DNA from: Ostrea edulis
Taxonomy: Eukaryota
Reading direction: 5' to 3'
DNA: 64,000 nucleotides
NCBI RefSeq assembly: GCF_947568905.1
Contig: NC_079166.1
Coordinates: 54,002,001-54,066,000, forward strand
Part shown: piece by piece, positions 1 to 64,000 of the stretch
Layout of the letters: every line of letters begins with the position of its first letter
How positions within the stretch are numbered: the first letter of the stretch is position 1
Notes under the pieces: model-generated
Told to the model about the DNA's origin: nothing
What the model saw: the letters and a program-made list of their open reading frames with translations, nothing else
The model's database searches: none
Translations under genes and position numbers: made by a program

Positions 1-1053
1 CTGACTTTCATGTATACCTCCTACCCACCATTCTCTATCCAGAGTTCCGTGTGCTACTCGCATTATACGGTGTGAGTGAAACTCGTACAACACGCCCTCT
101 GGTGAGAGAATGCCTACCCACATGTTTCAGAACCAAAACACTGACCCCTGGCACCTCACACAGTATCAGTAATATAGATACATCGTTCATCATGCACTGT
201 GCACTAGACAGTAGTATCAGGGCTCATTGTGGAGTGTTTTGAGGGTTGGGAAAAAGATCAGTGTATTTATTATCTGCATCCTACATACGTCGCTATCTTG
301 CATACACGTGGGTCAGGGTGGGAGTAAAGATTTTTCACACGTGACAACCTTTGCATCTTCATCTATATTTGCAACTCGGACCTCGTCAGCTGCGGGGACT
401 TATAGAAATCGCGAAATGGCATTGTACACTGATATATATACAATAACGTAAATAATCATAGTAACTATAGTATTATATATTATTACTACAGTAACTTGAT
501 CCGAAGAGTCGGATCACGTCGAGTTGACAGGCGCGGATCATCAGATCACACGAGACGCTAGTAGTAATGATAAATTTATTATATACCCCCTTGTGCATTT
601 TAAATCCACATTTATAAGATAATTAATGTAATCCAAATTATAAAAAACACAGACATACCATGAAATTATGTTTTGTATACGCAGGTTCGTTTGTGACGAG
701 TTCAACATTTTCCACAAATAACGTTGCGTTGTTGCATTGTGACGTCATTGTGACGGCATCAGTTTCAGAGGATACTGATACGGAATCGGAAAACCGGATC
801 ACACGCTGTGAAATCCACAGTATCAGAGAACAATACATTGATGGGTATATAATAAATTGAATGATCGGGATGTACTGTAAGTGGGTGTGCCGACCTGTCT
901 GAACTACGTGTCTGTATCAAACATACAAAGCTAAGGTTCACATGGACTTGGGGAGGAAATGGCATAGGCAACACATTGACGAGGAGAGATATTGAAACGA
1001 AATAAAGCTGAAAACCTCATGAAAACATGAAAAGACACAATTTTGAAAATGAT

Positions 1054-1165
1054 GTCTACATTACTAATATCCGAGACGTAATGACGTCTACATTACTAGT
1101 ATCCAAGACGTAATGACGTCTACATTACTAGTATCCGAGACGTAATAACGTCTACAATACTAGTC
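1054..1165. repeat. 32-bp minisatellite, ~3.5 copies (left array)
   Basis: Monomer gtctacattactagtatccgagacgtaatgac with internal inverted repeat CATTAC...GTAATG. Also at 29844-29955 and 58629-58740. Confidence 0.9.
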
Positions 1166-1206
1166 AATCGTAACTACTCGGCTATTTCCGTAACCGCAAA
1201 TGAACT

Positions 1207-1783
1207 TAGTCTCGTGCAACCAGACGCTCTGCTTTTTCCGTAAATATCCGAAGAGCAGAGAGTCTGGTAAAGATACGCGATAACGTTTGTAACGTCAGAT
1301 CGAGGCTTACCAAAATTTCGGTATTTAATTTGATTGGTTGATTCAACACACCTTCAAAATAACGACTACCGAAGAAATTTGTAATATATTGAATTTGCCG
1401 TTTAAGCTTAAGGATTTACAACTAGAGTGGTTATAAAAACTTTTGCAAAAGGAAAGGATTTATGCTGTTCTACCGACGGGAAATGGTAAAACCGTTTTAT
1501 CAAAATTACTTTAGGAGGCAAAAGTGAAAGTACAATTTCCAGCTGACAAAGAGCGTAATTTCTTTTTATTGGACTTATAGTTATGATTTTCCCATTTGTA
1601 TCACTAATGAAGGATCAACTAAATAGCGTCAAATTTCGGAATTGACTGTTTATGTCAGAGAGAATCCAACGGAAACTAAATTAGCGCTCCCTAGCGGTAA
1701 CAGTTATTATCGCGTGTCTTTACCAGACTCTCTGCTCGTCGGAGATTTACGGAGACAGCCGAGTGTCTGGTTGAACGAGACTA
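1207..1783 (+). mobile_element. Non-autonomous AcademH-like DNA transposon with RecQ-helicase remnant
   Basis: 77-bp TIRs (TAGTCTCGTGCAACCAGAC... / ...GTCTGGTTGAACGAGACTA, 8 mismatches). Flanks caaatgaact / caaatgaacc (9-bp perfect, 10-bp near-perfect TSD). Internal frameshifted RecQ-type motifs IYAVLPTGNGKT (1458-1493, motif I) and IVMIFPFVSLMKDQL (1577-1621, motif Ia). Confidence 0.8.
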
Positions 1784-2172
1784 CAAATGAACCTCGTATG
1801 TGGATCGACGCCATCAGAGTTGGTTGCTACGTATACGTAAACGTAACTTTGACGCCACAGTCGTACGTTACACTATGAAACGTGAACTTTCAAAAGCATC
1901 TAAGATATTATACACATCTAAGGTATTGTACCACTATCAATTTCCACTTACATGTTATGTATTAGAGTGAATAAGACGTTAATGATACCAAAACTGAATC
2001 TCTGGTGAAAATATAAATAACATACTAGTCAGGGATTCGGTTCTGGCCTTTTAACACTCATCCACAGGCGCGCTTCCGGCGAAGAAATGCATCAATTTGA
2101 TGCAATTCTTGCGCCGATCTACGTCCGCGTCTTCTTGCCGGTTACGGAAAATGACGAGCGCGTGATCCGATT

Positions 2173-2387
2173 GCATTACTAGTATCCGAGACGTAATGGT
2201 GTCTGCATTACTAGTATCCGAGACGTAATGGTGTCTGCATTACTAGTATCCGAGACGTAATGGCGTCTGCATTACTAGTATCCGAGACGTAATGACGTCT
2301 GCATTACTAGTATCCGAGACGTAATGGTGTCTACATTATTAGTATCCGAGACGTAATGGCGTCTACATTACTAGTATCCGAGACGTA
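2173..2387. repeat. 32-bp minisatellite, ~6.7 copies (right array, same monomer as 1054-1165)
   Basis: Tandem gcattactagtatccgagacgtaatggtgtct units without spacers. Also at 30963-31177 and 59748-59962. Confidence 0.92.
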
Positions 2388-2968
2388 GAAATTTACAGGG
2401 ATGTTTAAGATTTTGAAGATATATGAAAATAATAGTTGTTTGCTTGTCAAGAATAAAGAATTTTAAAGAAGTTAACTTCTACTCCAATGCCCCCCCCCCT
2501 CCACTTTGAAAAAAGGATGCTAGGTGTCTACATGTATTATTATTTTATTTTGGTTTAAATTTCAAAATAGTTGTGATCCTCCCCAACTCCCCAAGGTGGA
2601 GCTACATCTTTGAAAGCATCGCGTATATATCAAAATCTAAGCCGGGGTATTTTTTTATTTTTGATGGTATCCCACCTAGGCTATGATATCTCATTTGTGC
2701 AATGTACCCAACCTGTTCAATAGCTAAAATATTACATATAATGCAAGTAAAGTATCTACCGTGTTTACAGGAAATAATAATTGTGATGGAAAACATGCAC
2801 TGGTGCGATAAAAGTTTATCAACTAGAACTGATGGTGGTTAAGTGGGAGGGAAAACGCTTTCACACTGATAACCTTTTATTTAATTATTATTTTCAGGTG
2901 AAACTTCAAGAATCACTTTGTGGCTAGGATTGACCAGGGAATAAATATACTTCCAGGTAAATTTAGAG

Positions 2969-5900
2969 ATGCCTAGGTGTGGATGTGGCCACCGCTTTCC
3001 CTCTGTAGACTCAGACACAGAGGATGAGGACAGTGATGATGAATACGTGCCATCTTGGATGAAACTTTGGGAACAAAGAGAGAAAAAGTTCATTTCGACA
3101 AGAGCCTTCAAATTGGCAGAGAAAACATTACGAACTTTTAACAAAGTTATCATACAAGGAGAGACTGGATGTGGTAAATCCGCCATTGCTCTAAACATAG
3201 CATTAAAGTATAGGTCTCGGAAGTGGGAGGTTGTAATGGTGAAAAATATCAGAGACATTAAATCTGCTCCTGTGAAAAGAAAATCCGTTCTCTTCATTAT
3301 CAACGATCCGATAGGAAAAACTGCATTGGACGAAAAATCATGTAGACGGTGGTACTTACAGAAGAATTTGCTGAACCGTTATTTTTCGACAAATGGGCAG
3401 AATGAAAAAAAGATCAAAACTCCAAAAGTTATTGTGACTTGCAGGTCGACTCTTACTGAGAAGATTCTTGAATGCTATTTCAGTAAATTCACTGTCATTG
3501 ATATGGACGAAGAGGAGATTAAAATCTGTAAAGAAGAAAAAGAAAAAATTTTAAAGAAGCATATAGATTGTTCAAAACTTACTGAAAGTGATATCAATGA
3601 ATTACTTAAAACTGAAAAAGCATTCCCCTTAATATCTGATATGGCGAATACCTGCAAAATTCTTGAAAGGGATTTACAAGCATTTTACAGAGAACCCTTT
3701 GAAGAAATAAAAAAGGAAATTTTGTCTTTGAAAGACAGTTCAAAAGAAAAGTTTTTATGTCTGTTTCTACTTACCTTGAGTGGAAATCGATTAACGAAAA
3801 GCAGTTTTGAAGAGGAAATACATGATTGTGATGACACAAATAGCATGTACGAGGAGAATAGGATAGTCAATGATGACAGAGAAAATGAAAAGAAAAACAA
3901 TGAGAAAAATAAAGAGGCGTTTACTAACAACTATGATGGTGGTGACAACAAAGATGATGAAAATAAATATGTCAGCGTCAACAGCAATGATGAGGAANNN
4001 NNNNNNNNNNNNNNNNNNNNNNNNNNNNNNNNNNNNNNNNNNNNNNNNNNNNNNNNNNNNNNNNNNNNNNNNNNNNNNNNNNNNNNNNNNNNNNNNNNNN
4101 NNNNNNNNNNNNNNNNNNNNNNNNNNNNNNNNNNNNNNNNNNNNNNNNNNNNNNNNNNNNNNNNNNNNNNNNNNNNNNNNATGATAGAGGACGTATTGGA
4201 AATTTTAAACTTTCCAGAAAACTTTTCTAAAAGAATTCTCTTCGAAAACTTTAAGTATCTCAGGGGTCACTACTTCGTGATGAGAGTGGGTAAAATTTTT
4301 CAAATTACAAACGATTCGTTTTTGCTGGCGTTGACTCATATATTTTGTACACATTTTCCAGAACTATTCTTGAAATACTGTCCAAGTAAATTCTTTCGTA
4401 CTTTGACAACTTGCTCGATTGCAAAAGGGGGAATCTTTCCAAACGTTCAATTACAAGACGCATATATCAATTCATTTGTGGATAGAATTCTGGAAGATAT
4501 AAAGAATGGCACATTTTTGGATGTTTTTCTGAGTCCTTGGATCCGGGATGTGAGAGTCTTGTCCAATCTGCAAATGCGATTCGAAGCAATCCCGTACGAA
4601 GATCTGATACGGGTGACTTTAACATCAAAACTAGATGCTGACCTTACAATTGCAAGCTCGGAAGTACGAAAAAAAATGACTGGCTTGTCTCGACTGGATT
4701 TCATTGCACTAAGTAAGGAAGTATCTCCAATAATTCTGTCACTTATATTAAACCTGAACGATCTTTTCCACACCATGTTCACATTGATCAGAAAGAAGGC
4801 CGAGAATGAAGACAGATCTGAATGCTTCAAGAATGTTCCTTTAATGTGCGCCTGTTGTGTCAATGGACGAGAAGATCTTGCCAGACTAGTCATAGATAAT
4901 GTTGATGACAAACATACATGCTGGAGTAAACAAGAAAATATCTACCCTGTGCACATTGCTGCCAACTTCCTGAACACTGACGTCTTAGGTCTTCTTTTAG
5001 ATGGGGAGTGTGATGTTAACATAACAACACAAAACAAAGAATCGCCTTTTTTCTTGGCATCAGCAGTCGAAAAGTACCATCTCCAAAATATCCACTGGAC
5101 TAGTAGTCAGGCAGTGGGTCATTCCGCAAGAAAATACGAAGAGTTAGTGGAAGAAAACCGTTTAAAGACCCTTACTCTTCTTGAACAGAAAGGTGCAAAT
5201 GTAAACAATCATCCTAGTGAATTACCTTCTGCCCTTGCTTTTTCTTGTCAAAGGGGATATGTCGATACAGTTCAGTTTATGATTAGGAATGGTGCGAATG
5301 TGAAAGAAACTGACGAAGAAAACCTTAATGCGCTACATTTTGCTTCAGAAGTAGGGAATATTGAAATTGTTCAATTGTTGCTGGAGAGTGGTGCAGATAT
5401 AAATCTCAGTACCACAAGAGGCCCGATGCCATTATATTTAGCATCCCTTAATGGACACGTTGATGTAGTAGAGATGTTTCTTTCTAAAGATAGCACCCAA
5501 GAACTAAAAGGGAGATTGATATACAAGCCGTTCTCCGTAGCCTGCAAGCATGGCCATAAAAGGATCGTTGAAAGGCTTTTAGAATATGATAATCGTATAT
5601 TATCTGATGACACTTCATCTTTGTCGACTGCTGTTGGTAATGGGCACAAGGAAATTGTTGAATTGCTTTTGAAAAATGGCGCTGATGCAAATATTTCTAA
5701 AAATGCAAGCAAGATAAGCCCTTTATATTCTGCTGCTGGTTCCGGATATGATGATATTCTTAAATTATTACTGAACAGTGGTGTGAATGTTAACATGGAA
5801 ACAAAAAATGCAAATACGGCTTTGGATATTGCGTCACAGAATGGCCACCGTTTGAACGTTCAGATATTACTAGAAAATGGTGCAAATGTCAATCATTGCA

Positions 5901-7621
5901 CTATACAACAAGCAACTGCATTATTCTATGCGGCAGATAATGGTCACTATGAAATAGTGATGCTACTTCTACGGAAGAAAGCAGATGTGAATATCTGCAC
6001 GAAAAACGGAAACAGTCCCTTGATACGGGCTTCATCTTGTGGATATGAAAATATAGTTCGCGAACTTCTGAGTCATGGGGCTGATGTTAACCAATCCAAT
6101 GTTGCGGGGATAACAGCACTGTATTTGGCGTCTGAAAATGGACATACTGATATTGTAAAACTTCTGTTAGTCAACAAAGCAGATGTCAACTTAGGTAAAA
6201 AAGATGGAAGCACTTCAATGTATATTGCATCTCGATATGGGCATCATGGAATTGTTCAAGAACTGTTAAAACACGGTAAAAATATCAATGGCACGAGCTC
6301 GAAAAACCCTTTGTTAATAGCCTCCTATTTCGGACATTATGACATTGTTGAAATTCTTTTGGGAAACGGGGCGAATGTTAACGTGCAGGATGACGTTGGA
6401 GACACTCCTTTGATAACTGCGTCGAGAAAGGGATGGAGTGGAATCGTGAAAATTCTTCTGAAGTTCGGAGCCGATGTCACACTCTGCAACGAAGAAGATG
6501 ACGAAAATGCTTTACACTACGCATGTTTTCGAGGTCATACAGACGTGGTGAAAATACTACTTGATCATGGAATGGATATTGATGACTATGACGAATACAC
6601 GAACACGCCTTTACAGAAAGCTTTAGAAGGGGAACATCTGATGACTGCATTGTTTTTGTTAGATCATGGCGCAAATGTGAACATTGTAGCATGTGACACA
6701 TCTGCTCTTTATTTAGCATGCGACATCGGATTTAAGGAAGTAGTGGATATTCTTCTAGAGGCCAATGCAGAAGTTAATCCCAAGAACCCCGACGGTTCTT
6801 CTGCATATTCTCCTCTTTTTGCTGCTGTCGGGAATGGTTATTTTCAAATTACCAAAGAACTTTTACGCCATGGGGCTAATATCATCGATACGAAAAAATT
6901 TGGTGGGGAAACCTTGCTAGTAAAGGCCATTGAGTCTCGAAATTCTGGGATAGCAAAGCTTCTCATCGAACATGGAGCTAACGTCAACGAACAAGATGAA
7001 CGTGGAAACACAGCTCTGCATGCAAGCGCTTATTATACTGACACCCTAGATTGCATGACAGTTCTATTGAACAACAATGCCAATCCAAATGTTTCCAACT
7101 GTGACGGAATTACTCCAATGTTGATGGCACTGGAAACACGACCCGAGAAAAGGGATCGAATTCAGGCTCTCGTTGATCATGGAGCTAATATTAATGCTCG
7201 AGATAATTCTGGATATTTTGCACTGCAGTCGGCTTGTATATTCCCTGATCAAGATAATGTTGTTGCATATCTACTGAAAAATGGCGCCAATATCAATGCA
7301 CGTAATGGAAATGGAGAAACTGCTCTCTATGCAGCATCCAACACTGGCTATCTTCGGAATGTGAAAACACTCCTTCAGTATGGGGCAGACATTAATCTTT
7401 GTTCAAAAACTGGACTTAGTCCACTTGATATTGCGACGAAATTAGGAAACACAAAACTGAAAAAGTTTCTTCAGAAAAAAATACACGAGGGGAAAAATAA
7501 CAGTATTTCTGATTCACAGAGAGAGATTGTCGTGGCCAAGCAGAGTTCGGTAGCAACAGCTCTTCCAAGGAGAAGAAACTTTGCAAAGCTAACAAAGACA
7601 TTGCGCCAAAAGAGATTTTAG
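2969..7621 (+). CDS. Paralogue A, copy 1: nSTAND3-like P-loop NTPase plus ~26 ankyrin repeats (NLR/STAND-like), 1550 aa
   Basis: Uninterrupted ORF. F-x-x-T-R-A motif, then VIIQGETGCGKS (Walker A, 3158-3181), VLFIINDPIGK (Walker B-like, from 3287) and KVIVTCR, matching the nSTAND3 pattern by eye. About 26 ankyrin repeats counted (e.g. LHFASEVGNIEIVQLLLESGADIN). 183 N at 3998-4180 keep the frame. The 5' end is uncertain: AG acceptor-like sites at 2897 and 2956. Confidence 0.85.
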   Translation: MPRCGCGHRFPSVDSDTEDEDSDDEYVPSWMKLWEQREKKFISTRAFKLAEKTLRTFNKVIIQGETGCGKSAIALNIALKYRSRKWEVVMVKNIRDIKSAPVKRKSVLFIINDPIGKTALDEKSCRRWYLQKNLLNRYFSTNGQNEKKIKTPKVIVTCRSTLTEKILECYFSKFTVIDMDEEEIKICKEEKEKILKKHIDCSKLTESDINELLKTEKAFPLISDMANTCKILERDLQAFYREPFEEIKKEILSLKDSSKEKFLCLFLLTLSGNRLTKSSFEEEIHDCDDTNSMYEENRIVNDDRENEKKNNEKNKEAFTNNYDGGDNKDDENKYVSVNSNDEEXXXXXXXXXXXXXXXXXXXXXXXXXXXXXXXXXXXXXXXXXXXXXXXXXXXXXXXXXXXXXMIEDVLEILNFPENFSKRILFENFKYLRGHYFVMRVGKIFQITNDSFLLALTHIFCTHFPELFLKYCPSKFFRTLTTCSIAKGGIFPNVQLQDAYINSFVDRILEDIKNGTFLDVFLSPWIRDVRVLSNLQMRFEAIPYEDLIRVTLTSKLDADLTIASSEVRKKMTGLSRLDFIALSKEVSPIILSLILNLNDLFHTMFTLIRKKAENEDRSECFKNVPLMCACCVNGREDLARLVIDNVDDKHTCWSKQENIYPVHIAANFLNTDVLGLLLDGECDVNITTQNKESPFFLASAVEKYHLQNIHWTSSQAVGHSARKYEELVEENRLKTLTLLEQKGANVNNHPSELPSALAFSCQRGYVDTVQFMIRNGANVKETDEENLNALHFASEVGNIEIVQLLLESGADINLSTTRGPMPLYLASLNGHVDVVEMFLSKDSTQELKGRLIYKPFSVACKHGHKRIVERLLEYDNRILSDDTSSLSTAVGNGHKEIVELLLKNGADANISKNASKISPLYSAAGSGYDDILKLLLNSGVNVNMETKNANTALDIASQNGHRLNVQILLENGANVNHCTIQQATALFYAADNGHYEIVMLLLRKKADVNICTKNGNSPLIRASSCGYENIVRELLSHGADVNQSNVAGITALYLASENGHTDIVKLLLVNKADVNLGKKDGSTSMYIASRYGHHGIVQELLKHGKNINGTSSKNPLLIASYFGHYDIVEILLGNGANVNVQDDVGDTPLITASRKGWSGIVKILLKFGADVTLCNEEDDENALHYACFRGHTDVVKILLDHGMDIDDYDEYTNTPLQKALEGEHLMTALFLLDHGANVNIVACDTSALYLACDIGFKEVVDILLEANAEVNPKNPDGSSAYSPLFAAVGNGYFQITKELLRHGANIIDTKKFGGETLLVKAIESRNSGIAKLLIEHGANVNEQDERGNTALHASAYYTDTLDCMTVLLNNNANPNVSNCDGITPMLMALETRPEKRDRIQALVDHGANINARDNSGYFALQSACIFPDQDNVVAYLLKNGANINARNGNGETALYAASNTGYLRNVKTLLQYGADINLCSKTGLSPLDIATKLGNTKLKKFLQKKIHEGKNNSISDSQREIVVAKQSSVATALPRRRNFAKLTKTLRQKRF
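3998..4180. other. Run of 183 N inside an acidic/Asn-rich insert of paralogue A
   Basis: Same flanks (gatgaggaa|N|atgatagagg) in all three copies. Lengths are 183, 171 and 180, all multiples of 3. Confidence 0.95.
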
Positions 7622-7926
7622 TGATATTCTCTCCTTTTGAATACTGTGTGACAGATTTTAGTGATATTCTCTCCTCTAGAATACTGTGCGACAGATTTTA
7701 GTGTTATTCTCTCCTTTTGAATACCGTGCGACAGATTTTAGTGATATTCTCTCCTTTTGAATACTGAGCGACAGATTTTAGTGATATTCTCTCTTTTTGT
7801 ATAATGTGCGACAGATTTTAGTGATATTCTCTCCTTTTGAATACTGAGCGACAGATTTTAGTGATATTCTCTCTTTTTGAATACTATGCGACATATTTTA
7901 GTGATGTTATCTCCTTTTGAATACTG
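7611..7926. repeat. 40-bp minisatellite, 8 copies, starting across the stop codon of paralogue A
   Basis: Monomer acagattttagtgatattctctccttttgaatactgtgcg. The first unit supplies AGA TTT TAG. Also at 36391-36706. Confidence 0.93.
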
Positions 7927-9295
7927 AATTGTTTTGGCCTCAACCAAACACATTTTGTTAATTCAAAATTTTGATTGATTTCATTGGTTTTAGTTTTTCA
8001 AAGTCATAGCAGATAAATGATATGTTTCTGTTGTTTTGTAAACGTGCACTTTAAAATAATCATGAACTACCACCAATCTGGTTGATTTTATTGAATATCT
8101 ATTGATCAGTTTATTAAATAAATCATTTTCTTCTCCCTTCATATCTGTATGTACTAGCACCCACCAAAACAGATTGCACAACTAATGAAACAATGGGCAT
8201 ATTGATTTTCTTCTTCAGAATTATGATTGATTTCATTGATTTATTATTGGTTTTAGTTTTTCAAAGTTGTAGAAATAAAATGATATATGTACATTAGAAT
8301 AAACATGAACTACATGTACTACCAATCTGATTGATTTTTATTGATTATCTATTGATTAATTTATTGACAAAATTTGCTTTTCCCTTCCTAACTTATGTAC
8401 TAGTACACCAAAAAGTATACTGATGAAATGATTGATTTATTAATATTTTTGTGTTCAATAGAATTCAATTTGATATCAATTTACATATCATAAAAGTGTT
8501 ACAATTGTGTTGTCATTATAATGAATTCGATTTTAAGAGCAGCGCACATTCAGAACAGAGCACGTGGTCTTAATGTTTTCAATGTGCAGATACCACACAT
8601 TTAGTGTCACTTGTTTAATTTCAAAATCAAAATAAGCACAGAGAAATGTTTGCTAGCATAATGATAATAGCCAATAAAACTAATGATTTTAGATTTGTAT
8701 TTTAGTGTTCATTTATCTATACGTAGAATGAACAATGTAGATTAAAACGGATATGATGTATTATAAATATTTCTTTTTTGATTTCATAATTAAGTTTCAA
8801 TACTCATTGCAAAAGTGACAAGTTCCCATGCTATGAAGACCTGGCCTGTCAGAATAAAGGGAATATCTATCACCATATTAAAGGATGGTGATGGAAACTT
8901 TTGCTGAAGTTGGAAATTCCGTTATACAGAAACAATGGAGCAGTCACTGTGATTAATATGATGTATGTACATTACAATTTTCTTATGCATGATATGTATT
9001 TTGAAATGCATCACTATTATTATGATGTATGCATCATATGAAATGGAAAAATGAATTTTTCTCATCTTTCTGATGTATGGTATGCATTATGATTGTTATG
9101 ATGTATGTTTGCATTATGAAATAAGTATTTTAAATAAAAGATTTTTAAAAAACCCACTTCACCTTGCCTCCCCCTTTATTGAAAGCAATGTTACGTTACA
9201 TACCCGATTATATTTATATCATCATATGGTTTCATCGTGCTTTTACAAAAGCCTATTGGTATCATGTAAAAAAAAAAAAATTCACATTCCATTAC

Positions 9296-9368
9296 CTCGT
9301 AATTACGAGATCTCGTAATTACGGGATAATTATCTCGAAATTACGAGAAAAGATCTCGTAATTACGAG
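9296..9368. repeat. Short array of the palindrome ctcgtaattacgag
   Basis: About four degenerate copies (ctcgtaattacgagatctcgtaattacgg...tctcgaaattacgagaaaagatctcgtaattacgag). Also at 38076-38148. Confidence 0.75.
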
Positions 9369-10229
9369 AAAATATTGACATATAGCCGAGTTGAACAACT
9401 TATTGATAGTCTTGGACACGTTTGACACTATTTCCCTCTTTGTTGATTGGTCAGCAAATCGAAATGATCTTATTCAAAGTGTGTGTGACGGTACATATTG
9501 TCGTCCGGTGTTGCATGATTTAGGAACGCTAAATACATACCTATAATTCTCGTTCCGGGTTATCACTAACGTTCAAGTTAAGTTCTATAATATGTAAATG
9601 TAAATTTATTTTAATATACCAATAGGCTTTGGTATGCTTTTCTTCCCAAGTGTCTGTTATTTATTTATTTATCTTTACAGATTACTCTTGAAAGTTTTGG
9701 TATTAATAATACCATATCTTGGACAGAATTAAGCACCAAATACTGGATATAGGTCTATACTCCTCCTCCCCCTTCCCACCTCTTCAATTTAACGATATTC
9801 TAAAATGTGTACGTTCTTCGTAAAATCGAATAAACTAAACTTTGTTATTACAAGAGATATGATACAACCTTAAAACTCAGCCCATAATAAAGATTTTGAT
9901 ACCGTTAGCTTTACAATACCCTATTTATTACTTTTATTTTATCTGTTCAAATCTTAGGACCCCAACGGTAAGCACACATCCTACTTCCAGTAACTGCAAA
10001 AATGAAGGTCATTGATCCTTTAAACATGAATAAATTGATAATATCTGGTTATTCTAGTTTAAACAATGTTTTATTCAGAAATAAGTTGATATTCATGATT
10101 ACAAACTATATATTATGTATTATAAAAGATAGCGAAACAAGTCAGAAGACTTTTATTAATCTCACTCTCACTCTCAACATGTTACAAGTGAGAGGTCAAT
10201 GAAATTTCTAAGTATAATGTTTATATCAC

Positions 10230-10231
<2 letters not shown>

Positions 10232-10280
<49 letters not shown>
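10232..10280. repeat. (GA)n microsatellite
   Basis: Pure GA run, 4 nt shorter in copy 2 (39012-39056). Confidence 0.95.
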
Positions 10281-10287
<7 letters not shown>

Positions 10288-10438
10288 GGATTTATAAAAT
10301 TTTGAAGGGGAGGTTGTGATCCAAGTTTGTACTTTTTCTGCCCCAAAAGACCCTAAAATGACAAATAATATGACTAGATTTGTTGAACAAATTCATCCTA
10401 TAGGGAGGGGGAGTTGCAACCCCCGTAATCCGCTCCTG
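10281..10438. mobile_element. Small degenerate MITE (CAGTG.CGGAT-type termini)
   Basis: 5' cagtgacggattta and 3' taatccgctcctg are imperfect inverted termini, with G-rich/C-rich subterminal tracts. Also at 39057-39214. Confidence 0.5.
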
Positions 10439-10736
10439 GAAAGAGGGAGTACAGCACATGCAGTGTTATCCAAGATTTAAAGATAATTATATCGTTATTT
10501 ATTTATTCCTTTGATTTATACCCATGTACATGCATTTTTGTCAAAAGATATGTTTTTGAAAAGTCATGAAGCATTATACAATAATTGCTGTTTTTGAGGT
10601 CAATACGATGATTTAGACACCTGAGGAGTACAATATTCACCGAGCCCGAAGGGCTGAATTATTGTTTTATTATATGATTAAATGATTAAAAAACCCTTCA
10701 AGATTGTTCTTTGCTTTAATCATAAGTTTCAACGAC

Positions 10737-10841
10737 CTATTTTTGGTCCTATGTGGAAAAAATAATTCCTTATGTTCACCTGGAAGGTCTATTTTTGGTC
10801 CTATGTGGAAATAATAATTCCTTCTGTTCACCTGGAAGGTC
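10737..10841. repeat. 2 x 52-bp tandem duplication
   Basis: ctatttttggtcctatgtggaaa...gttcacctggaaggt repeated with a 52-bp period. Confidence 0.8.
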
Positions 10842-11021
10842 ACGTGCAGGTAAATATAACGTAGTATGATTTCTACATTGTTGGATCTCAGCCAATTAGA
10901 GAGCGCAAGATCGCGACTACTTTTTCCGTCTTGGTTTTAAATTTTACTTTCCCCTTTCAAAGTCTCGCGAGACCCAAAGTATACGAGAATTTGGGCATGT
11001 TCGTAAATAATACCAGTTCTG

Positions 11022-11355
11022 AAACACACCAAAAACATGCAATGGGATTTAATAAAAACTTGGTTTGTTTACAGGTACCACTCTGGATAAATCGAATGCA
11101 GGCCAAGAATGATATACGTTAATAATAGAGAGATTAAATTCAACACAAGTAAGTTTCCATTTTGTTATCTAAATGTTAAATTTTATACAGAACCGAGTTA
11201 TGCACCAGATGTATATTCTTAGTATTTGACATTCATTTACGTTGTGGTATTTAGAAAAAGTATTTCAAAATTTTCTTTCCAAGATCCACAAAGGTAAGAA
11301 TATATCAAATTAATATGGAAGTCAAATAGGAGTTTAAAGTTGTGCGAATTAATAT
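11022..11355 (+). repeat. 334-bp direct repeat, left copy (identical to 17188-17521)
   Basis: Base-by-base identical to 17188-17521 (offset 6166). Abuts the truncation point of the Penelope RT. Also at 39798-40131. Confidence 0.92.
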
Positions 11356-11660
11356 ACAAAAGTCGCACCTACCTATGCAACATTAACCCTATGTTATCTA
11401 GAACATAAGTTACATGATCAACTATGTACGTTGTGGGGGGCAGAATTTGCAAATAATATACAGTCTAAATGGAAGAGATATTTAGATGATTGTTTTATCT
11501 TGTGGGATGATGATGTCGATAAGTTATCGGAGTTTTACGATCTACTAAACCAAATGAACTCGAATATCAAATTCACGATGGAAACAGATGATACGCAAAT
11601 GCCATTTCTTGACGTTCTTATATTAAAAGAAAATACCAGCTTAAATACGGATATTTATTA
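11356..11660 (+). mobile_element. Penelope-like element, 5'-truncated RT fragment (left half)
   Basis: Translates TKVAPTYATLTLCYLE...KWKRYLDDCFILWD...QMPFLDVLI...NTDIY, i.e. PLE RT motifs including YLDD. Also at 40132-40436. Confidence 0.88.
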
Positions 11661-12156
11661 ATTAAAGAATCCGCCTGATAGATAAAACCAAAAAACTGGC
11701 TGTAATAACAGTCCATGACTCATTGCAGTGAATAACAGACACAAGCAACGTTTACCAATTTATTCATATAACAGCAATGACACATTCGGGATATACTGAA
11801 ATGGACAATATCGGCCGCATGTGAAAATTTTGTGGGGTAACTGGGGAGTCGCCCAGTGAGCCAGTTTAACTTAACTTGTAAGGGGTACACTGGGTGGCCC
11901 GAGTAAAACATTCAGTGCCCAGACCTGAACGGACGCCAGCGTTCTAAGGAGGTAAGCGAGACCCGCCCTTCTCACCCTGTCTCCTGCAGTGCTACCTGTT
12001 ATGTACATTATCATGTTGGACATAAGCCCCAAACATGCATCAGACTGTAGCATCCCCTCACTGAAGTGAGGTGGATGTGGGCCCAACCGTCCCCGGTGGT
12101 GGCCCCACTATTAGTTTACTTGTTCTAACTTGTACGACTTTTAGTACTGTAAATTG

Positions 12157-12980
12157 CAATCTGATTAAAACCAGATCCTGAGATCCGCTCACTTAGATCG
12201 CTACACTAGGATCTGACGTAACCCCATATAGGGTCACGTCCGCATGACCTTTCGTTAAACCAATGAAATTCACCCTGTCGATTTATACCAACGATAATTT
12301 TTCTCCCATGAACCTTTGCGTCATTTACGTTAGAGATGCAAAAAAAAAAAAAATGACAGACGACTGCACACCTGTCAAAACATGCGATTTAAACAACGTC
12401 TGTATTCTCTGCGGGTTTTCTTTCATTCAAACGCTAAAAAATCCCAATGGAGTTCACAATTCAAGGAAAATGGCTTCGATTGTTTGGTTTGAAAGAAAAC
12501 ATATCACAGCTAGATGCGACGTCACAATGCACCGTTTACGTCGACTGGCGTTATATTCCTCGCGTTATTTAAGTAGACCATCTTGAAAACTATTCAATTC
12601 GTACCCGTCCCTATTCATACATAAATCTGAATTCACAATTAATTTAATTTGGGTATATTTCATATCGTACGTTTTGTTGTTTGAATGAACGGAATAGATT
12701 AGGCATTATTGCGAAAGTTTAAAATTCGTTATGCGAGAATATACAACTTTACAGTGTGGAATAAACTTCGTGGGAGACAGATTGCAGCAATTTGTTTACG
12801 AATTGCCAGGAACCGCCTAAATAGCCATCATTGTCTGTATGGCGCAATCTGACTGGCTGATAGTTCTCATGAATATTCCAAGCGAAAGGTCATGCGGACA
12901 TGACCCCCTATGGGGTTACGTCAGATCCTAGTGTAGCGATCTAAGTGAGCGGATCTCAGGATCTGGTTTTAATCAGATTG
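12157..12980. mobile_element. 824-bp non-autonomous TIR element (AcademH- or Mutator-like) with 9-bp TSD
   Basis: 98-bp TIRs starting CAATCTGATTAAAACCAGATCC (3 mismatches). Perfect TSD TGTAAATTG at 12148-12156 and 12981-12989. Also at 40933-41756. Confidence 0.88.
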
Positions 12981-13909
12981 TGTAAATTGCCCCCTGCTTT
13001 AGAAGCAGGTGGGGGAAACAACCAGGTTTTGGAGCATAAACAGTCATCACATACCATTACCGACTCCCCAGTTCGGCCACAGACATTGGAACAATGTCCC
13101 CCACAAAAACTTGTAGGATTAAAAGCTGAGTGAAACTCAAAATACAATAAAGAATTACATGGATAAGAATAAGTCATTTGATCAAACCACAGTACTTGAA
13201 ACTGGAGTTGCACAAAAATTACAGTAAACGCACAATCGGCAAACAGCAACAAGCACGAAATGATAAATTACTTGTGCGGCGGGTAAGAAAAACCTTGACA
13301 TTTGAAGAAAAAGAAAAAAGAAATTCCAAGGCCGCTTGATATTGTTGAGAAATAATTGATTTCCCAAGACCGACATACAGACGAGTGCCATCTGTTCGGA
13401 ACAACTCAATCTCAGTAGCCTTGATGACATGGTTGTGTCCAATGTACAAACCTCTAACCTGGTTAGCCATGAATTTTTATCATGCAGCTATGGGCAACAT
13501 GCCAATATCTTCTAGGTACTGAAAACGTGTCGTGGGAGTGCCATCCGCATGAAAAGAGCAATATATAAGTAATGGGAGGGGGGCTATAAATATGCCTTAA
13601 TTAGTAGTGTTGGGCAGATAATTTGACAACCTAGGGGTTTGCCGGTTTGGATGGTCTTGGACCTATGTGAAAATACCAACGCTTGACCTCGCTGGTTTTG
13701 AGAATCTTGTGGATTCGACGATGACAAAACTCACTGACTGCGCAAACCGTAAAAATGCCAATGAAAAGGCTGCTGAAAAAATAAGACATGATTAAAAAAA
13801 AAAAGGCGAGCGACATACTGATGTTAAAACACGAAAGATTTTAACAAATAATTGGTAAGATATAGGAAGTCTTGATATATTGAGACACCTATAACCCGCT
13901 TGACACCTT

Positions 13910-14575
13910 CTAGGGATGAGAGAAATTTGATTGGTTGTTTATGTACATCAACCAGAATTCGCTGTGAATTTTGCCCCAAGACATAGCAGGATTGGAGGCC
14001 TTACGGAGTCGGAATTGGTCGTCATACTTTTGCCAATTTTGTGAACGATTAGCTGCAAGCCTTATATCTCGCATGTACTTAAGCATTTCTTGGGCCGTTT
14101 GACTATGTTGAAGTACAATGCTCATGTAAATCATGAAGGTTGATGTCCACTTTTCTATGTTCAAAAAGGAGTTAAGTTGGCGCTTGACTACGTATAGCTT
14201 GCCATTGACAAGTTGTAAATCCCCGTGGGACTCAAATTGCTCCAATTCCGTAGCAGATTTGAGTAGGACAGACAGATCAATAAATCCCCCCTCCCATATT
14301 TTTTGCTTGAGTTTAAGCGGGACATGACTGCCGATATCATCGTATGTAGATGTAAATTGACAAGGTAAAGCCAAGGGTAAATATGACGCTTGGTTCAACA
14401 AAAAATTGCAAGACTCACCCGGGTTATCCGGTGTATTATCGATTGGGAATCGAGGGACCTCCTCAGGGGGTTGTGCCTGCCCTTCTGCAGGGGCTAGTCG
14501 ATCCGTCCAAGGTGTGGTCGTGTGATTTGGACTTCGTTCCCGGAGTTGAGCTGTTGTCCGACGATTACGTTTCAT
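13910..14575 (-). CDS. gag-like ORF of the DIRS/Ngaro-type element (C-terminally truncated at the deletion junction)
   Basis: 221-aa ORF with the KIWxGxFIDLxxLL and YDxQFRL...W..I..E.WL pattern recalled for YR-retroelement ORF1. Also at 42686-43351. Confidence 0.65.
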   Translation of the reverse strand: MKRNRRTTAQLRERSPNHTTTPWTDRLAPAEGQAQPPEEVPRFPIDNTPDNPGESCNFLLNQASYLPLALPCQFTSTYDDIGSHVPLKLKQKIWEGGFIDLSVLLKSATELEQFESHGDLQLVNGKLYVVKRQLNSFLNIEKWTSTFMIYMSIVLQHSQTAQEMLKYMRDIRLAANRSQNWQKYDDQFRLRKASNPAMSWGKIHSEFWLMYINNQSNFSHP

Positions 14576-14915
14576 CCCGACCCCCCTGGCCGGGGATTTC
14601 TGGGTCGCTGCTCGTTTTTAGGTGGCATTCCTAATGCAGGAAAAAATTGTCAAAAAGCTATGTGTAGGGAATAAATCCAAAAAAGGGGAGAAAAAACTTC
14701 GGCCACGTGCTTGGTTTCCGCCTCAAATACAAGAATCACGTTGCTGCTTCGGTTGGAAAAAGTGTAATGAATGGGTTCGATCACAGGGAGTACCGAGTGT
14801 GACGTAGTGCATACAAATTAACTTGTACCATCTAGCCGCTAAAGTCACGTAGACCCGACCTACAGGGTGTATCAAAATTAATATGGACTATTTGATATAA
14901 ACTCAAATAATCTCG

Positions 14916-15986
14916 ATTATAAGCCCACAGATACCCACCAATACCTGTATTTCGGATCGTGCCATCCCCACCATACTAAAACAGCTTAACCATATAATCT
15001 CGCAAGAAGGATTTGTACCATTGTCAGCAATATCGATACGAGGGATATCCGCTTGGAGGAATTAAAATTGTATTTATTAAGCCAAAAATACCCAGAACAA
15101 CTTGTAGACGATGGAATAATGAAGGCTAAGGAGTGCGATAGGATACAGCTACTTTCAAACACACGATGTGCTAATGACGGAGAAATAATACCATTTGTAC
15201 ACACTTATAATCCGAGAAATCAAAACATCAATTCAATTGTTTATGAATTAAACAAGCTACTTGGGGAAGATGAACAAACAAAAGGCATATACAAGAACTG
15301 TCGTTTTATTAGCAGTAAACGCCAGCCCAAAAGTCTTAAGAGAATACTTTGTTCCTCCCAATTAGATGACCGTACTTATACAATGTCAAAGAGTACTCAC
15401 CCTCGATGCGGTACATGTGACTACATTACAAAAGGGACCAGTTATAATTTTAACGGACGAGAATTTAAAGTTAATGCTAACATGTCATGCGATACAAAGG
15501 ATGTCATATACGCCATCACATGTCCTGGATGCAAGGAATATTACATTGGTGAAACTGGCAACACTCTCCGTGCCCGTGTACGTGCACATAAGCAGCACAT
15601 CAGTACACCTGAATACAGACAAATCCAGTTAAGTGCACACCTGGAAACGTGTGGTAAAAAACGATTTAACATTTTCCCATTTTATAAACTCAGATGTGCC
15701 AGTGCTATTCAGAGATGGGAAAAAGAATAACATTTCATTGGTATTCTAAAGCCAAAACTTTTAATAGTCTTTTATAATTGCCTATGATTTTCCCGTACTT
15801 TTTCCAGATCATTGTTTTACATTATCCATGACGTCACAATATAGACATTTAACGTTCCGCTTACTTTGACGTCATAATCACTGTTACTATGATACTGCTA
15901 TGTATACATTTTTGTAAAGCTTCTGAAGATGTAATGAAAGCGCTAAAGCTTTACGGAGGATTTCTGTATTTTCTTTTCATATTTTT

Positions 15987-16026
<40 letters not shown>

Positions 16027-16148
16027 GAATAATTCGTCCTCCAAAAAGTGTGAAAAATACAAAAACATTTACCAACCATATTAATTTGATTTATTTCATT
16101 TTCATCATTATATTTATGGTGGCTCAATACACTTTGAACGAGTTTCTG
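14916..16148 (+). mobile_element. Penelope-like element, right half: RT C-terminus, GIY-YIG endonuclease and 3' terminal region
   Basis: YKPTDTHQYL..SCHPHHTK..PYNLARRICTIVS, then ORF 15053-15730 with CGTC...VIYAITCPGCKEYYIGETGNTLRARV (GIY-YIG). An in-frame stop marks decay. The 3' end coordinate is approximate. Also at 43692-44914. Confidence 0.9.
15914..15954 (+). ncRNA. Minimal type I hammerhead ribozyme in the Penelope terminal region
   Basis: GTAAAGCTT (helix I) CTGAAGA TGTAAT GAAA GCGC TA AAGCTTTAC (helix I'). Has a 9-bp helix I, conserved core, and 1-bp helix III with palindromic GCGC loop. Helix II is unpaired (U.U). Confidence 0.72.
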
Positions 16149-16276
16149 ATATCAATATTGAAAGATATGTTGGTATGTAATATGTAAATATGTCAAAAAG
16201 GCAAGAATATACAATTTCGGATTAATATGTGTAAATCATGATTTTCAAAAATGTATTCCAATAAAAATGAACAATA

Positions 16277-16343
16277 GGCTCTGGTGGATTTGAACACGAG
16301 ATCTGCGGGCCAGTATCCCTATACTTTATCCACTGGGCTGAGA
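16277..16343 (-). other. tRNA-derived sequence (SINE/MITE head or tRNA pseudogene)
   Basis: The reverse strand has an A-box-like AGCCCAGTGG and a B-box GTTCAAATCC at tRNA-like spacing. No intact cloverleaf is recognisable. Also at 45043-45109. Confidence 0.5.
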
Positions 16344-17187
16344 TGATTGACAAACAAATCGATCAATACATATAATTGCACGCAAAAACATTTGAATTAA
16401 CATCTTGTGACGTCGTGTCATAAACAGTTTAAGGCTTGGTGTTATGAACCACCTTAGCAATAAACAAAACAATTGAAATTGTTTAAATTTCCTTTCGTTG
16501 TACATTGAAAATCTTATTGTTGATAAAAGAGTCAGTCAGTCAAGTGCAGTTTTTAAATTTCAAGTATTATATATTTCAACTAAAGGTGCGATACATTCCC
16601 CTCAAAATGTTGGCTGTATCCAAAGCATAAATAAACATGAGCTGGTATTGAATTGTATGCAGTTTAATGTTGGATGAATGCCGTTGATCGATCAGATAGT
16701 CAAAAATTATATGCTTACTACAAGTCTACACCCAGACACATGTACATGTAGCTTTGTTATCATTCAACATATCTATTGACAATGACAGTCAAAAGTATAA
16801 TTTTATTTATTTTTAAAAGAATAAAGGCTGTAACAAACACGTTCACTTCCTAAGATTTGTGCCCTCTGTAACTGTAGAGGTAAATATGTTGAACTGTTGG
16901 GATTTATTGTGACTGTAAATAGGAACTGAATAGAAATTCTTTTATTTATGAAAACAATAGAGAACATAATTTTGGAAATTGTATGCAAATACTTTACAGA
17001 AATTCTTTGATAATCTGTAGCTTTCCTTTGAAAGATACGAATATCCATGCATATAACATTCGCTTTCAAGGTAACTGTAATAAAATTTTACGATCATTGT
17101 ATCTTGTTAAAATAATATTCAATGTATACAAGTATCGTTAAAGTGCAAAACTGAATGGGGCTTAATGACGGGCAATGATCGTATCCA

Positions 17188-17521
17188 AAACACACCAAAA
17201 ACATGCAATGGGATTTAATAAAAACTTGGTTTGTTTACAGGTACCACTCTGGATAAATCGAATGCAGGCCAAGAATGATATACGTTAATAATAGAGAGAT
17301 TAAATTCAACACAAGTAAGTTTCCATTTTGTTATCTAAATGTTAAATTTTATACAGAACCGAGTTATGCACCAGATGTATATTCTTAGTATTTGACATTC
17401 ATTTACGTTGTGGTATTTAGAAAAAGTATTTCAAAATTTTCTTTCCAAGATCCACAAAGGTAAGAATATATCAAATTAATATGGAAGTCAAATAGGAGTT
17501 TAAAGTTGTGCGAATTAATAT
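17188..17521 (+). repeat. 334-bp direct repeat, right copy
   Basis: Identical to 11022-11355. Contains ttacag|74 nt|gtaagt and ttccaag|10 nt|gtaaga splice-like signals. Also at 45954-46287. Confidence 0.92.
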
Positions 17522-17855
17522 TTAGGAACATCCTTTAAAATTGTGCAAGCATCTTCATGTAGTGTTTGTTTGATTTTGTTGCCACCATGACATAATGGGT
17601 CTGTATGGGGTCATAGAAGGTGTTTTAAAAAGTTTTCCATCGGATTATTTTAAGGAAAATGATTTTCTTTGAAAATGTTTTCACGATCACCTAGGTTGCC
17701 AAGTTTTTTTTTAAAGATTAATTATCATAGTATCAATAATCCCCAGTAGGTTTACTTTGTTCACGTCCGAACTGCTGAACCATTTTTACGTATGTGAAGA
17801 AAATACTGCAATATATTCTCTTCGAAAGGAGTTTAAAGCATGTACATATTTAAAT

Positions 17856-18440
17856 AAGAAAAGCGAACAGTAACAAATCTCTTACCTCGATGCTCAGGAG
17901 GAGCATGCATCCCCTGTTGACCAGTTACACTCATCTTGCGCCCTTTATCTTGGCCAGATAACGGAGTAATCCGTAGCCAAAATCAGTTTGTAAAGAAGGG
18001 CCTGACAATTGGTAAATGTATGAAACACACCAGATACCATTCAACCTAATCACAGTTTATAGTTGCAAATAACACCATTATAATAACTATAAACAGTTGA
18101 AAACCCTATAACATCAACTTATTTATCAGTAGCCTGTCTCGTACCCTGTAACATCAACTTATTTATCAGTAGCCTGTCTCGTACCCTATAACATCAACTT
18201 ATTTATCAGTAGCCTGTCTCGTTTTACAAATTCATCAAACATAAAGCATGTTCTCACGTATTGAATCAATTGAAAAAATAAACTTCATATGATGGAAATG
18301 GTGAAATTTACAGTAGCTGTATGAAGCTGACTTGTTAGTTTGTATTGTGTAAAACATTTATGAAACAGATGGGGAAAATTCTGTCGTGTTTTATTCCGAG
18401 TTCACTGGGGCATACTAACATCGATTCGACATATGAATAA
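17856..18440 (-). mobile_element. Decayed retroelement 3' remnant (PLE-type RT C-terminus), with an internal 3 x 40-bp duplication
   Basis: The minus strand reads PFPSYEVYFFQLIQYVRTCFMFDEFVKRDRLLINKLML*G, resembling the SQLIRYARAC...LTNKLM.QG thumb motif. 40-bp unit x3 at 18103-18222. Related to 24270-24600. Boundaries are approximate. Also at ~46622-47206. Confidence 0.6.
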
Positions 18441-19473
18441 ATGTACATCACTCTCATCCATTGATGATACATGCATTAGTATATGAATACTTTTCGTAAA
18501 ATGAGTAGCAAGTCATAATACATTCAAGGAAGATTTTTTTCTTTCCTTTTTGAAATAACTTGTTTGTGTCTGTGAATAGAATTGGTTATGCTAGTGTATG
18601 AATATTACAGGATCTCGGTGACTTCAATCATACAAACCAGCTGGTGGATCAAATATACATTGTAGTTTCCTTACTTCCCTCAGTCCATGTTTCAGTTTGT
18701 TTGTCAAATTACAACTGATTGTGAAATAATGAGAGTAATACATCTAGATTATTGAAAATCGTGCAAAGGTGTATGTTTCTTTATATGTTGAAAATCGTTA
18801 ATCATTATCGCTCTGATTCGCGTTTTAATTTCCTTATCACAAATTTGTAAACAGAATGTATTACAATATTAGTCATGAACAAATGCACTTAATGCCTCAA
18901 CTCTGTAATTGTTTTCAATTATAAACCTTCAAGAAATACCTAAAAATTAATTTTCTAGTACAAGGTGAAAGGTGTATCTATGAATTACACAGCACAGCAA
19001 TACACGTCCAGTATCATCAACGTATATAGACCAAAATACTCTTAGCATTAAGCGAAATAATTTGGATCGTATTTAAATCAAATTGAAAAGAAACACTAGA
19101 ATAAGTGTGTGTTTCTTAACAAAACTTAGATATACTATATACATATAGCTATTCATGTACTGGTACAATACGCATGACATAGTTGTAGAAGGATATTCAT
19201 TAGAGAAAAACATAATTGAGAATGCTTTAGATTGTAATGCTATTCTATTCATCTACTCGAATTGTAGACAAGTAATAGCACATCTCGTCACCGCTTTACA
19301 ATGATCACCTCAGATAACATACTTTGTTAAAATCTTATATAAATACAAACACATCATACATGTAAGACTTTATCATATAAGTGTCACATGCACATCCCTG
19401 ATGTCCCTTCTATTTCCGAACAAAAAACTTTAGCGGAATAGTTTAGACATCGGACTTCAAAATGTGTGTAAAA

Positions 19474-22400
19474 ATGCCCAGGTGTGGATGTGGACATCGC
19501 TTACCTTCCGCAGACTCGGGGGCAGAGGATGAGAACAGTGACGACGAAAATATGCCATCTTGGATAAAATTTTGGGAACAAGAAGATAGAAAATTCGTTT
19601 CAACGAGGGCCTCCAAACTTGTAGAGGATAAATTACGAAATTGTAACAGGGTTATCATACTGGGAGAGACTGGATGTGGTAAATCTGCCATTGCTCTAAA
19701 CATAGCATTAAAGTATAGGTCTCGGAAGTGGAAAGTTGTGATGGTGAAGAATATCAGAGACTGCTCCTGTGAAAGAAAACTCTGTTTTTTTCATTATCAA
19801 CGATCCGATAGGAAAAACTGTATTGGACGAAAAATCTTGTAGACAGTGGTACTTGCAGAAGAATTTGCTGAACCGTTATTTTTCGACAAAAAGGCAGAAT
19901 GAAAAAAAGGTCAAAACTCCAAAAGTTATTGTGACTTGTAGGTCGAGTCTTGCTGATGAAGACGTCAGTTACTATTTCAAGCAATTTTCTCTGATCAATA
20001 TGGATGAAAGGGGCTTTGAATTGGCTAAAGAGGAAAAAGAAAAGATATTAAAGAAGCATACAGATTGTTCACAATGTACCGATGCCGATGTCGATGAACT
20101 ACTGAAAACTGAGAAATCATTTCCTTTAATATCTGAACTGCTTTCTGCCAGTAAAACATTTGAAGGAAATATACTTGCGTTTTACAGAGAACCTTTTGTA
20201 GAAATCAAAAAAGAAATTCTATCTTTAAAAGACATTTCTAAAGAACAGTGTATGTGTTTGTTTATACTAAACGTGTGCGGAAATCGATTAACAAAGGAAA
20301 ACTTTGAAGAGAAAGAAGATGACTACAAGCATATTGAGAGTATTCACGATGACAGAGAGAATGGGGTAGTCAATAATGACCGAAAAAGTGAAAAGGGAAA
20401 CAATGAGAAAGACATTGAGAAGTCCAACGACTGCAACGGGGAAAGAATAGACAATTATAAAAATGACAACAAAAATGATAACGAGGATGGCAAGAACAAT
20501 AATGATAACTATGAACTCGATAAACAGATGATAAATGACTTATTGAAAGCTTTCAAGCTTCCTGAAAGCACATCCAAAAGAACTCTCTTCGAAAGTTTAA
20601 ATCAGTTTAGAGGTCATTACTTCGTGAAACGAATTAAAGATATTTTTCAAATCACAAATGGTTCTTTTCTGCGAGCATTGACTCATATATTTTGTACAAG
20701 CTTTCCAGCGCAATTCTTAAAATACTGCCCAAGTAATTTTTTTCGTACTTTGACAACATCAACTGCACAGTCGGATATCATTCCAAAAGTCCAATTACAA
20801 GATAATTATATCAATTTATTTGTGGATATAATTCAGGAAGATATAAAGACTGGCACATTTTTGGATGTTTTTCTGAGTCCTTGGATCCGGGATAAAAGCG
20901 TCTTGACCAATCTGCTTTTGCGATTCGAATCAATGCCATATGAAAAGATGATTGAGTTGACTCTCAACTCCAAATTAAATGCTCATCTGAAGATTGCAAA
21001 GCCCAAGGTACGAAAACAAATGACTGGCTTTTCTCGACTGGATTTGATTGGACTAAGTAAGGAAGTATCTCCAATAATTCTGTCACTTGTATTAAACCTG
21101 GATGACCTTTATCACGCCATGTTCACTTTGATAAGAAATAATGCAAATGGATCTAAATACTTGAATAATGCCCCTCTAATGAGTGCATGTTGTGTCAACG
21201 GACGAGAAGATCTTGCTAGGCTAGTTTTAGATATTGCAAATGACAGAAAAAGATGCTGGAGTAAACGAGAAAATATCTACCCCATGCACATTGCTGCCAA
21301 CTTCCTCAACACTGACATTTTAGACCTTGCTTTAGTTGGAGAGCATGATGTGAACATGACTACACGAACCATGGAATCACCTTTTTTCTTGGCAGCAGCA
21401 GCCGGAAAATACGCCCTCCAAAATATCCCCTGGACTCTCAAGCAAGAATTGAGCAACTCCTCTAAAACTTACGATGAATTGGTCGAGGAGAACCGTTTAA
21501 AGATCCTTACTCTTCTTTGGCAGAGAGGTGCAGATGTAAATATTCATCCAGATAAATCATCGTCTGCCCTTGCATATGCCTGTCAAAAAGGAGATATAGA
21601 TACAATCCAGTTTATGATTAAGAGTGGTGCGAGTGTGAAAGAAACTAATGATGAAAACTTTGGCGCACTACATTTTGCTTCAGAAGTAGGAAATATTGAA
21701 ATTGTTCAGCTGTTGTTGTGCAGTGGTGCAGATATCAATATCTGTACCTCAAAGGGTTTGACGCCGTTATATCTAGCATCATTCAATGGACATGCTGATG
21801 TAGTGGATATGTTTCTTTCTAAAGGAACCACCCAAGTATTGAAGGATAAATCAGAATGTAATCCATTCTTCGTAGCCTGCAAGCATGGTCATGAAAGGAT
21901 TGTCGAAATGTTTTTAGAATATGATCCGTTCGTGCATTGCAAATTGCCTGATAACACTTCAGCTTTATTGGCGGCTGTTGATAATGGACACAAGGAAATT
22001 GTTGAATTGCTTCTAAAAAAAATGGCGCTGATGCAAATATTGTTCAAAACAATAGTAAAATAAGCCCTTTATATTCTGCTTCCGGTTCTGGATATGATGG
22101 TATTTTGGAATTATTACTAAAACCCAGTGAGAGTGTCGACATGGAAACGATGAATGCGAATATTCCATTGGATATTGCATCACAAAATGGTCACCATTCT
22201 ATCGTTCAGACATTACTTGAAAATGGAGCAAATGTCAATCACTACACTTTAGAAAGGAAATCTCCATTGTTCCATGCAACTGAGAATGGTCATTATGATA
22301 TAGTGATGTTTCTATTGCAAAAGAAAGCAGAACTGAATTCCTGCACAAACAAAGGAAGAAATCCATTGATGCAAGCTTCATCTTGTGGATATGAAAATAT

Positions 22401-23994
22401 AGTTCGCGAACTTCTGAGTCATGGAGCTAATGTAAATGAAGCTGATGTCGAGGGAAGTACAGCACTTTATTTGGCCTCCGAAAATGGCCACATTGATATT
22501 GCAAAAGTGTTGTTGGCAAACAAAGCAGATGCTAGTCTGTGCAATGACGTTGGACTTACCCCACTGTATATTGCATCTCGATTTGGACATCATATAATTG
22601 TTCAAGAACTTTTGCAAAAGGATACCAAAATTTGTGGTACGTCCTCGAAAAACCCCCTACTAGCAGCGTCGTATTTTGGACATTACAAAACTGTTGACAT
22701 TCTTTTGCAAAACAGGGCAAATGTTAACGTACAAAATGACGACGGAGATACTCCTTTGATAACCGCGTCCAGAAAGGGATGGTGTGAAATCGTGAAAATT
22801 CTTCTGAAGTTTGAAGCTGATGTCAATCTTTATAATGAAGATGATGAAAATGCTTTACACTGCGCTTGTTTTATGGGTCATACAGACATTGTTAAGATAT
22901 TACTCGATCATGGTATGGATATCGATGGTCATGACGAATACACACCATTGCAGCAAGCTTTATTTGGGGAGCGTATGACTACTGCTTTGTTTCTGTTAGA
23001 TCATGTCGCAAATGCGAACATTGTCACCTATGGTACAAGTGCTCTTTATTTGGCATGTGATGCCGGATTCAAGGAACTGATGAATATTCTTTTGGAACTA
23101 AATGCAGACGTCAATCCAAAGAACCCTGATAATTCCCCTGCAGATTCTCCTCTTTTGGCTGCCATCAGAAATGGATCTTTTTACATTACAAAAGAACTTT
23201 TACGTCATGGGGCCAATATCATAAAAACGAACAGACATGGCGGCCAAAGTTTGTTAGCGATGGCTGTTGAGAACCAAAATCTTGGGATAGTGAAGTTACT
23301 CATTGAATATGGCGCTAATGTCAACGAACAAGATGAATATGGAACCACAGCTCTGCATGCAAGCGTTTATTATACAGACACTCTAGATTTCATGACAATA
23401 TTATTGAACAACAATGCCAATACGAATGTCAGGAACTATATTGGAACAACTCCATTAATGATGGCACTGCACAAAAATCCTGAGACGAAGGAACGAGTGC
23501 AGGCTCTCCTTACTCACGGAGCTGACATTAATGCCCGTGATAACTTTGGGTGTTTACCACTACACTCTGCTTGTAAATGGCCCGATGAACATGATGTTAT
23601 TCCATATCTACTAAATAATGGCGCTGACATAAATGCTCAGGATGAAAATGGAGAAACTGCACTTTATGTGACATCCTTTTATGGCTTTCTTGAGAATGTG
23701 AAAACACTTGTTCGATACGGAGCAGACATTAACCTTCACACGAGCGTTGGTCTCAGTCCACTTGATATTTCCATGCAAAACGGATATACAGATATCGAAA
23801 AATTTCTCAAACAAAATATGAACGAAGAGAAGAATAAAAGGGAAAAGAAAATATCTTCCAAATTGGAAAACAACAGTGTTTCTGTTTCACAAAGAGAGGT
23901 TGTTTTGGTTAGACAGAATGCTTTAGCGCCAGTTCTTGGAAGGAGAAACAACTCTATGAAACTTCAGAAGACATGGCAGCAAAGAAATTTTTAG
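19474..23994 (+). pseudogene. Paralogue B, copy 1: nSTAND3-like NTPase plus ankyrin repeats, two frameshifts
   Basis: Collinear with paralogue A from MPRCGCGHR to the C-terminal ...QRNF. An 8-bp deletion at ~19760 (agaga^ctgctcc vs agagacattaaatctgctcc) and a +2 A in an A8 run at 22015-22022 split it into ORFs 19462-19842, 19769-22063 and 22105-23994. Confidence 0.85.
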
Positions 23995-24269
23995 TGCACT
24001 TCTGTCGTCTTCAATTTTTTATATCGAACATTGAATTGATTTAATGGTATTCTATGTCCATCTTGAAAAACCTGCACAATCATTGATTGGTTTAAAAGAG
24101 ACGCCAGAATACATTAGACTGGTTCATAAGTGAATAATTTTTTAATTCATAACATATAGTGTTTATGAATTGTTTTATAAATTTATATTTTGTATAGATT
24201 CTTTCTCACAATATTATACTACATATGAATGATACCGTTTTTGAAAATTTTTCTCTCAACAGGGGATAA

Positions 24270-24600
24270 TTATGTCGCAATTTCTATGGTCTTTATACAG
24301 ATCTAGTTCGTCAATACAGCCTATCTTCGGGTCAAATGCTGTCTGACGTGTTTCATACCGATTGTGAGACCGTTCTTGGTACACTGATTAAATTAACTTT
24401 AATCATTAATTACGGATTATCCCGTTTGGGTGTGACCGGTCGACAGAGGATACTTACTCCTTCTAGGCACTTGATCCCACATCTGTTGTGTCCAGGGGCC
24501 CGTGTTTACCCAACTCTCTAATTTGAATTGTTTATAATTTCTTAATTTTGTATTCTTTATAAGAATTAAGAGATTTGTCACTGTTCGTTATCTTCACTTT
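24270..24600 (+). mobile_element. 3' remnant of the same retroelement family as 17856-18440
   Basis: gggtcaaatgctgtctgacgtgtttcataccgattg...tactccttctaggcacttgatcccac...cactgttcgttatcttcac is the reverse-complement homologue of 17856-18050. Boundaries are approximate. Also at ~53036-53366. Confidence 0.6.
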
Positions 24601-26391
24601 TTCTTTAATCATATTTGGTTAGAGTTACAACTTTGGTTGGAAAAAATGCATTTGAATCAGAAACGTAATTGAAGCCCTAGACATTTCAAACAATATTCTA
24701 TCGTGAAGCGATATGGACCGTATTATTATTTAAAGTATACAAATTACTTTAATGTAGCTAAATTAGTTTTTTATCCACTTTCCCATAACTACATGCTTGA
24801 AAACATTTGCATGAAAAAGAAAAAAGTGAGAAGATTATTCAAAAAGCAAATACAGTGGAAACCCATTCATTCATTTGCCACTCGACAAGATGTTAGGCAC
24901 CTATAAATAGCCTCATGCACATGAGGGGAGTCCCAATATAAAGTATATAACTCAGACGAAACTATTCAAATCTAGGTTTGAAAGAGTGACTTACGACATG
25001 GTACTGTAGTAACAAAATACACAGGTTTACACAGGTAGAATCACCGATGATCCTCTGAAATGGACACGTGACTGTAACTGGACTCATCTTCTGAATTTGC
25101 AATTACAAATGGCCCTTTGACAGTTGTTTGTGAGCAGTGATTAAAACCTAAATAATTCTGGTTTTAAGATGTGGAATAATCTATGACATATGGAATATTA
25201 TCATAAATACATATGTGCGCAAATTTAACAGTGTTTTTACAAAGTGGACAAAATTTGTCGAAATTCGGACCATACAACTTGAACTAAAACTGTACTCTTC
25301 TTCTATTTTTCGTATCCTTGTGTACGTTTCGGAATTTGCCAGTACATGCGGATATGTAATAGCCGTTATAACTGTGGTCAAATGGTGAAAGTGATGGGAA
25401 AAAGATAACAGATATCAAATAAATGAAATAAATCTATTTTCAAAAACAAGTATAAGTTAAAGTGAGACAATACACTAGTGTGTTGTAGAACTATCAACAT
25501 CCATGTAAAATAGATTAGAGCACTATTAAATGTTTTTATCACTTTAACCTCGATGTTCATCTGAAATATTTTCCTTAACATCATTTTCTCCTTAATATAG
25601 CCATGGACTTTTTCAGGCAGTTGCAAATGATGAAATATATATGTTCCAGATCCCTGGATGATCGTGATCACTTTGTACATATTTAATTCTGCCTGGCCTC
25701 GTGTTAACGACAATTCCTAATACATGTAACCGTTTACGCGGTCCACTCATCCAAACAATGTTTTCTGCGCATTTAGTGAAAATAATTCAATACTGGAAGG
25801 AAAACGGTGAAATGACTGCAATATATACAGTAATTATTTTTTCTTCGAAAACTTTCCTCTCCTTGGAGTACAGTCTGTACTTTGATTAAATCTAGATATC
25901 CACTTGAGTTTTGACTCAATTCTTCACGATGTATTCATTATAACAACTAGATGAAAATCACAACCTAACAATATTGCATAGAGGAAGGAGTTTTTTAATG
26001 CACGTGAATTGAATGAACGCTATCTTTATTTCAAATGAATTGAAGAACAAATTTTGAATAATTGCGTGCATTAGGCCTAATTATGTTATATTGATTGATA
26101 TCATATGGAAGTCACTTGGGGCTACAAATTAAACGTTCCTTGTGTAATATAAATGATCTCTTTCCGTATTGAAAATTAGATAATGATTTTGCGAATGCAA
26201 TTGTAATCCGTCATGCCATTAAATGACCAACGGTCGTTCAAATTTCAAAATTTAGACTCAGTATTGCGAATGTATTTATGATGGTAGTTTTTATCCAATG
26301 CTACAATTTAAGAGCAAGATTATGAATACACATCGTTTCTTCTCGTCAAACGCGATAATCGAAATCGAAAACATAATGCACTATATGAATG

Positions 26392-26549
26392 CAGGGGCGG
26401 ATACAAGAATTTTTGAAAGGGCGTTTCTACCTTAATTTTGGTTTTCAAACGGGGGGGGGGGGTTTCAACCCTCAAAATGCGTAATTTAAAAAAGAAAACT
26501 CCCCCTTTTTAAAGCTAAAACCGGAACTCTCCTATGGATCCGCAACATG
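26392..26549. mobile_element. Small degenerate MITE (CAGGGGCGGAT-type)
   Basis: 5' caggggcggatac and 3' ggatccgcaacatg, with an internal poly-G. Same general type as 10281-10438. Also at 55162-55321. Confidence 0.4.
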
Positions 26550-27416
26550 TGAGATATTTACATATATTAAGTATCTCACAAGTGGTCATCTTAAAAGCTT
26601 ACAGAAAGTAGAAATTAACTATTCAGAACGACTTGTGAGGGTGACCGATGGGGAAATAACATATTTTTTGATAATTATTGGTTCTGTATAAAAACAATTT
26701 CATTCTAGAATGAGGGTATGTACATAAGATATATACAAGCTATCCACACTTCAAGTGCCTGTGGATAAATATGGGCCTAGTCAGAACTATCATAAGTATA
26801 ACACAACATCTACACAATTTTTGTTGATCATGTTGAAAACTAATCGCAACTTCTCAGTTTGACGGAAAGGGCAGAGAATGTGTGATTGGTTGTATGATGT
26901 TGCCTCGCTTCGTTCTGGAAATTTCCATAAGGCTGATTCAAAACTGAAATCACGGATTAAAGCAACGAACAGGTATCTTCAACAATTATCAAAACTTCTA
27001 TCTTCTAAAAGATCAAAATCAAGCATCGATAAACAACGAAGAGAAAAGAAAACTCGCTTGGATCCGCCACTTTACTCTCATTTTTGCTATTTCGGGGTAG
27101 TTTGCAAAAGTAGGTTTTTAATAAATTTTACGAACCAATTTACTAACCAATTAAAATTTTATTATAGTTTACAGACTTCATCTCACATATGAAACAATAT
27201 TATGTAACTGTGGAGTAAGCGTTTCGGAGTACATTGGCAAAATGTGTTAATTCAGAAGTATAAATACATGTGTGTTTTAATGACTGACATTTTCTCAGAT
27301 TGTAAGTTATGGATCCGAGGTCTTCTTTTTTGATTAATGCAATCATTTCATTCCCAAAGGAAATGAACAAATCGATGCGATATTGATCTTTATCGGGAGC
27401 TAATTATATAATCATT

Positions 27417-27479
<63 letters not shown>
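27417..27479. repeat. Compound (TA)n(GA)n microsatellite
   Basis: Direct reading. The length differs in copy 2 (~56201-56266). Confidence 0.93.
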
Positions 27480-27481
<2 letters not shown>

Positions 27482-28194
27482 TCATTGTGTATTTTGCGAG
27501 GTTTTTCCTATACGTAATATTCTGTCTTTTTTAAGTATCTCTGGACGAATTTTAAAATAGAGTTGTAGCGCAATATACATGTATATAAAGCAGTGTTCAA
27601 CAAAGAATAATGTACTCTGGGTTTTTTTTAATTCGTGTTGCTTCCTCTAAGCATTAAGCATCGCTTGTTAATGCATATTATCTATAAAATATATACGGTA
27701 CCCATTCTTAACCGTTTCTATCATTCGTAATGCCATAACAATAGCATAATGAATGTTAAGCATAACTAAGTAGTTACCGGACACTCTTTCGTCTCCACTG
27801 TAACGTGGTAACTAATCTGTAACGTACATAATCACTTACCAATCATTGAAAACAAACTCTCAATTCACACTATATATAAAGTCCGATAGATTAAGTTTAA
27901 GCTGGGTTAATACCACTAGTATATAACGATCTTTGTACAGCGCACGTATTACGACACATAGCACTGCTAATAACATCTTAACCTTTTTCTGTAAAAGTTC
28001 CTTTCAATATGATATCATTTCTCCTAGGCAGACTTCTTCACAAGTAAACATCATCAGCATTTTTTTTCTGAGATCTCCAGATAACGTTGCACACACTGCA
28101 CTATTGATAACGTTTATTATGACCCGGGATAGGTTTATAGTATTTTTAATTTTGTGCATGTCTTTTTTTATTTTGTAAAATATTCTAAGGAGTG

Positions 28195-28302
28195 GGTTTT
28201 TTTGTTTGTGAGGGTTTTTTTTGTGGGGGGGGGTTGTTTGTTTGTTTGGTTTTGTTTTGTTTTGTTTTTTTGGTTTTTTTGTTGTTGTTGTTGTTGGTTT
28301 TT
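28195..28302. repeat. G/T-rich compound low-complexity tract (GTTT, GTTTT and GTT units, poly-G/T)
   Basis: Direct reading. Variable between copies (~56982-57090). Confidence 0.85.
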
Positions 28303-29996
28303 TCCTTCACAGCCAGTAGGTGCTCTCAGGTAGAAGGGGACAGTTTCGCACTAAAACTATAGGCCCGATCAACTTCCTTATACGAAGGAAATGCACCATA
28401 TTTAAAGTAATATTACAAATGTGTAAAAATGTATAGAATAATCTTAGGATACATGTCAAATGTAGCTGAGTGCTTAATGAAAATGTTGATATGCAACATG
28501 TAGGTGTCACCATGATTCCTATATATATATATATGGGTGTAAATACGAAACCTAGACCGTGTCTAAATCCCCTCGCTCAGTACCGTGATGGTATGTGGGT
28601 GGTGCGGATTAGCTCAAATGAGAGAAAATCAAAGCGAGAAAGAGGTACCTGCTCAGAACATGTTTAGTGCACCAGCGCCAGTATGTATAAATTACATGTA
28701 ATTTAGGATCATGATTTATTAACTATACCAATATGAATTACAACTATTGACATAAAAGGGAACTATGATTTTTCATTATTCTGTCATAATCTGACTTTCA
28801 TGTATACCTCCTACCCACCATTCTCTATCCAGAGTTCCGTGTGCTACTCGCATTATACGGTGTGAGTGAAACTCGTACAACACGCCCTCTGGTGAGAGAA
28901 TGCCTACCCACATGTTTCAGAACCAAAACACTGACCCCTGGCACCTCACACAGTATCAGTAATATAGATACATCGTTCATCATGCACTGTGCACTAGACA
29001 GTGGTATCAGGGCTCATTGTGGAGTGTTTTGAGGGTTGGGAAAAAGATCAGTGTATTTATTATCTGCATCCTACATACGTCGCTATCTTGCATACACGTG
29101 GGTCAGGGTGGGAGTAAAGATTTTTCACACGTGACAACCTTTGCATCTTCATCTATATTTGCAACTCGGACCTCGTCAGCTGCGGGGACTTATAGAAATC
29201 GCGAAATGGCATTGTACACTGATATATATACAATAACGTAAATAATCATAGTAACTATAGTATTATATATTATTACTACAGTAACTTGATCCGAAGAGTC
29301 GGATCACGTCGAGTTGACAGGCGCGGATCATCAGATCACACGAGACGCTAGTAGTAATGATAAATTTATTATATACCCCCTTGTGCATTTTAAATCCACA
29401 TTTATAAGATAATTAATGTAATCCAAATTATAAAAAACACAGACATACCATGAAATTATGTTTTGTATACGCAGGTTCGTTTGTGACGAGTTCAACATTT
29501 TCCACAAATAACGTTGCGTTGTTGCATTGTGACGTCATTGTGACGGCATCAGTTTCAGAGGATACTGATACGGAATCGGAAAACCGGATCACACGCTGTG
29601 AAATCCACAGTATCAGAGAACAATACATTGATGGGTATATAATAAATTGAATGATCGGGATGTACTGTAAGTGGGTGTGCCGACCTGTCTGAACTACGTG
29701 TCTGTATCAAACATACAAAGCTAAGGTTCACATGGACTTGGGGAGGAAATGGCATAGGCAACACATTGACGAGGAGAGATATTGAAACGAAATAAAGCTG
29801 AAAACCTCATGAAAACATGAAAAGACACAATTTTGAAAATGATGTCTACATTACTAATATCCGAGACGTAATGACGTCTACATTACTAGTATCCAAGACG
29901 TAATGACGTCTACATTACTAGTATCCGAGACGTAATAACGTCTACAATACTAGTCAATCGTAACTACTCGGCTATTTCCGTAACCGCAAATGAACT

Positions 29997-30573
29997 TAGT
30001 CTCGTGCAACCAGACGCTCTGCTTTTTCCGTAAATATCCGAAGAGCAGAGAGTCTGGTAAAGATACGCGATAACGTTTGTAACGTCAGATCGAGGCTTAC
30101 CAAAATTTCGGTATTTAATTTGATTGGTTGATTCAACACACCTTCAAAATAACGACTACCGAAGAAATTTGTAATATATTGAATTTGCCGTTTAAGCTTA
30201 AGGATTTACAACTAGAGTGGTTATAAAAACTTTTGCAAAAGGAAAGGATTTATGCTGTTCTACCGACGGGAAATGGTAAAACCGTTTTATCAAAATTACT
30301 TTAGGAGGCAAAAGTGAAAGTACAATTTCCAGCTGACAAAGAGCGTAATTTCTTTTTATTGGACTTATAGTTATGATTTTCCCATTTGTATCACTAATGA
30401 AGGATCAACTAAATAGCGTCAAATTTCGGAATTGACTGTTTATGTCAGAGAGAATCCAACGGAAACTAAATTAGCGCTCCCTAGCGGTAACAGTTATTAT
30501 CGCGTGTCTTTACCAGACTCTCTGCTCATCGGAGATTTACGGAGACAGCCGAGTGTCTGGTTGAACGAGACTA
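29997..30573 (+). mobile_element. AcademH-like relic, copy 2
   Basis: Same TIRs, TSD and RecQ motifs as 1207-1783. Confidence 0.8.
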
Positions 30574-31760
30574 CAAATGAACCTCGTATGTGGATCGACG
30601 CCATCAGAGTTGGTTGCTACGTATACGTAAACGTAACTTTGACGCCACAGTCGTACGTTACACTATGAAACGTGAACTTTCAAAAGCATCTAAGATATTA
30701 TACACATCTAAGGTATTGTACCACTATCAATTTCCACTTACATGTTATGTATTAGAGTGAATAAGACGTTAATGATACCAAAACTGAATCTCTGGTGAAA
30801 ATATAAATAACATACTAGTCAGGGATTCGGTTCTGGCCTTTTAACACTCATCCACAGGCGCGCTTCCGGCGAAGAAATGCATCAATTTGATGCAATTCTT
30901 GCGCCGATCTACGTCCGCGTCTTCTTGCCGGTTACGGAAAATGACGAGCGCGTGATCCGATTGCATTACTAGTATCCGAGACGTAATGGTGTCTGCATTA
31001 CTAGTATCCGAGACGTAATGGTGTCTGCATTACTAGTATCCGAGACGTAATGGCGTCTGCATTACTAGTATCCGAGACGTAATGACGTCTGCATTACTAG
31101 TATCCGAGACGTAATGGTGTCTACATTATTAGTATCCGAGACGTAATGGCGTCTACATTACTAGTATCCGAGACGTAGAAATTTACAGGGATGTTTAAGA
31201 TTTTGAAGATATATGAAAATAATAGTTGTTTGCTTGTCAAGAATAAAGAATTTTAAAGAAGTTAACTTCTACTCCAATGCCCCCCCCCCCTCCACTTTGA
31301 AAAAAGGATGCTAGGTGTCTACATGTATTATTATTTTATTTTGGTTTAAATTTCAAAATAGTTGTGATCCTCCCCAACTCCCCAAGGTGGAGCTACATCT
31401 TTGAAAGCATCGCGTATATATCAAAATCTAAGCCGGGGTATTTTTTTTATTTTTGATGGTATCCCACCTAGGCTATGATATCTCATTTGTGCAATGTACC
31501 CAACCTGTTCAATAGCTAAAATATTACATATAATGCAAGTAAAGTATCTACCGTGTTTACAGGAAATAATAATTGTGATGGAAAACATGCACTGGTGCGA
31601 TAAAAGTTTATCAACTAGAACTGATGGTGGTTAAGTGGGAGGGAAAACGCTTTCACACTGATAACCTTTTATTTAATTATTATTTTCAGGTGAAACTTCA
31701 AGAATCACTTTGTGGCTAGGATTGACCAGGGAATAAATATACTTCCAGGTAAATTTAGAG

Positions 31761-34700
31761 ATGCCTAGGTGTGGATGTGGCCACCGCTTTCCCTCTGTAG
31801 ACTCAGACACAGAGGATGAGGACAGTGATGATGAATACGTGCCATCTTGGATGAAACTTTGGGAACAAAGAGAGAAAAAGTTCATTTCGACAAGAGCCTT
31901 CAAATTGGCAGAGAAAACATTACGAACTTTTAACAAAGTTATCATACAAGGAGAGACTGGATGTGGTAAATCCGCCATTGCTCTAAACATAGCATTAAAG
32001 TATAGGTCTCGGAAGTGGGAGGTTGTAATGGTGAAAAATATCAGAGACATTAAATCTGCTCCTGTGAAAAGAAAATCCGTTCTCTTCATTATCAACGATC
32101 CGATAGGAAAAACTGCATTGGACGAAAAATCATGTAGACGGTGGTACTTACAGAAGAATTTGCTGAACCGTTATTTTTCGACAAATGGGCAGAATGAAAA
32201 AAAGATCAAAACTCCAAAAGTTATTGTGACTTGCAGGTCGACTCTTACTGAGAAGATTCTTGAATGCTATTTCAGTAAATTCACTGTCATTGATATGGAC
32301 GAAGAGGAGATTAAAATCTGTAAAGAAGAAAAAGAAAAAATTTTAAAGAAGCATATAGATTGTTCAAAACTTACTGAAAGTGATATCAATGAATTACTTA
32401 AAACTGAAAAAGCATTCCCCTTAATATCTGATATGGCGAATACCTGCAAAATTCTTGAAAGGGATTTACAAGCATTTTACAGAGAACCCTTTGAAGAAAT
32501 AAAAAAGGAAATTTTGTCTTTGAAAGACAGTTCAAAAGAAAAGTTTTTATGTCTGTTTCTACTTACCTTGAGTGGAAATCGATTAACGAAAAGCAGTTTT
32601 GAAGAGGAAATACATGATTGTGATGACACAAATAGCATGTACGAGGAGAATAGGATAGTCAATGATGACAGAGAAAATGAAAAGAAAAACAATGAGAAAA
32701 ATAAAGAGGCGTTTACTAACAACTATGATGGTGGTGACAACAAAGATGATGAAAATAAATATGTCAGCGTCAACAGCAATGATGAGGAANNNNNNNNNNN
32801 NNNNNNNNNNNNNNNNNNNNNNNNNNNNNNNNNNNNNNNNNNNNNNNNNNNNNNNNNNNNNNNNNNNNNNNNNNNNNNNNNNNNNNNNNNNNNNNNNNNN
32901 NNNNNNNNNNNNNNNNNNNNNNNNNNNNNNNNNNNNNNNNNNNNNNNNNNNNNNNNNNNNATGATAGAGGACGTATCGGAAATTTTAAACTTTCCAGAAA
33001 ACTTTTCTAAAAGAATTCTCTTCGAAAACTTTAAGTATCTCAGGGGTCACTACTTCGTGATGAGAGTGGGTAAAATTTTTCAAATTACAAACGATTCGTT
33101 TTTGCTGGCGTTGACTCATATATTTTGTACACATTTTCCAGAACTATTCTTGAAATACTGTCCAAGTAAATTCTTTCGTACTTTGACAACTTGCTCGATT
33201 GCAAAAGGGGGAATCTTTCCAAACGTTCAATTACAAGACGCATATATCAATTCATTTGTGGATAGAATTCTGGAAGATATAAAGAATGGCACATTTTTGG
33301 ATGTTTTTCTGAGTCCTTGGATCCGGGATGTGAGAGTCTTGTCCAATCTGCAAATGCGATTCGAAGCAATCCCGTACGAAGATCTGATACGGGTGACTTT
33401 AACATCAAAACTAGATGCTGACCTTACAATTGCAAGCTCGGAAGTACGAAAAAAAATGACTGGCTTGTCTCGACTGGATTTCATTGCACTAAGTAAGGAA
33501 GTATCTCCAATAATTCTGTCACTTATATTAAACCTGAACGATCTTTTCCACACCATGTTCACATTGATCAGAAAGAAGGCCGAGAATGAAGACAGATCTG
33601 AATGCTTCAAGAATGTTCCTTTAATGTGCGCCTGTTGTGTCAATGGACGAGAAGATCTTGCCAGACTAGTCATAGATAATGTTGATGACAAACATACATG
33701 CTGGAGTAAACAAGAAAATATCTACCCTGTGCACATTGCTGCCAACTTCCTGAACACTGACGTCTTAGGTCTTCTTTTAGATGGGGAGTGTGATGTTAAC
33801 ATAACAACACAAAACAAAGAATCGCCTTTTTTCTTGGCATCAGCAGTCGAAAAGTACCATCTCCAAAATATCCACTGGACTAGTAGTCAGGCAGTGGGTC
33901 ATTCCGCAAGAAAATACGAAGAGTTAGTGGAAGAAAACCGTTTAAAGACCCTTACTCTTCTTGAACAGAAAGGTGCAAATGTAAACAATCATCCTAGTGA
34001 ATTACCTTCTGCCCTTGCTTTTTCTTGTCAAAGGGGATATGTCGATACAGTTCAGTTTATGATTAGGAATGGTGCGAATGTGAAAGAAACTGACGAAGAA
34101 AACCTTAATGCGCTACATTTTGCTTCAGAAGTAGGGAATATTGAAATTGTTCAATTGTTGCTGGAGAGTGGTGCAGATATAAATCTCAGTACCACAAGAG
34201 GCCCGATGCCATTATATTTAGCATCCCTTAATGGACACGTTGATGTAGTAGAGATGTTTCTTTCTAAAGATAGCACCCAAGAACTAAAAGGGAGATTGAT
34301 ATACAAGCCGTTCTCCGTAGCCTGCAAGCATGGCCATAAAAGGATCGTTGAAAGGCTTTTAGAATATGATAATCGTACATTATCTGATGACACTTCATCT
34401 TTGTCGACTGCTGTTGGTAATGGGCACAAGGAAATTGTTGAATTGCTTTTGAAAAATGGCGCTGATGCAAATATTTCTAAAAATGCAAGCAAGATAAGCC
34501 CTTTATATTCTGCTGCTGGTTCCGGATATGATGATATTCTTAAATTATTACTGAACAGTGGTGTGAATGTTAACATGGAAACAAAAAATGCAAATACGGC
34601 TTTGGATATTGCGTCACAGAATGGCCACCGTTTGAACGTTCAGATATTACTAGAAAATGGTGCAAATGTCAATCATTGCACTATACAACAAGCAACTGCA

Positions 34701-36401
34701 TTATTCTATGCGGCAGATAATGGTCACTATGAAATAGTGATGCTACTTCTACGGAAGAAAGCAGATGTGAATATCTGCACGAAAAACGGAAACAGTCCCT
34801 TGATACGGGCTTCATCTTGTGGATATGAAAATATAGTTCGCGAACTTCTGAGTCATGGGGCTGATGTTAACCAATCCAATGTTGCGGGGATAACAGCACT
34901 GTATTTGGCGTCTGAAAATGGACATACTGATATTGTAAAACTTCTGTTAGTCAACAAAGCAGATGTCAACTTAGGTAAAAAAGATGGAAGCACTTCAATG
35001 TATATTGCATCTCGATATGGGCATCATGGAATTGTTCAAGAACTGTTAAAACACGGTAAAAATATCAATGGCACGAGCTCGAAAAACCCTTTGTTAATAG
35101 CCTCCTATTTCGGACATTATGACATTGTTGAAATTCTTTTGGGAAACGGGGCGAATGTTAACGTGCAGGATGACGTTGGAGACACTCCTTTGATAACTGC
35201 GTCGAGAAAGGGATGGAGTGGAATCGTGAAAATTCTTCTGAAGTTCGGAGCCGATGTCACACTCTGCAACGAAGAAGATGACGAAAATGCTTTACACTAC
35301 GCATGTTTTCGAGGTCATACAGACGTGGTGAAAATACTACTTGATCATGGAATGGATATTGATGACTATGACGAATACACGAACACGCCTTTACAGAAAG
35401 CTTTAGAAGGGGAACATCTGATGACTGCATTGTTTTTGTTAGATCATGGCGCAAATGTGAACATTGTAGCATGTGACACATCTGCTCTTTATTTAGCATG
35501 CGACATCGGATTTAAGGAAGTAGTGGATATTCTTCTAGAGGCCAATGCAGAAGTTAATCCCAAGAACCCCGACGGTTCTTCTGCATATTCTCCTCTTTTT
35601 GCTGCTGTCGGGAATGGTTATTTTCAAATTACCAAAGAACTTTTACGCCATGGGGCTAATATCATCGATACGAAAAAATTTGGTGGGGAAACCTTGCTAG
35701 TAAAGGCCATTGAGTCTCGAAATTCTGGGATAGCAAAGCTTCTCATCGAACATGGAGCTAACGTCAACGAACAAGATGAACGTGGAAACACAGCTCTGCA
35801 TGCAAGCGCTTATTATACTGACACCCTAGATTGCATGACAGTTCTATTGAACAACAATGCCAATCCAAATGTTTCCAACTGTGACGGAATTACTCCAATG
35901 TTGATGGCACTGGAAACACGACCCGAGAAAAGGGATCGAATTCAGGCTCTCGTTGATCATGGAGCTAATATTAATGCTCGAGATAATTCTGGATATTTTG
36001 CACTGCAGTCGGCTTGTATATTCCCTGATCAAGATAATGTTGTTGCATATCTACTGAAAAATGGCGCCAATATCAATGCACGTAATGGAAATGGAGAAAC
36101 TGCTCTCTATGCAGCATCCAACACTGGCTATCTTCGGAATGTGAAAACACTCCTTCAGTATGGGGCAGACATTAATCTTTGTTCAAAAACTGGACTTAGT
36201 CCACTTGATATTGCGACGAAATTAGGAAACACAAAACTGAAAAAGTTTCTTCAGAAAAAAATACACGAGGGGAAAAATAACAGTATTTCTGATTCACAGA
36301 GAGAGATTGTCGTGGCCAAGCAGAGTTCGGTAGCAACAGCTCTTCCAAGGAGAAGAAACTTTGCAAAGCTAACAAAGACATTGCGCCAAAAGAGATTTTA
36401 G
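31761..36401 (+). CDS. Paralogue A, copy 2: nSTAND3-like NTPase plus ~26 ankyrin repeats, 1546 aa
   Basis: Open frame. Differs from copy 1 by V-L>V-S just after the N-run, RI>RT in the ankyrin region, and a 171-N run (32790-32960). Confidence 0.85.
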   Translation: MPRCGCGHRFPSVDSDTEDEDSDDEYVPSWMKLWEQREKKFISTRAFKLAEKTLRTFNKVIIQGETGCGKSAIALNIALKYRSRKWEVVMVKNIRDIKSAPVKRKSVLFIINDPIGKTALDEKSCRRWYLQKNLLNRYFSTNGQNEKKIKTPKVIVTCRSTLTEKILECYFSKFTVIDMDEEEIKICKEEKEKILKKHIDCSKLTESDINELLKTEKAFPLISDMANTCKILERDLQAFYREPFEEIKKEILSLKDSSKEKFLCLFLLTLSGNRLTKSSFEEEIHDCDDTNSMYEENRIVNDDRENEKKNNEKNKEAFTNNYDGGDNKDDENKYVSVNSNDEEXXXXXXXXXXXXXXXXXXXXXXXXXXXXXXXXXXXXXXXXXXXXXXXXXXXXXXXXXMIEDVSEILNFPENFSKRILFENFKYLRGHYFVMRVGKIFQITNDSFLLALTHIFCTHFPELFLKYCPSKFFRTLTTCSIAKGGIFPNVQLQDAYINSFVDRILEDIKNGTFLDVFLSPWIRDVRVLSNLQMRFEAIPYEDLIRVTLTSKLDADLTIASSEVRKKMTGLSRLDFIALSKEVSPIILSLILNLNDLFHTMFTLIRKKAENEDRSECFKNVPLMCACCVNGREDLARLVIDNVDDKHTCWSKQENIYPVHIAANFLNTDVLGLLLDGECDVNITTQNKESPFFLASAVEKYHLQNIHWTSSQAVGHSARKYEELVEENRLKTLTLLEQKGANVNNHPSELPSALAFSCQRGYVDTVQFMIRNGANVKETDEENLNALHFASEVGNIEIVQLLLESGADINLSTTRGPMPLYLASLNGHVDVVEMFLSKDSTQELKGRLIYKPFSVACKHGHKRIVERLLEYDNRTLSDDTSSLSTAVGNGHKEIVELLLKNGADANISKNASKISPLYSAAGSGYDDILKLLLNSGVNVNMETKNANTALDIASQNGHRLNVQILLENGANVNHCTIQQATALFYAADNGHYEIVMLLLRKKADVNICTKNGNSPLIRASSCGYENIVRELLSHGADVNQSNVAGITALYLASENGHTDIVKLLLVNKADVNLGKKDGSTSMYIASRYGHHGIVQELLKHGKNINGTSSKNPLLIASYFGHYDIVEILLGNGANVNVQDDVGDTPLITASRKGWSGIVKILLKFGADVTLCNEEDDENALHYACFRGHTDVVKILLDHGMDIDDYDEYTNTPLQKALEGEHLMTALFLLDHGANVNIVACDTSALYLACDIGFKEVVDILLEANAEVNPKNPDGSSAYSPLFAAVGNGYFQITKELLRHGANIIDTKKFGGETLLVKAIESRNSGIAKLLIEHGANVNEQDERGNTALHASAYYTDTLDCMTVLLNNNANPNVSNCDGITPMLMALETRPEKRDRIQALVDHGANINARDNSGYFALQSACIFPDQDNVVAYLLKNGANINARNGNGETALYAASNTGYLRNVKTLLQYGADINLCSKTGLSPLDIATKLGNTKLKKFLQKKIHEGKNNSISDSQREIVVAKQSSVATALPRRRNFAKLTKTLRQKRF

Positions 36402-39009
36402 TGATATTCTCTCCTTTTGAATACTGTGTGACAGATTTTAGTGATATTCTCTCCTCTAGAATACTGTGCGACAGATTTTAGTGTTATTCTCTCCTTTTGA
36501 ATACCGTGCGACAGATTTTAGTGATATTCTCTCCTTTTGAATACTGAGCGACAGATTTTAGTGATATTCTCTCTTTTTGTATAATGTGCGACAGATTTTA
36601 GTGATATTCTCTCCTTTTGAATACTGAGCGACAGATTTTAGTGATATTCTCTCTTTTTGAATACTATGCGACATATTTTAGTGATGTTATCTCCTTTTGA
36701 ATACTGAATTGTTTTGGCCTCAACCAAACACATTTTGTTAATTCAAAATTTTGATTGATTTCATTGGTTTTAGTTTTTCAAAGTCATAGCAGATAAATGA
36801 TATGTTTCTGTTGTTTTGTAAACGTGCACTTTAAAATAATCATGAACTACCACCAATCTGGTTGATTTTATTGAATATCTATTGATCAGTTTATTAAATA
36901 AATCATTTTCTTCTCCCTTCATATCTGTATGTACTAGCACCCACCAAAACAGATTGCACAACTAATGAAACAATGGGCATATTGATTTTCTTCTTCAGAA
37001 TTATGATTGATTTCATTGATTTATTATTGGTTTTAGTTTTTCAAAGTTGTAGAAATAAAATGATATATGTACATTAGAATAAACATGAACTACATGTACT
37101 ACCAATCTGATTGATTTTTATTGATTATCTATTGATTAATTTATTGACAAAATTTGCTTTTCCCTTCCTAACTTATGTACTAGTACACCAAAAAGTATAC
37201 TGATGAAATGATTGATTTATTAATATTTTTGTGTTCAATAGAATTCAATTTGATATCAATTTACATATCATAAAAGTGTTACAATTGTGTTGTCATTATA
37301 ATGAATTCGATTTTAAGAGCAGCGCACATTCAGAACAGAGCACGTGGTCTTAATGTTTTCAATGTGCAGATACCACACATTTAGTGTCACTTGTTTAATT
37401 TCAAAATCAAAATAAGCACAGAGAAATGTTTGCTAGCATAATGATAATAGCCAATAAAACTAATGATTTTAGATTTGTATTTTAGTGTTCATTTATCTAT
37501 ACGTAGAATGAACAATGTAGATTAAAACGGATATGATGTATTATAAATATTTCTTTTTTGATTTCATAATTAAGTTTCAATACTCATTGCAAAAGTGACA
37601 AGTTCCCATGCTATGAAGACCTGGCCTGTCAGAATAAAGGGAATATCTATCACCATATTAAAGGATGGTGATGGAAACTTTTGCTGAAGTTGGAAATTCC
37701 GTTATACAGAAACAATGGAGCAGTCACTGTGATTAATATGATGTATGTACATTACAATTTTCTTATGCATGATATGTATTTTGAAATGCATCACTATTAT
37801 TATGATGTATGCATCATATGAAATGGAAAAATGAATTTTTCTCATCTTTCTGATGTATGGTATGCATTATGATTGTTATGATGTATGTTTGCATTATGAA
37901 ATAAGTATTTTAAATAAAAGATTTTTAAAAAACCCACTTCACCTTGCCTCCCCCTTTATTGAAAGCAATGTTACGTTACATACCCGATTATATTTATATC
38001 ATCATATGGTTTCATCGTGCTTTTACAAAAGCCTATTGGTATCATGTAAAAAAAAAAAAATTCACATTCCATTACCTCGTAATTACGAGATCTCGTAATT
38101 ACGGGATAATTATCTCGAAATTACGAGAAAAGATCTCGTAATTACGAGAAAATATTGACATATAGCCGAGTTGAACAACTTATTGATAGTCTTGGACACG
38201 TTTGACACTATTTCCCTCTTTGTTGATTGGTCAGCAAATCGAAATGATCTTATTCAAAGTGTGTGTGACGGTACATATTGTCGTCCGGTGTTGCATGATT
38301 TAGGAACGCTAAATACATACCTATAATTCTCGTTCCGGGTTATCACTAACGTTCAAGTTAAGTTCTATAATATGTAAATGTAAATTTATTTTTATATACC
38401 AATAGGCTTTGGTATGCTTTTCTTCCCAAGTGTCTGTTATTTATTTATTTATCTTTACAGATTACTCTTGAAAGTTTTGGTATTAATAATACCATATCTT
38501 GGACAGAATTAAGCACCAAATACTGGATATAGGTCTATACTCCTCCTCCCCCTTCCCACCTCTTCAATTTAACGATATTCTAAAATGTGTACGTTCTTCG
38601 TAAAATCGAATAAACTAAACTTTGTTATTACAAGAGATATGATACAACCTTAAAACTCAGCCCATAATAAAGATTTTGATACCGTTAGCTTTACAATACC
38701 CTATTTATTACTTTTATTTTATCTGTTCAAATCTTAGGACCCCAACGGTAAGCACACATCCTACTTCCAGTAACTGCAAAAATGAAGGTCATTGATCCTT
38801 TAAACATGAATAAATTGATAATATCTGGTTATTCTAGTTTAAACAATGTTTTATTCAGAAATAAGTTGATATTCATGATTACAAACTATATATTATGTAT
38901 TATAAAAGATAGCGAAACAAGTCAGAAGACTTTTATTAATCTCACTCTCACTCTCAACATGTTACAAGTGAGAGGTCAATGAAATTTCTAAGTATAATGT
39001 TTATATCAC

Positions 39010-39063
<54 letters not shown>

Positions 39064-40131
39064 GGATTTATAAAATTTTGAAGGGGAGGTTGTGATCCAA
39101 GTTTGTACTTTTTCTGCCCCAAAAGACCCTAAAATGACAAATAATATGACTAGATTTGTTGAACAAATTCATCCTATAGGGAGGGGGAGTTGCAACCCCC
39201 GTAATCCGCTCCTGGAAAGAGGGAGTACAGCACATGCAGTGTTATCCAAGATTTAAAGATAATTATATCGTTATTTATTTATTCCTTTGATTTATACCCA
39301 TGTACATGCATTTTTGTCAAAAGATATGTTTTTGAAAAGTCATGAAGCATTATACAATAATTGCTGTTTTTGAGGTCAATACGATGATTTAGACACCTGA
39401 GGAGTACAATATTCACCGAGCCCGAAGGGCTGAATTATTGTTTTATTATATGATTAAATGATTAAAAAACCCTTCAAGATTGTTCTTTGCTTTAATCATA
39501 AGTTTCAACGACCTATTTTTGGTCCTATGTGGAAAAAATAATTCCTTATGTTCACCTGGAAGGTCTATTTTTGGTCCTATGTGGAAATAATAATTCCTTC
39601 TGTTCACCTGGAAGGTCACGTGCAGGTAAATATAACGTAGTATGATTTCTACATTGTTGGATCTCAGCCAATTAGAGAGCGCAAGATCGCGACTACTTTT
39701 TCCGTCTTGGTTTTAAATTTTACTTTCCCCTTTCAAAGTCTCGCGAGACCCAAAGTATACGAGAATTTGGGCATGTTCGTAAATAATACCAGTTCTGAAA
39801 CACACCAAAAACATGCAATGGGATTTAATAAAAACTTGGTTTGTTTACAGGTACCACTCTGGATAAATCGAATGCAGGCCAAGAATGATATACGTTAATA
39901 ATAGAGAGATTAAATTCAACACAAGTAAGTTTCCATTTTGTTATCTAAATGTTAAATTTTATACAGAACCGAGTTATGCACCAGATGTATATTCTTAGTA
40001 TTTGACATTCATTTACGTTGTGGTATTTAGAAAAAGTATTTCAAAATTTTCTTTCCAAGATCCACAAAGGTAAGAATATATCAAATTAATATGGAAGTCA
40101 AATAGGAGTTTAAAGTTGTGCGAATTAATAT

Positions 40132-43100
40132 ACAAAAGTCGCACCTACCTATGCAACATTAACCCTATGTTATCTAGAACATAAGTTACATGATCAACTA
40201 TGTACGTTGTGGGGGGCAGAATTTGCAAATAATATACAGTCTAAATGGAAGAGATATTTAGATGATTGTTTTATCTTGTGGGATGATGATGTCGATAAGT
40301 TATCGGAGTTTTACGATCTACTAAACCAAATGAACTCGAATATCAAATTCACGATGGAAACAGATGATACGCAAATGCCATTTCTTGACGTTCTTATATT
40401 AAAAGAAAATACCAGCTTAAATACGGATATTTATTAATTAAAGAATCCGCCTGATAGATAAAACCAAAAAACTGGCTGTAATAACAGTCCATGACTCATT
40501 GCAGTGAATAACAGACACAAGCAACGTTTACCAATTTATTCATATAACAGCAATGACACATTCGGGATATACTGAAATGGACAATATCGGCCGCATGTGA
40601 AAATTTTGTGGGGTAACTGGGGAGTCGCCCAGTGAGCCAGTTTAACTTAACTTGTAAGGGGTACACTGGGTGGCCCGAGTAAAACATTCAGTGCCCAGAC
40701 CTGAACGGACGCCAGCGTTCTAAGGAGGTAAGCGAGACCCGCCCTTCTCACCCTGTCTCCTGCAGTGCTACCTGTTATGTACATTATCATGTTGGACATA
40801 AGCCCCAAACATGCATCAGACTGTAGCATCCCCTCACTGAAGTGAGGTGGATGTGGGCCCAACCGTCCCCGGTGGTGGCCCCACTATTAGTTTACTTGTT
40901 CTAACTTGTACGACTTTTAGTACTGTAAATTGCAATCTGATTAAAACCAGATCCTGAGATCCGCTCACTTAGATCGCTACACTAGGATCTGACGTAACCC
41001 CATATAGGGTCACGTCCGCATGACCTTTCGTTAAACCAATGAAATTCACCCTGTCGATTTATACCAACGATAATTTTTCTCCCATGAACCTTTGCGTCAT
41101 TTACGTTAGAGATGCAAAAAAAAAAAAAATGACAGACGACTGCACACCTGTCAAAACATGCGATTTAAACAACGTCTGTATTCTCTGCGGGTTTTCTTTC
41201 ATTCAAACGCTAAAAAATCCCAATGGAGTTCACAATTCAAGGAAAATGGCTTCGATTGTTTGGTTTGAAAGAAAACATATCACAGCTAGATGCGACGTCA
41301 CAATGCACCGTTTACGTCGACTGGCGTTATATTCCTCGCGTTATTTAAGTAGACCATCTTGAAAACTATTCAATTCGTACCCGTCCCTATTCATACATAA
41401 ATCTGAATTCACAATTAATTTAATTTGGGTATATTTCATATCGTACGTTTTGTTGTTTGAATGAACGGAATAGATTAGGCATTATTGCGAAAGTTTAAAA
41501 TTCGTTATGCGAGAATATACAACTTTACAGTGTGGAATAAACTTCGTGGGAGACAGATTGCAGCAATTTGTTTACGAATTGCCAGGAACCGCCTAAATAG
41601 CCATCATTGTCTGTATGGCGCAATCTGACTGGCTGATAGTTCTCATGAATATTCCAAGCGAAAGGTCATGCGGACATGACCCCCTATGGGGTTACGTCAG
41701 ATCCTAGTGTAGCGATCTAAGTGAGCGGATCTCAGGATCTGGTTTTAATCAGATTGTGTAAATTGCCCCCTGCTTTAGAAGCAGGTGGGGGAAACAACCA
41801 GGTTTTGGAGCATAAACAGTCATCACATACCATTACCGACTCCCCAGTTCGGCCACAGACATTGGAACAATGTCCCCCACAAAAACTTGTAGGATTAAAA
41901 GCTGAGTGAAACTCAAAATACAATAAAGAATTACATGGATAAGAATAAGTCATTTGATCAAACCACAGTACTTGAAACTGGAGTTGCACAAAAATTACAG
42001 TAATCGCACAATCGGCAAACAGCAACAAGCACGAAATGATAAATTACTTGTGCGGCGGGTAAGAAAAACCTTGACATTTGAAGAAAAAGAAAAAAGAAAT
42101 TCCAAGGCCGCTTGATATTGTTGAGAAATAATTGATTTCCCAAGACCGACATACAGACGAGTGCCATCTGTTCGGAACAACTCAATCTCAGTAGCCTTGA
42201 TGACATGGTTGTGTCCAATGTACAAACCTCTAACCTGGTTAGCCATGAATTTTTATCATGCAGCTATGGGCAACATGCCAATATCTTCTAGGTACTGAAA
42301 ACGTGTCGTGGGAGTGCCATCCGCATGAAAAGAGCAATATATAAGTAATGGGAGGGGGGCTATAAATATGCCTTAATTAGTAGTGTTGGGCAGATAATTT
42401 GACAACCTAGGGGTTTGCCGGTTTGGATGGTCTTGGACCTATGTGAAAATACCAACGCTTGACCTCGCTGGTTTTGAGAATCTTGTGGATTCGACGATGA
42501 CAAAACTCACTGACTGCGCAAACCGTAAAAATGCCAATGAAAAGGCTGCTGAAAAAATAAGACATGATTAAAAAAAAAAAGGCGAGCGACATACTGATGT
42601 TAAAACACGAAAGATTTTAACAAATAATTGGTAAGATATAGGAAGTCTTGATATATTGAGACACCTATAACCCGCTTGACACCTTCTAGGGATGAGAGAA
42701 ATTTGATTGGTTGTTTATGTACATCAACCAGAATTCGCTGTGAATTTTGCCCCAAGACATAGCAGGATTGGAGGCCTTACGGAGTCGGAATTGGTCGTCA
42801 TACTTTTGCCAATTTTGTGAACGATTAGCTGCAAGCCTTATATCTCGCATGTACTTAAGCATTTCTTGGGCCGTTTGACTATGTTGAAGTACAATGCTCA
42901 TGTAAATCATGAAGGTTGATGTCCACTTTTCTATGTTCAAAAAGGAGTTAAGTTGGCGCTTGACTACGTATAGCTTGCCATTGACAAGTTGTAAATCCCC
43001 GTGGGACTCAAATTGCTCCAATTCCGTAGCAGATTTGAGTAGGACAGACAGATCAATAAATCCCCCCTCCCATATTTTTTGCTTGAGTTTAAGCGGGACA

Positions 43101-44914
43101 TGACTGCCGATATCATCGTATGTAGATGTAAATTGACAAGGTAAAGCCAAGGGTAAATATGACGCTTGGTTCAACAAAAAATTGCAAGACTCACCCGGGT
43201 TATCCGGTGTATTATCGATTGGGAATCGAGGGACCTCCTCAGGGGGTTGTGCCTGCCCTTCTGCAGGGGCTAGTCGATCCGTCCAAGGTGTGGTCGTGTG
43301 ATTTGGACTTCGTTCCCGGAGTTGAGCTGTTGTCCGACGATTACGTTTCATCCCGACCCCCCTGGCCGGGGATTTCTGGGTCGCTGCTCGTTTTTAGGTG
43401 GCATTCCTAATGCAGGAAAAAATTGTCAAAAAGCTATGTGTAGGGAATAAATCCAAAAAAGGGGAGAAAAAACTTCGGCCACGTGCTTGGTTTCCGCCTC
43501 AAATACAAGAATCACGTTGCTGCTTCGGTTGGAAAAAGTGTAATGAATGGGTTCGATCACAGGGAGTACCGAGTGTGACGTAGTGCATACAAATTAACTT
43601 GTACCATCTAGCCGCTAAAGTCACGTAGACCCGACCTACAGGGTGTATCAAAATTAATATGGACTATTTGATATAAACTCAAATAATCTCGATTATAAGC
43701 CCACAGATACCCACCAATACCTGTATTTCGGATCGTGCCATCCCCACCATACTAAAACAGCTTAACCATATAATCTCGCAAGAAGGATTTGTACCATTGT
43801 CAGCAATATCGATACGAGGGATATCCGCTTGGAGGAATTAAAATTGTATTTATTAAGCCAAAAATACCCAGAACAACTTGTAGACGATGGAATAATGAAG
43901 GCTAAGGAGTGCGATAGGATACAGCTACTTTCAAACACACGATGTGCTAATGACGGAGAAATAATACCATTTGTACACACTTATAATCCGAGAAATCAAA
44001 ACATCAATTCAATTGTTTATGAATTAAACAAGCTACTTGGGGAAGATGAACAAACAAAAGGCATATACAAGAACTGTCGTTTTATTAGCAGTAAACGCCA
44101 GCCCAAAAGTCTTAAGAGAATACTTTGTTCCTCCCAATTAGATGACCGTACTTATACAATGTCAAAGAGTACTCACCCTCGATGCGGTACATGTGACTAC
44201 ATTACAGAAGGGACCAGTTATAATTTTAACGGACGAGAATTTAAAGTTAATGCTAACATGTCATGCGATACAAAGGATGTCATATACGCCATCACATGTC
44301 CTGGATGCAAGGAATATTACATTGGTGAAACTGGCAACACTCTCCGTGCCCGTGTACGTGTACATAAGCAGCACATCAGTACACCTGAATACAGACAAAT
44401 CCAGTTAAGTGCACACCTGGAAACGTGTGGTAAAAAACGATTTAACATTTTCCCATTTTATAAACTCAGATGTGCCAGTGCTATTCAGAGATGGGAAAAA
44501 GAATAACATTTCATTGGTATTCTAAAGCCAAAACTTTTAATAGTCTTTTATAATTGCCTATGATTTTCCCGTACTTTTTCCAGATCATTGTTTTACATTA
44601 TCCATGACGTCACAATATAGACATTTAACGTTCCGCTTACTTTGACGTCATAATCACTGTTACTATGATACTGCTATGTATACATTTTTGTAAAGCTTCT
44701 GAAGATGTAATGAAAGCGCTAAAGCTTTACGGAGGATTTCTGTATTTTCTTTTCATATTTTTTAAATATATATATATATATATATATAGGGTGAATAATT
44801 CGTCCTCCAAAAAGTGTGAAAAATACAAAAACATTTACCAACCATATTAATTTGATTTATTTCATTTTCATCATTATATTTATGGTGGCTCAATACACTT
44901 TGAACGAGTTTCTG
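40132..44914 (+). mobile_element. Copy 2 of the nested Penelope / DIRS-Ngaro / TIR-element stack
   Basis: Same structure as 11356-16148. DIRS/Ngaro part 40437-43691, TIR element 40933-41756, GIY-YIG ORF 43829-44506. Confidence 0.88.
44690..44730 (+). ncRNA. Minimal hammerhead ribozyme, copy 2
   Basis: Identical to 15914-15954. Confidence 0.72.
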
Positions 44915-47900
44915 ATATCAATATTGAAAGATATGTTGGTATGTAATATGTAAATATGTCAAAAAGGCAAGAATATACAATTTCGGATTAATATGTGTAA
45001 ATCATGATTTTCAAAAATGTATTCCAATAAAAATGAACAATAGGCTCTGGTGGATTTGAACACGAGATCTGCGGGCCAGTATCCCTATACTTTATCCACT
45101 GGGCTGAGATGATTGACAAACAAATCGATCAATACATATAATTGCACGCAAAAACATTTGAATTAACATCTTGTGACGTCGTGTCATAAACAGTTTAAGG
45201 CTTGGTGTTATGAACCACCTTAGCAATAAACAAAACAATTGAAATTGTTTAAATTTCCTTTCGTTGTACATTGAAAATCTTATTGTTGATAAAAGAGTCA
45301 GTCAGTCAAGTGCAGTTTTTAAATTTCAAGTATTATATATTTCAACTAAAGGTGCGATACATTCCCCTCAAAATGTTGGCTGTATCCAAAGCATAAATAA
45401 ACATGAGCTGGTATTGAATTGTATGCAGTTTAATGTTGGATGAATGCCGTTGATCGATCAGATAGTCAAAAATTATATGCTTACTACAAGTCTACACCCA
45501 GACACATGTACATGTAGCTTTGTTATCATTCAACATATCTATTGACAATGACAGTCAAAAGTATAATTTTATTTATTTTTAAAAGAATAAAGGCTGTAAC
45601 AAACACGTTCACTTCCTAAGATTTGTGCCCTCTGTAACTGTAGAGGTAAATATGTTGAACTGTTGGGATTTATTGTGACTGTAAATAGGAACTGAATAGA
45701 AATTCTTTTATTTATGAAAACAATAGAGAACATAATTTTGGAAATTGTATGCAAATACTTTACAGAAATTCTTTGATAATCTGTAGCTTTCCTTTGAAAG
45801 ATACGAATATCCATGCATATAACATTCGCTTTCAAGGTAACTGTAATAAAATTTTACGATCATTGTATCTTGTTAAAATAATATTCAATGTATACAAGTA
45901 TCGTTAAAGTGCAAAACTGAATGGGGCTTAATGACGGGCAATGATCGTATCCAAAACACACCAAAAACATGCAATGGGATTTAATAAAAACTTGGTTTGT
46001 TTACAGGTACCACTCTGGATAAATCGAATGCAGGCCAAGAATGATATACGTTAATAATAGAGAGATTAAATTCAACACAAGTAAGTTTCCATTTTGTTAT
46101 CTAAATGTTAAATTTTATACAGAACCGAGTTATGCACCAGATGTATATTCTTAGTATTTGACATTCATTTACGTTGTGGTATTTAGAAAAAGTATTTCAA
46201 AATTTTCTTTCCAAGATCCACAAAGGTAAGAATATATCAAATTAATATGGAAGTCAAATAGGAGTTTAAAGTTGTGCGAATTAATATTTAGGAACATCCT
46301 TTAAAATTGTGCAAGCATCTTCATGTAGTGTTTGTTTGATTTTGTTGCCACCATGACATAATGGGTCTGTATGGGGTCATAGAAGGTGTTTTAAAAAGTT
46401 TTCCATCGGATTATTTTAAGGAAAATGATTTTCTTTGAAAATGTTTTCACGATCACCTAGGTTGCCAAGTTTTTTTTTAAAGATTAATTATCATAGTATC
46501 AATAATCCCCAGTAGGTTTACTTTGTTCACGTCCGAACTGCTGAACCATTTTTACGTATGTGAAGAAAATACTGCAATATATTCTCTTCGAAAGGAGTTT
46601 AAAGCATGTACATATTTAAATAAGAAAAGCGAACAGTAACAAATCTCTTACCTCGATGCTCAGGAGGAGCATGCATCCCCTGTTGACCAGTTACACTCAT
46701 CTTGCGCCCTTTATCTTGGCCAGATAACGGAGTAATCCGTAGCCAAAATCAGTTTGTAAAGAAGGGCCTGACAATTGGTAAATGTATGAAACACACCAGA
46801 TACCATTCAACCTAATCACAGTTTATAGTTGCAAATAACACCATTATAATAACTATAAACAGTTGAAAACCCTATAACATCAACTTATTTATCAGTAGCC
46901 TGTCTCGTACCCTGTAACATCAACTTATTTATCAGTAGCCTGTCTCGTACCCTATAACATCAACTTATTTATCAGTAGCCTGTCTCGTTTTACAAATTCA
47001 TCAAACATAAAGCATGTTCTCACGTATTGAATCAATTGAAAAAATAAACTTCATATGATGGAAATGGTGAAATTTACAGTAGCTGTATGAAGCTGACTTG
47101 TTAGTTTGTATTGTGTAAAACATTTATGAAACAGATGGGGAAAATTCTGTCGTGTTTTATTCCGAGTTCACTGGGGCATACTAACATCGATTCGACATAT
47201 GAATAAATGTACATCACTCTCATCCATTGATGATACATGCATTAGTATATGAATACTTTTCGTAAAATGAGTAGCAAGTCATAATACATTCAAGGAAGAT
47301 TTTTTTCTTTCCTTTTTGAAATAACTTGTTTGTGTCTGTGAATAGAATTGGTTATGCTAGTGTATGAATATTACAGGATCTCGGTGACTTCAATCATACA
47401 AACCAGCTGGTGGATCAAATATACATTGTAGTTTCCTTACTTCCCTCAGTCCATGTTTCAGTTTGTTTGTCAAATTACAACTGATTGTGAAATAATGAGA
47501 GTAATACATCTAGATTATTGAAAATCGTGCAAAGGTGTATGTTTCTTTATATGTTGAAAATCGTTAATCATTATCGCTCTGATTCGCGTTTTAATTTCCT
47601 TATCACAAATTTGTAAACAGAATGTATTACAATATTAGTCATGAACAAATGCACTTAATGCCTCAACTCTGTAATTGTTTTCAATTATAAACCTTCAAGA
47701 AATACCTAAAAATTAATTTTCTAGTACAAGGTGAAAGGTGTATCTATGAATTACACAGCACAGCAATACACGTCCAGTATCATCAACGTATATAGACCAA
47801 AATACTCTTAGCATTAAGCGAAATAATTTGGATCGTATTTAAATCAAATTGAAAAGAAACACTAGAATAAGTGTGTGTTTCTTAACAAAACTTAGATATA

Positions 47901-48239
47901 CTATATACATATAGCTATTCATGTACTGGTACAATACGCATGACATAGTTGTAGAAGGATATTCATTAGAGAAAAACATAATTGAGAATGCTTTAGATTG
48001 TAATGCTATTCTATTCATCTACTCGAATTGTAGACAAGTAATAGCACATCTCGTCACCGCTTTACAATGATCACCTCAGATAACATACTTTGTTAAAATC
48101 TTATATAAATACAAACACATCATACATGTAAGACTTTATCATATAAGTGTCACATGCACATCCCTGATGTCCCTTCTATTTCCGAACAAAAAACTTTAGC
48201 GGAATAGTTTAGACATCGGACTTCAAAATGTGTGTAAAA

Positions 48240-51200
48240 ATGCCCAGGTGTGGATGTGGACATCGCTTACCTTCCGCAGACTCGGGGGCAGAGGATGAGA
48301 ACAGTGACGACGAAAATATGCCATCTTGGATAAAATTTTGGGAACAAGAAGATAGAAAATTCGTTTCAACGAGGGCCTCCAAACTTGTAGAGGATAAATT
48401 ACGAAATTGTAACAGGGTTATCATACTGGGAGAGACTGGATGTGGTAAATCTGCCATTGCTCTAAACATAGCATTAAAGTATAGGTCTCGGAAGTGGAAA
48501 GTTGTGATGGTGAAGAATATCAGAGACTGCTCCTGTGAAAGAAAACTCTGTTTTTTTCATTATCAACGATCCGATAGGAAAAACTGTATTGGACGAAAAA
48601 TCTTGTAGACAATGGTACTTGCAGAAGAATTTGCTGAACCGTTATTTTTCGACAAAAAGGCAGAATGAAAAAAAGGTCAAAACTCCAAAAGTTATTGTGA
48701 CTTGTAGGTCGAGTCTTGCTGATGAAGACGTCAGTTACTATTTCAAGCAATTTTCTCTGATCAATATGGATGAAAGGGGCTTTGAATTGGCTAAAGAGGA
48801 AAAAGAAAAGATATTAAAGAAGCATACAGATTGTTCACAATGTACCGATGCCGATGTCGATGAACTACTGAAAACTGAGAAATCATTTCCTTTAATATCT
48901 GAACTGCTTTCTGCCAGTAAAACATTTGAAGGAAATATACTTGCGTTTTACAGAGAACCTTTTGTAGAAATCAAAAAAGAAATTCTATCTTTAAAAGACA
49001 TTTCTAAAGAACAGTGTATGTGTTTGTTTATACTAAACGTGTGCGGAAATCGATTAACAAAGGAAAACTTTGAAGAGAAAGAAGATGACTACAAGCATAT
49101 TGAGAGTATTCACGATGACAGAGAGAATGGGGTAGTCAATAATGACCGAAAAAGTGAAAAGGGAAACAATGAGAAAGACATTGAGAAGTCCAACGACTGC
49201 AACGGGGAAAGAATAGACAATTATAAAAATGACAACAAAAATGATAACGAGGATGGCAAGAACAATAATGATAACTATGAACTCGATAAACAGATGATAA
49301 ATGACTTATTGAAAGCTTTCAAGCTTCCTGAAAGCACATCCAAAAGAACTCTCTTCGAAAGTTTAAATCAGTTTAGAGGTCATTACTTCGTGAAACGAAT
49401 TAAAGATATTTTTCAAATCACAAATGGTTCTTTTCTGCGAGCATTGACTCATATATTTTGTACAAGCTTTCCAGCGCAATTCTTAAAATACTGCCCAAGT
49501 AATTTTTTTCGTACTTTGACAACATCAACTGCACAGTCGGATATCATTCCAAAAGTCCAATTACAAGATAATTATATCAATTTATTTGTGGATATAATTC
49601 AGGAAGATATAAAGACTGGCACATTTTTGGATGTTTTTCTGAGTCCTTGGATCCGGGATAAAAGCGTCTTGACCAATCTGCTTTTGCGATTCGAATCAAT
49701 GCCATATGAAAAGATGATTGAGTTGACTCTCAACTCCAAATTAAATGCTCATCTGAAGATTGCAAAGCCCAAGGTACGAAAACAAATGACTGGCTTTTCT
49801 CGACTGGATTTGATTGGACTAAGTAAGGAAGTATCTCCAATAATTCTGTCACTTGTATTAAACCTGGATGACCTTTATCACGCCATGTTCACTTTGATAA
49901 GAAATAATGCAAATGGATCTAAATACTTGAATAATGCCCCTCTAATGAGTGCATGTTGTGTCAACGGACGAGAAGATCTTGCTAGGCTAGTTTTAGATAT
50001 TGCAAATGACAGAAAAAGATGCTGGAGTAAACGAGAAAATATCTACCCCATGCACATTGCTGCCAACTTCCTCAACACTGACATTTTAGACCTTGCTTTA
50101 GTTGGAGAGCATGATGTGAACATGACTACACGAACCATGGAATCACCTTTTTTCTTGGCAGCAGCAGCCGGAAAATACGCCCTCCAAAATATCCCCTGGA
50201 CTCTCAAGCAAGAATTGAGCAACTCCACTAAAACTTACGATGAATTGGTCGAGGAGAACCGTTTAAAGATCCTTACTCTTCTTTGGCAGAGAGGTGCAGA
50301 TGTAAATATTCATCCAGATAAATCATCGTCTGCCCTTGCATATGCCTGTCAAAAAGGAGATATAGATACAATCCAGTTTATGATTAAGAGTGGTGCGAGT
50401 GTGAAAGAAACTAATGATGAAAACTTTGGCGCACTACATTTTGCTTCAGAAGTAGGAAATATTGAAATTGTTCAGCTGTTGTTGTGCAGTGGTGCAGATA
50501 TCAATATCTGTACCTCAAAGGGTTTGACGCCGTTATATCTAGCATCATTCAATGGACATGCTGATGTAGTGGATATGTTTCTTTCTAAAGGAACCACCCA
50601 AGTATTGAAGGATAAATCAGAATGTAATCCATTCTTCGTAGCCTGCAAGCATGGTCATGAAAGGATTGTCGAAATGTTTTTAGAATATGATCCGTTCGTG
50701 CATTGCAAATTGCCTGATAACACTTCAGCTTTATTGGCGGCTGTTGATAATGGACACAAGGAAATTGTTGAATTGCTTCTAAAAAAAATGGCGCTGATGC
50801 AAATATTGTTCAAAACAATAGTAAAATAAGCCCTTTATATTCTGCTTCCGGTTCTGGATATGATGGTATTTTGGAATTATTACTAAAACCCAGTGAGAGT
50901 GTCGACATGGAAACGATGAATGCGAATATTCCATTGGATATTGCATCACAAAATGGTCACCATTCTATCGTTCAGACATTACTTGAAAATGGAGCAAATG
51001 TCAATCACTACACTTTAGAAAGGAAATCTCCATTGTTCCATGCAACTGAGAATGGTCATTATGATATAGTGATGTTTCTATTGCAAAAGAAAGCAGAACT
51101 GAATTCCTGCACAAACAAAGGAAGAAATCCATTGATGCAAGCTTCATCTTGTGGATATGAAAATATAGTTCGCGAACTTCTGAGTCATGGAGCTAATGTA

Positions 51201-52760
51201 AATGAAGCTGATGTCGAGGGAAGTACAGCACTTTATTTGGCCTCCGAAAATGGCCACATTGATATTGCAAAAGTGTTGTTGGCAAACAAAGCAGATGCTA
51301 GTCTGTGCAATGACGTTGGACTTACCCCACTGTATATTGCATCTCGATTTGGACATCATATAATTGTTCAAGAACTTTTGCAAAAGGATACCAAAATTTG
51401 TGGTACGTCCTCGAAAAACCCCCTACTAGCAGCGTCGTATTTTGGACATTACAAAACTGTTGACATTCTTTTGCAAAACAGGGCAAATGTTAACGTACAA
51501 AATGACGACGGAGATACTCCTTTGATAACCGCGTCCAGAAAGGGATGGTGTGAAATCGTGAAAATTCTTCTGAAGTTTGAAGCTGATGTCAATCTTTATA
51601 ATGAAGATGATGAAAATGCTTTACACTGCGCTTGTTTTATGGGTCATACAGACATTGTTAAGATATTACTCGATCATGGTATGGATATCGATGGTCATGA
51701 CGAATACACACCATTGCAGCAAGCTTTATTTGGGGAGCGTATGACTACTGCTTTGTTTCTGTTAGATCATGTCGCAAATGCGAACATTGTCACCTATGGT
51801 ACAAGTGCTCTTTATTTGGCATGTGATGCCGGATTCAAGGAACTGATGAATATTCTTTTGGAACTAAATGCAGACGTCAATCCAAAGAACCCTGATAATT
51901 CCCCTGCAGATTCTCCTCTTTTGGCTGCCATCAGAAATGGATCTTTTTACATTACAAAAGAACTTTTACGTCATGGGGCCAATATCATAAAAACGAACAG
52001 ACATGGCGGCCAAAGTTTGTTAGCGATGGCTGTTGAGAACCAAAATCTTGGGATAGTGAAGTTACTCATTGAATATGGCGCTAATGTCAACGAACAAGAT
52101 GAATATGGAACCACAGCTCTGCATGCAAGCGTTTATTATACAGACACTCTAGATTTCATGACAATATTATTGAACAACAATGCCAATACGAATGTCAGGA
52201 ACTATATTGGAACAACTCCATTAATGATGGCACTGCACAAAAATCCTGAGACGAAGGAACGAGTGCAGGCTCTCCTTACTCACGGAGCTGACATTAATGC
52301 CCGTGATAACTTTGGGTGTTTACCACTACACTCTGCTTGTAAATGGCCCGATGAACATGATGTTATTCCATATCTACTAAATAATGGCGCTGACATAAAT
52401 GCTCAGGATGAAAATGGAGAAACTGCACTTTATGTGACATCCTTTTATGGCTTTCTTGAGAATGTGAAAACACTTGTTCGATACGGAGCAGACATTAACC
52501 TTCACACGAGCGTTGGTCTCAGTCCACTTGATATTTCCATGCAAAACGGATATACAGATATCGAAAAATTTCTCAAACAAAATATGAACGAAGAGAAGAA
52601 TAAAAGGGAAAAGAAAATATCTTCCAAATTGGAAAACAACAGTGTTTCTGTTTCACAAAGAGAGGTTGTTTTGGTTAGACAGAATGCTTTAGCGCCAGTT
52701 CTTGGAAGGAGAAACAACTCTATGAAACTTCAGAAGACATGGCAGCAAAGAAATTTTTAG
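48240..52760 (+). pseudogene. Paralogue B, copy 2 (same two frameshifts)
   Basis: ORFs 48228-48608, 48535-50829 and 50871-52760. Same 8-bp deletion and A8 run as copy 1. Confidence 0.85.
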
Positions 52761-55700
52761 TGCACTTCTGTCGTCTTCAATTTTTTATATCGAACATTGA
52801 ATTGATTTAATGGTATTCTATGTCCATCTTGAAAAACCTGCACAATCATTGATTGGTTTAAAAGAGACGCCAGAATACATTAGACTGGTTCATAAGTGAA
52901 TAATTTTTTAATTCATAACATATAGTGTTTATGAATTGTTTTATAAATTTATATTTTGTATAGATTCTTTCTCACAATATTATACTACATATGAATGATA
53001 CCGTTTTTGAAAATTTTTCTCTCAACAGGGGATAATTATGTCGCAATTTCTATGGTCTTTATACAGATCTAGTTCGTCAATACAGCCTATCTTCGGGTCA
53101 AATGCTGTCTGACGTGTTTCATACCGATTGTGAGACCGTTCTTGGTACACTGATTAAATTAACTTTAATCATTAATTACGGATTATCCCGTTTGGGTGTG
53201 ACCGGTCGACAGAGGATACTTACTCCTTCTAGGCACTTGATCCCACATCTGTTGTGTCCAGGGGCCCGTGTTTACCCAACTCTCTAATTTGAATTGTTTA
53301 TAATTTCTTAATTTTGTATTCTTTATAAGAATTAAGAGATTTGTCACTGTTCGTTATCTTCACTTTTTCTTTAATCATATTTGGTTAGAGTTACAACTTT
53401 GGTTGGAAAAAATGCATTTGAATCAGAAACGTAATTGAAGCCCTAGACATTTCAAACAATATTCTATCGTGAAGCGATATGGACCGTATTATTATTTAAA
53501 GTATACAAATTACTTTAATGTAGCTAAATTAGTTTTTTATCCACTTTCCCATAACTACATGCTTGAAAACATTTGCATGAAAAAGAAAAAAGTGAGAAGA
53601 TTATTCAAAAAGCAAATACAGTGGAAACCCATTCATTCATTTGCCACTCGACAAGATGTTAGGCACCTATAAATAGCCTCATGCACATGAGGGGAGTCCC
53701 AATATAAAGTATATAACTCAGACGAAACTATTCAAATCTAGGTTTGAAAGAGTGACTTACGACATGGTACTGTAGTAACAAAATACACAGGTTTACACAG
53801 GTAGAATCACCGATGATCCTCTGAAATGGACACGTGACTGTAACTGGACTCATCTTCTGAATTTGCAATTACAAATGGCCCTTTGACAGTTGTTTGTGAG
53901 CAGTGATTAAAACCTAAATAATTCTGGTTTTAAGATGTGGAATAATCTATGACATATGGAATATTATCATAAATACATATGTGCGCAAATTTAACAGTGT
54001 TTTTACAAAGTGGACAAAATTTGTCGAAATTCGGACCATACAACTTGAACTAAAACTGTACTCTTCTTCTATTTTTCGTATCCTTGTGTACGTTTCGGAA
54101 TTTGCCAGTACATGCGGATATGTAATAGCCGTTATAACTGTGGCCAAATGGTGAAAGTGATGGGAAAAAGATAACAGATATCAAATAAATGAAATAAATC
54201 TATTTTCAAAAACAAGTATAAGTTAAAGTGAGACAATACACTAGTATGTTGTAGAACTATCAACATCCATGTAAAATAGATTAGAGCACTATTAAATGTT
54301 TTTATCACTTTAACCTCGATGTTCATCTGAAATATTTTCCTTAACATCATTTTCTCCTTAATATAGCCATGGACTTTTTCAGGCAGTTGCAAATGATGAA
54401 ATATATATGTTCCAGATCCCTGGATGATCGTGATCACTTTGTACATATTTAATTCTGCCTGGCCTCGTGTTAACGACAATTCCTAATACATGTAACCGTT
54501 TACGCGGTCCACTCATCCAAACAATGTTTTCTGCGCATTTAGTGAAAATAATTCAATACTGGAAGGAAAACGGTGAAATGACTGCAATATATACAGTAAT
54601 TATTTTTTCTTCGAAAACTTTCCTCTCCTTGGAGTACAGTCTGTACTTTGATTAAATCTAGATATCCACTTGAGTGAGTTTTGACTCAATTCTTCACGAT
54701 GTATTCATTATAACAACTAGATGAAAATCACAACCTAACAATATTGCATAGAGGAAGGAGTTTTTTAATGCACGTGAATTGAATGAACGCTATCTTTATT
54801 TCAAATGAATTGAAGAACAAATTTTGAATAATTGCGTGCATTAGGCCTAATTATGTTATATTGATTGATATCATATGGAAGTCACTTGGGGCTACAAATT
54901 AAACGTTCCTTGTGTAATATAAATGATCTCTTTCCGTATTGAAAATTAGATAATGATTTTGCGAATGCAATTGTAATCCGTCATGCCATTAAATGACCAA
55001 CGGTCGTTCAAATTTCAAAATTTAGACTCAGTATTGCGAATGTATTTATGATGGTAGTTTTTATCCAATGCTACAATTTAAGAGCAAGATTATGAATACA
55101 CATCGTTTCTTCTCGTCAAACGCGATAATCGAAATCGAAAACATAATGCACTATATGAATGCAGGGGCGGATACAAGAATTTTTGAAAGGGCGTTTCTAC
55201 CTTAATTTTGGTTTTCAAACGGGGGGGGGGGGGGTTTCAACCCTCAAAATGCGTAATTTAAAAAAGAAAACTCCCCCTTTTTAAAGCTAAAACCGGAACT
55301 CTCCTATGGATCCGCAACATGTGAGATATTTACATATATTAAGTATCTCACAAGTGGTCATCTTAAAAGCTTACAGAAAGTAGAAATTAACTATTCAGAA
55401 CGACTTGTGAGGGTGACCGATGGGGAAATAACATATTTTTTGATAATTATTGGTTCTGTATAAAAACAATTTCATTCTAGAATGAGGGTATGTACATAAG
55501 ATATATACAAGCTATCCACACTTCAAGTGCCTGTGGATAAATATGGGCCTAGTCAGAACTATCATAAGTATAACACAACATCTACACAATTTTTGTTGAT
55601 CATGTTGAAAACTAATCGCAACTTCTCAGTTTGACGGAAAGGGCAGAGAATGTGTGATTGGTTGTATGATGTTGCCTCGCTTCGTTCTGGAAATTTCCAT

Positions 55701-56199
55701 AAGGCTGATTCAAAACTGAAATCACGGATTAAAGCAACGAACAGGTATCTTCAACAATTATCAAAACTTCTATCTTCTAAAAGATCAAAATCAAGCATCG
55801 ATAAACAACGAAGAGAAAAGAAAACTCGCTTGGATCCGCCACTTTACTCTCATTTTTGCTATTTCGGGGTAGTTTGCAAAAGTAGGTTTTTAATAAATTT
55901 TACGAACCAATTTACTAACCAATTTACTAACCAATTAAAATTTTATTATAGTTTACAGACTTCATCTCACATATGAAACAATATTATGTAACTGTGGAGT
56001 AAGCGTTTCGGAGTACATTGGCAAAATGTGTTAATTCAGAAGTATAAATACATGTGTGTTTTAATGACTGACATTTTCTCAGATTGTAAGTTATGGATCC
56101 GAGGTCTTCTTTTTTGATTAATGCAATCATTTCATTCCCAAAGGAAATGAACAAATCGATGCGATATTGATCTTTATCGGGAGCTAATTATATAATCAT

Positions 56200-56268
<69 letters not shown>

Positions 56269-58781
56269 TCATTGTGTATTTTGCGAGGTTTTTCCTATAC
56301 GTAATATTCTGTCTTTTTTAAGTATCTCTGGACGAATTTTAAAATAGAGTTGTAGCGCAATATACATGTATATAAAGCAGTGTTCAACAAAGAATAATGT
56401 ACTCTGGGTTTTTTTTAATTCGTGTTGCTTCCTCTAAGCATTAAGCATCGCTTGTTAATGCATATTATCTATAAAATATATACGGTACCCATTCTTAACC
56501 GTTTCTATCATTCGTAATGCCATAACAATAGCATAATGAATGTTAAGCATAACTAAGTAGTTACCGGACACTCTTTCGTCTCCACTGTAACGTGGTAACT
56601 AATCTGTAACGTACATAATCACTTACCAATCATTGAAAACAAACTCTCAATTCACACTATATATAAAGTCCGATAGATTAAGTTTAAGCTGGGTTAATAC
56701 CACTAGTATATAACGATCTTTGTACAGCGCACGTATTACGACACATAGCACTGCTAATAACATCTTAACCTTTTTCTGTAAAAGTTCCTTTCAATATGAT
56801 ATCATTTCTCCTAGGCAGACTTCTTCACAAGTAAACATCATCAGCATTTTTTTTCTGAGATCTCCAGATAACGTTGCACACACTGCACTATTGATAACGT
56901 TTATTATGACCCGGGATAGGTTTATAGTATTTTTAATTTTGTGCATGTCTTTTTTTATTTTGTAAAATATTCTAAGGAGTGGGTTTTTTTGTTTGTGAGG
57001 TTTTTTTTTTGGGGGGGGGGGGTTGTTTGTTTGTTTGGTTTTGTTTTGTTTTGTTTTTTTTGGTTTTGTTGTTGTTGTTGTTGTTTTTTTCCTTCACAGC
57101 CAGTAGGTGCTCTCAGGTAGAAGGGGACAGTTTCGCACTAAAACTATAGGCCCGATCAACTTCCTTATACGAAGGAAATGCACCATATTTAAAGTAATAT
57201 TACAAATGTGTAAAAATGTATAGAATAATCTTAGGATACATGTCAAATGTAGCTGAGTGCTTAATGAAAATGTTGATATGCAACATGTAGGTGTCACCAT
57301 GATTCCTATATATATATATGGGTGTAAATACGAAACCAAGACCGTGTCTAAATCCCCTCGCTCAGTACCGTGATGGTATGTGGGTGGTGCGGATTAGCTC
57401 AAATGAGAGAAAATCAAAGCGAGAAAGAGGTACCTGCTCAGAACATGTTTAGTGCACCAGCGCCAGTATGTATAAATTACATGTAATTTAGGATCATGAT
57501 TTATTAACTATACCAATATGAATTACAACTATTGACATAAAAGGGAACTATGATTTTTCATTATTCTGTCATAATCTGACTTTCATGTATACCTCCTACC
57601 CACCATTCTCTATCCAGAGTTCCGTGTGCTACTCGCATTATACGGTGTGAGTGAAACTCGTACAACACGCCCTCTGGTGAGAGAATGCCTACCCACATGT
57701 TTCAGAACCAAAACACTGACCCCTGGCACCTCACACAGTATCAGTAATATAGATACATCGTTCATCATGCACTGTGCACTAGACAGTAGTATCAGGGCTC
57801 ATTGTGGAGTGTTTTGAGGGTTGGGAAAAAGATCAGTGTATTTATTATCTGCATCCTACATACGTCGCTATCTTGCATACACGTGGGTCAGGGTGGGAGT
57901 AAAGATTTTTCACACGTGACAACCTTTGCATCTTCATCTATATTTGCAACTCGGACCTCGTCAGCTGCGGGGACTTATAGAAATCGCGAAATGGCATTGT
58001 ACACTGATATATATACAATAACGTAAATAATCATAGTAACTATAGTATTATATATTATTACTACAGTAACTTGATCCGAAGAGTCGGATCACGTCGAGTT
58101 GACAGGCGCGGATCATCAGATCACACGAGACGCTAGTAGTAATGATAAATTTATTATATACCCCCTTGTGCATTTTAAATCCACATTTATAAGATAATTA
58201 ATGTAATCCAAATTATAAAAAACACAGACATACCATGAAATTATGTTTTGTATACGCAGGTTCGTTTGTGACGAGTTCAACATTTTCCACAAATAACGTT
58301 GCGTTGTTGCATTGTGACGTCATTGTGACGGCATCAGTTTCAGAGGATACTGATACGGAATCGGAAAACCGGATCACACGCTGTGAAATCCACAGTATCA
58401 GAGAACAATACATTGATGGGTATATAATAAATTGAATGATCGGGATGTACTGTAAGTGGGTGTGCCGACCTGTCTGAACTACGTGTCTGTATCAAACATA
58501 CAAAGCTAAGGTTCACATGGACTTGGGGAGGAAATGGCATAGGCAACACATTGACGAGGAGAGATATTGAAACGAAATAAAGCTGAAAACCTCATGAAAA
58601 CATGAAAAGACACAATTTTGAAAATGATGTCTACATTACTAATATCCGAGACGTAATGACGTCTACATTACTAGTATCCAAGACGTAATGACGTCTACAT
58701 TACTAGTATCCGAGACGTAATAACGTCTACAATACTAGTCAATCGTAACTACTCGGCTATTTCCGTAACCGCAAATGAACT

Positions 58782-59358
58782 TAGTCTCGTGCAACCAGAC
58801 GCTCTGCTTTTTCCGTAAATATCCGAAGAGCAGAGAGTCTGGTAAAGATACGCGATAACGTTTGTAACGTCAGATCGAGGCTTACCAAAATTTCGGTATT
58901 TAATTTGATTGGTTGATTCAACACACCTTCAAAATAACGACTACCGAAGAAATTTGTAATATATTGAATTTGCCGTTTAAGCTTAAGGATTTACAACTAG
59001 AGTGGTTATAAAAACTTTTGCAAAAGGAAAGGATTTATGCTGTTCTACCGACGGGAAATGGTAAAACCGTTTTATCAAAATTACTTTAGGAGGCAAAAGT
59101 GAAAGTACAATTTCCAGCTGACAAAGAGCGTAATTTCTTTTTATTGGACTTATAGTTATGATTTTCCCATTTGTATCACTAATGAAGGATCAACTAAATA
59201 GCGTCAAATTTCGGAATTGACTGTTTATGTCAGAGAGAATCCAACGGAAACTAAATTAGCGCTCCCTAGCGGTAACAGTTATTATCGCGTGTCTTTACCA
59301 GACTCTCTGCTCGTCGGAGATTTACGGAGACAGCCGAGTGTCTGGTTGAACGAGACTA
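58782..59358 (+). mobile_element. AcademH-like relic, copy 3
   Basis: Same TIRs, TSD and RecQ motifs as 1207-1783. Confidence 0.8.
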
Positions 59359-60546
59359 CAAATGAACCTCGTATGTGGATCGACGCCATCAGAGTTGGTT
59401 GCTACGTATACGTAAACGTAACTTTGACGCCACAGTCGTACGTTACACTATGAAACGTGAACTTTCAAAAGCATCTAAGATATTATACACATCTAAGGTA
59501 TTGTACCACTATCAATTTCCACTTACATGTTATGTATTAGAGTGAATAAGACGTTAATGATACCAAAACTGAATCTCTGGTGAAAATATAAATAACATAC
59601 TAGTCAGGGATTCGGTTCTGGCCTTTTAACACTCATCCACGGGCGCGCTTCCGGCGAAGAAATGCATCAATTTGATGCAATTCTTGCGCCGATCTACGTC
59701 CGCGTCTTCTTGCCGGTTACGGAAAATGACGAGCGCGTGATCCGATTGCATTATTAGTATCCGAGACGTAATGGTGTCTGCATTACTAGTATCCGAGACG
59801 TAATGGTGTCTGCATTACTAGTATCCGAGACGTAATGGCGTCTGCATTACTAGTATCCGAGACGTAATGACGTCTGCATTACTAGTATCCGAGACGTAAT
59901 GGTGTCTACATTATTAGTATCCGAGACGTAATGGCGTCTACATTACTAGTATCCGAGACGTAGAAATTTACAGGGATGTTTAAGATTTTGAAGATATATG
60001 AAAATAATAGTTGTTTGCTTGTCAAGAATAAAGAATTTTAAAGAAGTTAACTTCTACTCCAATGCCCCCCCCCCCTCCACTTTGAAAAAAGGATGCTAGG
60101 TGTCTACATGTATTATTATTTTATTTTGGTTTAAATTTCAAAATAGTTGTGATCCTCCCCAACTCCCCAAGGTGGAGCTACATCTTTGAAAGCATCGCGT
60201 ATATATCAAAATCTAAGCCGGGGTATTTTTTTTTATTTTTGATGGTATCCCACCTAGGCTATGATATCTCATTTGTGCAATGTACCCAACCTGTTCAATA
60301 GCTAAAATATTACATATAATGCAAGTAAAGTATCTACCGTGTTTACAGGAAATAATAATTGTGATGGAAAACATGCACTGGTGCGATAAAAGTTTATCAA
60401 CTAGAACTGATGGTGGTTAAGTGGGAGGGAAAACGCTTTCACACTGATAACCTTTTATTTAATTATTATTTTCAGGTGAAACTTCAAGAATCACTTTGTG
60501 GCTAGGATTGACCAGGGAATAAATATACTTCCAGGTAAATTTAGAG

Positions 60547-63500
60547 ATGCCTAGGTGTGGATGTGGCCACCGCTTTCCCTCTGTAGACTCAGACACAGAG
60601 GATGAGGACAGTGATGATGAATACGTGCCATCTTGGATGAAACTTTGGGAACAAAGAGAGAAAAAGTTCATTTCGACAAGAGCCTTCAAATTGGCAGAGA
60701 AAACATTACGAACTTTTAACAAAGTTATCATACAAGGAGAGACTGGATGTGGTAAATCCGCCATTGCTCTAAACATAGCATTAAAGTATAGGTCTCGGAA
60801 GTGGGAGGTTGTAATGGTGAAAAATATCAGAGACATTAAATCTGCTCCTGTGAAAAGAAAATCCGTTCTCTTCATTATCAACGATCCGATAGGAAAAACT
60901 GCATTGGACGAAAAATCATGTAGACGGTGGTACTTACAGAAGAATTTGCTGAACCGTTATTTTTCGACAAATGGGCAGAATGAAAAAAAGATCAAAACTC
61001 CAAAAGTTATTGTGACTTGCAGGTCGACTCTTACTGAGAAGATTCTTGAATGCTATTTCAGTAAATTCACTGTCATTGATATGGACGAAGAGGAGATTAA
61101 AATCTGTAAAGAAGAAAAAGAAAAAATTTTAAAGAAGCATATAGATTGTTCAAAACTTACTGAAAGTGATATCAATGAATTACTTAAAACTGAAAAAGCA
61201 TTCCCCTTAATATCTGATATGGCGAATACCTGCAAAATTCTTGAAAGGGATTTACAAGCATTTTACAGAGAACCCTTTGAAGAAATAAAAAAGGAAATTT
61301 TGTCTTTGAAAGACAGTTCAAAAGAAAAGTTTTTATGTCTGTTTCTACTTACCTTGAGTGGAAATCGATTAACGAAAAGCAGTTTTGAAGAGGAAATACA
61401 TGATTGTGATGACACAAATAGCATGTACGAGGAGAATAGGATAGTCAATGATGACAGAGAAAATGAAAAGAAAAACAATGAGAAAAATAAAGAGGCGTTT
61501 ACTAACAACTATGATGGTGGTGACAACAAAGATGATGAAAATAAATATGTCAGCGTCAACAGCAATGATGAGGAANNNNNNNNNNNNNNNNNNNNNNNNN
61601 NNNNNNNNNNNNNNNNNNNNNNNNNNNNNNNNNNNNNNNNNNNNNNNNNNNNNNNNNNNNNNNNNNNNNNNNNNNNNNNNNNNNNNNNNNNNNNNNNNNN
61701 NNNNNNNNNNNNNNNNNNNNNNNNNNNNNNNNNNNNNNNNNNNNNNNNNNNNNNNATGATAGAGGACGTATTGGAAATTTTAAACTTTCCAGAAAACTTT
61801 TCTAAAAGAATTCTCTTCGAAAACTTTAAGTATCTCAGGGGTCACTACTTCGTGATGAGAGTGGGTAAAATTTTTCAAATTACAAACGATTCGTTTTTGC
61901 TGGCGTTGACTCATATATTTTGTACACATTTTCCAGAACTATTCTTGAAATACTGTCCAAGTAAATTCTTTCGTACTTTGACAACTTGCTCGATTGCAAA
62001 AGGGGGAATCTTTCCAAACGTTCAATTACAAGACGCATATATCAATTCATTTGTGGATAGAATTCTGGAAGATATAAAGAATGGCACATTTTTGGATGTT
62101 TTTCTGAGTCCTTGGATCCGGGATGTGAGAGTCTTGTCCAATCTGCAAATGCGATTCGAAGCAATCCCGTACGAAGATCTGATACGGGTGACTTTAACAT
62201 CAAAACTAGATGCTGACCTTACAATTGCAAGCTCGGAAGTACGAAAAAAAATGACTGGCTTGTCTCGACTGGATTTCATTGCACTAAGTAAGGAAGTATC
62301 TCCAATAATTCTGTCACTTATATTAAACCTGAACGATCTTTTCCACACCATGTTCACATTGATCAGAAAGAAGGCCGAGAATGAAGACAGATCTGAATGC
62401 TTCAAGAATGTTCCTTTAATGTGCGCCTGTTGTGTCAATGGACGAGAAGATCTTGCCAGACTAGTCATAGATAATGTTGATGACAAACATACATGCTGGA
62501 GTAAACGAGAAAATATCTACCCTGTGCACATTGCTGCCAACTTCCTGAACACTGACGTCTTAGGTCTTCTTTTAGATGGGGAGTGTGATGTTAACATAAC
62601 AACACAAAACAAAGAATCGCCTTTTTTCTTGGCATCAGCAGTCGAAAAGTGTCGAAAAGTACCATCTCCAAAATATCCACTGGACTAGTAGTCAGGCAGT
62701 GGGTCATTCCGCAAGAAAATACGAAGAGTTAGTGGAAGAAAACCGTTTAAAGACCCTTACTCTTCTTGAACAGAAAGGTGCAAATGTAAACAATCATCCT
62801 AGTGAATTACCTTCTGCCCTTGCTTTTTCTTGTCAAAGGGGATATGTCGATACAGTTCAGTTTATGATTAGGAATGGTGCGAATGTGAAAGAAACTGACG
62901 AAGAAAACCTTAATGCGCTACATTTTGCTTCAGAAGTAGGGAATATTGAAATTGTTCAATTGTTGCTGGAGAGTGGTGCAGATATAAATCTCAGTACCAC
63001 AAGAGGCCCGATGCCGTTATATTTAGCATCCCTTAATGGACACGTTGATGTAGTAGAGATGTTTCTTTCTAAAGATAGCACCCAAGAACTAAAAGGGAGA
63101 TTGATATACAATCCGTTCTCCGTAGCCTGCAAGCATGGCCATAAAAGGATCGTTGAAAGGCTTTTAGAATATGATAATCGTATATTATCTGATGACACTT
63201 CATCTTTGTCGACTGCTGTTGGTAATGGGCACAAGGAAATTGTTGAATTGCTTTTGAAAAATGGAGCTGATGCAAATATTTCTAAAAATGCAAGCAAGAT
63301 AAGCCCTTTATATTCTGCTGCTGGTTCCGGATATGATGATATTCTTAAATTATTACTGAACAGTGGTGTGAATGTTAACATGGAAACAAAAAATGCAAAT
63401 ACGGCTTTGGATATTGCGTCACAGAATGGCCACCGTTTGAACGTTCAGATATTACTAGAAAATGGTGCAAATGTCAATCATTGCACTATACAACAAGCAA

Positions 63501-64000
63501 CTGCATTATTCTATGCGGCAGATAATGGTCACTATGAAATAGTGATGCTACTTCTACGGAAGAAAGCAGATGTGAATATCTGCACGAAAAACGGAAACAG
63601 TCCCTTGATACGGGCTTCATCTTGTGGATATGAAAATATAGTTCGCGAACTTCTGAGTCATGGGGCTGATGTTAACCAATCCAATGTTGCGGGGATAACA
63701 GCACTGTATTTGGCGTCTGAAAATGGACATACTGATATTGTAAAACTTCTGTTAGTCAACAAAGCAGATGTCAACTTAGGTAAAAAAGATGGAAGCACTT
63801 CAATGTATATTGCATCTCGATATGGGCATCATGGAATTGTTCAAGAACTGTTAAAACACGGTAAAAATATCAATGGCACGAGCTCGAAAAACCCTTTGTT
63901 AATAGCCTCCTATTTCGGACATTATGACATTGTTGAAATTCTTTTGGGAAACGGGGCGAATGTTAACGTGCAGGATGACGTTGGAGACACTCCTTTGATA
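60547..64000 (+). pseudogene. Paralogue A, copy 3: frameshifted by a 10-bp tandem duplication; runs off the window
   Basis: gtcgaaaagt is duplicated at 62641-62660, giving a stop at 62688 (713 aa). The downstream ankyrin sequence continues out of frame to 64000. 180-N run at 61576-61755. Confidence 0.85.

What the first reader, a model, noticed from the sequence alone, without database searches (positions are those of the whole stretch)
1..64000. Near-identical ~28.8-kb tandem macro-array amplifying an nSTAND3-ankyrin gene pair
Seen: at least 2.2 head-to-tail copies with periods 28790 and 28785, each holding one A gene, one broken B gene and the same TE relics. All TE insertions and both B frameshifts are shared, so they predate the amplification. 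Copy-private SNPs, microsatellite lengths and the copy-3 frameshift postdate it. Inference: a very recent, probably still polymorphic, copy-number expansion of a putative immune-sensor cassette, superimposed on an older A/B tandem duplication (two nested rounds). The unit junction cannot be located from this window.
Basis: partly seen in the sequence, partly recalled or inferred. Interest (0 to 1): 0.75.

Follow-up and report, generated by a model that had tools for sequence, protein, structure and literature searches.

The report
Young three-copy oyster gene-cluster duplication
A 28.5-kb piece of flat-oyster chromosome carrying one working and one dead copy of a putative immune-sensor gene sits three times head to tail; the join shows it arose by a DNA-copying slip, and such young duplications are already known to be very common in this species.

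Summary
With 80 kb of flanks fetched, the array is exactly three copies, X1-J-X2-J-X3. It spans 86,031 bp, from 17.4 kb before the window to 4.6 kb after it, lies in unique flanks, and has no further copy in the assembly.

The unit junction does lie inside the window, at 11022-11355 and 39798-40131. It consists of a 4-bp microhomology, then a 330-bp copy of a segment lying 22.6 kb back inside the unit, then a blunt join. This points to replication template switching for the first duplication. The two junctions are identical, so an unequal exchange probably added the third copy.

- **Divergence:** copies differ at 0.04-0.08% of sites, and X3 is the oldest lineage.
- **Gene content:** each copy holds a single-exon nSTAND3-ankyrin gene A and a paralogue B that was already dead, with two shared frameshifts.
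- **A3:** a private 10-bp tandem duplication breaks it, so only two A genes look intact.
- **Older paralogue:** a third, intact paralogue lies just upstream of the array.

Pervasive polymorphic duplications are already described in Ostrea edulis. The scan notes another macro-array in this genome, and I found a second on C6. This is an ordinary case that is now well resolved.

The parts
1..11021 (+). Tail of copy X1. X1 starts 17,438 bp before the window, at G000:C3:53984563.
   Evidence: X1 is 28,460 bp and aligns end to end with X2 and X3.
11022..11355 (+). Junction piece J1. It is a 334-bp copy of unit 17188-17521. Its first 4 bp (AAAC) are microhomology shared with the right flank.
   Evidence: One search shows the sequence occurs only five times in the genome, all inside this array.
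11356..39797 (+). Copy X2, 28,442 bp.
39798..40131 (+). Junction piece J2. It is identical to J1, flanks included.
40132..64000 (+). Copy X3. It runs on to window 68592-68596, where unique right flank begins.
17188..17521 (+). Internal source segment of J in X2. The same segment is at 45954-46287 in X3 and 11,613 bp before the window in X1.
   Evidence: all copies are 100% identical.
2969..7621 (+). Gene A1. It is a single open frame of 1550 codons, 61 of them masked: nSTAND3 NTPase, helical region, then about 21-25 ankyrin repeats.
   Evidence: (nSTAND3 at 83.8 bits against a cut-off of 27.2; Ank_2 E = 7e-142).
3998..4180 (.). N run in A1. Its counterparts are 32790-32960 in A2 and 61576-61755 in A3.
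   Evidence: The frame is kept across each run. Not filled.
31761..36401 (+). Gene A2, an open frame of 1546 codons. It differs from A1 by L410S and I877T.
60547..64000 (+). Gene A3, frameshifted. The first frame ends at 62685. The rest of the ankyrin array reads in another frame as far as window 65203.
62641..62660 (+). Private 10-bp tandem duplication (GTCGAAAAGT, twice) at codon 699 of A3, just before the first ankyrin repeat.
19474..23994 (+). Pseudogene B2, with frameshifts near 19760 and near 22018-22027. B3 is at 48240-52760. B1 lies before the window and carries one extra private 1-bp insertion.
11356..16015 (+). 5'-truncated Penelope-like element fragment (11356-11660 plus 14916-16015, with a GIY-YIG frame at 14990-15727). 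A nested 3.25-kb insertion at 11661-14915 splits it, with target duplication ATTA.
7613..7926 (+). 40-bp minisatellite (7.8 copies) that starts at the stop codon of A1. It is shared by all copies.

Best explanation
This is a real germline tandem triplication of a 28.5-kb segment on chromosome 3 of the flat oyster assembly.

**Step 1 (inferred from the junction).** A replication fork or broken end leaving the right end of X re-primed on a 4-bp match (AAAC) 22.6 kb behind it. It copied 330 bp, then jumped a further 6.2 kb back to the start of X without microhomology and carried on. This produced X-J-X. That is the FoSTeS/MMBIR type of template switching. The landing point is 12 bp from the centre of a head-to-head pair of Penelope-like elements, an inverted repeat that may have stalled the fork.

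**Step 2 (inferred).** Unequal exchange between the two 28.5-kb copies added a third copy together with an exact copy of the junction.

**Cargo.** The segment carries a single-exon nSTAND3-ankyrin gene A and its already dead paralogue B. A is a STAND-type ATPase switch with an ankyrin sensor array and no recognisable effector domain. By analogy with NLR and Avs proteins it would bind a ligand through its repeats and oligomerise through the NTPase.

**Outcome.** The amplification looks neutral or nearly so. One of the three A copies has since been cut in two by a 10-bp slippage duplication.
For: **Array shape and uniqueness**
- Three integer copies with identical junctions, lying in unique flanks.
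- J is not a transposon. It has five occurrences genome-wide, all in the array and all 100% identical.
- No extra copies or leftover haplotigs exist anywhere in the assembly.

**Junction**
- AAAC is shared by the right flank and the source of J. The other join is blunt.
- Full Penelope-like copies align to the minus strand at -19892..-17449 and to the plus strand from -17450. The left breakpoint is at -17438.

**Order of events**
- Private SNPs number 5 in X1, 7 in X2 and 16 in X3. X1 and X2 are therefore the youngest pair and X3 the oldest lineage, which fits two steps.

**Gene content**
- Both B frameshifts are shared by all three copies.
- A3 carries a private 10-bp duplication.
- The Walker A lysine and the Walker B aspartate are invariant across 21 paralogues.
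- The predicted model matches AAA+/STAND folds, including NLRP3, ZAR1, Dark and EfAvs5.

**Species context**
- Polymorphic segmental duplications are pervasive in this species.
Against: - Copy number therefore rests on one hifiasm contig, and the unit is probably longer than most of its HiFi reads (read lengths not checked).
- Only one of the two joins has microhomology.
- The middle copy shows no clear two-block chimeric pattern, which an unequal crossover in mid-unit would leave. The exchange point would have to lie near the left end, or the third copy arose some other way.
- The inverted-repeat trigger is an inference from proximity alone.
- Function, expression and ligand of gene A are unknown. 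The fold search does not separate STAND from other AAA+ ATPases (TM-scores 0.3-0.4).
- 57-61 codons of each A copy are unreadable.
Confidence: 0.7

Rival explanations
1. Assembly artefact. The true haplotype would have one or two copies, and the assembler stacked haplotypes or over-expanded the repeat into three.
For: - No read evidence could be obtained.
- The unit is 28.5 kb and distinguishing variants come only about one per 1-2 kb.
- The genome note reports 33 haplotypic duplications removed during curation, and says the assembly is not fully phased.
Against: - The chimeric junction (end of X, then an internal 330 bp, then the start of X) cannot be invented by an assembler, so at least two tandem copies are real.
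- Three distinct copies cannot come from stacking two single-copy haplotypes.
- Divergence is 0.04-0.08%. From general knowledge, not measured here, allelic divergence in oysters is far higher.
- No true scaffold gap lies at any unit boundary.
- No spare copies sit on unplaced scaffolds.
Confidence: 0.12
2. Adaptive dosage amplification. Selection for more copies of an immune sensor would have driven and now maintain the array.
For: - The gene has the NLR/Avs-like layout.
- The locus is a cluster of ankyrin-armed putative defence genes: paralogue C and a cGAS-like ankyrin gene noted earlier.
- The family is expanded, with at least 38 loci.
Against: - One of the three A copies is already frameshifted and all B copies are dead.
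- Changes within A run 4 non-synonymous to 2 synonymous, as expected without selection.
- Most of the 28.5 kb is TE relics and dead DNA.
- Polymorphic duplications in this species are spread over all gene classes and are mostly rare.
Confidence: 0.1
3. Recombination between flanking direct repeats or transposon copies (NAHR) made the first duplication.
For: The unit is rich in Penelope-like and other repeats.
Against: - No direct repeat brackets X.
- J is absent from both outer ends of the array and from the rest of the genome.
- The left and right flanks share nothing with X except the inverted Penelope-like copy.
Confidence: 0.03

Closest known systems
Replication-based complex tandem duplications and triplications (FoSTeS/MMBIR), as described at human disease loci such as PLP1 and MECP2 (from my own knowledge, not read here)
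   Same: Head-to-tail copies, microhomology at a breakpoint, a templated insertion copied from nearby sequence, and an inverted repeat close to a breakpoint.
   Different: - The insertion is long (330 bp) and one join is blunt.
- The organism is an oyster.
- The mechanism is inferred from one junction only.
Polymorphic segmental duplications in Ostrea edulis (Colston-Nepali, Lapegue and Bierne, bioRxiv 10.1101/2025.06.24.661118)
   Same: Same species. That study describes young duplicated segments whose paralogous variants look like SNPs, and reports that they usually segregate at low frequency.
   Different: That study infers duplications from depth and allele ratios without locating the copies. 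Here one case is resolved to the base, but it was not genotyped in any population.
Bacterial Avs5 (SIR2-nSTAND3-TPR) anti-phage sensors, and PADLOC candidate system PDC-S73
   Same: - The NTPase belongs to the same Pfam family (PF20720) and is followed by a helical repeat array.
- PDC-S73 matches at E = 9e-16.
- EfAvs5 is among the fold matches.
   Different: - There is no SIR2 or any other effector domain ahead of the NTPase.
- The repeats are ankyrin rather than TPR.
- This is an animal gene, and its function is untested.
Plant and animal NLR gene clusters with tandem copy-number variation
   Same: A STAND ATPase with a repeat sensor, arranged in tandem paralogue clusters that mix live and dead copies and carry very young duplicates.
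   Different: The NTPase is nSTAND3, not NB-ARC or NACHT (NACHT scores only 19 bits, below its cut-off). There are no LRRs and no CARD, PYD or TIR domain.

Membership tests
Recent tandem segmental duplication | Head-to-tail copies longer than 1 kb at over 90% identity. | tested here: met
   Three copies of 28.5 kb at 99.8-99.9% identity.
Recent tandem segmental duplication | A novel unit-to-unit junction, with single-copy flanks at both ends. | tested here: met
   Junctions are at 11022-11355 and 39798-40131. The flanks are unique.
Copy-number polymorphism | Copy number differs among individuals or between haplotypes. | not testable with these tools
FoSTeS/MMBIR product | Microhomology at the breakpoints. 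| tested here: inconclusive
   There are 4 bp (AAAC) at the join from the end of X into J, and 0 bp at the join from J into the start of X.
FoSTeS/MMBIR product | A templated insertion copied from nearby sequence. | tested here: met
   The 330-334-bp piece is identical to unit 17188-17521 and found nowhere else in the genome.
NAHR-mediated duplication | Direct repeats bracketing the duplicated segment. | tested here: not met
Pfam nSTAND3 (PF20720) | Score above the curated cut-off. | tested here: met
   83.8 bits against a cut-off of 27.2, covering profile positions 1-153 of 155.
STAND / NLR-like sensor | Intact Walker A and Walker B motifs. | tested here: met
   GETGCGKS at residues 64-71 and D113. 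G64, G67, G69, K70 and D113 are invariant in 21 paralogues.
STAND / NLR-like sensor | A nucleotide-binding domain followed by helical and winged-helix arm domains. | tested here: inconclusive
   The model scores pLDDT 72.5, with an alpha/beta core and a helical lid up to residue 280. Residues 282-343 are low confidence and the next 61 residues are masked. Matches are to AAA+ and STAND proteins alike.
STAND / NLR-like sensor | A C-terminal repeat array. | tested here: met
   About 21-25 ankyrin repeats.
STAND / NLR-like sensor | An N-terminal effector or adaptor domain. | tested here: not met
   Only 40 acidic residues precede the NTPase, and no long open frame lies upstream (those short ORFs were not domain-scanned).
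Avs5 | An N-terminal SIR2 effector. | tested here: not met
Penelope-like retroelement (the repeat at the left breakpoint) | A GIY-YIG endonuclease frame and high copy number, with longer copies that carry an upstream frame. | tested here: met
   GIY-YIG at E = 1e-5. There are over 2,600 candidate loci, and frames reach 840 aa. The reverse-transcriptase domain itself was not scored.

The most novel reading that the evidence does not exclude
Head-to-head Penelope-like element pairs act as fork barriers that seed macro-duplications in oysters. This array would then be a segregating copy-number variant of a defence-gene cluster whose copy number, and whose sensor-less A3 product, affect resistance to oyster pathogens.
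Probability: 0.08. Interest if true: 0.6.

Novelty: new member of a known kind. Interest (0 to 1): 0.3.

Why it matters
It gives a base-level worked example of how the many young duplications of oyster genomes arise. It also gives outward-facing junction sequences that would make this copy-number variant easy to genotype. It warns that paralogous differences here would be called as SNPs in population data. The gene family is a plausible but untested animal counterpart of bacterial Avs5-type sensors. As a class of event it is expected in this species and not surprising.

Tried and rejected
**Reads.** As a result depth, junction-spanning reads, polymorphism and expression were all left untested.

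**Rejected readings**
- J as a transposon: rejected, because it has only five copies and all are in the array.
- The 1-kb 'spacer' left of the array as unique DNA: rejected, because it is the upstream part of a longer minus-strand Penelope-like copy.
- An unequal crossover in mid-unit: I looked for a two-block chimeric pattern in X2 and found none.

**Searches that gave little**
- PDB searches with the single sequence and with the profile gave only generic P-loop hits, midasin being the best at 5e-10.
- The bacterial promoter scan upstream of gene A is irrelevant for an animal gene.

**Not run**
- The large protein searches were not run, because Pfam had already settled the family and no claim here rests on absence of relatives.
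- The N runs were neither filled nor looked up. The homologous stretch of paralogue B was not used to infer them.
Full report
**What is there.** The window is G000:C3:54002001-54066000 of an 894,786,893-base assembly in 52 pieces. That size and scaffold count match the published Ostrea edulis assembly xbOstEdul1.1, which was built with hifiasm from 38-fold HiFi reads and scaffolded with YaHS into 658 contigs and 52 scaffolds. An earlier scan note also calls the genome an oyster. Self-comparison confirms head-to-tail copies with periods near 28.79 kb at 99.8-99.9% identity, and an internal older paralogy at 78-80%.

**The N runs, tested first.** The runs are 183, 171 and 180 letters long. Each is a multiple of three. 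Each lies at exactly the homologous place in gene A of each copy, and the open frame is the same before and after in all three copies. With about 600 true gaps in 895 Mb, three gaps at homologous codons inside 64 kb are very unlikely to be scaffold gaps, so I read them as withheld letters. Continuity cannot be proven. I did not fill them or look them up, and I did not use paralogue B to infer them. Paralogue C, which has no N, carries the same architecture in one uninterrupted 1394-codon frame.

**Extent of the array.** I fetched 40 kb on each side. The repeat starts at window -17438 and ends at 68592-68596. It is exactly X1-J-X2-J-X3, with X copies of 28460, 28442 and 28461 bp plus two 334-bp J pieces, 86,031 bp in all. 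The right flank shares nothing with X, and the left flank shares only an inverted retroelement copy. Intergenic unit DNA and the gene A N-terminus each occur only three times in the assembly, all of them here. No copies are left on unplaced scaffolds.

**The junction.** J (window 11022-11355 and 39798-40131) is 100% identical to an internal segment of X (unit 17188-17521). It occurs nowhere else in the genome, so its five occurrences are three sources and two junctions. It is therefore not a transposon.
- At the first join, the end of X is followed by AAAC both in the true right flank and at the start of the source segment. This is a 4-bp microhomology.
- At the second join, J abuts the start of X without any shared base.
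- The two junctions are identical, flanks included. The second was therefore copied from the first and not made afresh.

This anatomy is the signature of replication-based template switching, with two backward switches of 22.6 kb and 6.2 kb. A homology-driven gain of a third copy followed. Recombination between flanking repeats is excluded, because no repeat brackets X.

**The left breakpoint.** The GIY-YIG frame at 14990-15727 belongs to a Penelope-like retroelement family with thousands of loci, and many of those sit as head-to-head pairs. Two long genomic copies of that family were aligned to the left flank.
- They match the minus strand continuously from -19892 to -17449.
- They match the plus strand from -17450 to -17134 and again at unit 14915-15992.

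So a longer minus-strand copy meets a 5'-truncated plus-strand fragment head to head at -17450/-17449. The duplication breakpoint at -17438 lies 12 bp inside the plus fragment. The arms of this inverted repeat are 305-317 bp long at 98.4% identity and about 1 kb apart. That this inverted repeat stalled replication is my inference from proximity only. The plus fragment carries a nested 3.25-kb insertion (11661-14915) with target duplication ATTA. The minus copy preserves the empty site.

**Order and age of events.** The three copies differ by 28 SNPs and 20 indel events, and most of the indels are in microsatellites.
- Private SNPs number 5 in X1, 7 in X2 and 16 in X3.
- Pairwise divergence is 0.042% for X1-X2, 0.074% for X1-X3 and 0.081% for X2-X3.

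X3 is thus the oldest lineage and X1/X2 the youngest pair. This fits two steps, with the second at roughly half the age of the first. X2 shows no clean two-block mosaic, so any unequal exchange happened near the left end of the unit. The relative chronology is:
1. Paralogue C splits from A/B (35% protein identity in the NTPase).
2. A and B split (dS 0.52-0.70, dN/dS 0.29-0.37, homology confined to the coding region).
3. The Penelope-like pair forms (1.3-1.6% divergence between arms).
4. The 3.25-kb insertion lands in the plus fragment.
5. The segment duplicates.
6. The segment triplicates.
7. A3 acquires its frameshift.

Gene conversion between copies could make the recent steps look younger than they are.

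**The genes.** A is one open frame of 1550 codons.
- *Layout.* About 40 acidic residues come first, then nSTAND3 (83.8 bits against a cut-off of 27.2), then a helical region, the masked stretch, and about 21-25 ankyrin repeats.
- *Motifs.* Walker A (GETGCGKS at residues 64-71) and the Walker B aspartate D113 are invariant in an alignment of 21 paralogues from this genome.
- *Fold.* A model built on that alignment scores pLDDT 72.5. It shows an alpha/beta NTPase core with a helical lid. It matches AAA+ and STAND proteins alike, including NLRP3, ZAR1, Dark and EfAvs5, at low TM-scores. The fold is therefore consistent with STAND but not diagnostic.
- *Sequence searches.* Searches against solved structures gave only generic P-loop hits. 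PADLOC matches candidate defence system PDC-S73 at 9e-16.
- *Known relatives.* nSTAND3 is the NTPase of bacterial Avs5 sensors, where it follows a SIR2 effector. No effector domain is present here, and no long open frame lies upstream.
- *Gene states.* B has two frameshifts shared by all three copies, and B1 has one more private 1-bp insertion. A3 carries a private 10-bp tandem duplication at 62641-62660, at codon 699. This separates the NTPase part from the whole ankyrin array.
- *Variation in A.* Differences within A are L410S and I877T in A2, and Q655R, K853N and two silent changes in A3. This gives no sign of selection.

The array thus adds one apparently intact A gene, one fresh pseudogene and two more dead B copies.

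**How ordinary it is.** The family has at least 38 loci in this genome, and bivalves are known for lineage-specific expansions of such proteins. A recent preprint on O. edulis reports pervasive polymorphic duplications. [quoted passage not shown] The scan's own notes list another macro-array in this genome. From evenly spaced retroelement hits I found and confirmed a second array on C6. That one has a 33.4-kb period and more than three copies at 99.5-99.8% identity, plus an older partial copy at 97.9%. The event class is therefore expected here. What this report adds is the exact anatomy.

**What could not be done.** Read depth, junction-spanning reads, copy number in other individuals and expression all remain untested. 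At least two tandem copies must be real, because the chimeric junction cannot be an assembler's invention. The count of three rests on the assembly alone.

Noticed in passing
L030-L046 (G000:C6:82230001-82400000): A second young macro-array. The period is about 33.4 kb, with more than three copies at 99.5-99.8% identity from about 82,260,800 to 82,370,050. An older partial copy at 97.9% lies on its left. Only one open frame over 200 aa falls in a unit.
   Followed up: partly
L002:5067-9248 (window -24933 to -20752, + strand): A third, intact nSTAND3-ankyrin paralogue C. It has a 1394-codon frame and 35% identity to A in the NTPase, and lies just upstream of the array. An ankyrin-fused cGAS-like gene noted earlier lies a further 5 kb upstream.
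   Followed up: partly
G000, genome-wide (table): The Penelope-like family has over 2,600 candidate loci. Many sit as head-to-head pairs 1-4 kb apart, for example C7:80617223(-)/80618266(+) and C3:1313743(-)/1314928(+). Identical-score hits at wide regular spacing on C10 (5.48, 5.70 and 5.96 Mb) and on C3 (32.20 and 32.39 Mb) hint at further large duplications.
   Followed up: no
window 3998-4180, 32790-32960, 61576-61755: The masked runs differ in length by 3, 9 and 12 letters between copies. If the lengths are true, they are in-frame length differences private to each copy, in a linker that the model predicts to be disordered (residues 282-343 have pLDDT below 50).
   Followed up: no
window 1048-1164 and 2172-2387; 7613-7926: Two related 32-bp tandem arrays lie 0.6 kb and 1.8 kb upstream of the A start codon. 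A 40-bp minisatellite begins at the A stop codon. All are present in every copy.
   Followed up: no
window 11661-14915: A 3.25-kb insertion with a 4-bp target duplication (ATTA) and no terminal repeats. It holds a 235-codon minus-strand frame (13913-14617) with no Pfam match. Its element type is unknown.
   Followed up: partly
G000:C7:86390000-86762000: A cluster of at least six nSTAND3 paralogues within 0.37 Mb on C7. Most other family members are also on C7.
   Followed up: no
window 24000-28700: Two adjacent repeat pieces, at about 25950-26490 and 26765-27270, recur together at dozens of loci at 65-87% identity. This is a dispersed transposon relic shared by all three copies.
   Followed up: no

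Follow-up and report, generated by a model that had tools for sequence, protein, structure and literature searches.

A probably intact nSTAND3-ankyrin gene without an effector domain of its own in a tandem array of the oyster Ostrea edulis

The locus described here raises the question of whether a long open reading frame of the oyster Ostrea edulis, in which a predicted nSTAND3-type NTPase precedes an ankyrin array and no effector domain is seen, encodes an intact protein, and how such a protein could act. Oysters carry large and barely studied NLR-like gene expansions and are subject to mass mortalities from OsHV-1 and Vibrio. The window, meaning the whole stretch of 64,000 nucleotides that was analyzed (contig NC_079166.1, positions 54,002,001 to 54,066,000 of the forward strand), contains this frame, called gene A below, at 2969..7621 on the plus strand, with 1550 nominal codons, of which 61 are counted for a run of N; the features given below lie on the same strand, the N run being unstranded.

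The predicted protein begins with the start codon and a leader of 40 residues (2969..3088), in which MPRCGCGH is followed by an acidic Ser/Thr cluster that is also present in the relatives P0002, P0004 and P0005, and residues 1–22 are predicted to be disordered (pLDDT <50). The next domain is a P-loop NTPase of the nSTAND3 type (aa 41–199, 3089..3565), which matches Pfam PF20720 with an E value of 1.3e-23 and 83.8 bits against a cut-off of 27.2, over profile positions 1–153 of 155; the original prediction had read such an NTPase from the letters, with only about 40 residues ahead of it, and had proposed the profile search that now places its beginning at aa 41. The domain was modelled with five parallel strands, and all of its catalytic motifs are intact, namely Walker A (GETGCGKS, 3158–3181), Walker B ending in D113 (3290–3307) and the sensor-1 Arg159 (3443–3445); among 72 relatives G69 and K70 are invariant, while D113 and R159 are each kept in 70. 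The helical domain HD1 (aa 188–270, 3530..3778, model helices with pLDDT >90) carries an FPL motif (3623–3631), whose F219 and P220 occur in 69 and 71 of the 72 relatives, respectively, and which may be the GxP/GLPL motif of other STANDs. Next comes a low-complexity linker (aa 285–343, 3821..3997), in which Asn, Asp, Glu and Lys are abundant and which runs into the N run; pLDDT is in blocks of 55–69 for residues 281–320 and below 50 at 286–289 and 321–397, and at the same place the relatives carry a linker that is D/E-rich and varies in length. Beyond the N run lies a winged-helix domain (4181..4405), modelled as a beta-hairpin and helices at model residues 406–479, in which the family 'F.HD' motif reads ITND (Asn44-Asp45 of the second piece, 4310–4315). 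The winged-helix His (MHD-type) contacts ADP in most STANDs; in this column 58 of the 72 relatives have His, and all five members of the clade of gene A have Asn (gene A, P0002, P0004 and P0005) or Asp (P0001). Since the loss is clade-wide, membership of the STAND superfamily stands on the other features, and regulation in a clade that lacks the ADP-holding His may differ from the NLR model.

Walker A, the Walker B Asp, the sensor-1 Arg, HD1 with its GxP-type motif, the winged helix and the C-terminal repeats were thus all found, with the conserved winged-helix His as the missing STAND feature. In the AlphaFold2 model, HD1 to the left of the N run and the winged helix to its right fold as one STAND module, and fold alignments that cross the N run were obtained with MalT (Z 14.2 over 275 residues), NLRC4 (14.0 over 308), NLRP3 (13.8), the NB-ARC of NRC1 (13.5) and Apaf-1 (13.3), the winged-helix region aligning as the WHD of MalT, NLRC4, NRC1 and Apaf-1; structure prediction had likewise been proposed beforehand, and the NBD-HD1-WHD fold that it returned aligns to known STANDs. 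The top Foldseek matches were SAMD9, Dark, Avs3, NOD2 and EfAvs5 (E 3e-4 for the last). A sequence search of PDB with the first piece gave no match, and a profile of NBD and HD1 matched there, besides generic P-loops, the midasin AAA domain alone (E 2e-10), so the STAND assignment rests on Pfam and on the fold, which together support the reading of the gene A protein as a STAND NTPase of the nSTAND3 family.

The ankyrin part starts with about four degenerate ankyrin-like helix pairs (4457..4807), which are seen in the models and have no Pfam match, and the alignments with DARPin and ankyrin-1 (VIA-align) begin near model residue 505. The regular solenoid (4841..7495, model pLDDT 86) comprises 26 helix-pair repeats, the third with a long insertion; the count of about 26 repeats read earlier agrees with the 25 matches of an HMM that was trained on the repeats of the protein itself and with the 26 regular helix pairs of the AlphaFold2 model (aa 221–1105 of the second piece, the degenerate pairs lying before them). 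By Pfam, the region after nSTAND3 matches ankyrin families only (Ank_2 E 7e-142). The array is under overall purifying selection (0.29), and no sign of an arms race was observed: diversifying selection was considered and rejected, with regional dN/dS of 0.26–0.52 and no region above 1. In each of the five comparisons conservation is lowest at the positions of the concave face, although the trend is weak (concave 0.33, other surface 0.38 and framework 0.65 against P0001). The protein ends in a basic tail that is predicted to be disordered (7499..7621 with the stop codon, pLDDT about 27) and contains the clade-specific motif ALPRRR (7559–7576); PALPR[KR]R is shared by gene A, P0001, P0004 and P0005, reads PALPRRS in P0002, and was not found in P0006, P0007, P0011 and P0020. 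The leader was also considered for a linear motif, of the LIR type or another, and this was rejected because the W-x-x-L spacing is not kept throughout the clade.

Whether this frame is really continuous depends on the 183 N (61 nominal codons, 3998..4180) that divide it, since a stop or frameshift could be hidden in these 61 of 1550 codons, which are unread. In copies 1 and 2 of the tandem array described below, open frames of 343 codons to the left and 1146 to the right flank the N run; the left piece of gene A is exactly 343 codons long, and the frame is identical on either side. In all three tandem copies the N run has identical boundaries, and its lengths, 183, 171 and 180, are all multiples of 3; because the other two copies share the boundaries but have lengths of 171 and 180, the run looks like a masked codon-repeat stretch and not a scaffold gap. 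In four relatives both pieces of gene A align colinearly within one protein, with 6–27 residues between them, and the join falls inside the acidic low-complexity linker, while paralogue B keeps a single open frame through the equivalent interval. Together with the single STAND module modelled across the gap, all of these tests favour a frame that continues through the N run.

The window as a whole is a tandem array with a unit of 28.8 kb, in which two intact copies and one frameshifted copy of gene A and two copies of a frameshifted paralogue B were observed. Copy 2 (31761..36401, N run at 32790–32960) has an intact frame, and outside the N run just 2 substitutions separate it from copy 1, whereas in copy 3 (60547..64000, cut off by the end of the window) the frame is shifted by a tandem duplication of 10 bp at 62641–62650, which leads to a stop at 62688. 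Paralogue B (19474..23994, repeated at 48240–52760) has the same start motif and 78–80% nucleotide identity to gene A, with two frameshifts, at about 19761 and about 22018–22027, in both array copies. With one of three gene A copies and both copies of paralogue B frameshifted, the locus is decaying in part; the differences among the gene A copies in SNPs, N-run length and the 10-bp indel tend to argue for distinct copies or haplotypes rather than an assembly loop. High-copy repeats lie directly 5' of gene A, and seven sequencing runs hold its sequence, none of which is recorded as RNA; the reads of four of them (X2-X5) cover intergenic DNA evenly and the repeats at huge depth, so these runs are genomic. 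The frameshifts in copy 3 and paralogue B, the upstream repeats and the purely genomic runs would fit a gene A that is a recently dead or dying copy, either with a stop or frameshift inside the N run or as one of several untranscribed duplicates in a TE-rich segmental array. Against this, which we regard as decidedly unlikely, stand the long open frames that flank the N run in copies 1 and 2, N-run lengths divisible by 3 in every copy, the intact catalytic motifs, and a dN/dS of 0.33 between gene A and paralogue B (dS 0.59).

The start of the protein bears on whether the effector is really lacking. The Pfam search of the whole protein gave nSTAND3 and ankyrin families alone, with no TIR, Death, HEPN, nuclease, CARD, PYD or LRR family at E <= 0.01 and with NACHT below its threshold (19.2 bits against 26.7), which bears out the earlier reading that no effector domain is present in the frame. 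That reading had left room for an upstream exon joined at the AG at 2955–2956, which is in frame with the ATG, and a coding exon spliced there or at a similar site and supplying a HEPN, a death-fold, or an ectodomain with a membrane helix would make the gene a conventional tripartite one. In the wider family, N-terminal modules are indeed swapped freely on closely related NTPase cores, as seen from the tree and the classes, and are therefore probably on separate exons. The best acceptor candidate, however, is the AG at 2896..2897, with 15 pyrimidines among the 20 nucleotides ahead of it, which lies 71 nt 5' of the ATG and probably ends a 5'-UTR intron; as had been predicted, it leads to an in-frame stop, the TAA at 2942..2944, read directly 9 codons 5' of the start codon. 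The same layout is found at the Saccostrea echinata locus, where an acceptor 67 nt 5' of the ATG is followed by an in-frame stop, and in-frame stops occur 2–9 codons 5' of the ATG in four clade loci. The closest relative, P0001 of Saccostrea echinata, begins with MPRCGCGH as gene A does, a start also shared by P0003 and paralogue B; the similarity between gene A and paralogue B starts exactly at the ATG, and the 12 nt from the AG at 2955–2956 to the ATG are conserved neither in paralogue B nor in Saccostrea. All five clade members have short leaders, and a search of the whole window with 41 N-terminal modules of relatives (HEPN, ectodomain, SAM) recovered none of them, the best tblastn E value being 0.057. 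The shared MPRCGCGH start, the four loci with upstream stops and the lack of any relative's N-terminal module in the window make an upstream effector exon very improbable, and the part of the original prediction that joined one at 2955–2956 is not borne out, while the ATG at 2969 is supported as the start of a protein that is predicted to be effector-less.

The same architecture is already present in public sets, under the NCBI names 'ankyrin-3-like' and 'ankyrin-1-like' and in UniProt as 'Novel STAND NTPase 3 domain-containing protein', and oyster gene expansions in which STAND NTPases occur together with HEPN and ankyrins have been described (PMC3710099, including its Table 1; PMC8195603), so the earlier suggestion of an undescribed system was overstated. 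Judged by its sequence, gene A is one member of the oyster nSTAND3-ankyrin expansion, a catalogued but unstudied family, and it is accordingly ordinary in kind. Gene A, P0001, P0002, P0004 and P0005 form a clade with 99% SH-aLRT support, all of them with short leaders and a common terminal-tail motif. P0001 (Saccostrea echinata, an XP_ entry named 'ankyrin-3-like') is 50% identical to gene A over the NTPase part and forms a tandem pair with P0004 (XP_061169144.1, 'ankyrin-1-like') at a distance of 7.5 kb, and P0002 and P0005 are unnamed Logan proteins. These four have the same architecture as gene A and its start motif; the linker is acidic in them too, the tail carries PALPR[KR]R, and one large exon holds the coding sequence. 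They are only 30–50% identical to gene A, however, and differ in linker length. Other oyster nSTAND3 proteins (Crassostrea/Magallana) belong to the same NTPase family (E 1e-29 to 1e-11, 25–35% identity) and share the Walker A and B, TCR, FPL and WHD motifs, and many of them have ankyrin arrays; unlike gene A, they carry an N-terminal DZIP3-type HEPN RNase (HEPN_DZIP3, E 1e-18 to 1e-36) or else a membrane helix and a Cys-rich ectodomain; they have retained the WHD His, and the terminal motifs of the gene A clade are absent from them. In a feature search, the nearest ESM Atlas clusters were nSTAND3 clusters of molluscs and bacteria.

On balance, the evidence leans towards gene A (2969–7621, with its repeat at 31761–36401) being a probably intact gene for a cytosolic, effector-less nSTAND3 STAND protein of a small oyster clade that acts as a switch. 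Such a protein would be driven by nucleotide: the ankyrin solenoid may bind a protein ligand or keep the NTPase closed, and nucleotide exchange would allow the NBD-HD1-WHD modules to oligomerise. With no effector in the protein itself, its output would have to pass through other proteins, and these might be recruited through the conserved peptides at its two termini or through clustered solenoids; alternatively, the protein could co-assemble with nSTAND3 paralogues that bear a DZIP3-type HEPN RNase or a membrane anchor, in a manner that would resemble sensor/helper NLR pairs. No partner gene was seen in the 28.8-kb unit, nor any at up to 10 kb from the Saccostrea orthologue. From the family context, a role in innate immunity or cell death appears likely. 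A more specific proposal, which we hold to be quite improbable, is that the five-member clade forms, within a STAND network of the oyster, an arm dedicated to sensing alone, in which the solenoid detects a ligand and the protein co-oligomerises with HEPN-bearing or membrane-anchored paralogues that execute the response; if true, this would be an animal counterpart of the plant sensor/helper NLR networks, and the loss of the His and the acidic insert between HD1 and WHD would be adaptations to a helper-dependent mode. It is rather unlikely, though less so than that proposal, that gene A is no immune sensor and instead a housekeeping, NTPase-gated ankyrin scaffold whose endogenous clients belong to membranes or the cytoskeleton and which may be tethered to membranes by palmitoylation of Cys4 and Cys6. 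The conservation of the end motifs in clade members of at least two oyster genera, purifying selection along the whole length, the match of the solenoid to the ankyrin-1 membrane-binding domain (Z 13.7), the N-terminal CxC motif kept in four sequences and the close relatives that are true membrane proteins would suit such a scaffold, yet the rest of the family has the marks of conflict systems, having expanded in a lineage-specific way, with fusions to HEPN RNases and with homologues in bacterial defence (PMC3710099, PMC8195603), the locus has undergone recent tandem duplication and pseudogenisation, and the concave ankyrin positions are slightly more variable than the other surface positions. 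Gene A alone reveals no new kind of system. Encoded by a single exon, it cleanly exemplifies the form with the fewest parts, a switch with repeats and no effector. Its terminal motifs, its acidic insert and its lack of the winged-helix His are clade-specific and could be probed by mutagenesis, and the gene offers a convenient entry point to signalling by effector-less STAND proteins in invertebrates.

Several known systems share parts of this architecture. In canonical ankyrins, a ZU5-UPA-death module follows the membrane-binding domain of 24 repeats; assignment of gene A to these (ANK1-3) was rejected, as Pfam finds only Ank-type families and nSTAND3 in it, and because the ZU5, UPA and death domains are absent, the NCBI name 'ankyrin-3-like' is misleading. 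Bacterial Avs5 (AVAST type 5) has the order SIR2-nSTAND3-TPR/Sel1/PPR (PMC12931631; PDB 9jap), in agreement with the statement of the original prediction that nSTAND3 occurs in bacterial defence proteins. Avs5 and the PADLOC candidate PDC-S73 resemble gene A in an nSTAND3-type NTPase followed by a helical repeat sensor, but Avs5 differs in its N-terminal SIR2 effector and TPR-class repeats, gene A being eukaryotic and without an effector. In PADLOC the first piece matched PDC-S73 (E 9e-16), mad8, IetA and TRIP13 and no Avs model, and with no N-terminal effector either, membership of Avs/AVAST was rejected. Of the earlier description as NLR/Avs-like, the STAND NTPase with a repeat array therefore stands, whereas gene A is neither an Avs protein nor a NACHT-type NLR, the latter having been rejected on the NACHT score below threshold and the lack of LRR and of CARD, PYD, Death or TIR at E <= 0.01. 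Sensor-only NLRs that rely on helpers are represented by NAIP with NLRC4 and by plant sensor NLRs with NRC helpers; unlike in such pairs, no linked helper gene lies near gene A or its Saccostrea orthologue, and the likeness, a receptor without an executioner that signals through a related STAND, is an analogy only. Animal and plant NLRs, Apaf-1 and MalT share with gene A the NBD-HD1-WHD core and a repeat array (Z 13.3–14.2 over 271–308 residues), whereas gene A differs from them in lacking a CARD, PYD, TIR or CC effector as well as LRR and WD40, in the replaced WHD His, and in a disordered acidic insert of at least 100 residues that separates HD1 from WHD.

Gene A was called on the + strand as a single ORF of 1550 codons (2969..7621), and was read as two pieces, piece 1 (2969-3997, exactly 343 codons) and piece 2 (4181-7618, 1146 codons), on either side of a run of 183 N (3998-4180) that was left unfilled. 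In piece 1, residues 41-199 match Pfam nSTAND3 (PF20720) well above the cut-off (E 1.3e-23; 83.8 vs 27.2 bits), whereas NACHT stays below its own (19.2 vs 26.7 bits); ankyrin families are the only matches of piece 2, and neither piece matches a TIR, Death, HEPN or nuclease family. The original prediction of one ORF combining an nSTAND3 NTPase with ankyrins and no effector domain was thus accurate, but its description as uninterrupted is not verifiable across the N run.

The N runs of the second and third tandem copies of gene A span 32790-32960 (171 N) and 61576-61755 (180 N); their boundaries are identical across the three copies, the lengths 183, 171 and 180 are all multiples of three, and the runs sit within an acidic low-complexity coding linker, which looks like a masked codon-repeat stretch and not a scaffold gap. 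In four relatives, both pieces are colinear inside one protein, with 6-27 residues between the alignments in a D/E-rich linker of variable length, and paralogue B, the relative of gene A within the window, keeps one open frame across the equivalent interval. A structure model of 2969-5200, computed from an alignment of 72 sequences with the unread codons entered as X (pLDDT 81, pTM 0.80), packs HD1, the helical domain encoded before the gap, and the winged helix encoded after it into one module; across the join this module aligned with MalT (Z 14.2 over 275 residues), NLRC4 (14.0 over 308), NLRP3 (13.8), NRC1 NB-ARC (13.5) and Apaf-1 (13.3). Because of the N-run lengths, the colinear relatives, the frame of paralogue B and the single folded module, the reading frame is very likely continuous, though a stop or frameshift inside the run could hide. 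At the Saccostrea orthologue locus (stretches 1-2466 and 10001-14587 of JAVQLB010000003.1 extract L002), the genomic ORF is uninterrupted over 1528 codons, whereas the NCBI model has 1460 aa; the model thus treats 68 codons as intronic, and this intron is suspected to fall within the acidic linker. The same strand carries a leaderless paralogue 7.5 kb upstream.

The predicted protein opens with a leader (aa 1-40) starting MPRCGCGH and continuing with an acidic Ser/Thr cluster, residues 1-22 being disordered according to the predicted structure. Next come the P-loop domain (NBD, aa 41-199), which carries Walker A (GETGCGKS), a Walker B that ends at D113 and sensor-1 R159, and HD1 (aa 188-270), with an FPL motif that would be the equivalent of the GLPL/GxP motif in other STANDs. 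G69 and K70 are present in all 72 relatives, D113 and R159 in 70 each, F219 in 69 and P220 in 71. An N/D/E/K-rich low-confidence linker begins at aa 285 and continues into the N run. Piece 2 starts with the winged-helix domain (aa 1-75; predicted structure and fold alignment), where the family motif F.HD reads ITND in gene A; its histidine is found in 58/72 relatives and is substituted in all five members of the clade formed by gene A, P0001, P0002, P0004 and P0005. Then come about four degenerate ankyrin-like helix pairs (aa 93-209), 26 regular ankyrin helix pairs (aa 221-1105) and a disordered basic tail of 40 residues with ALPRRR (aa 1107-1146). The 26 pairs, in a second model covering the ankyrin part (pLDDT 86), and 25 matches of an HMM derived from the repeats of the protein itself agree with the roughly 26 repeats first proposed, and structure prediction yielded a complete STAND module with an ankyrin solenoid. 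The best PDB fold matches (Foldseek) are all STAND proteins, including SAMD9, Dark, Avs3, NOD2, EfAvs5 and NLRPs; PDB sequence and profile searches gave no match to solved STAND structures by sequence alone, and the family profile matched the midasin AAA domain (E 2e-10).

The sequencing runs containing gene A are genomic DNA, and the argument on an upstream exon is therefore comparative. That such an exon supplies an effector is very improbable. The start MPRCGCGH is common to gene A, paralogue B and the closest relative, P0001 of Saccostrea echinata (annotated "ankyrin-3-like"; 1460 aa, 50% identity), with P0003 (MPRCACGT) counted as alike, and the nucleotide similarity of gene A and paralogue B begins exactly at the ATG. 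The strongest upstream acceptor, AG 2896-2897 (15/20 pyrimidines before it, 71 nt ahead of the ATG), leads into an in-frame TAA (2942-2944), as had been noticed from the sequence, and the Saccostrea locus is laid out alike, with an acceptor 67 nt upstream followed by in-frame stops; in the contigs of P0002 and P0005, in-frame stops lie 2 and 5 codons before the ATG, respectively. The in-frame junction originally offered, AG 2955-2956, fares poorly, having a weak tract and 12 unconserved nucleotides after it. A tblastn search of the window with 41 N-terminal modules taken from relatives, among them HEPN, SAM and ectodomains joined to a membrane helix, yielded no match (best E 0.057). Together with the Pfam result, this comparative evidence supports a STAND-ankyrin protein that lacks an effector.

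A 28,790-bp unit, repeated head to tail at 99.8-99.9% identity, makes up the whole window, which spans about 2.2 copies with boundaries at 28790/28791 and 57575/57576. The units differ by a few SNPs, N-run length and one 10-bp indel, and are therefore more probably distinct copies or haplotypes than an exact assembler loop. Two substitutions outside the N run separate gene A copies 1 and 2, while a 10-bp tandem duplication in copy 3 (GTCGAAAAGT twice, 62641-62650) causes a frameshift and a stop at 62688. Paralogue B occurs once per unit (19474-23994 and 48240-52760; 78-80% nucleotide identity to gene A) and is frameshifted twice, at about 19761 and about 22018-22027. Compared with gene A it has a dN/dS of 0.33 over the whole length and 0.29 across the ankyrins (dS 0.59), so most of the divergence accrued under constraint, and it probably either died recently as a pseudogene or carries assembly indels. 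No candidate partner gene was found within the unit, whose remaining content is repeats and a probable Penelope-like retroelement remnant (11022-17521, repeated at 39798-46287); there, an ORF (15053-15727) encoding a GIY-YIG domain (Pfam E 1.3e-5) lies between two 334-bp direct repeats (11022-11355 and 17188-17521; 100% identity). Just upstream of gene A lies a very high-copy repeat (400-2400, equal to 29190-31180; contig word depth up to 3.8e5 vs about 10-200 in unique sequence, depending on the run), bracketed by 32-bp satellite arrays (1048-1164 and 2172-2387), and a tandem repeat with a 40-bp period and 7.8 copies (7613-7926) extends from the gene A stop codon into the 3' UTR or just downstream.

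An exhaustive representative search with piece 1 returned 625 proteins at E <= 1e-3, 166 at <= 1e-10 and 5 at <= 1e-30; those with a named source are all from oysters (Saccostrea, Crassostrea, Magallana), annotated as "ankyrin-like", "uncharacterized" or "Novel STAND NTPase 3 domain-containing protein". The tree, built on NBD-HD1-WHD columns, groups gene A with P0001 and P0002 (99% SH-aLRT), with P0004 and P0005 as sister (99%). All five have a short leader, an ankyrin array and similar motifs in the C-terminal tail: PALPRRS in P0002 and PALPR[KR]R in the other four. Outside this clade, three N-terminal states are intermixed on the tree: some proteins have short leaders, a part of them probably truncated gene models; others have a signal peptide followed by a Cys-rich ectodomain and a membrane helix; and others have a DZIP3-type HEPN domain (Pfam E 1e-18 to 1e-36). 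A SAM domain occurs once.

The gene A protein thus has all parts of a STAND module, with its nucleotide-binding motifs intact, and a long ankyrin solenoid; its terminal peptides are conserved and disordered, and it has no effector domain. It probably works as a nucleotide-gated switch oligomerising via NBD-HD1-WHD, with the solenoid as a ligand or client surface; in 5/5 comparisons, conservation is slightly lower at concave ankyrin positions than elsewhere on the surface, a weak trend. Because it has no effector domain, output would pass through separate proteins recruited by the terminal motifs or clustered solenoids, or alternatively through co-assembly with effector-bearing paralogues. Both the acidic insert and the missing winged-helix histidine suggest regulation that differs from classical NLRs. 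The family context suggests a role in immunity or cell death, to which a housekeeping scaffold is a serious, if rather unlikely, rival.

Published work lists oyster gene expansions in which DZIP3-HEPN is fused to NTPases and ankyrins (PMC3710099) and describes expansions in bivalves that bring together STAND NTPases, HEPN and ankyrins, receptor-like forms included (PMC8195603). Gene A is a new member of this catalogued, functionally unstudied oyster nSTAND3-ankyrin family, and calling it an undescribed system was too strong. The label Avs-like or NLR also went too far, with NACHT below cut-off and no PADLOC Avs model matching piece 1; the NTPase of bacterial Avs5 is nSTAND3 (PMC12931631), ESM Atlas neighbours of the gene A protein are nSTAND3 clusters from molluscs and bacteria, and the PADLOC candidate PDC-S73 does match piece 1 (E 9e-16).
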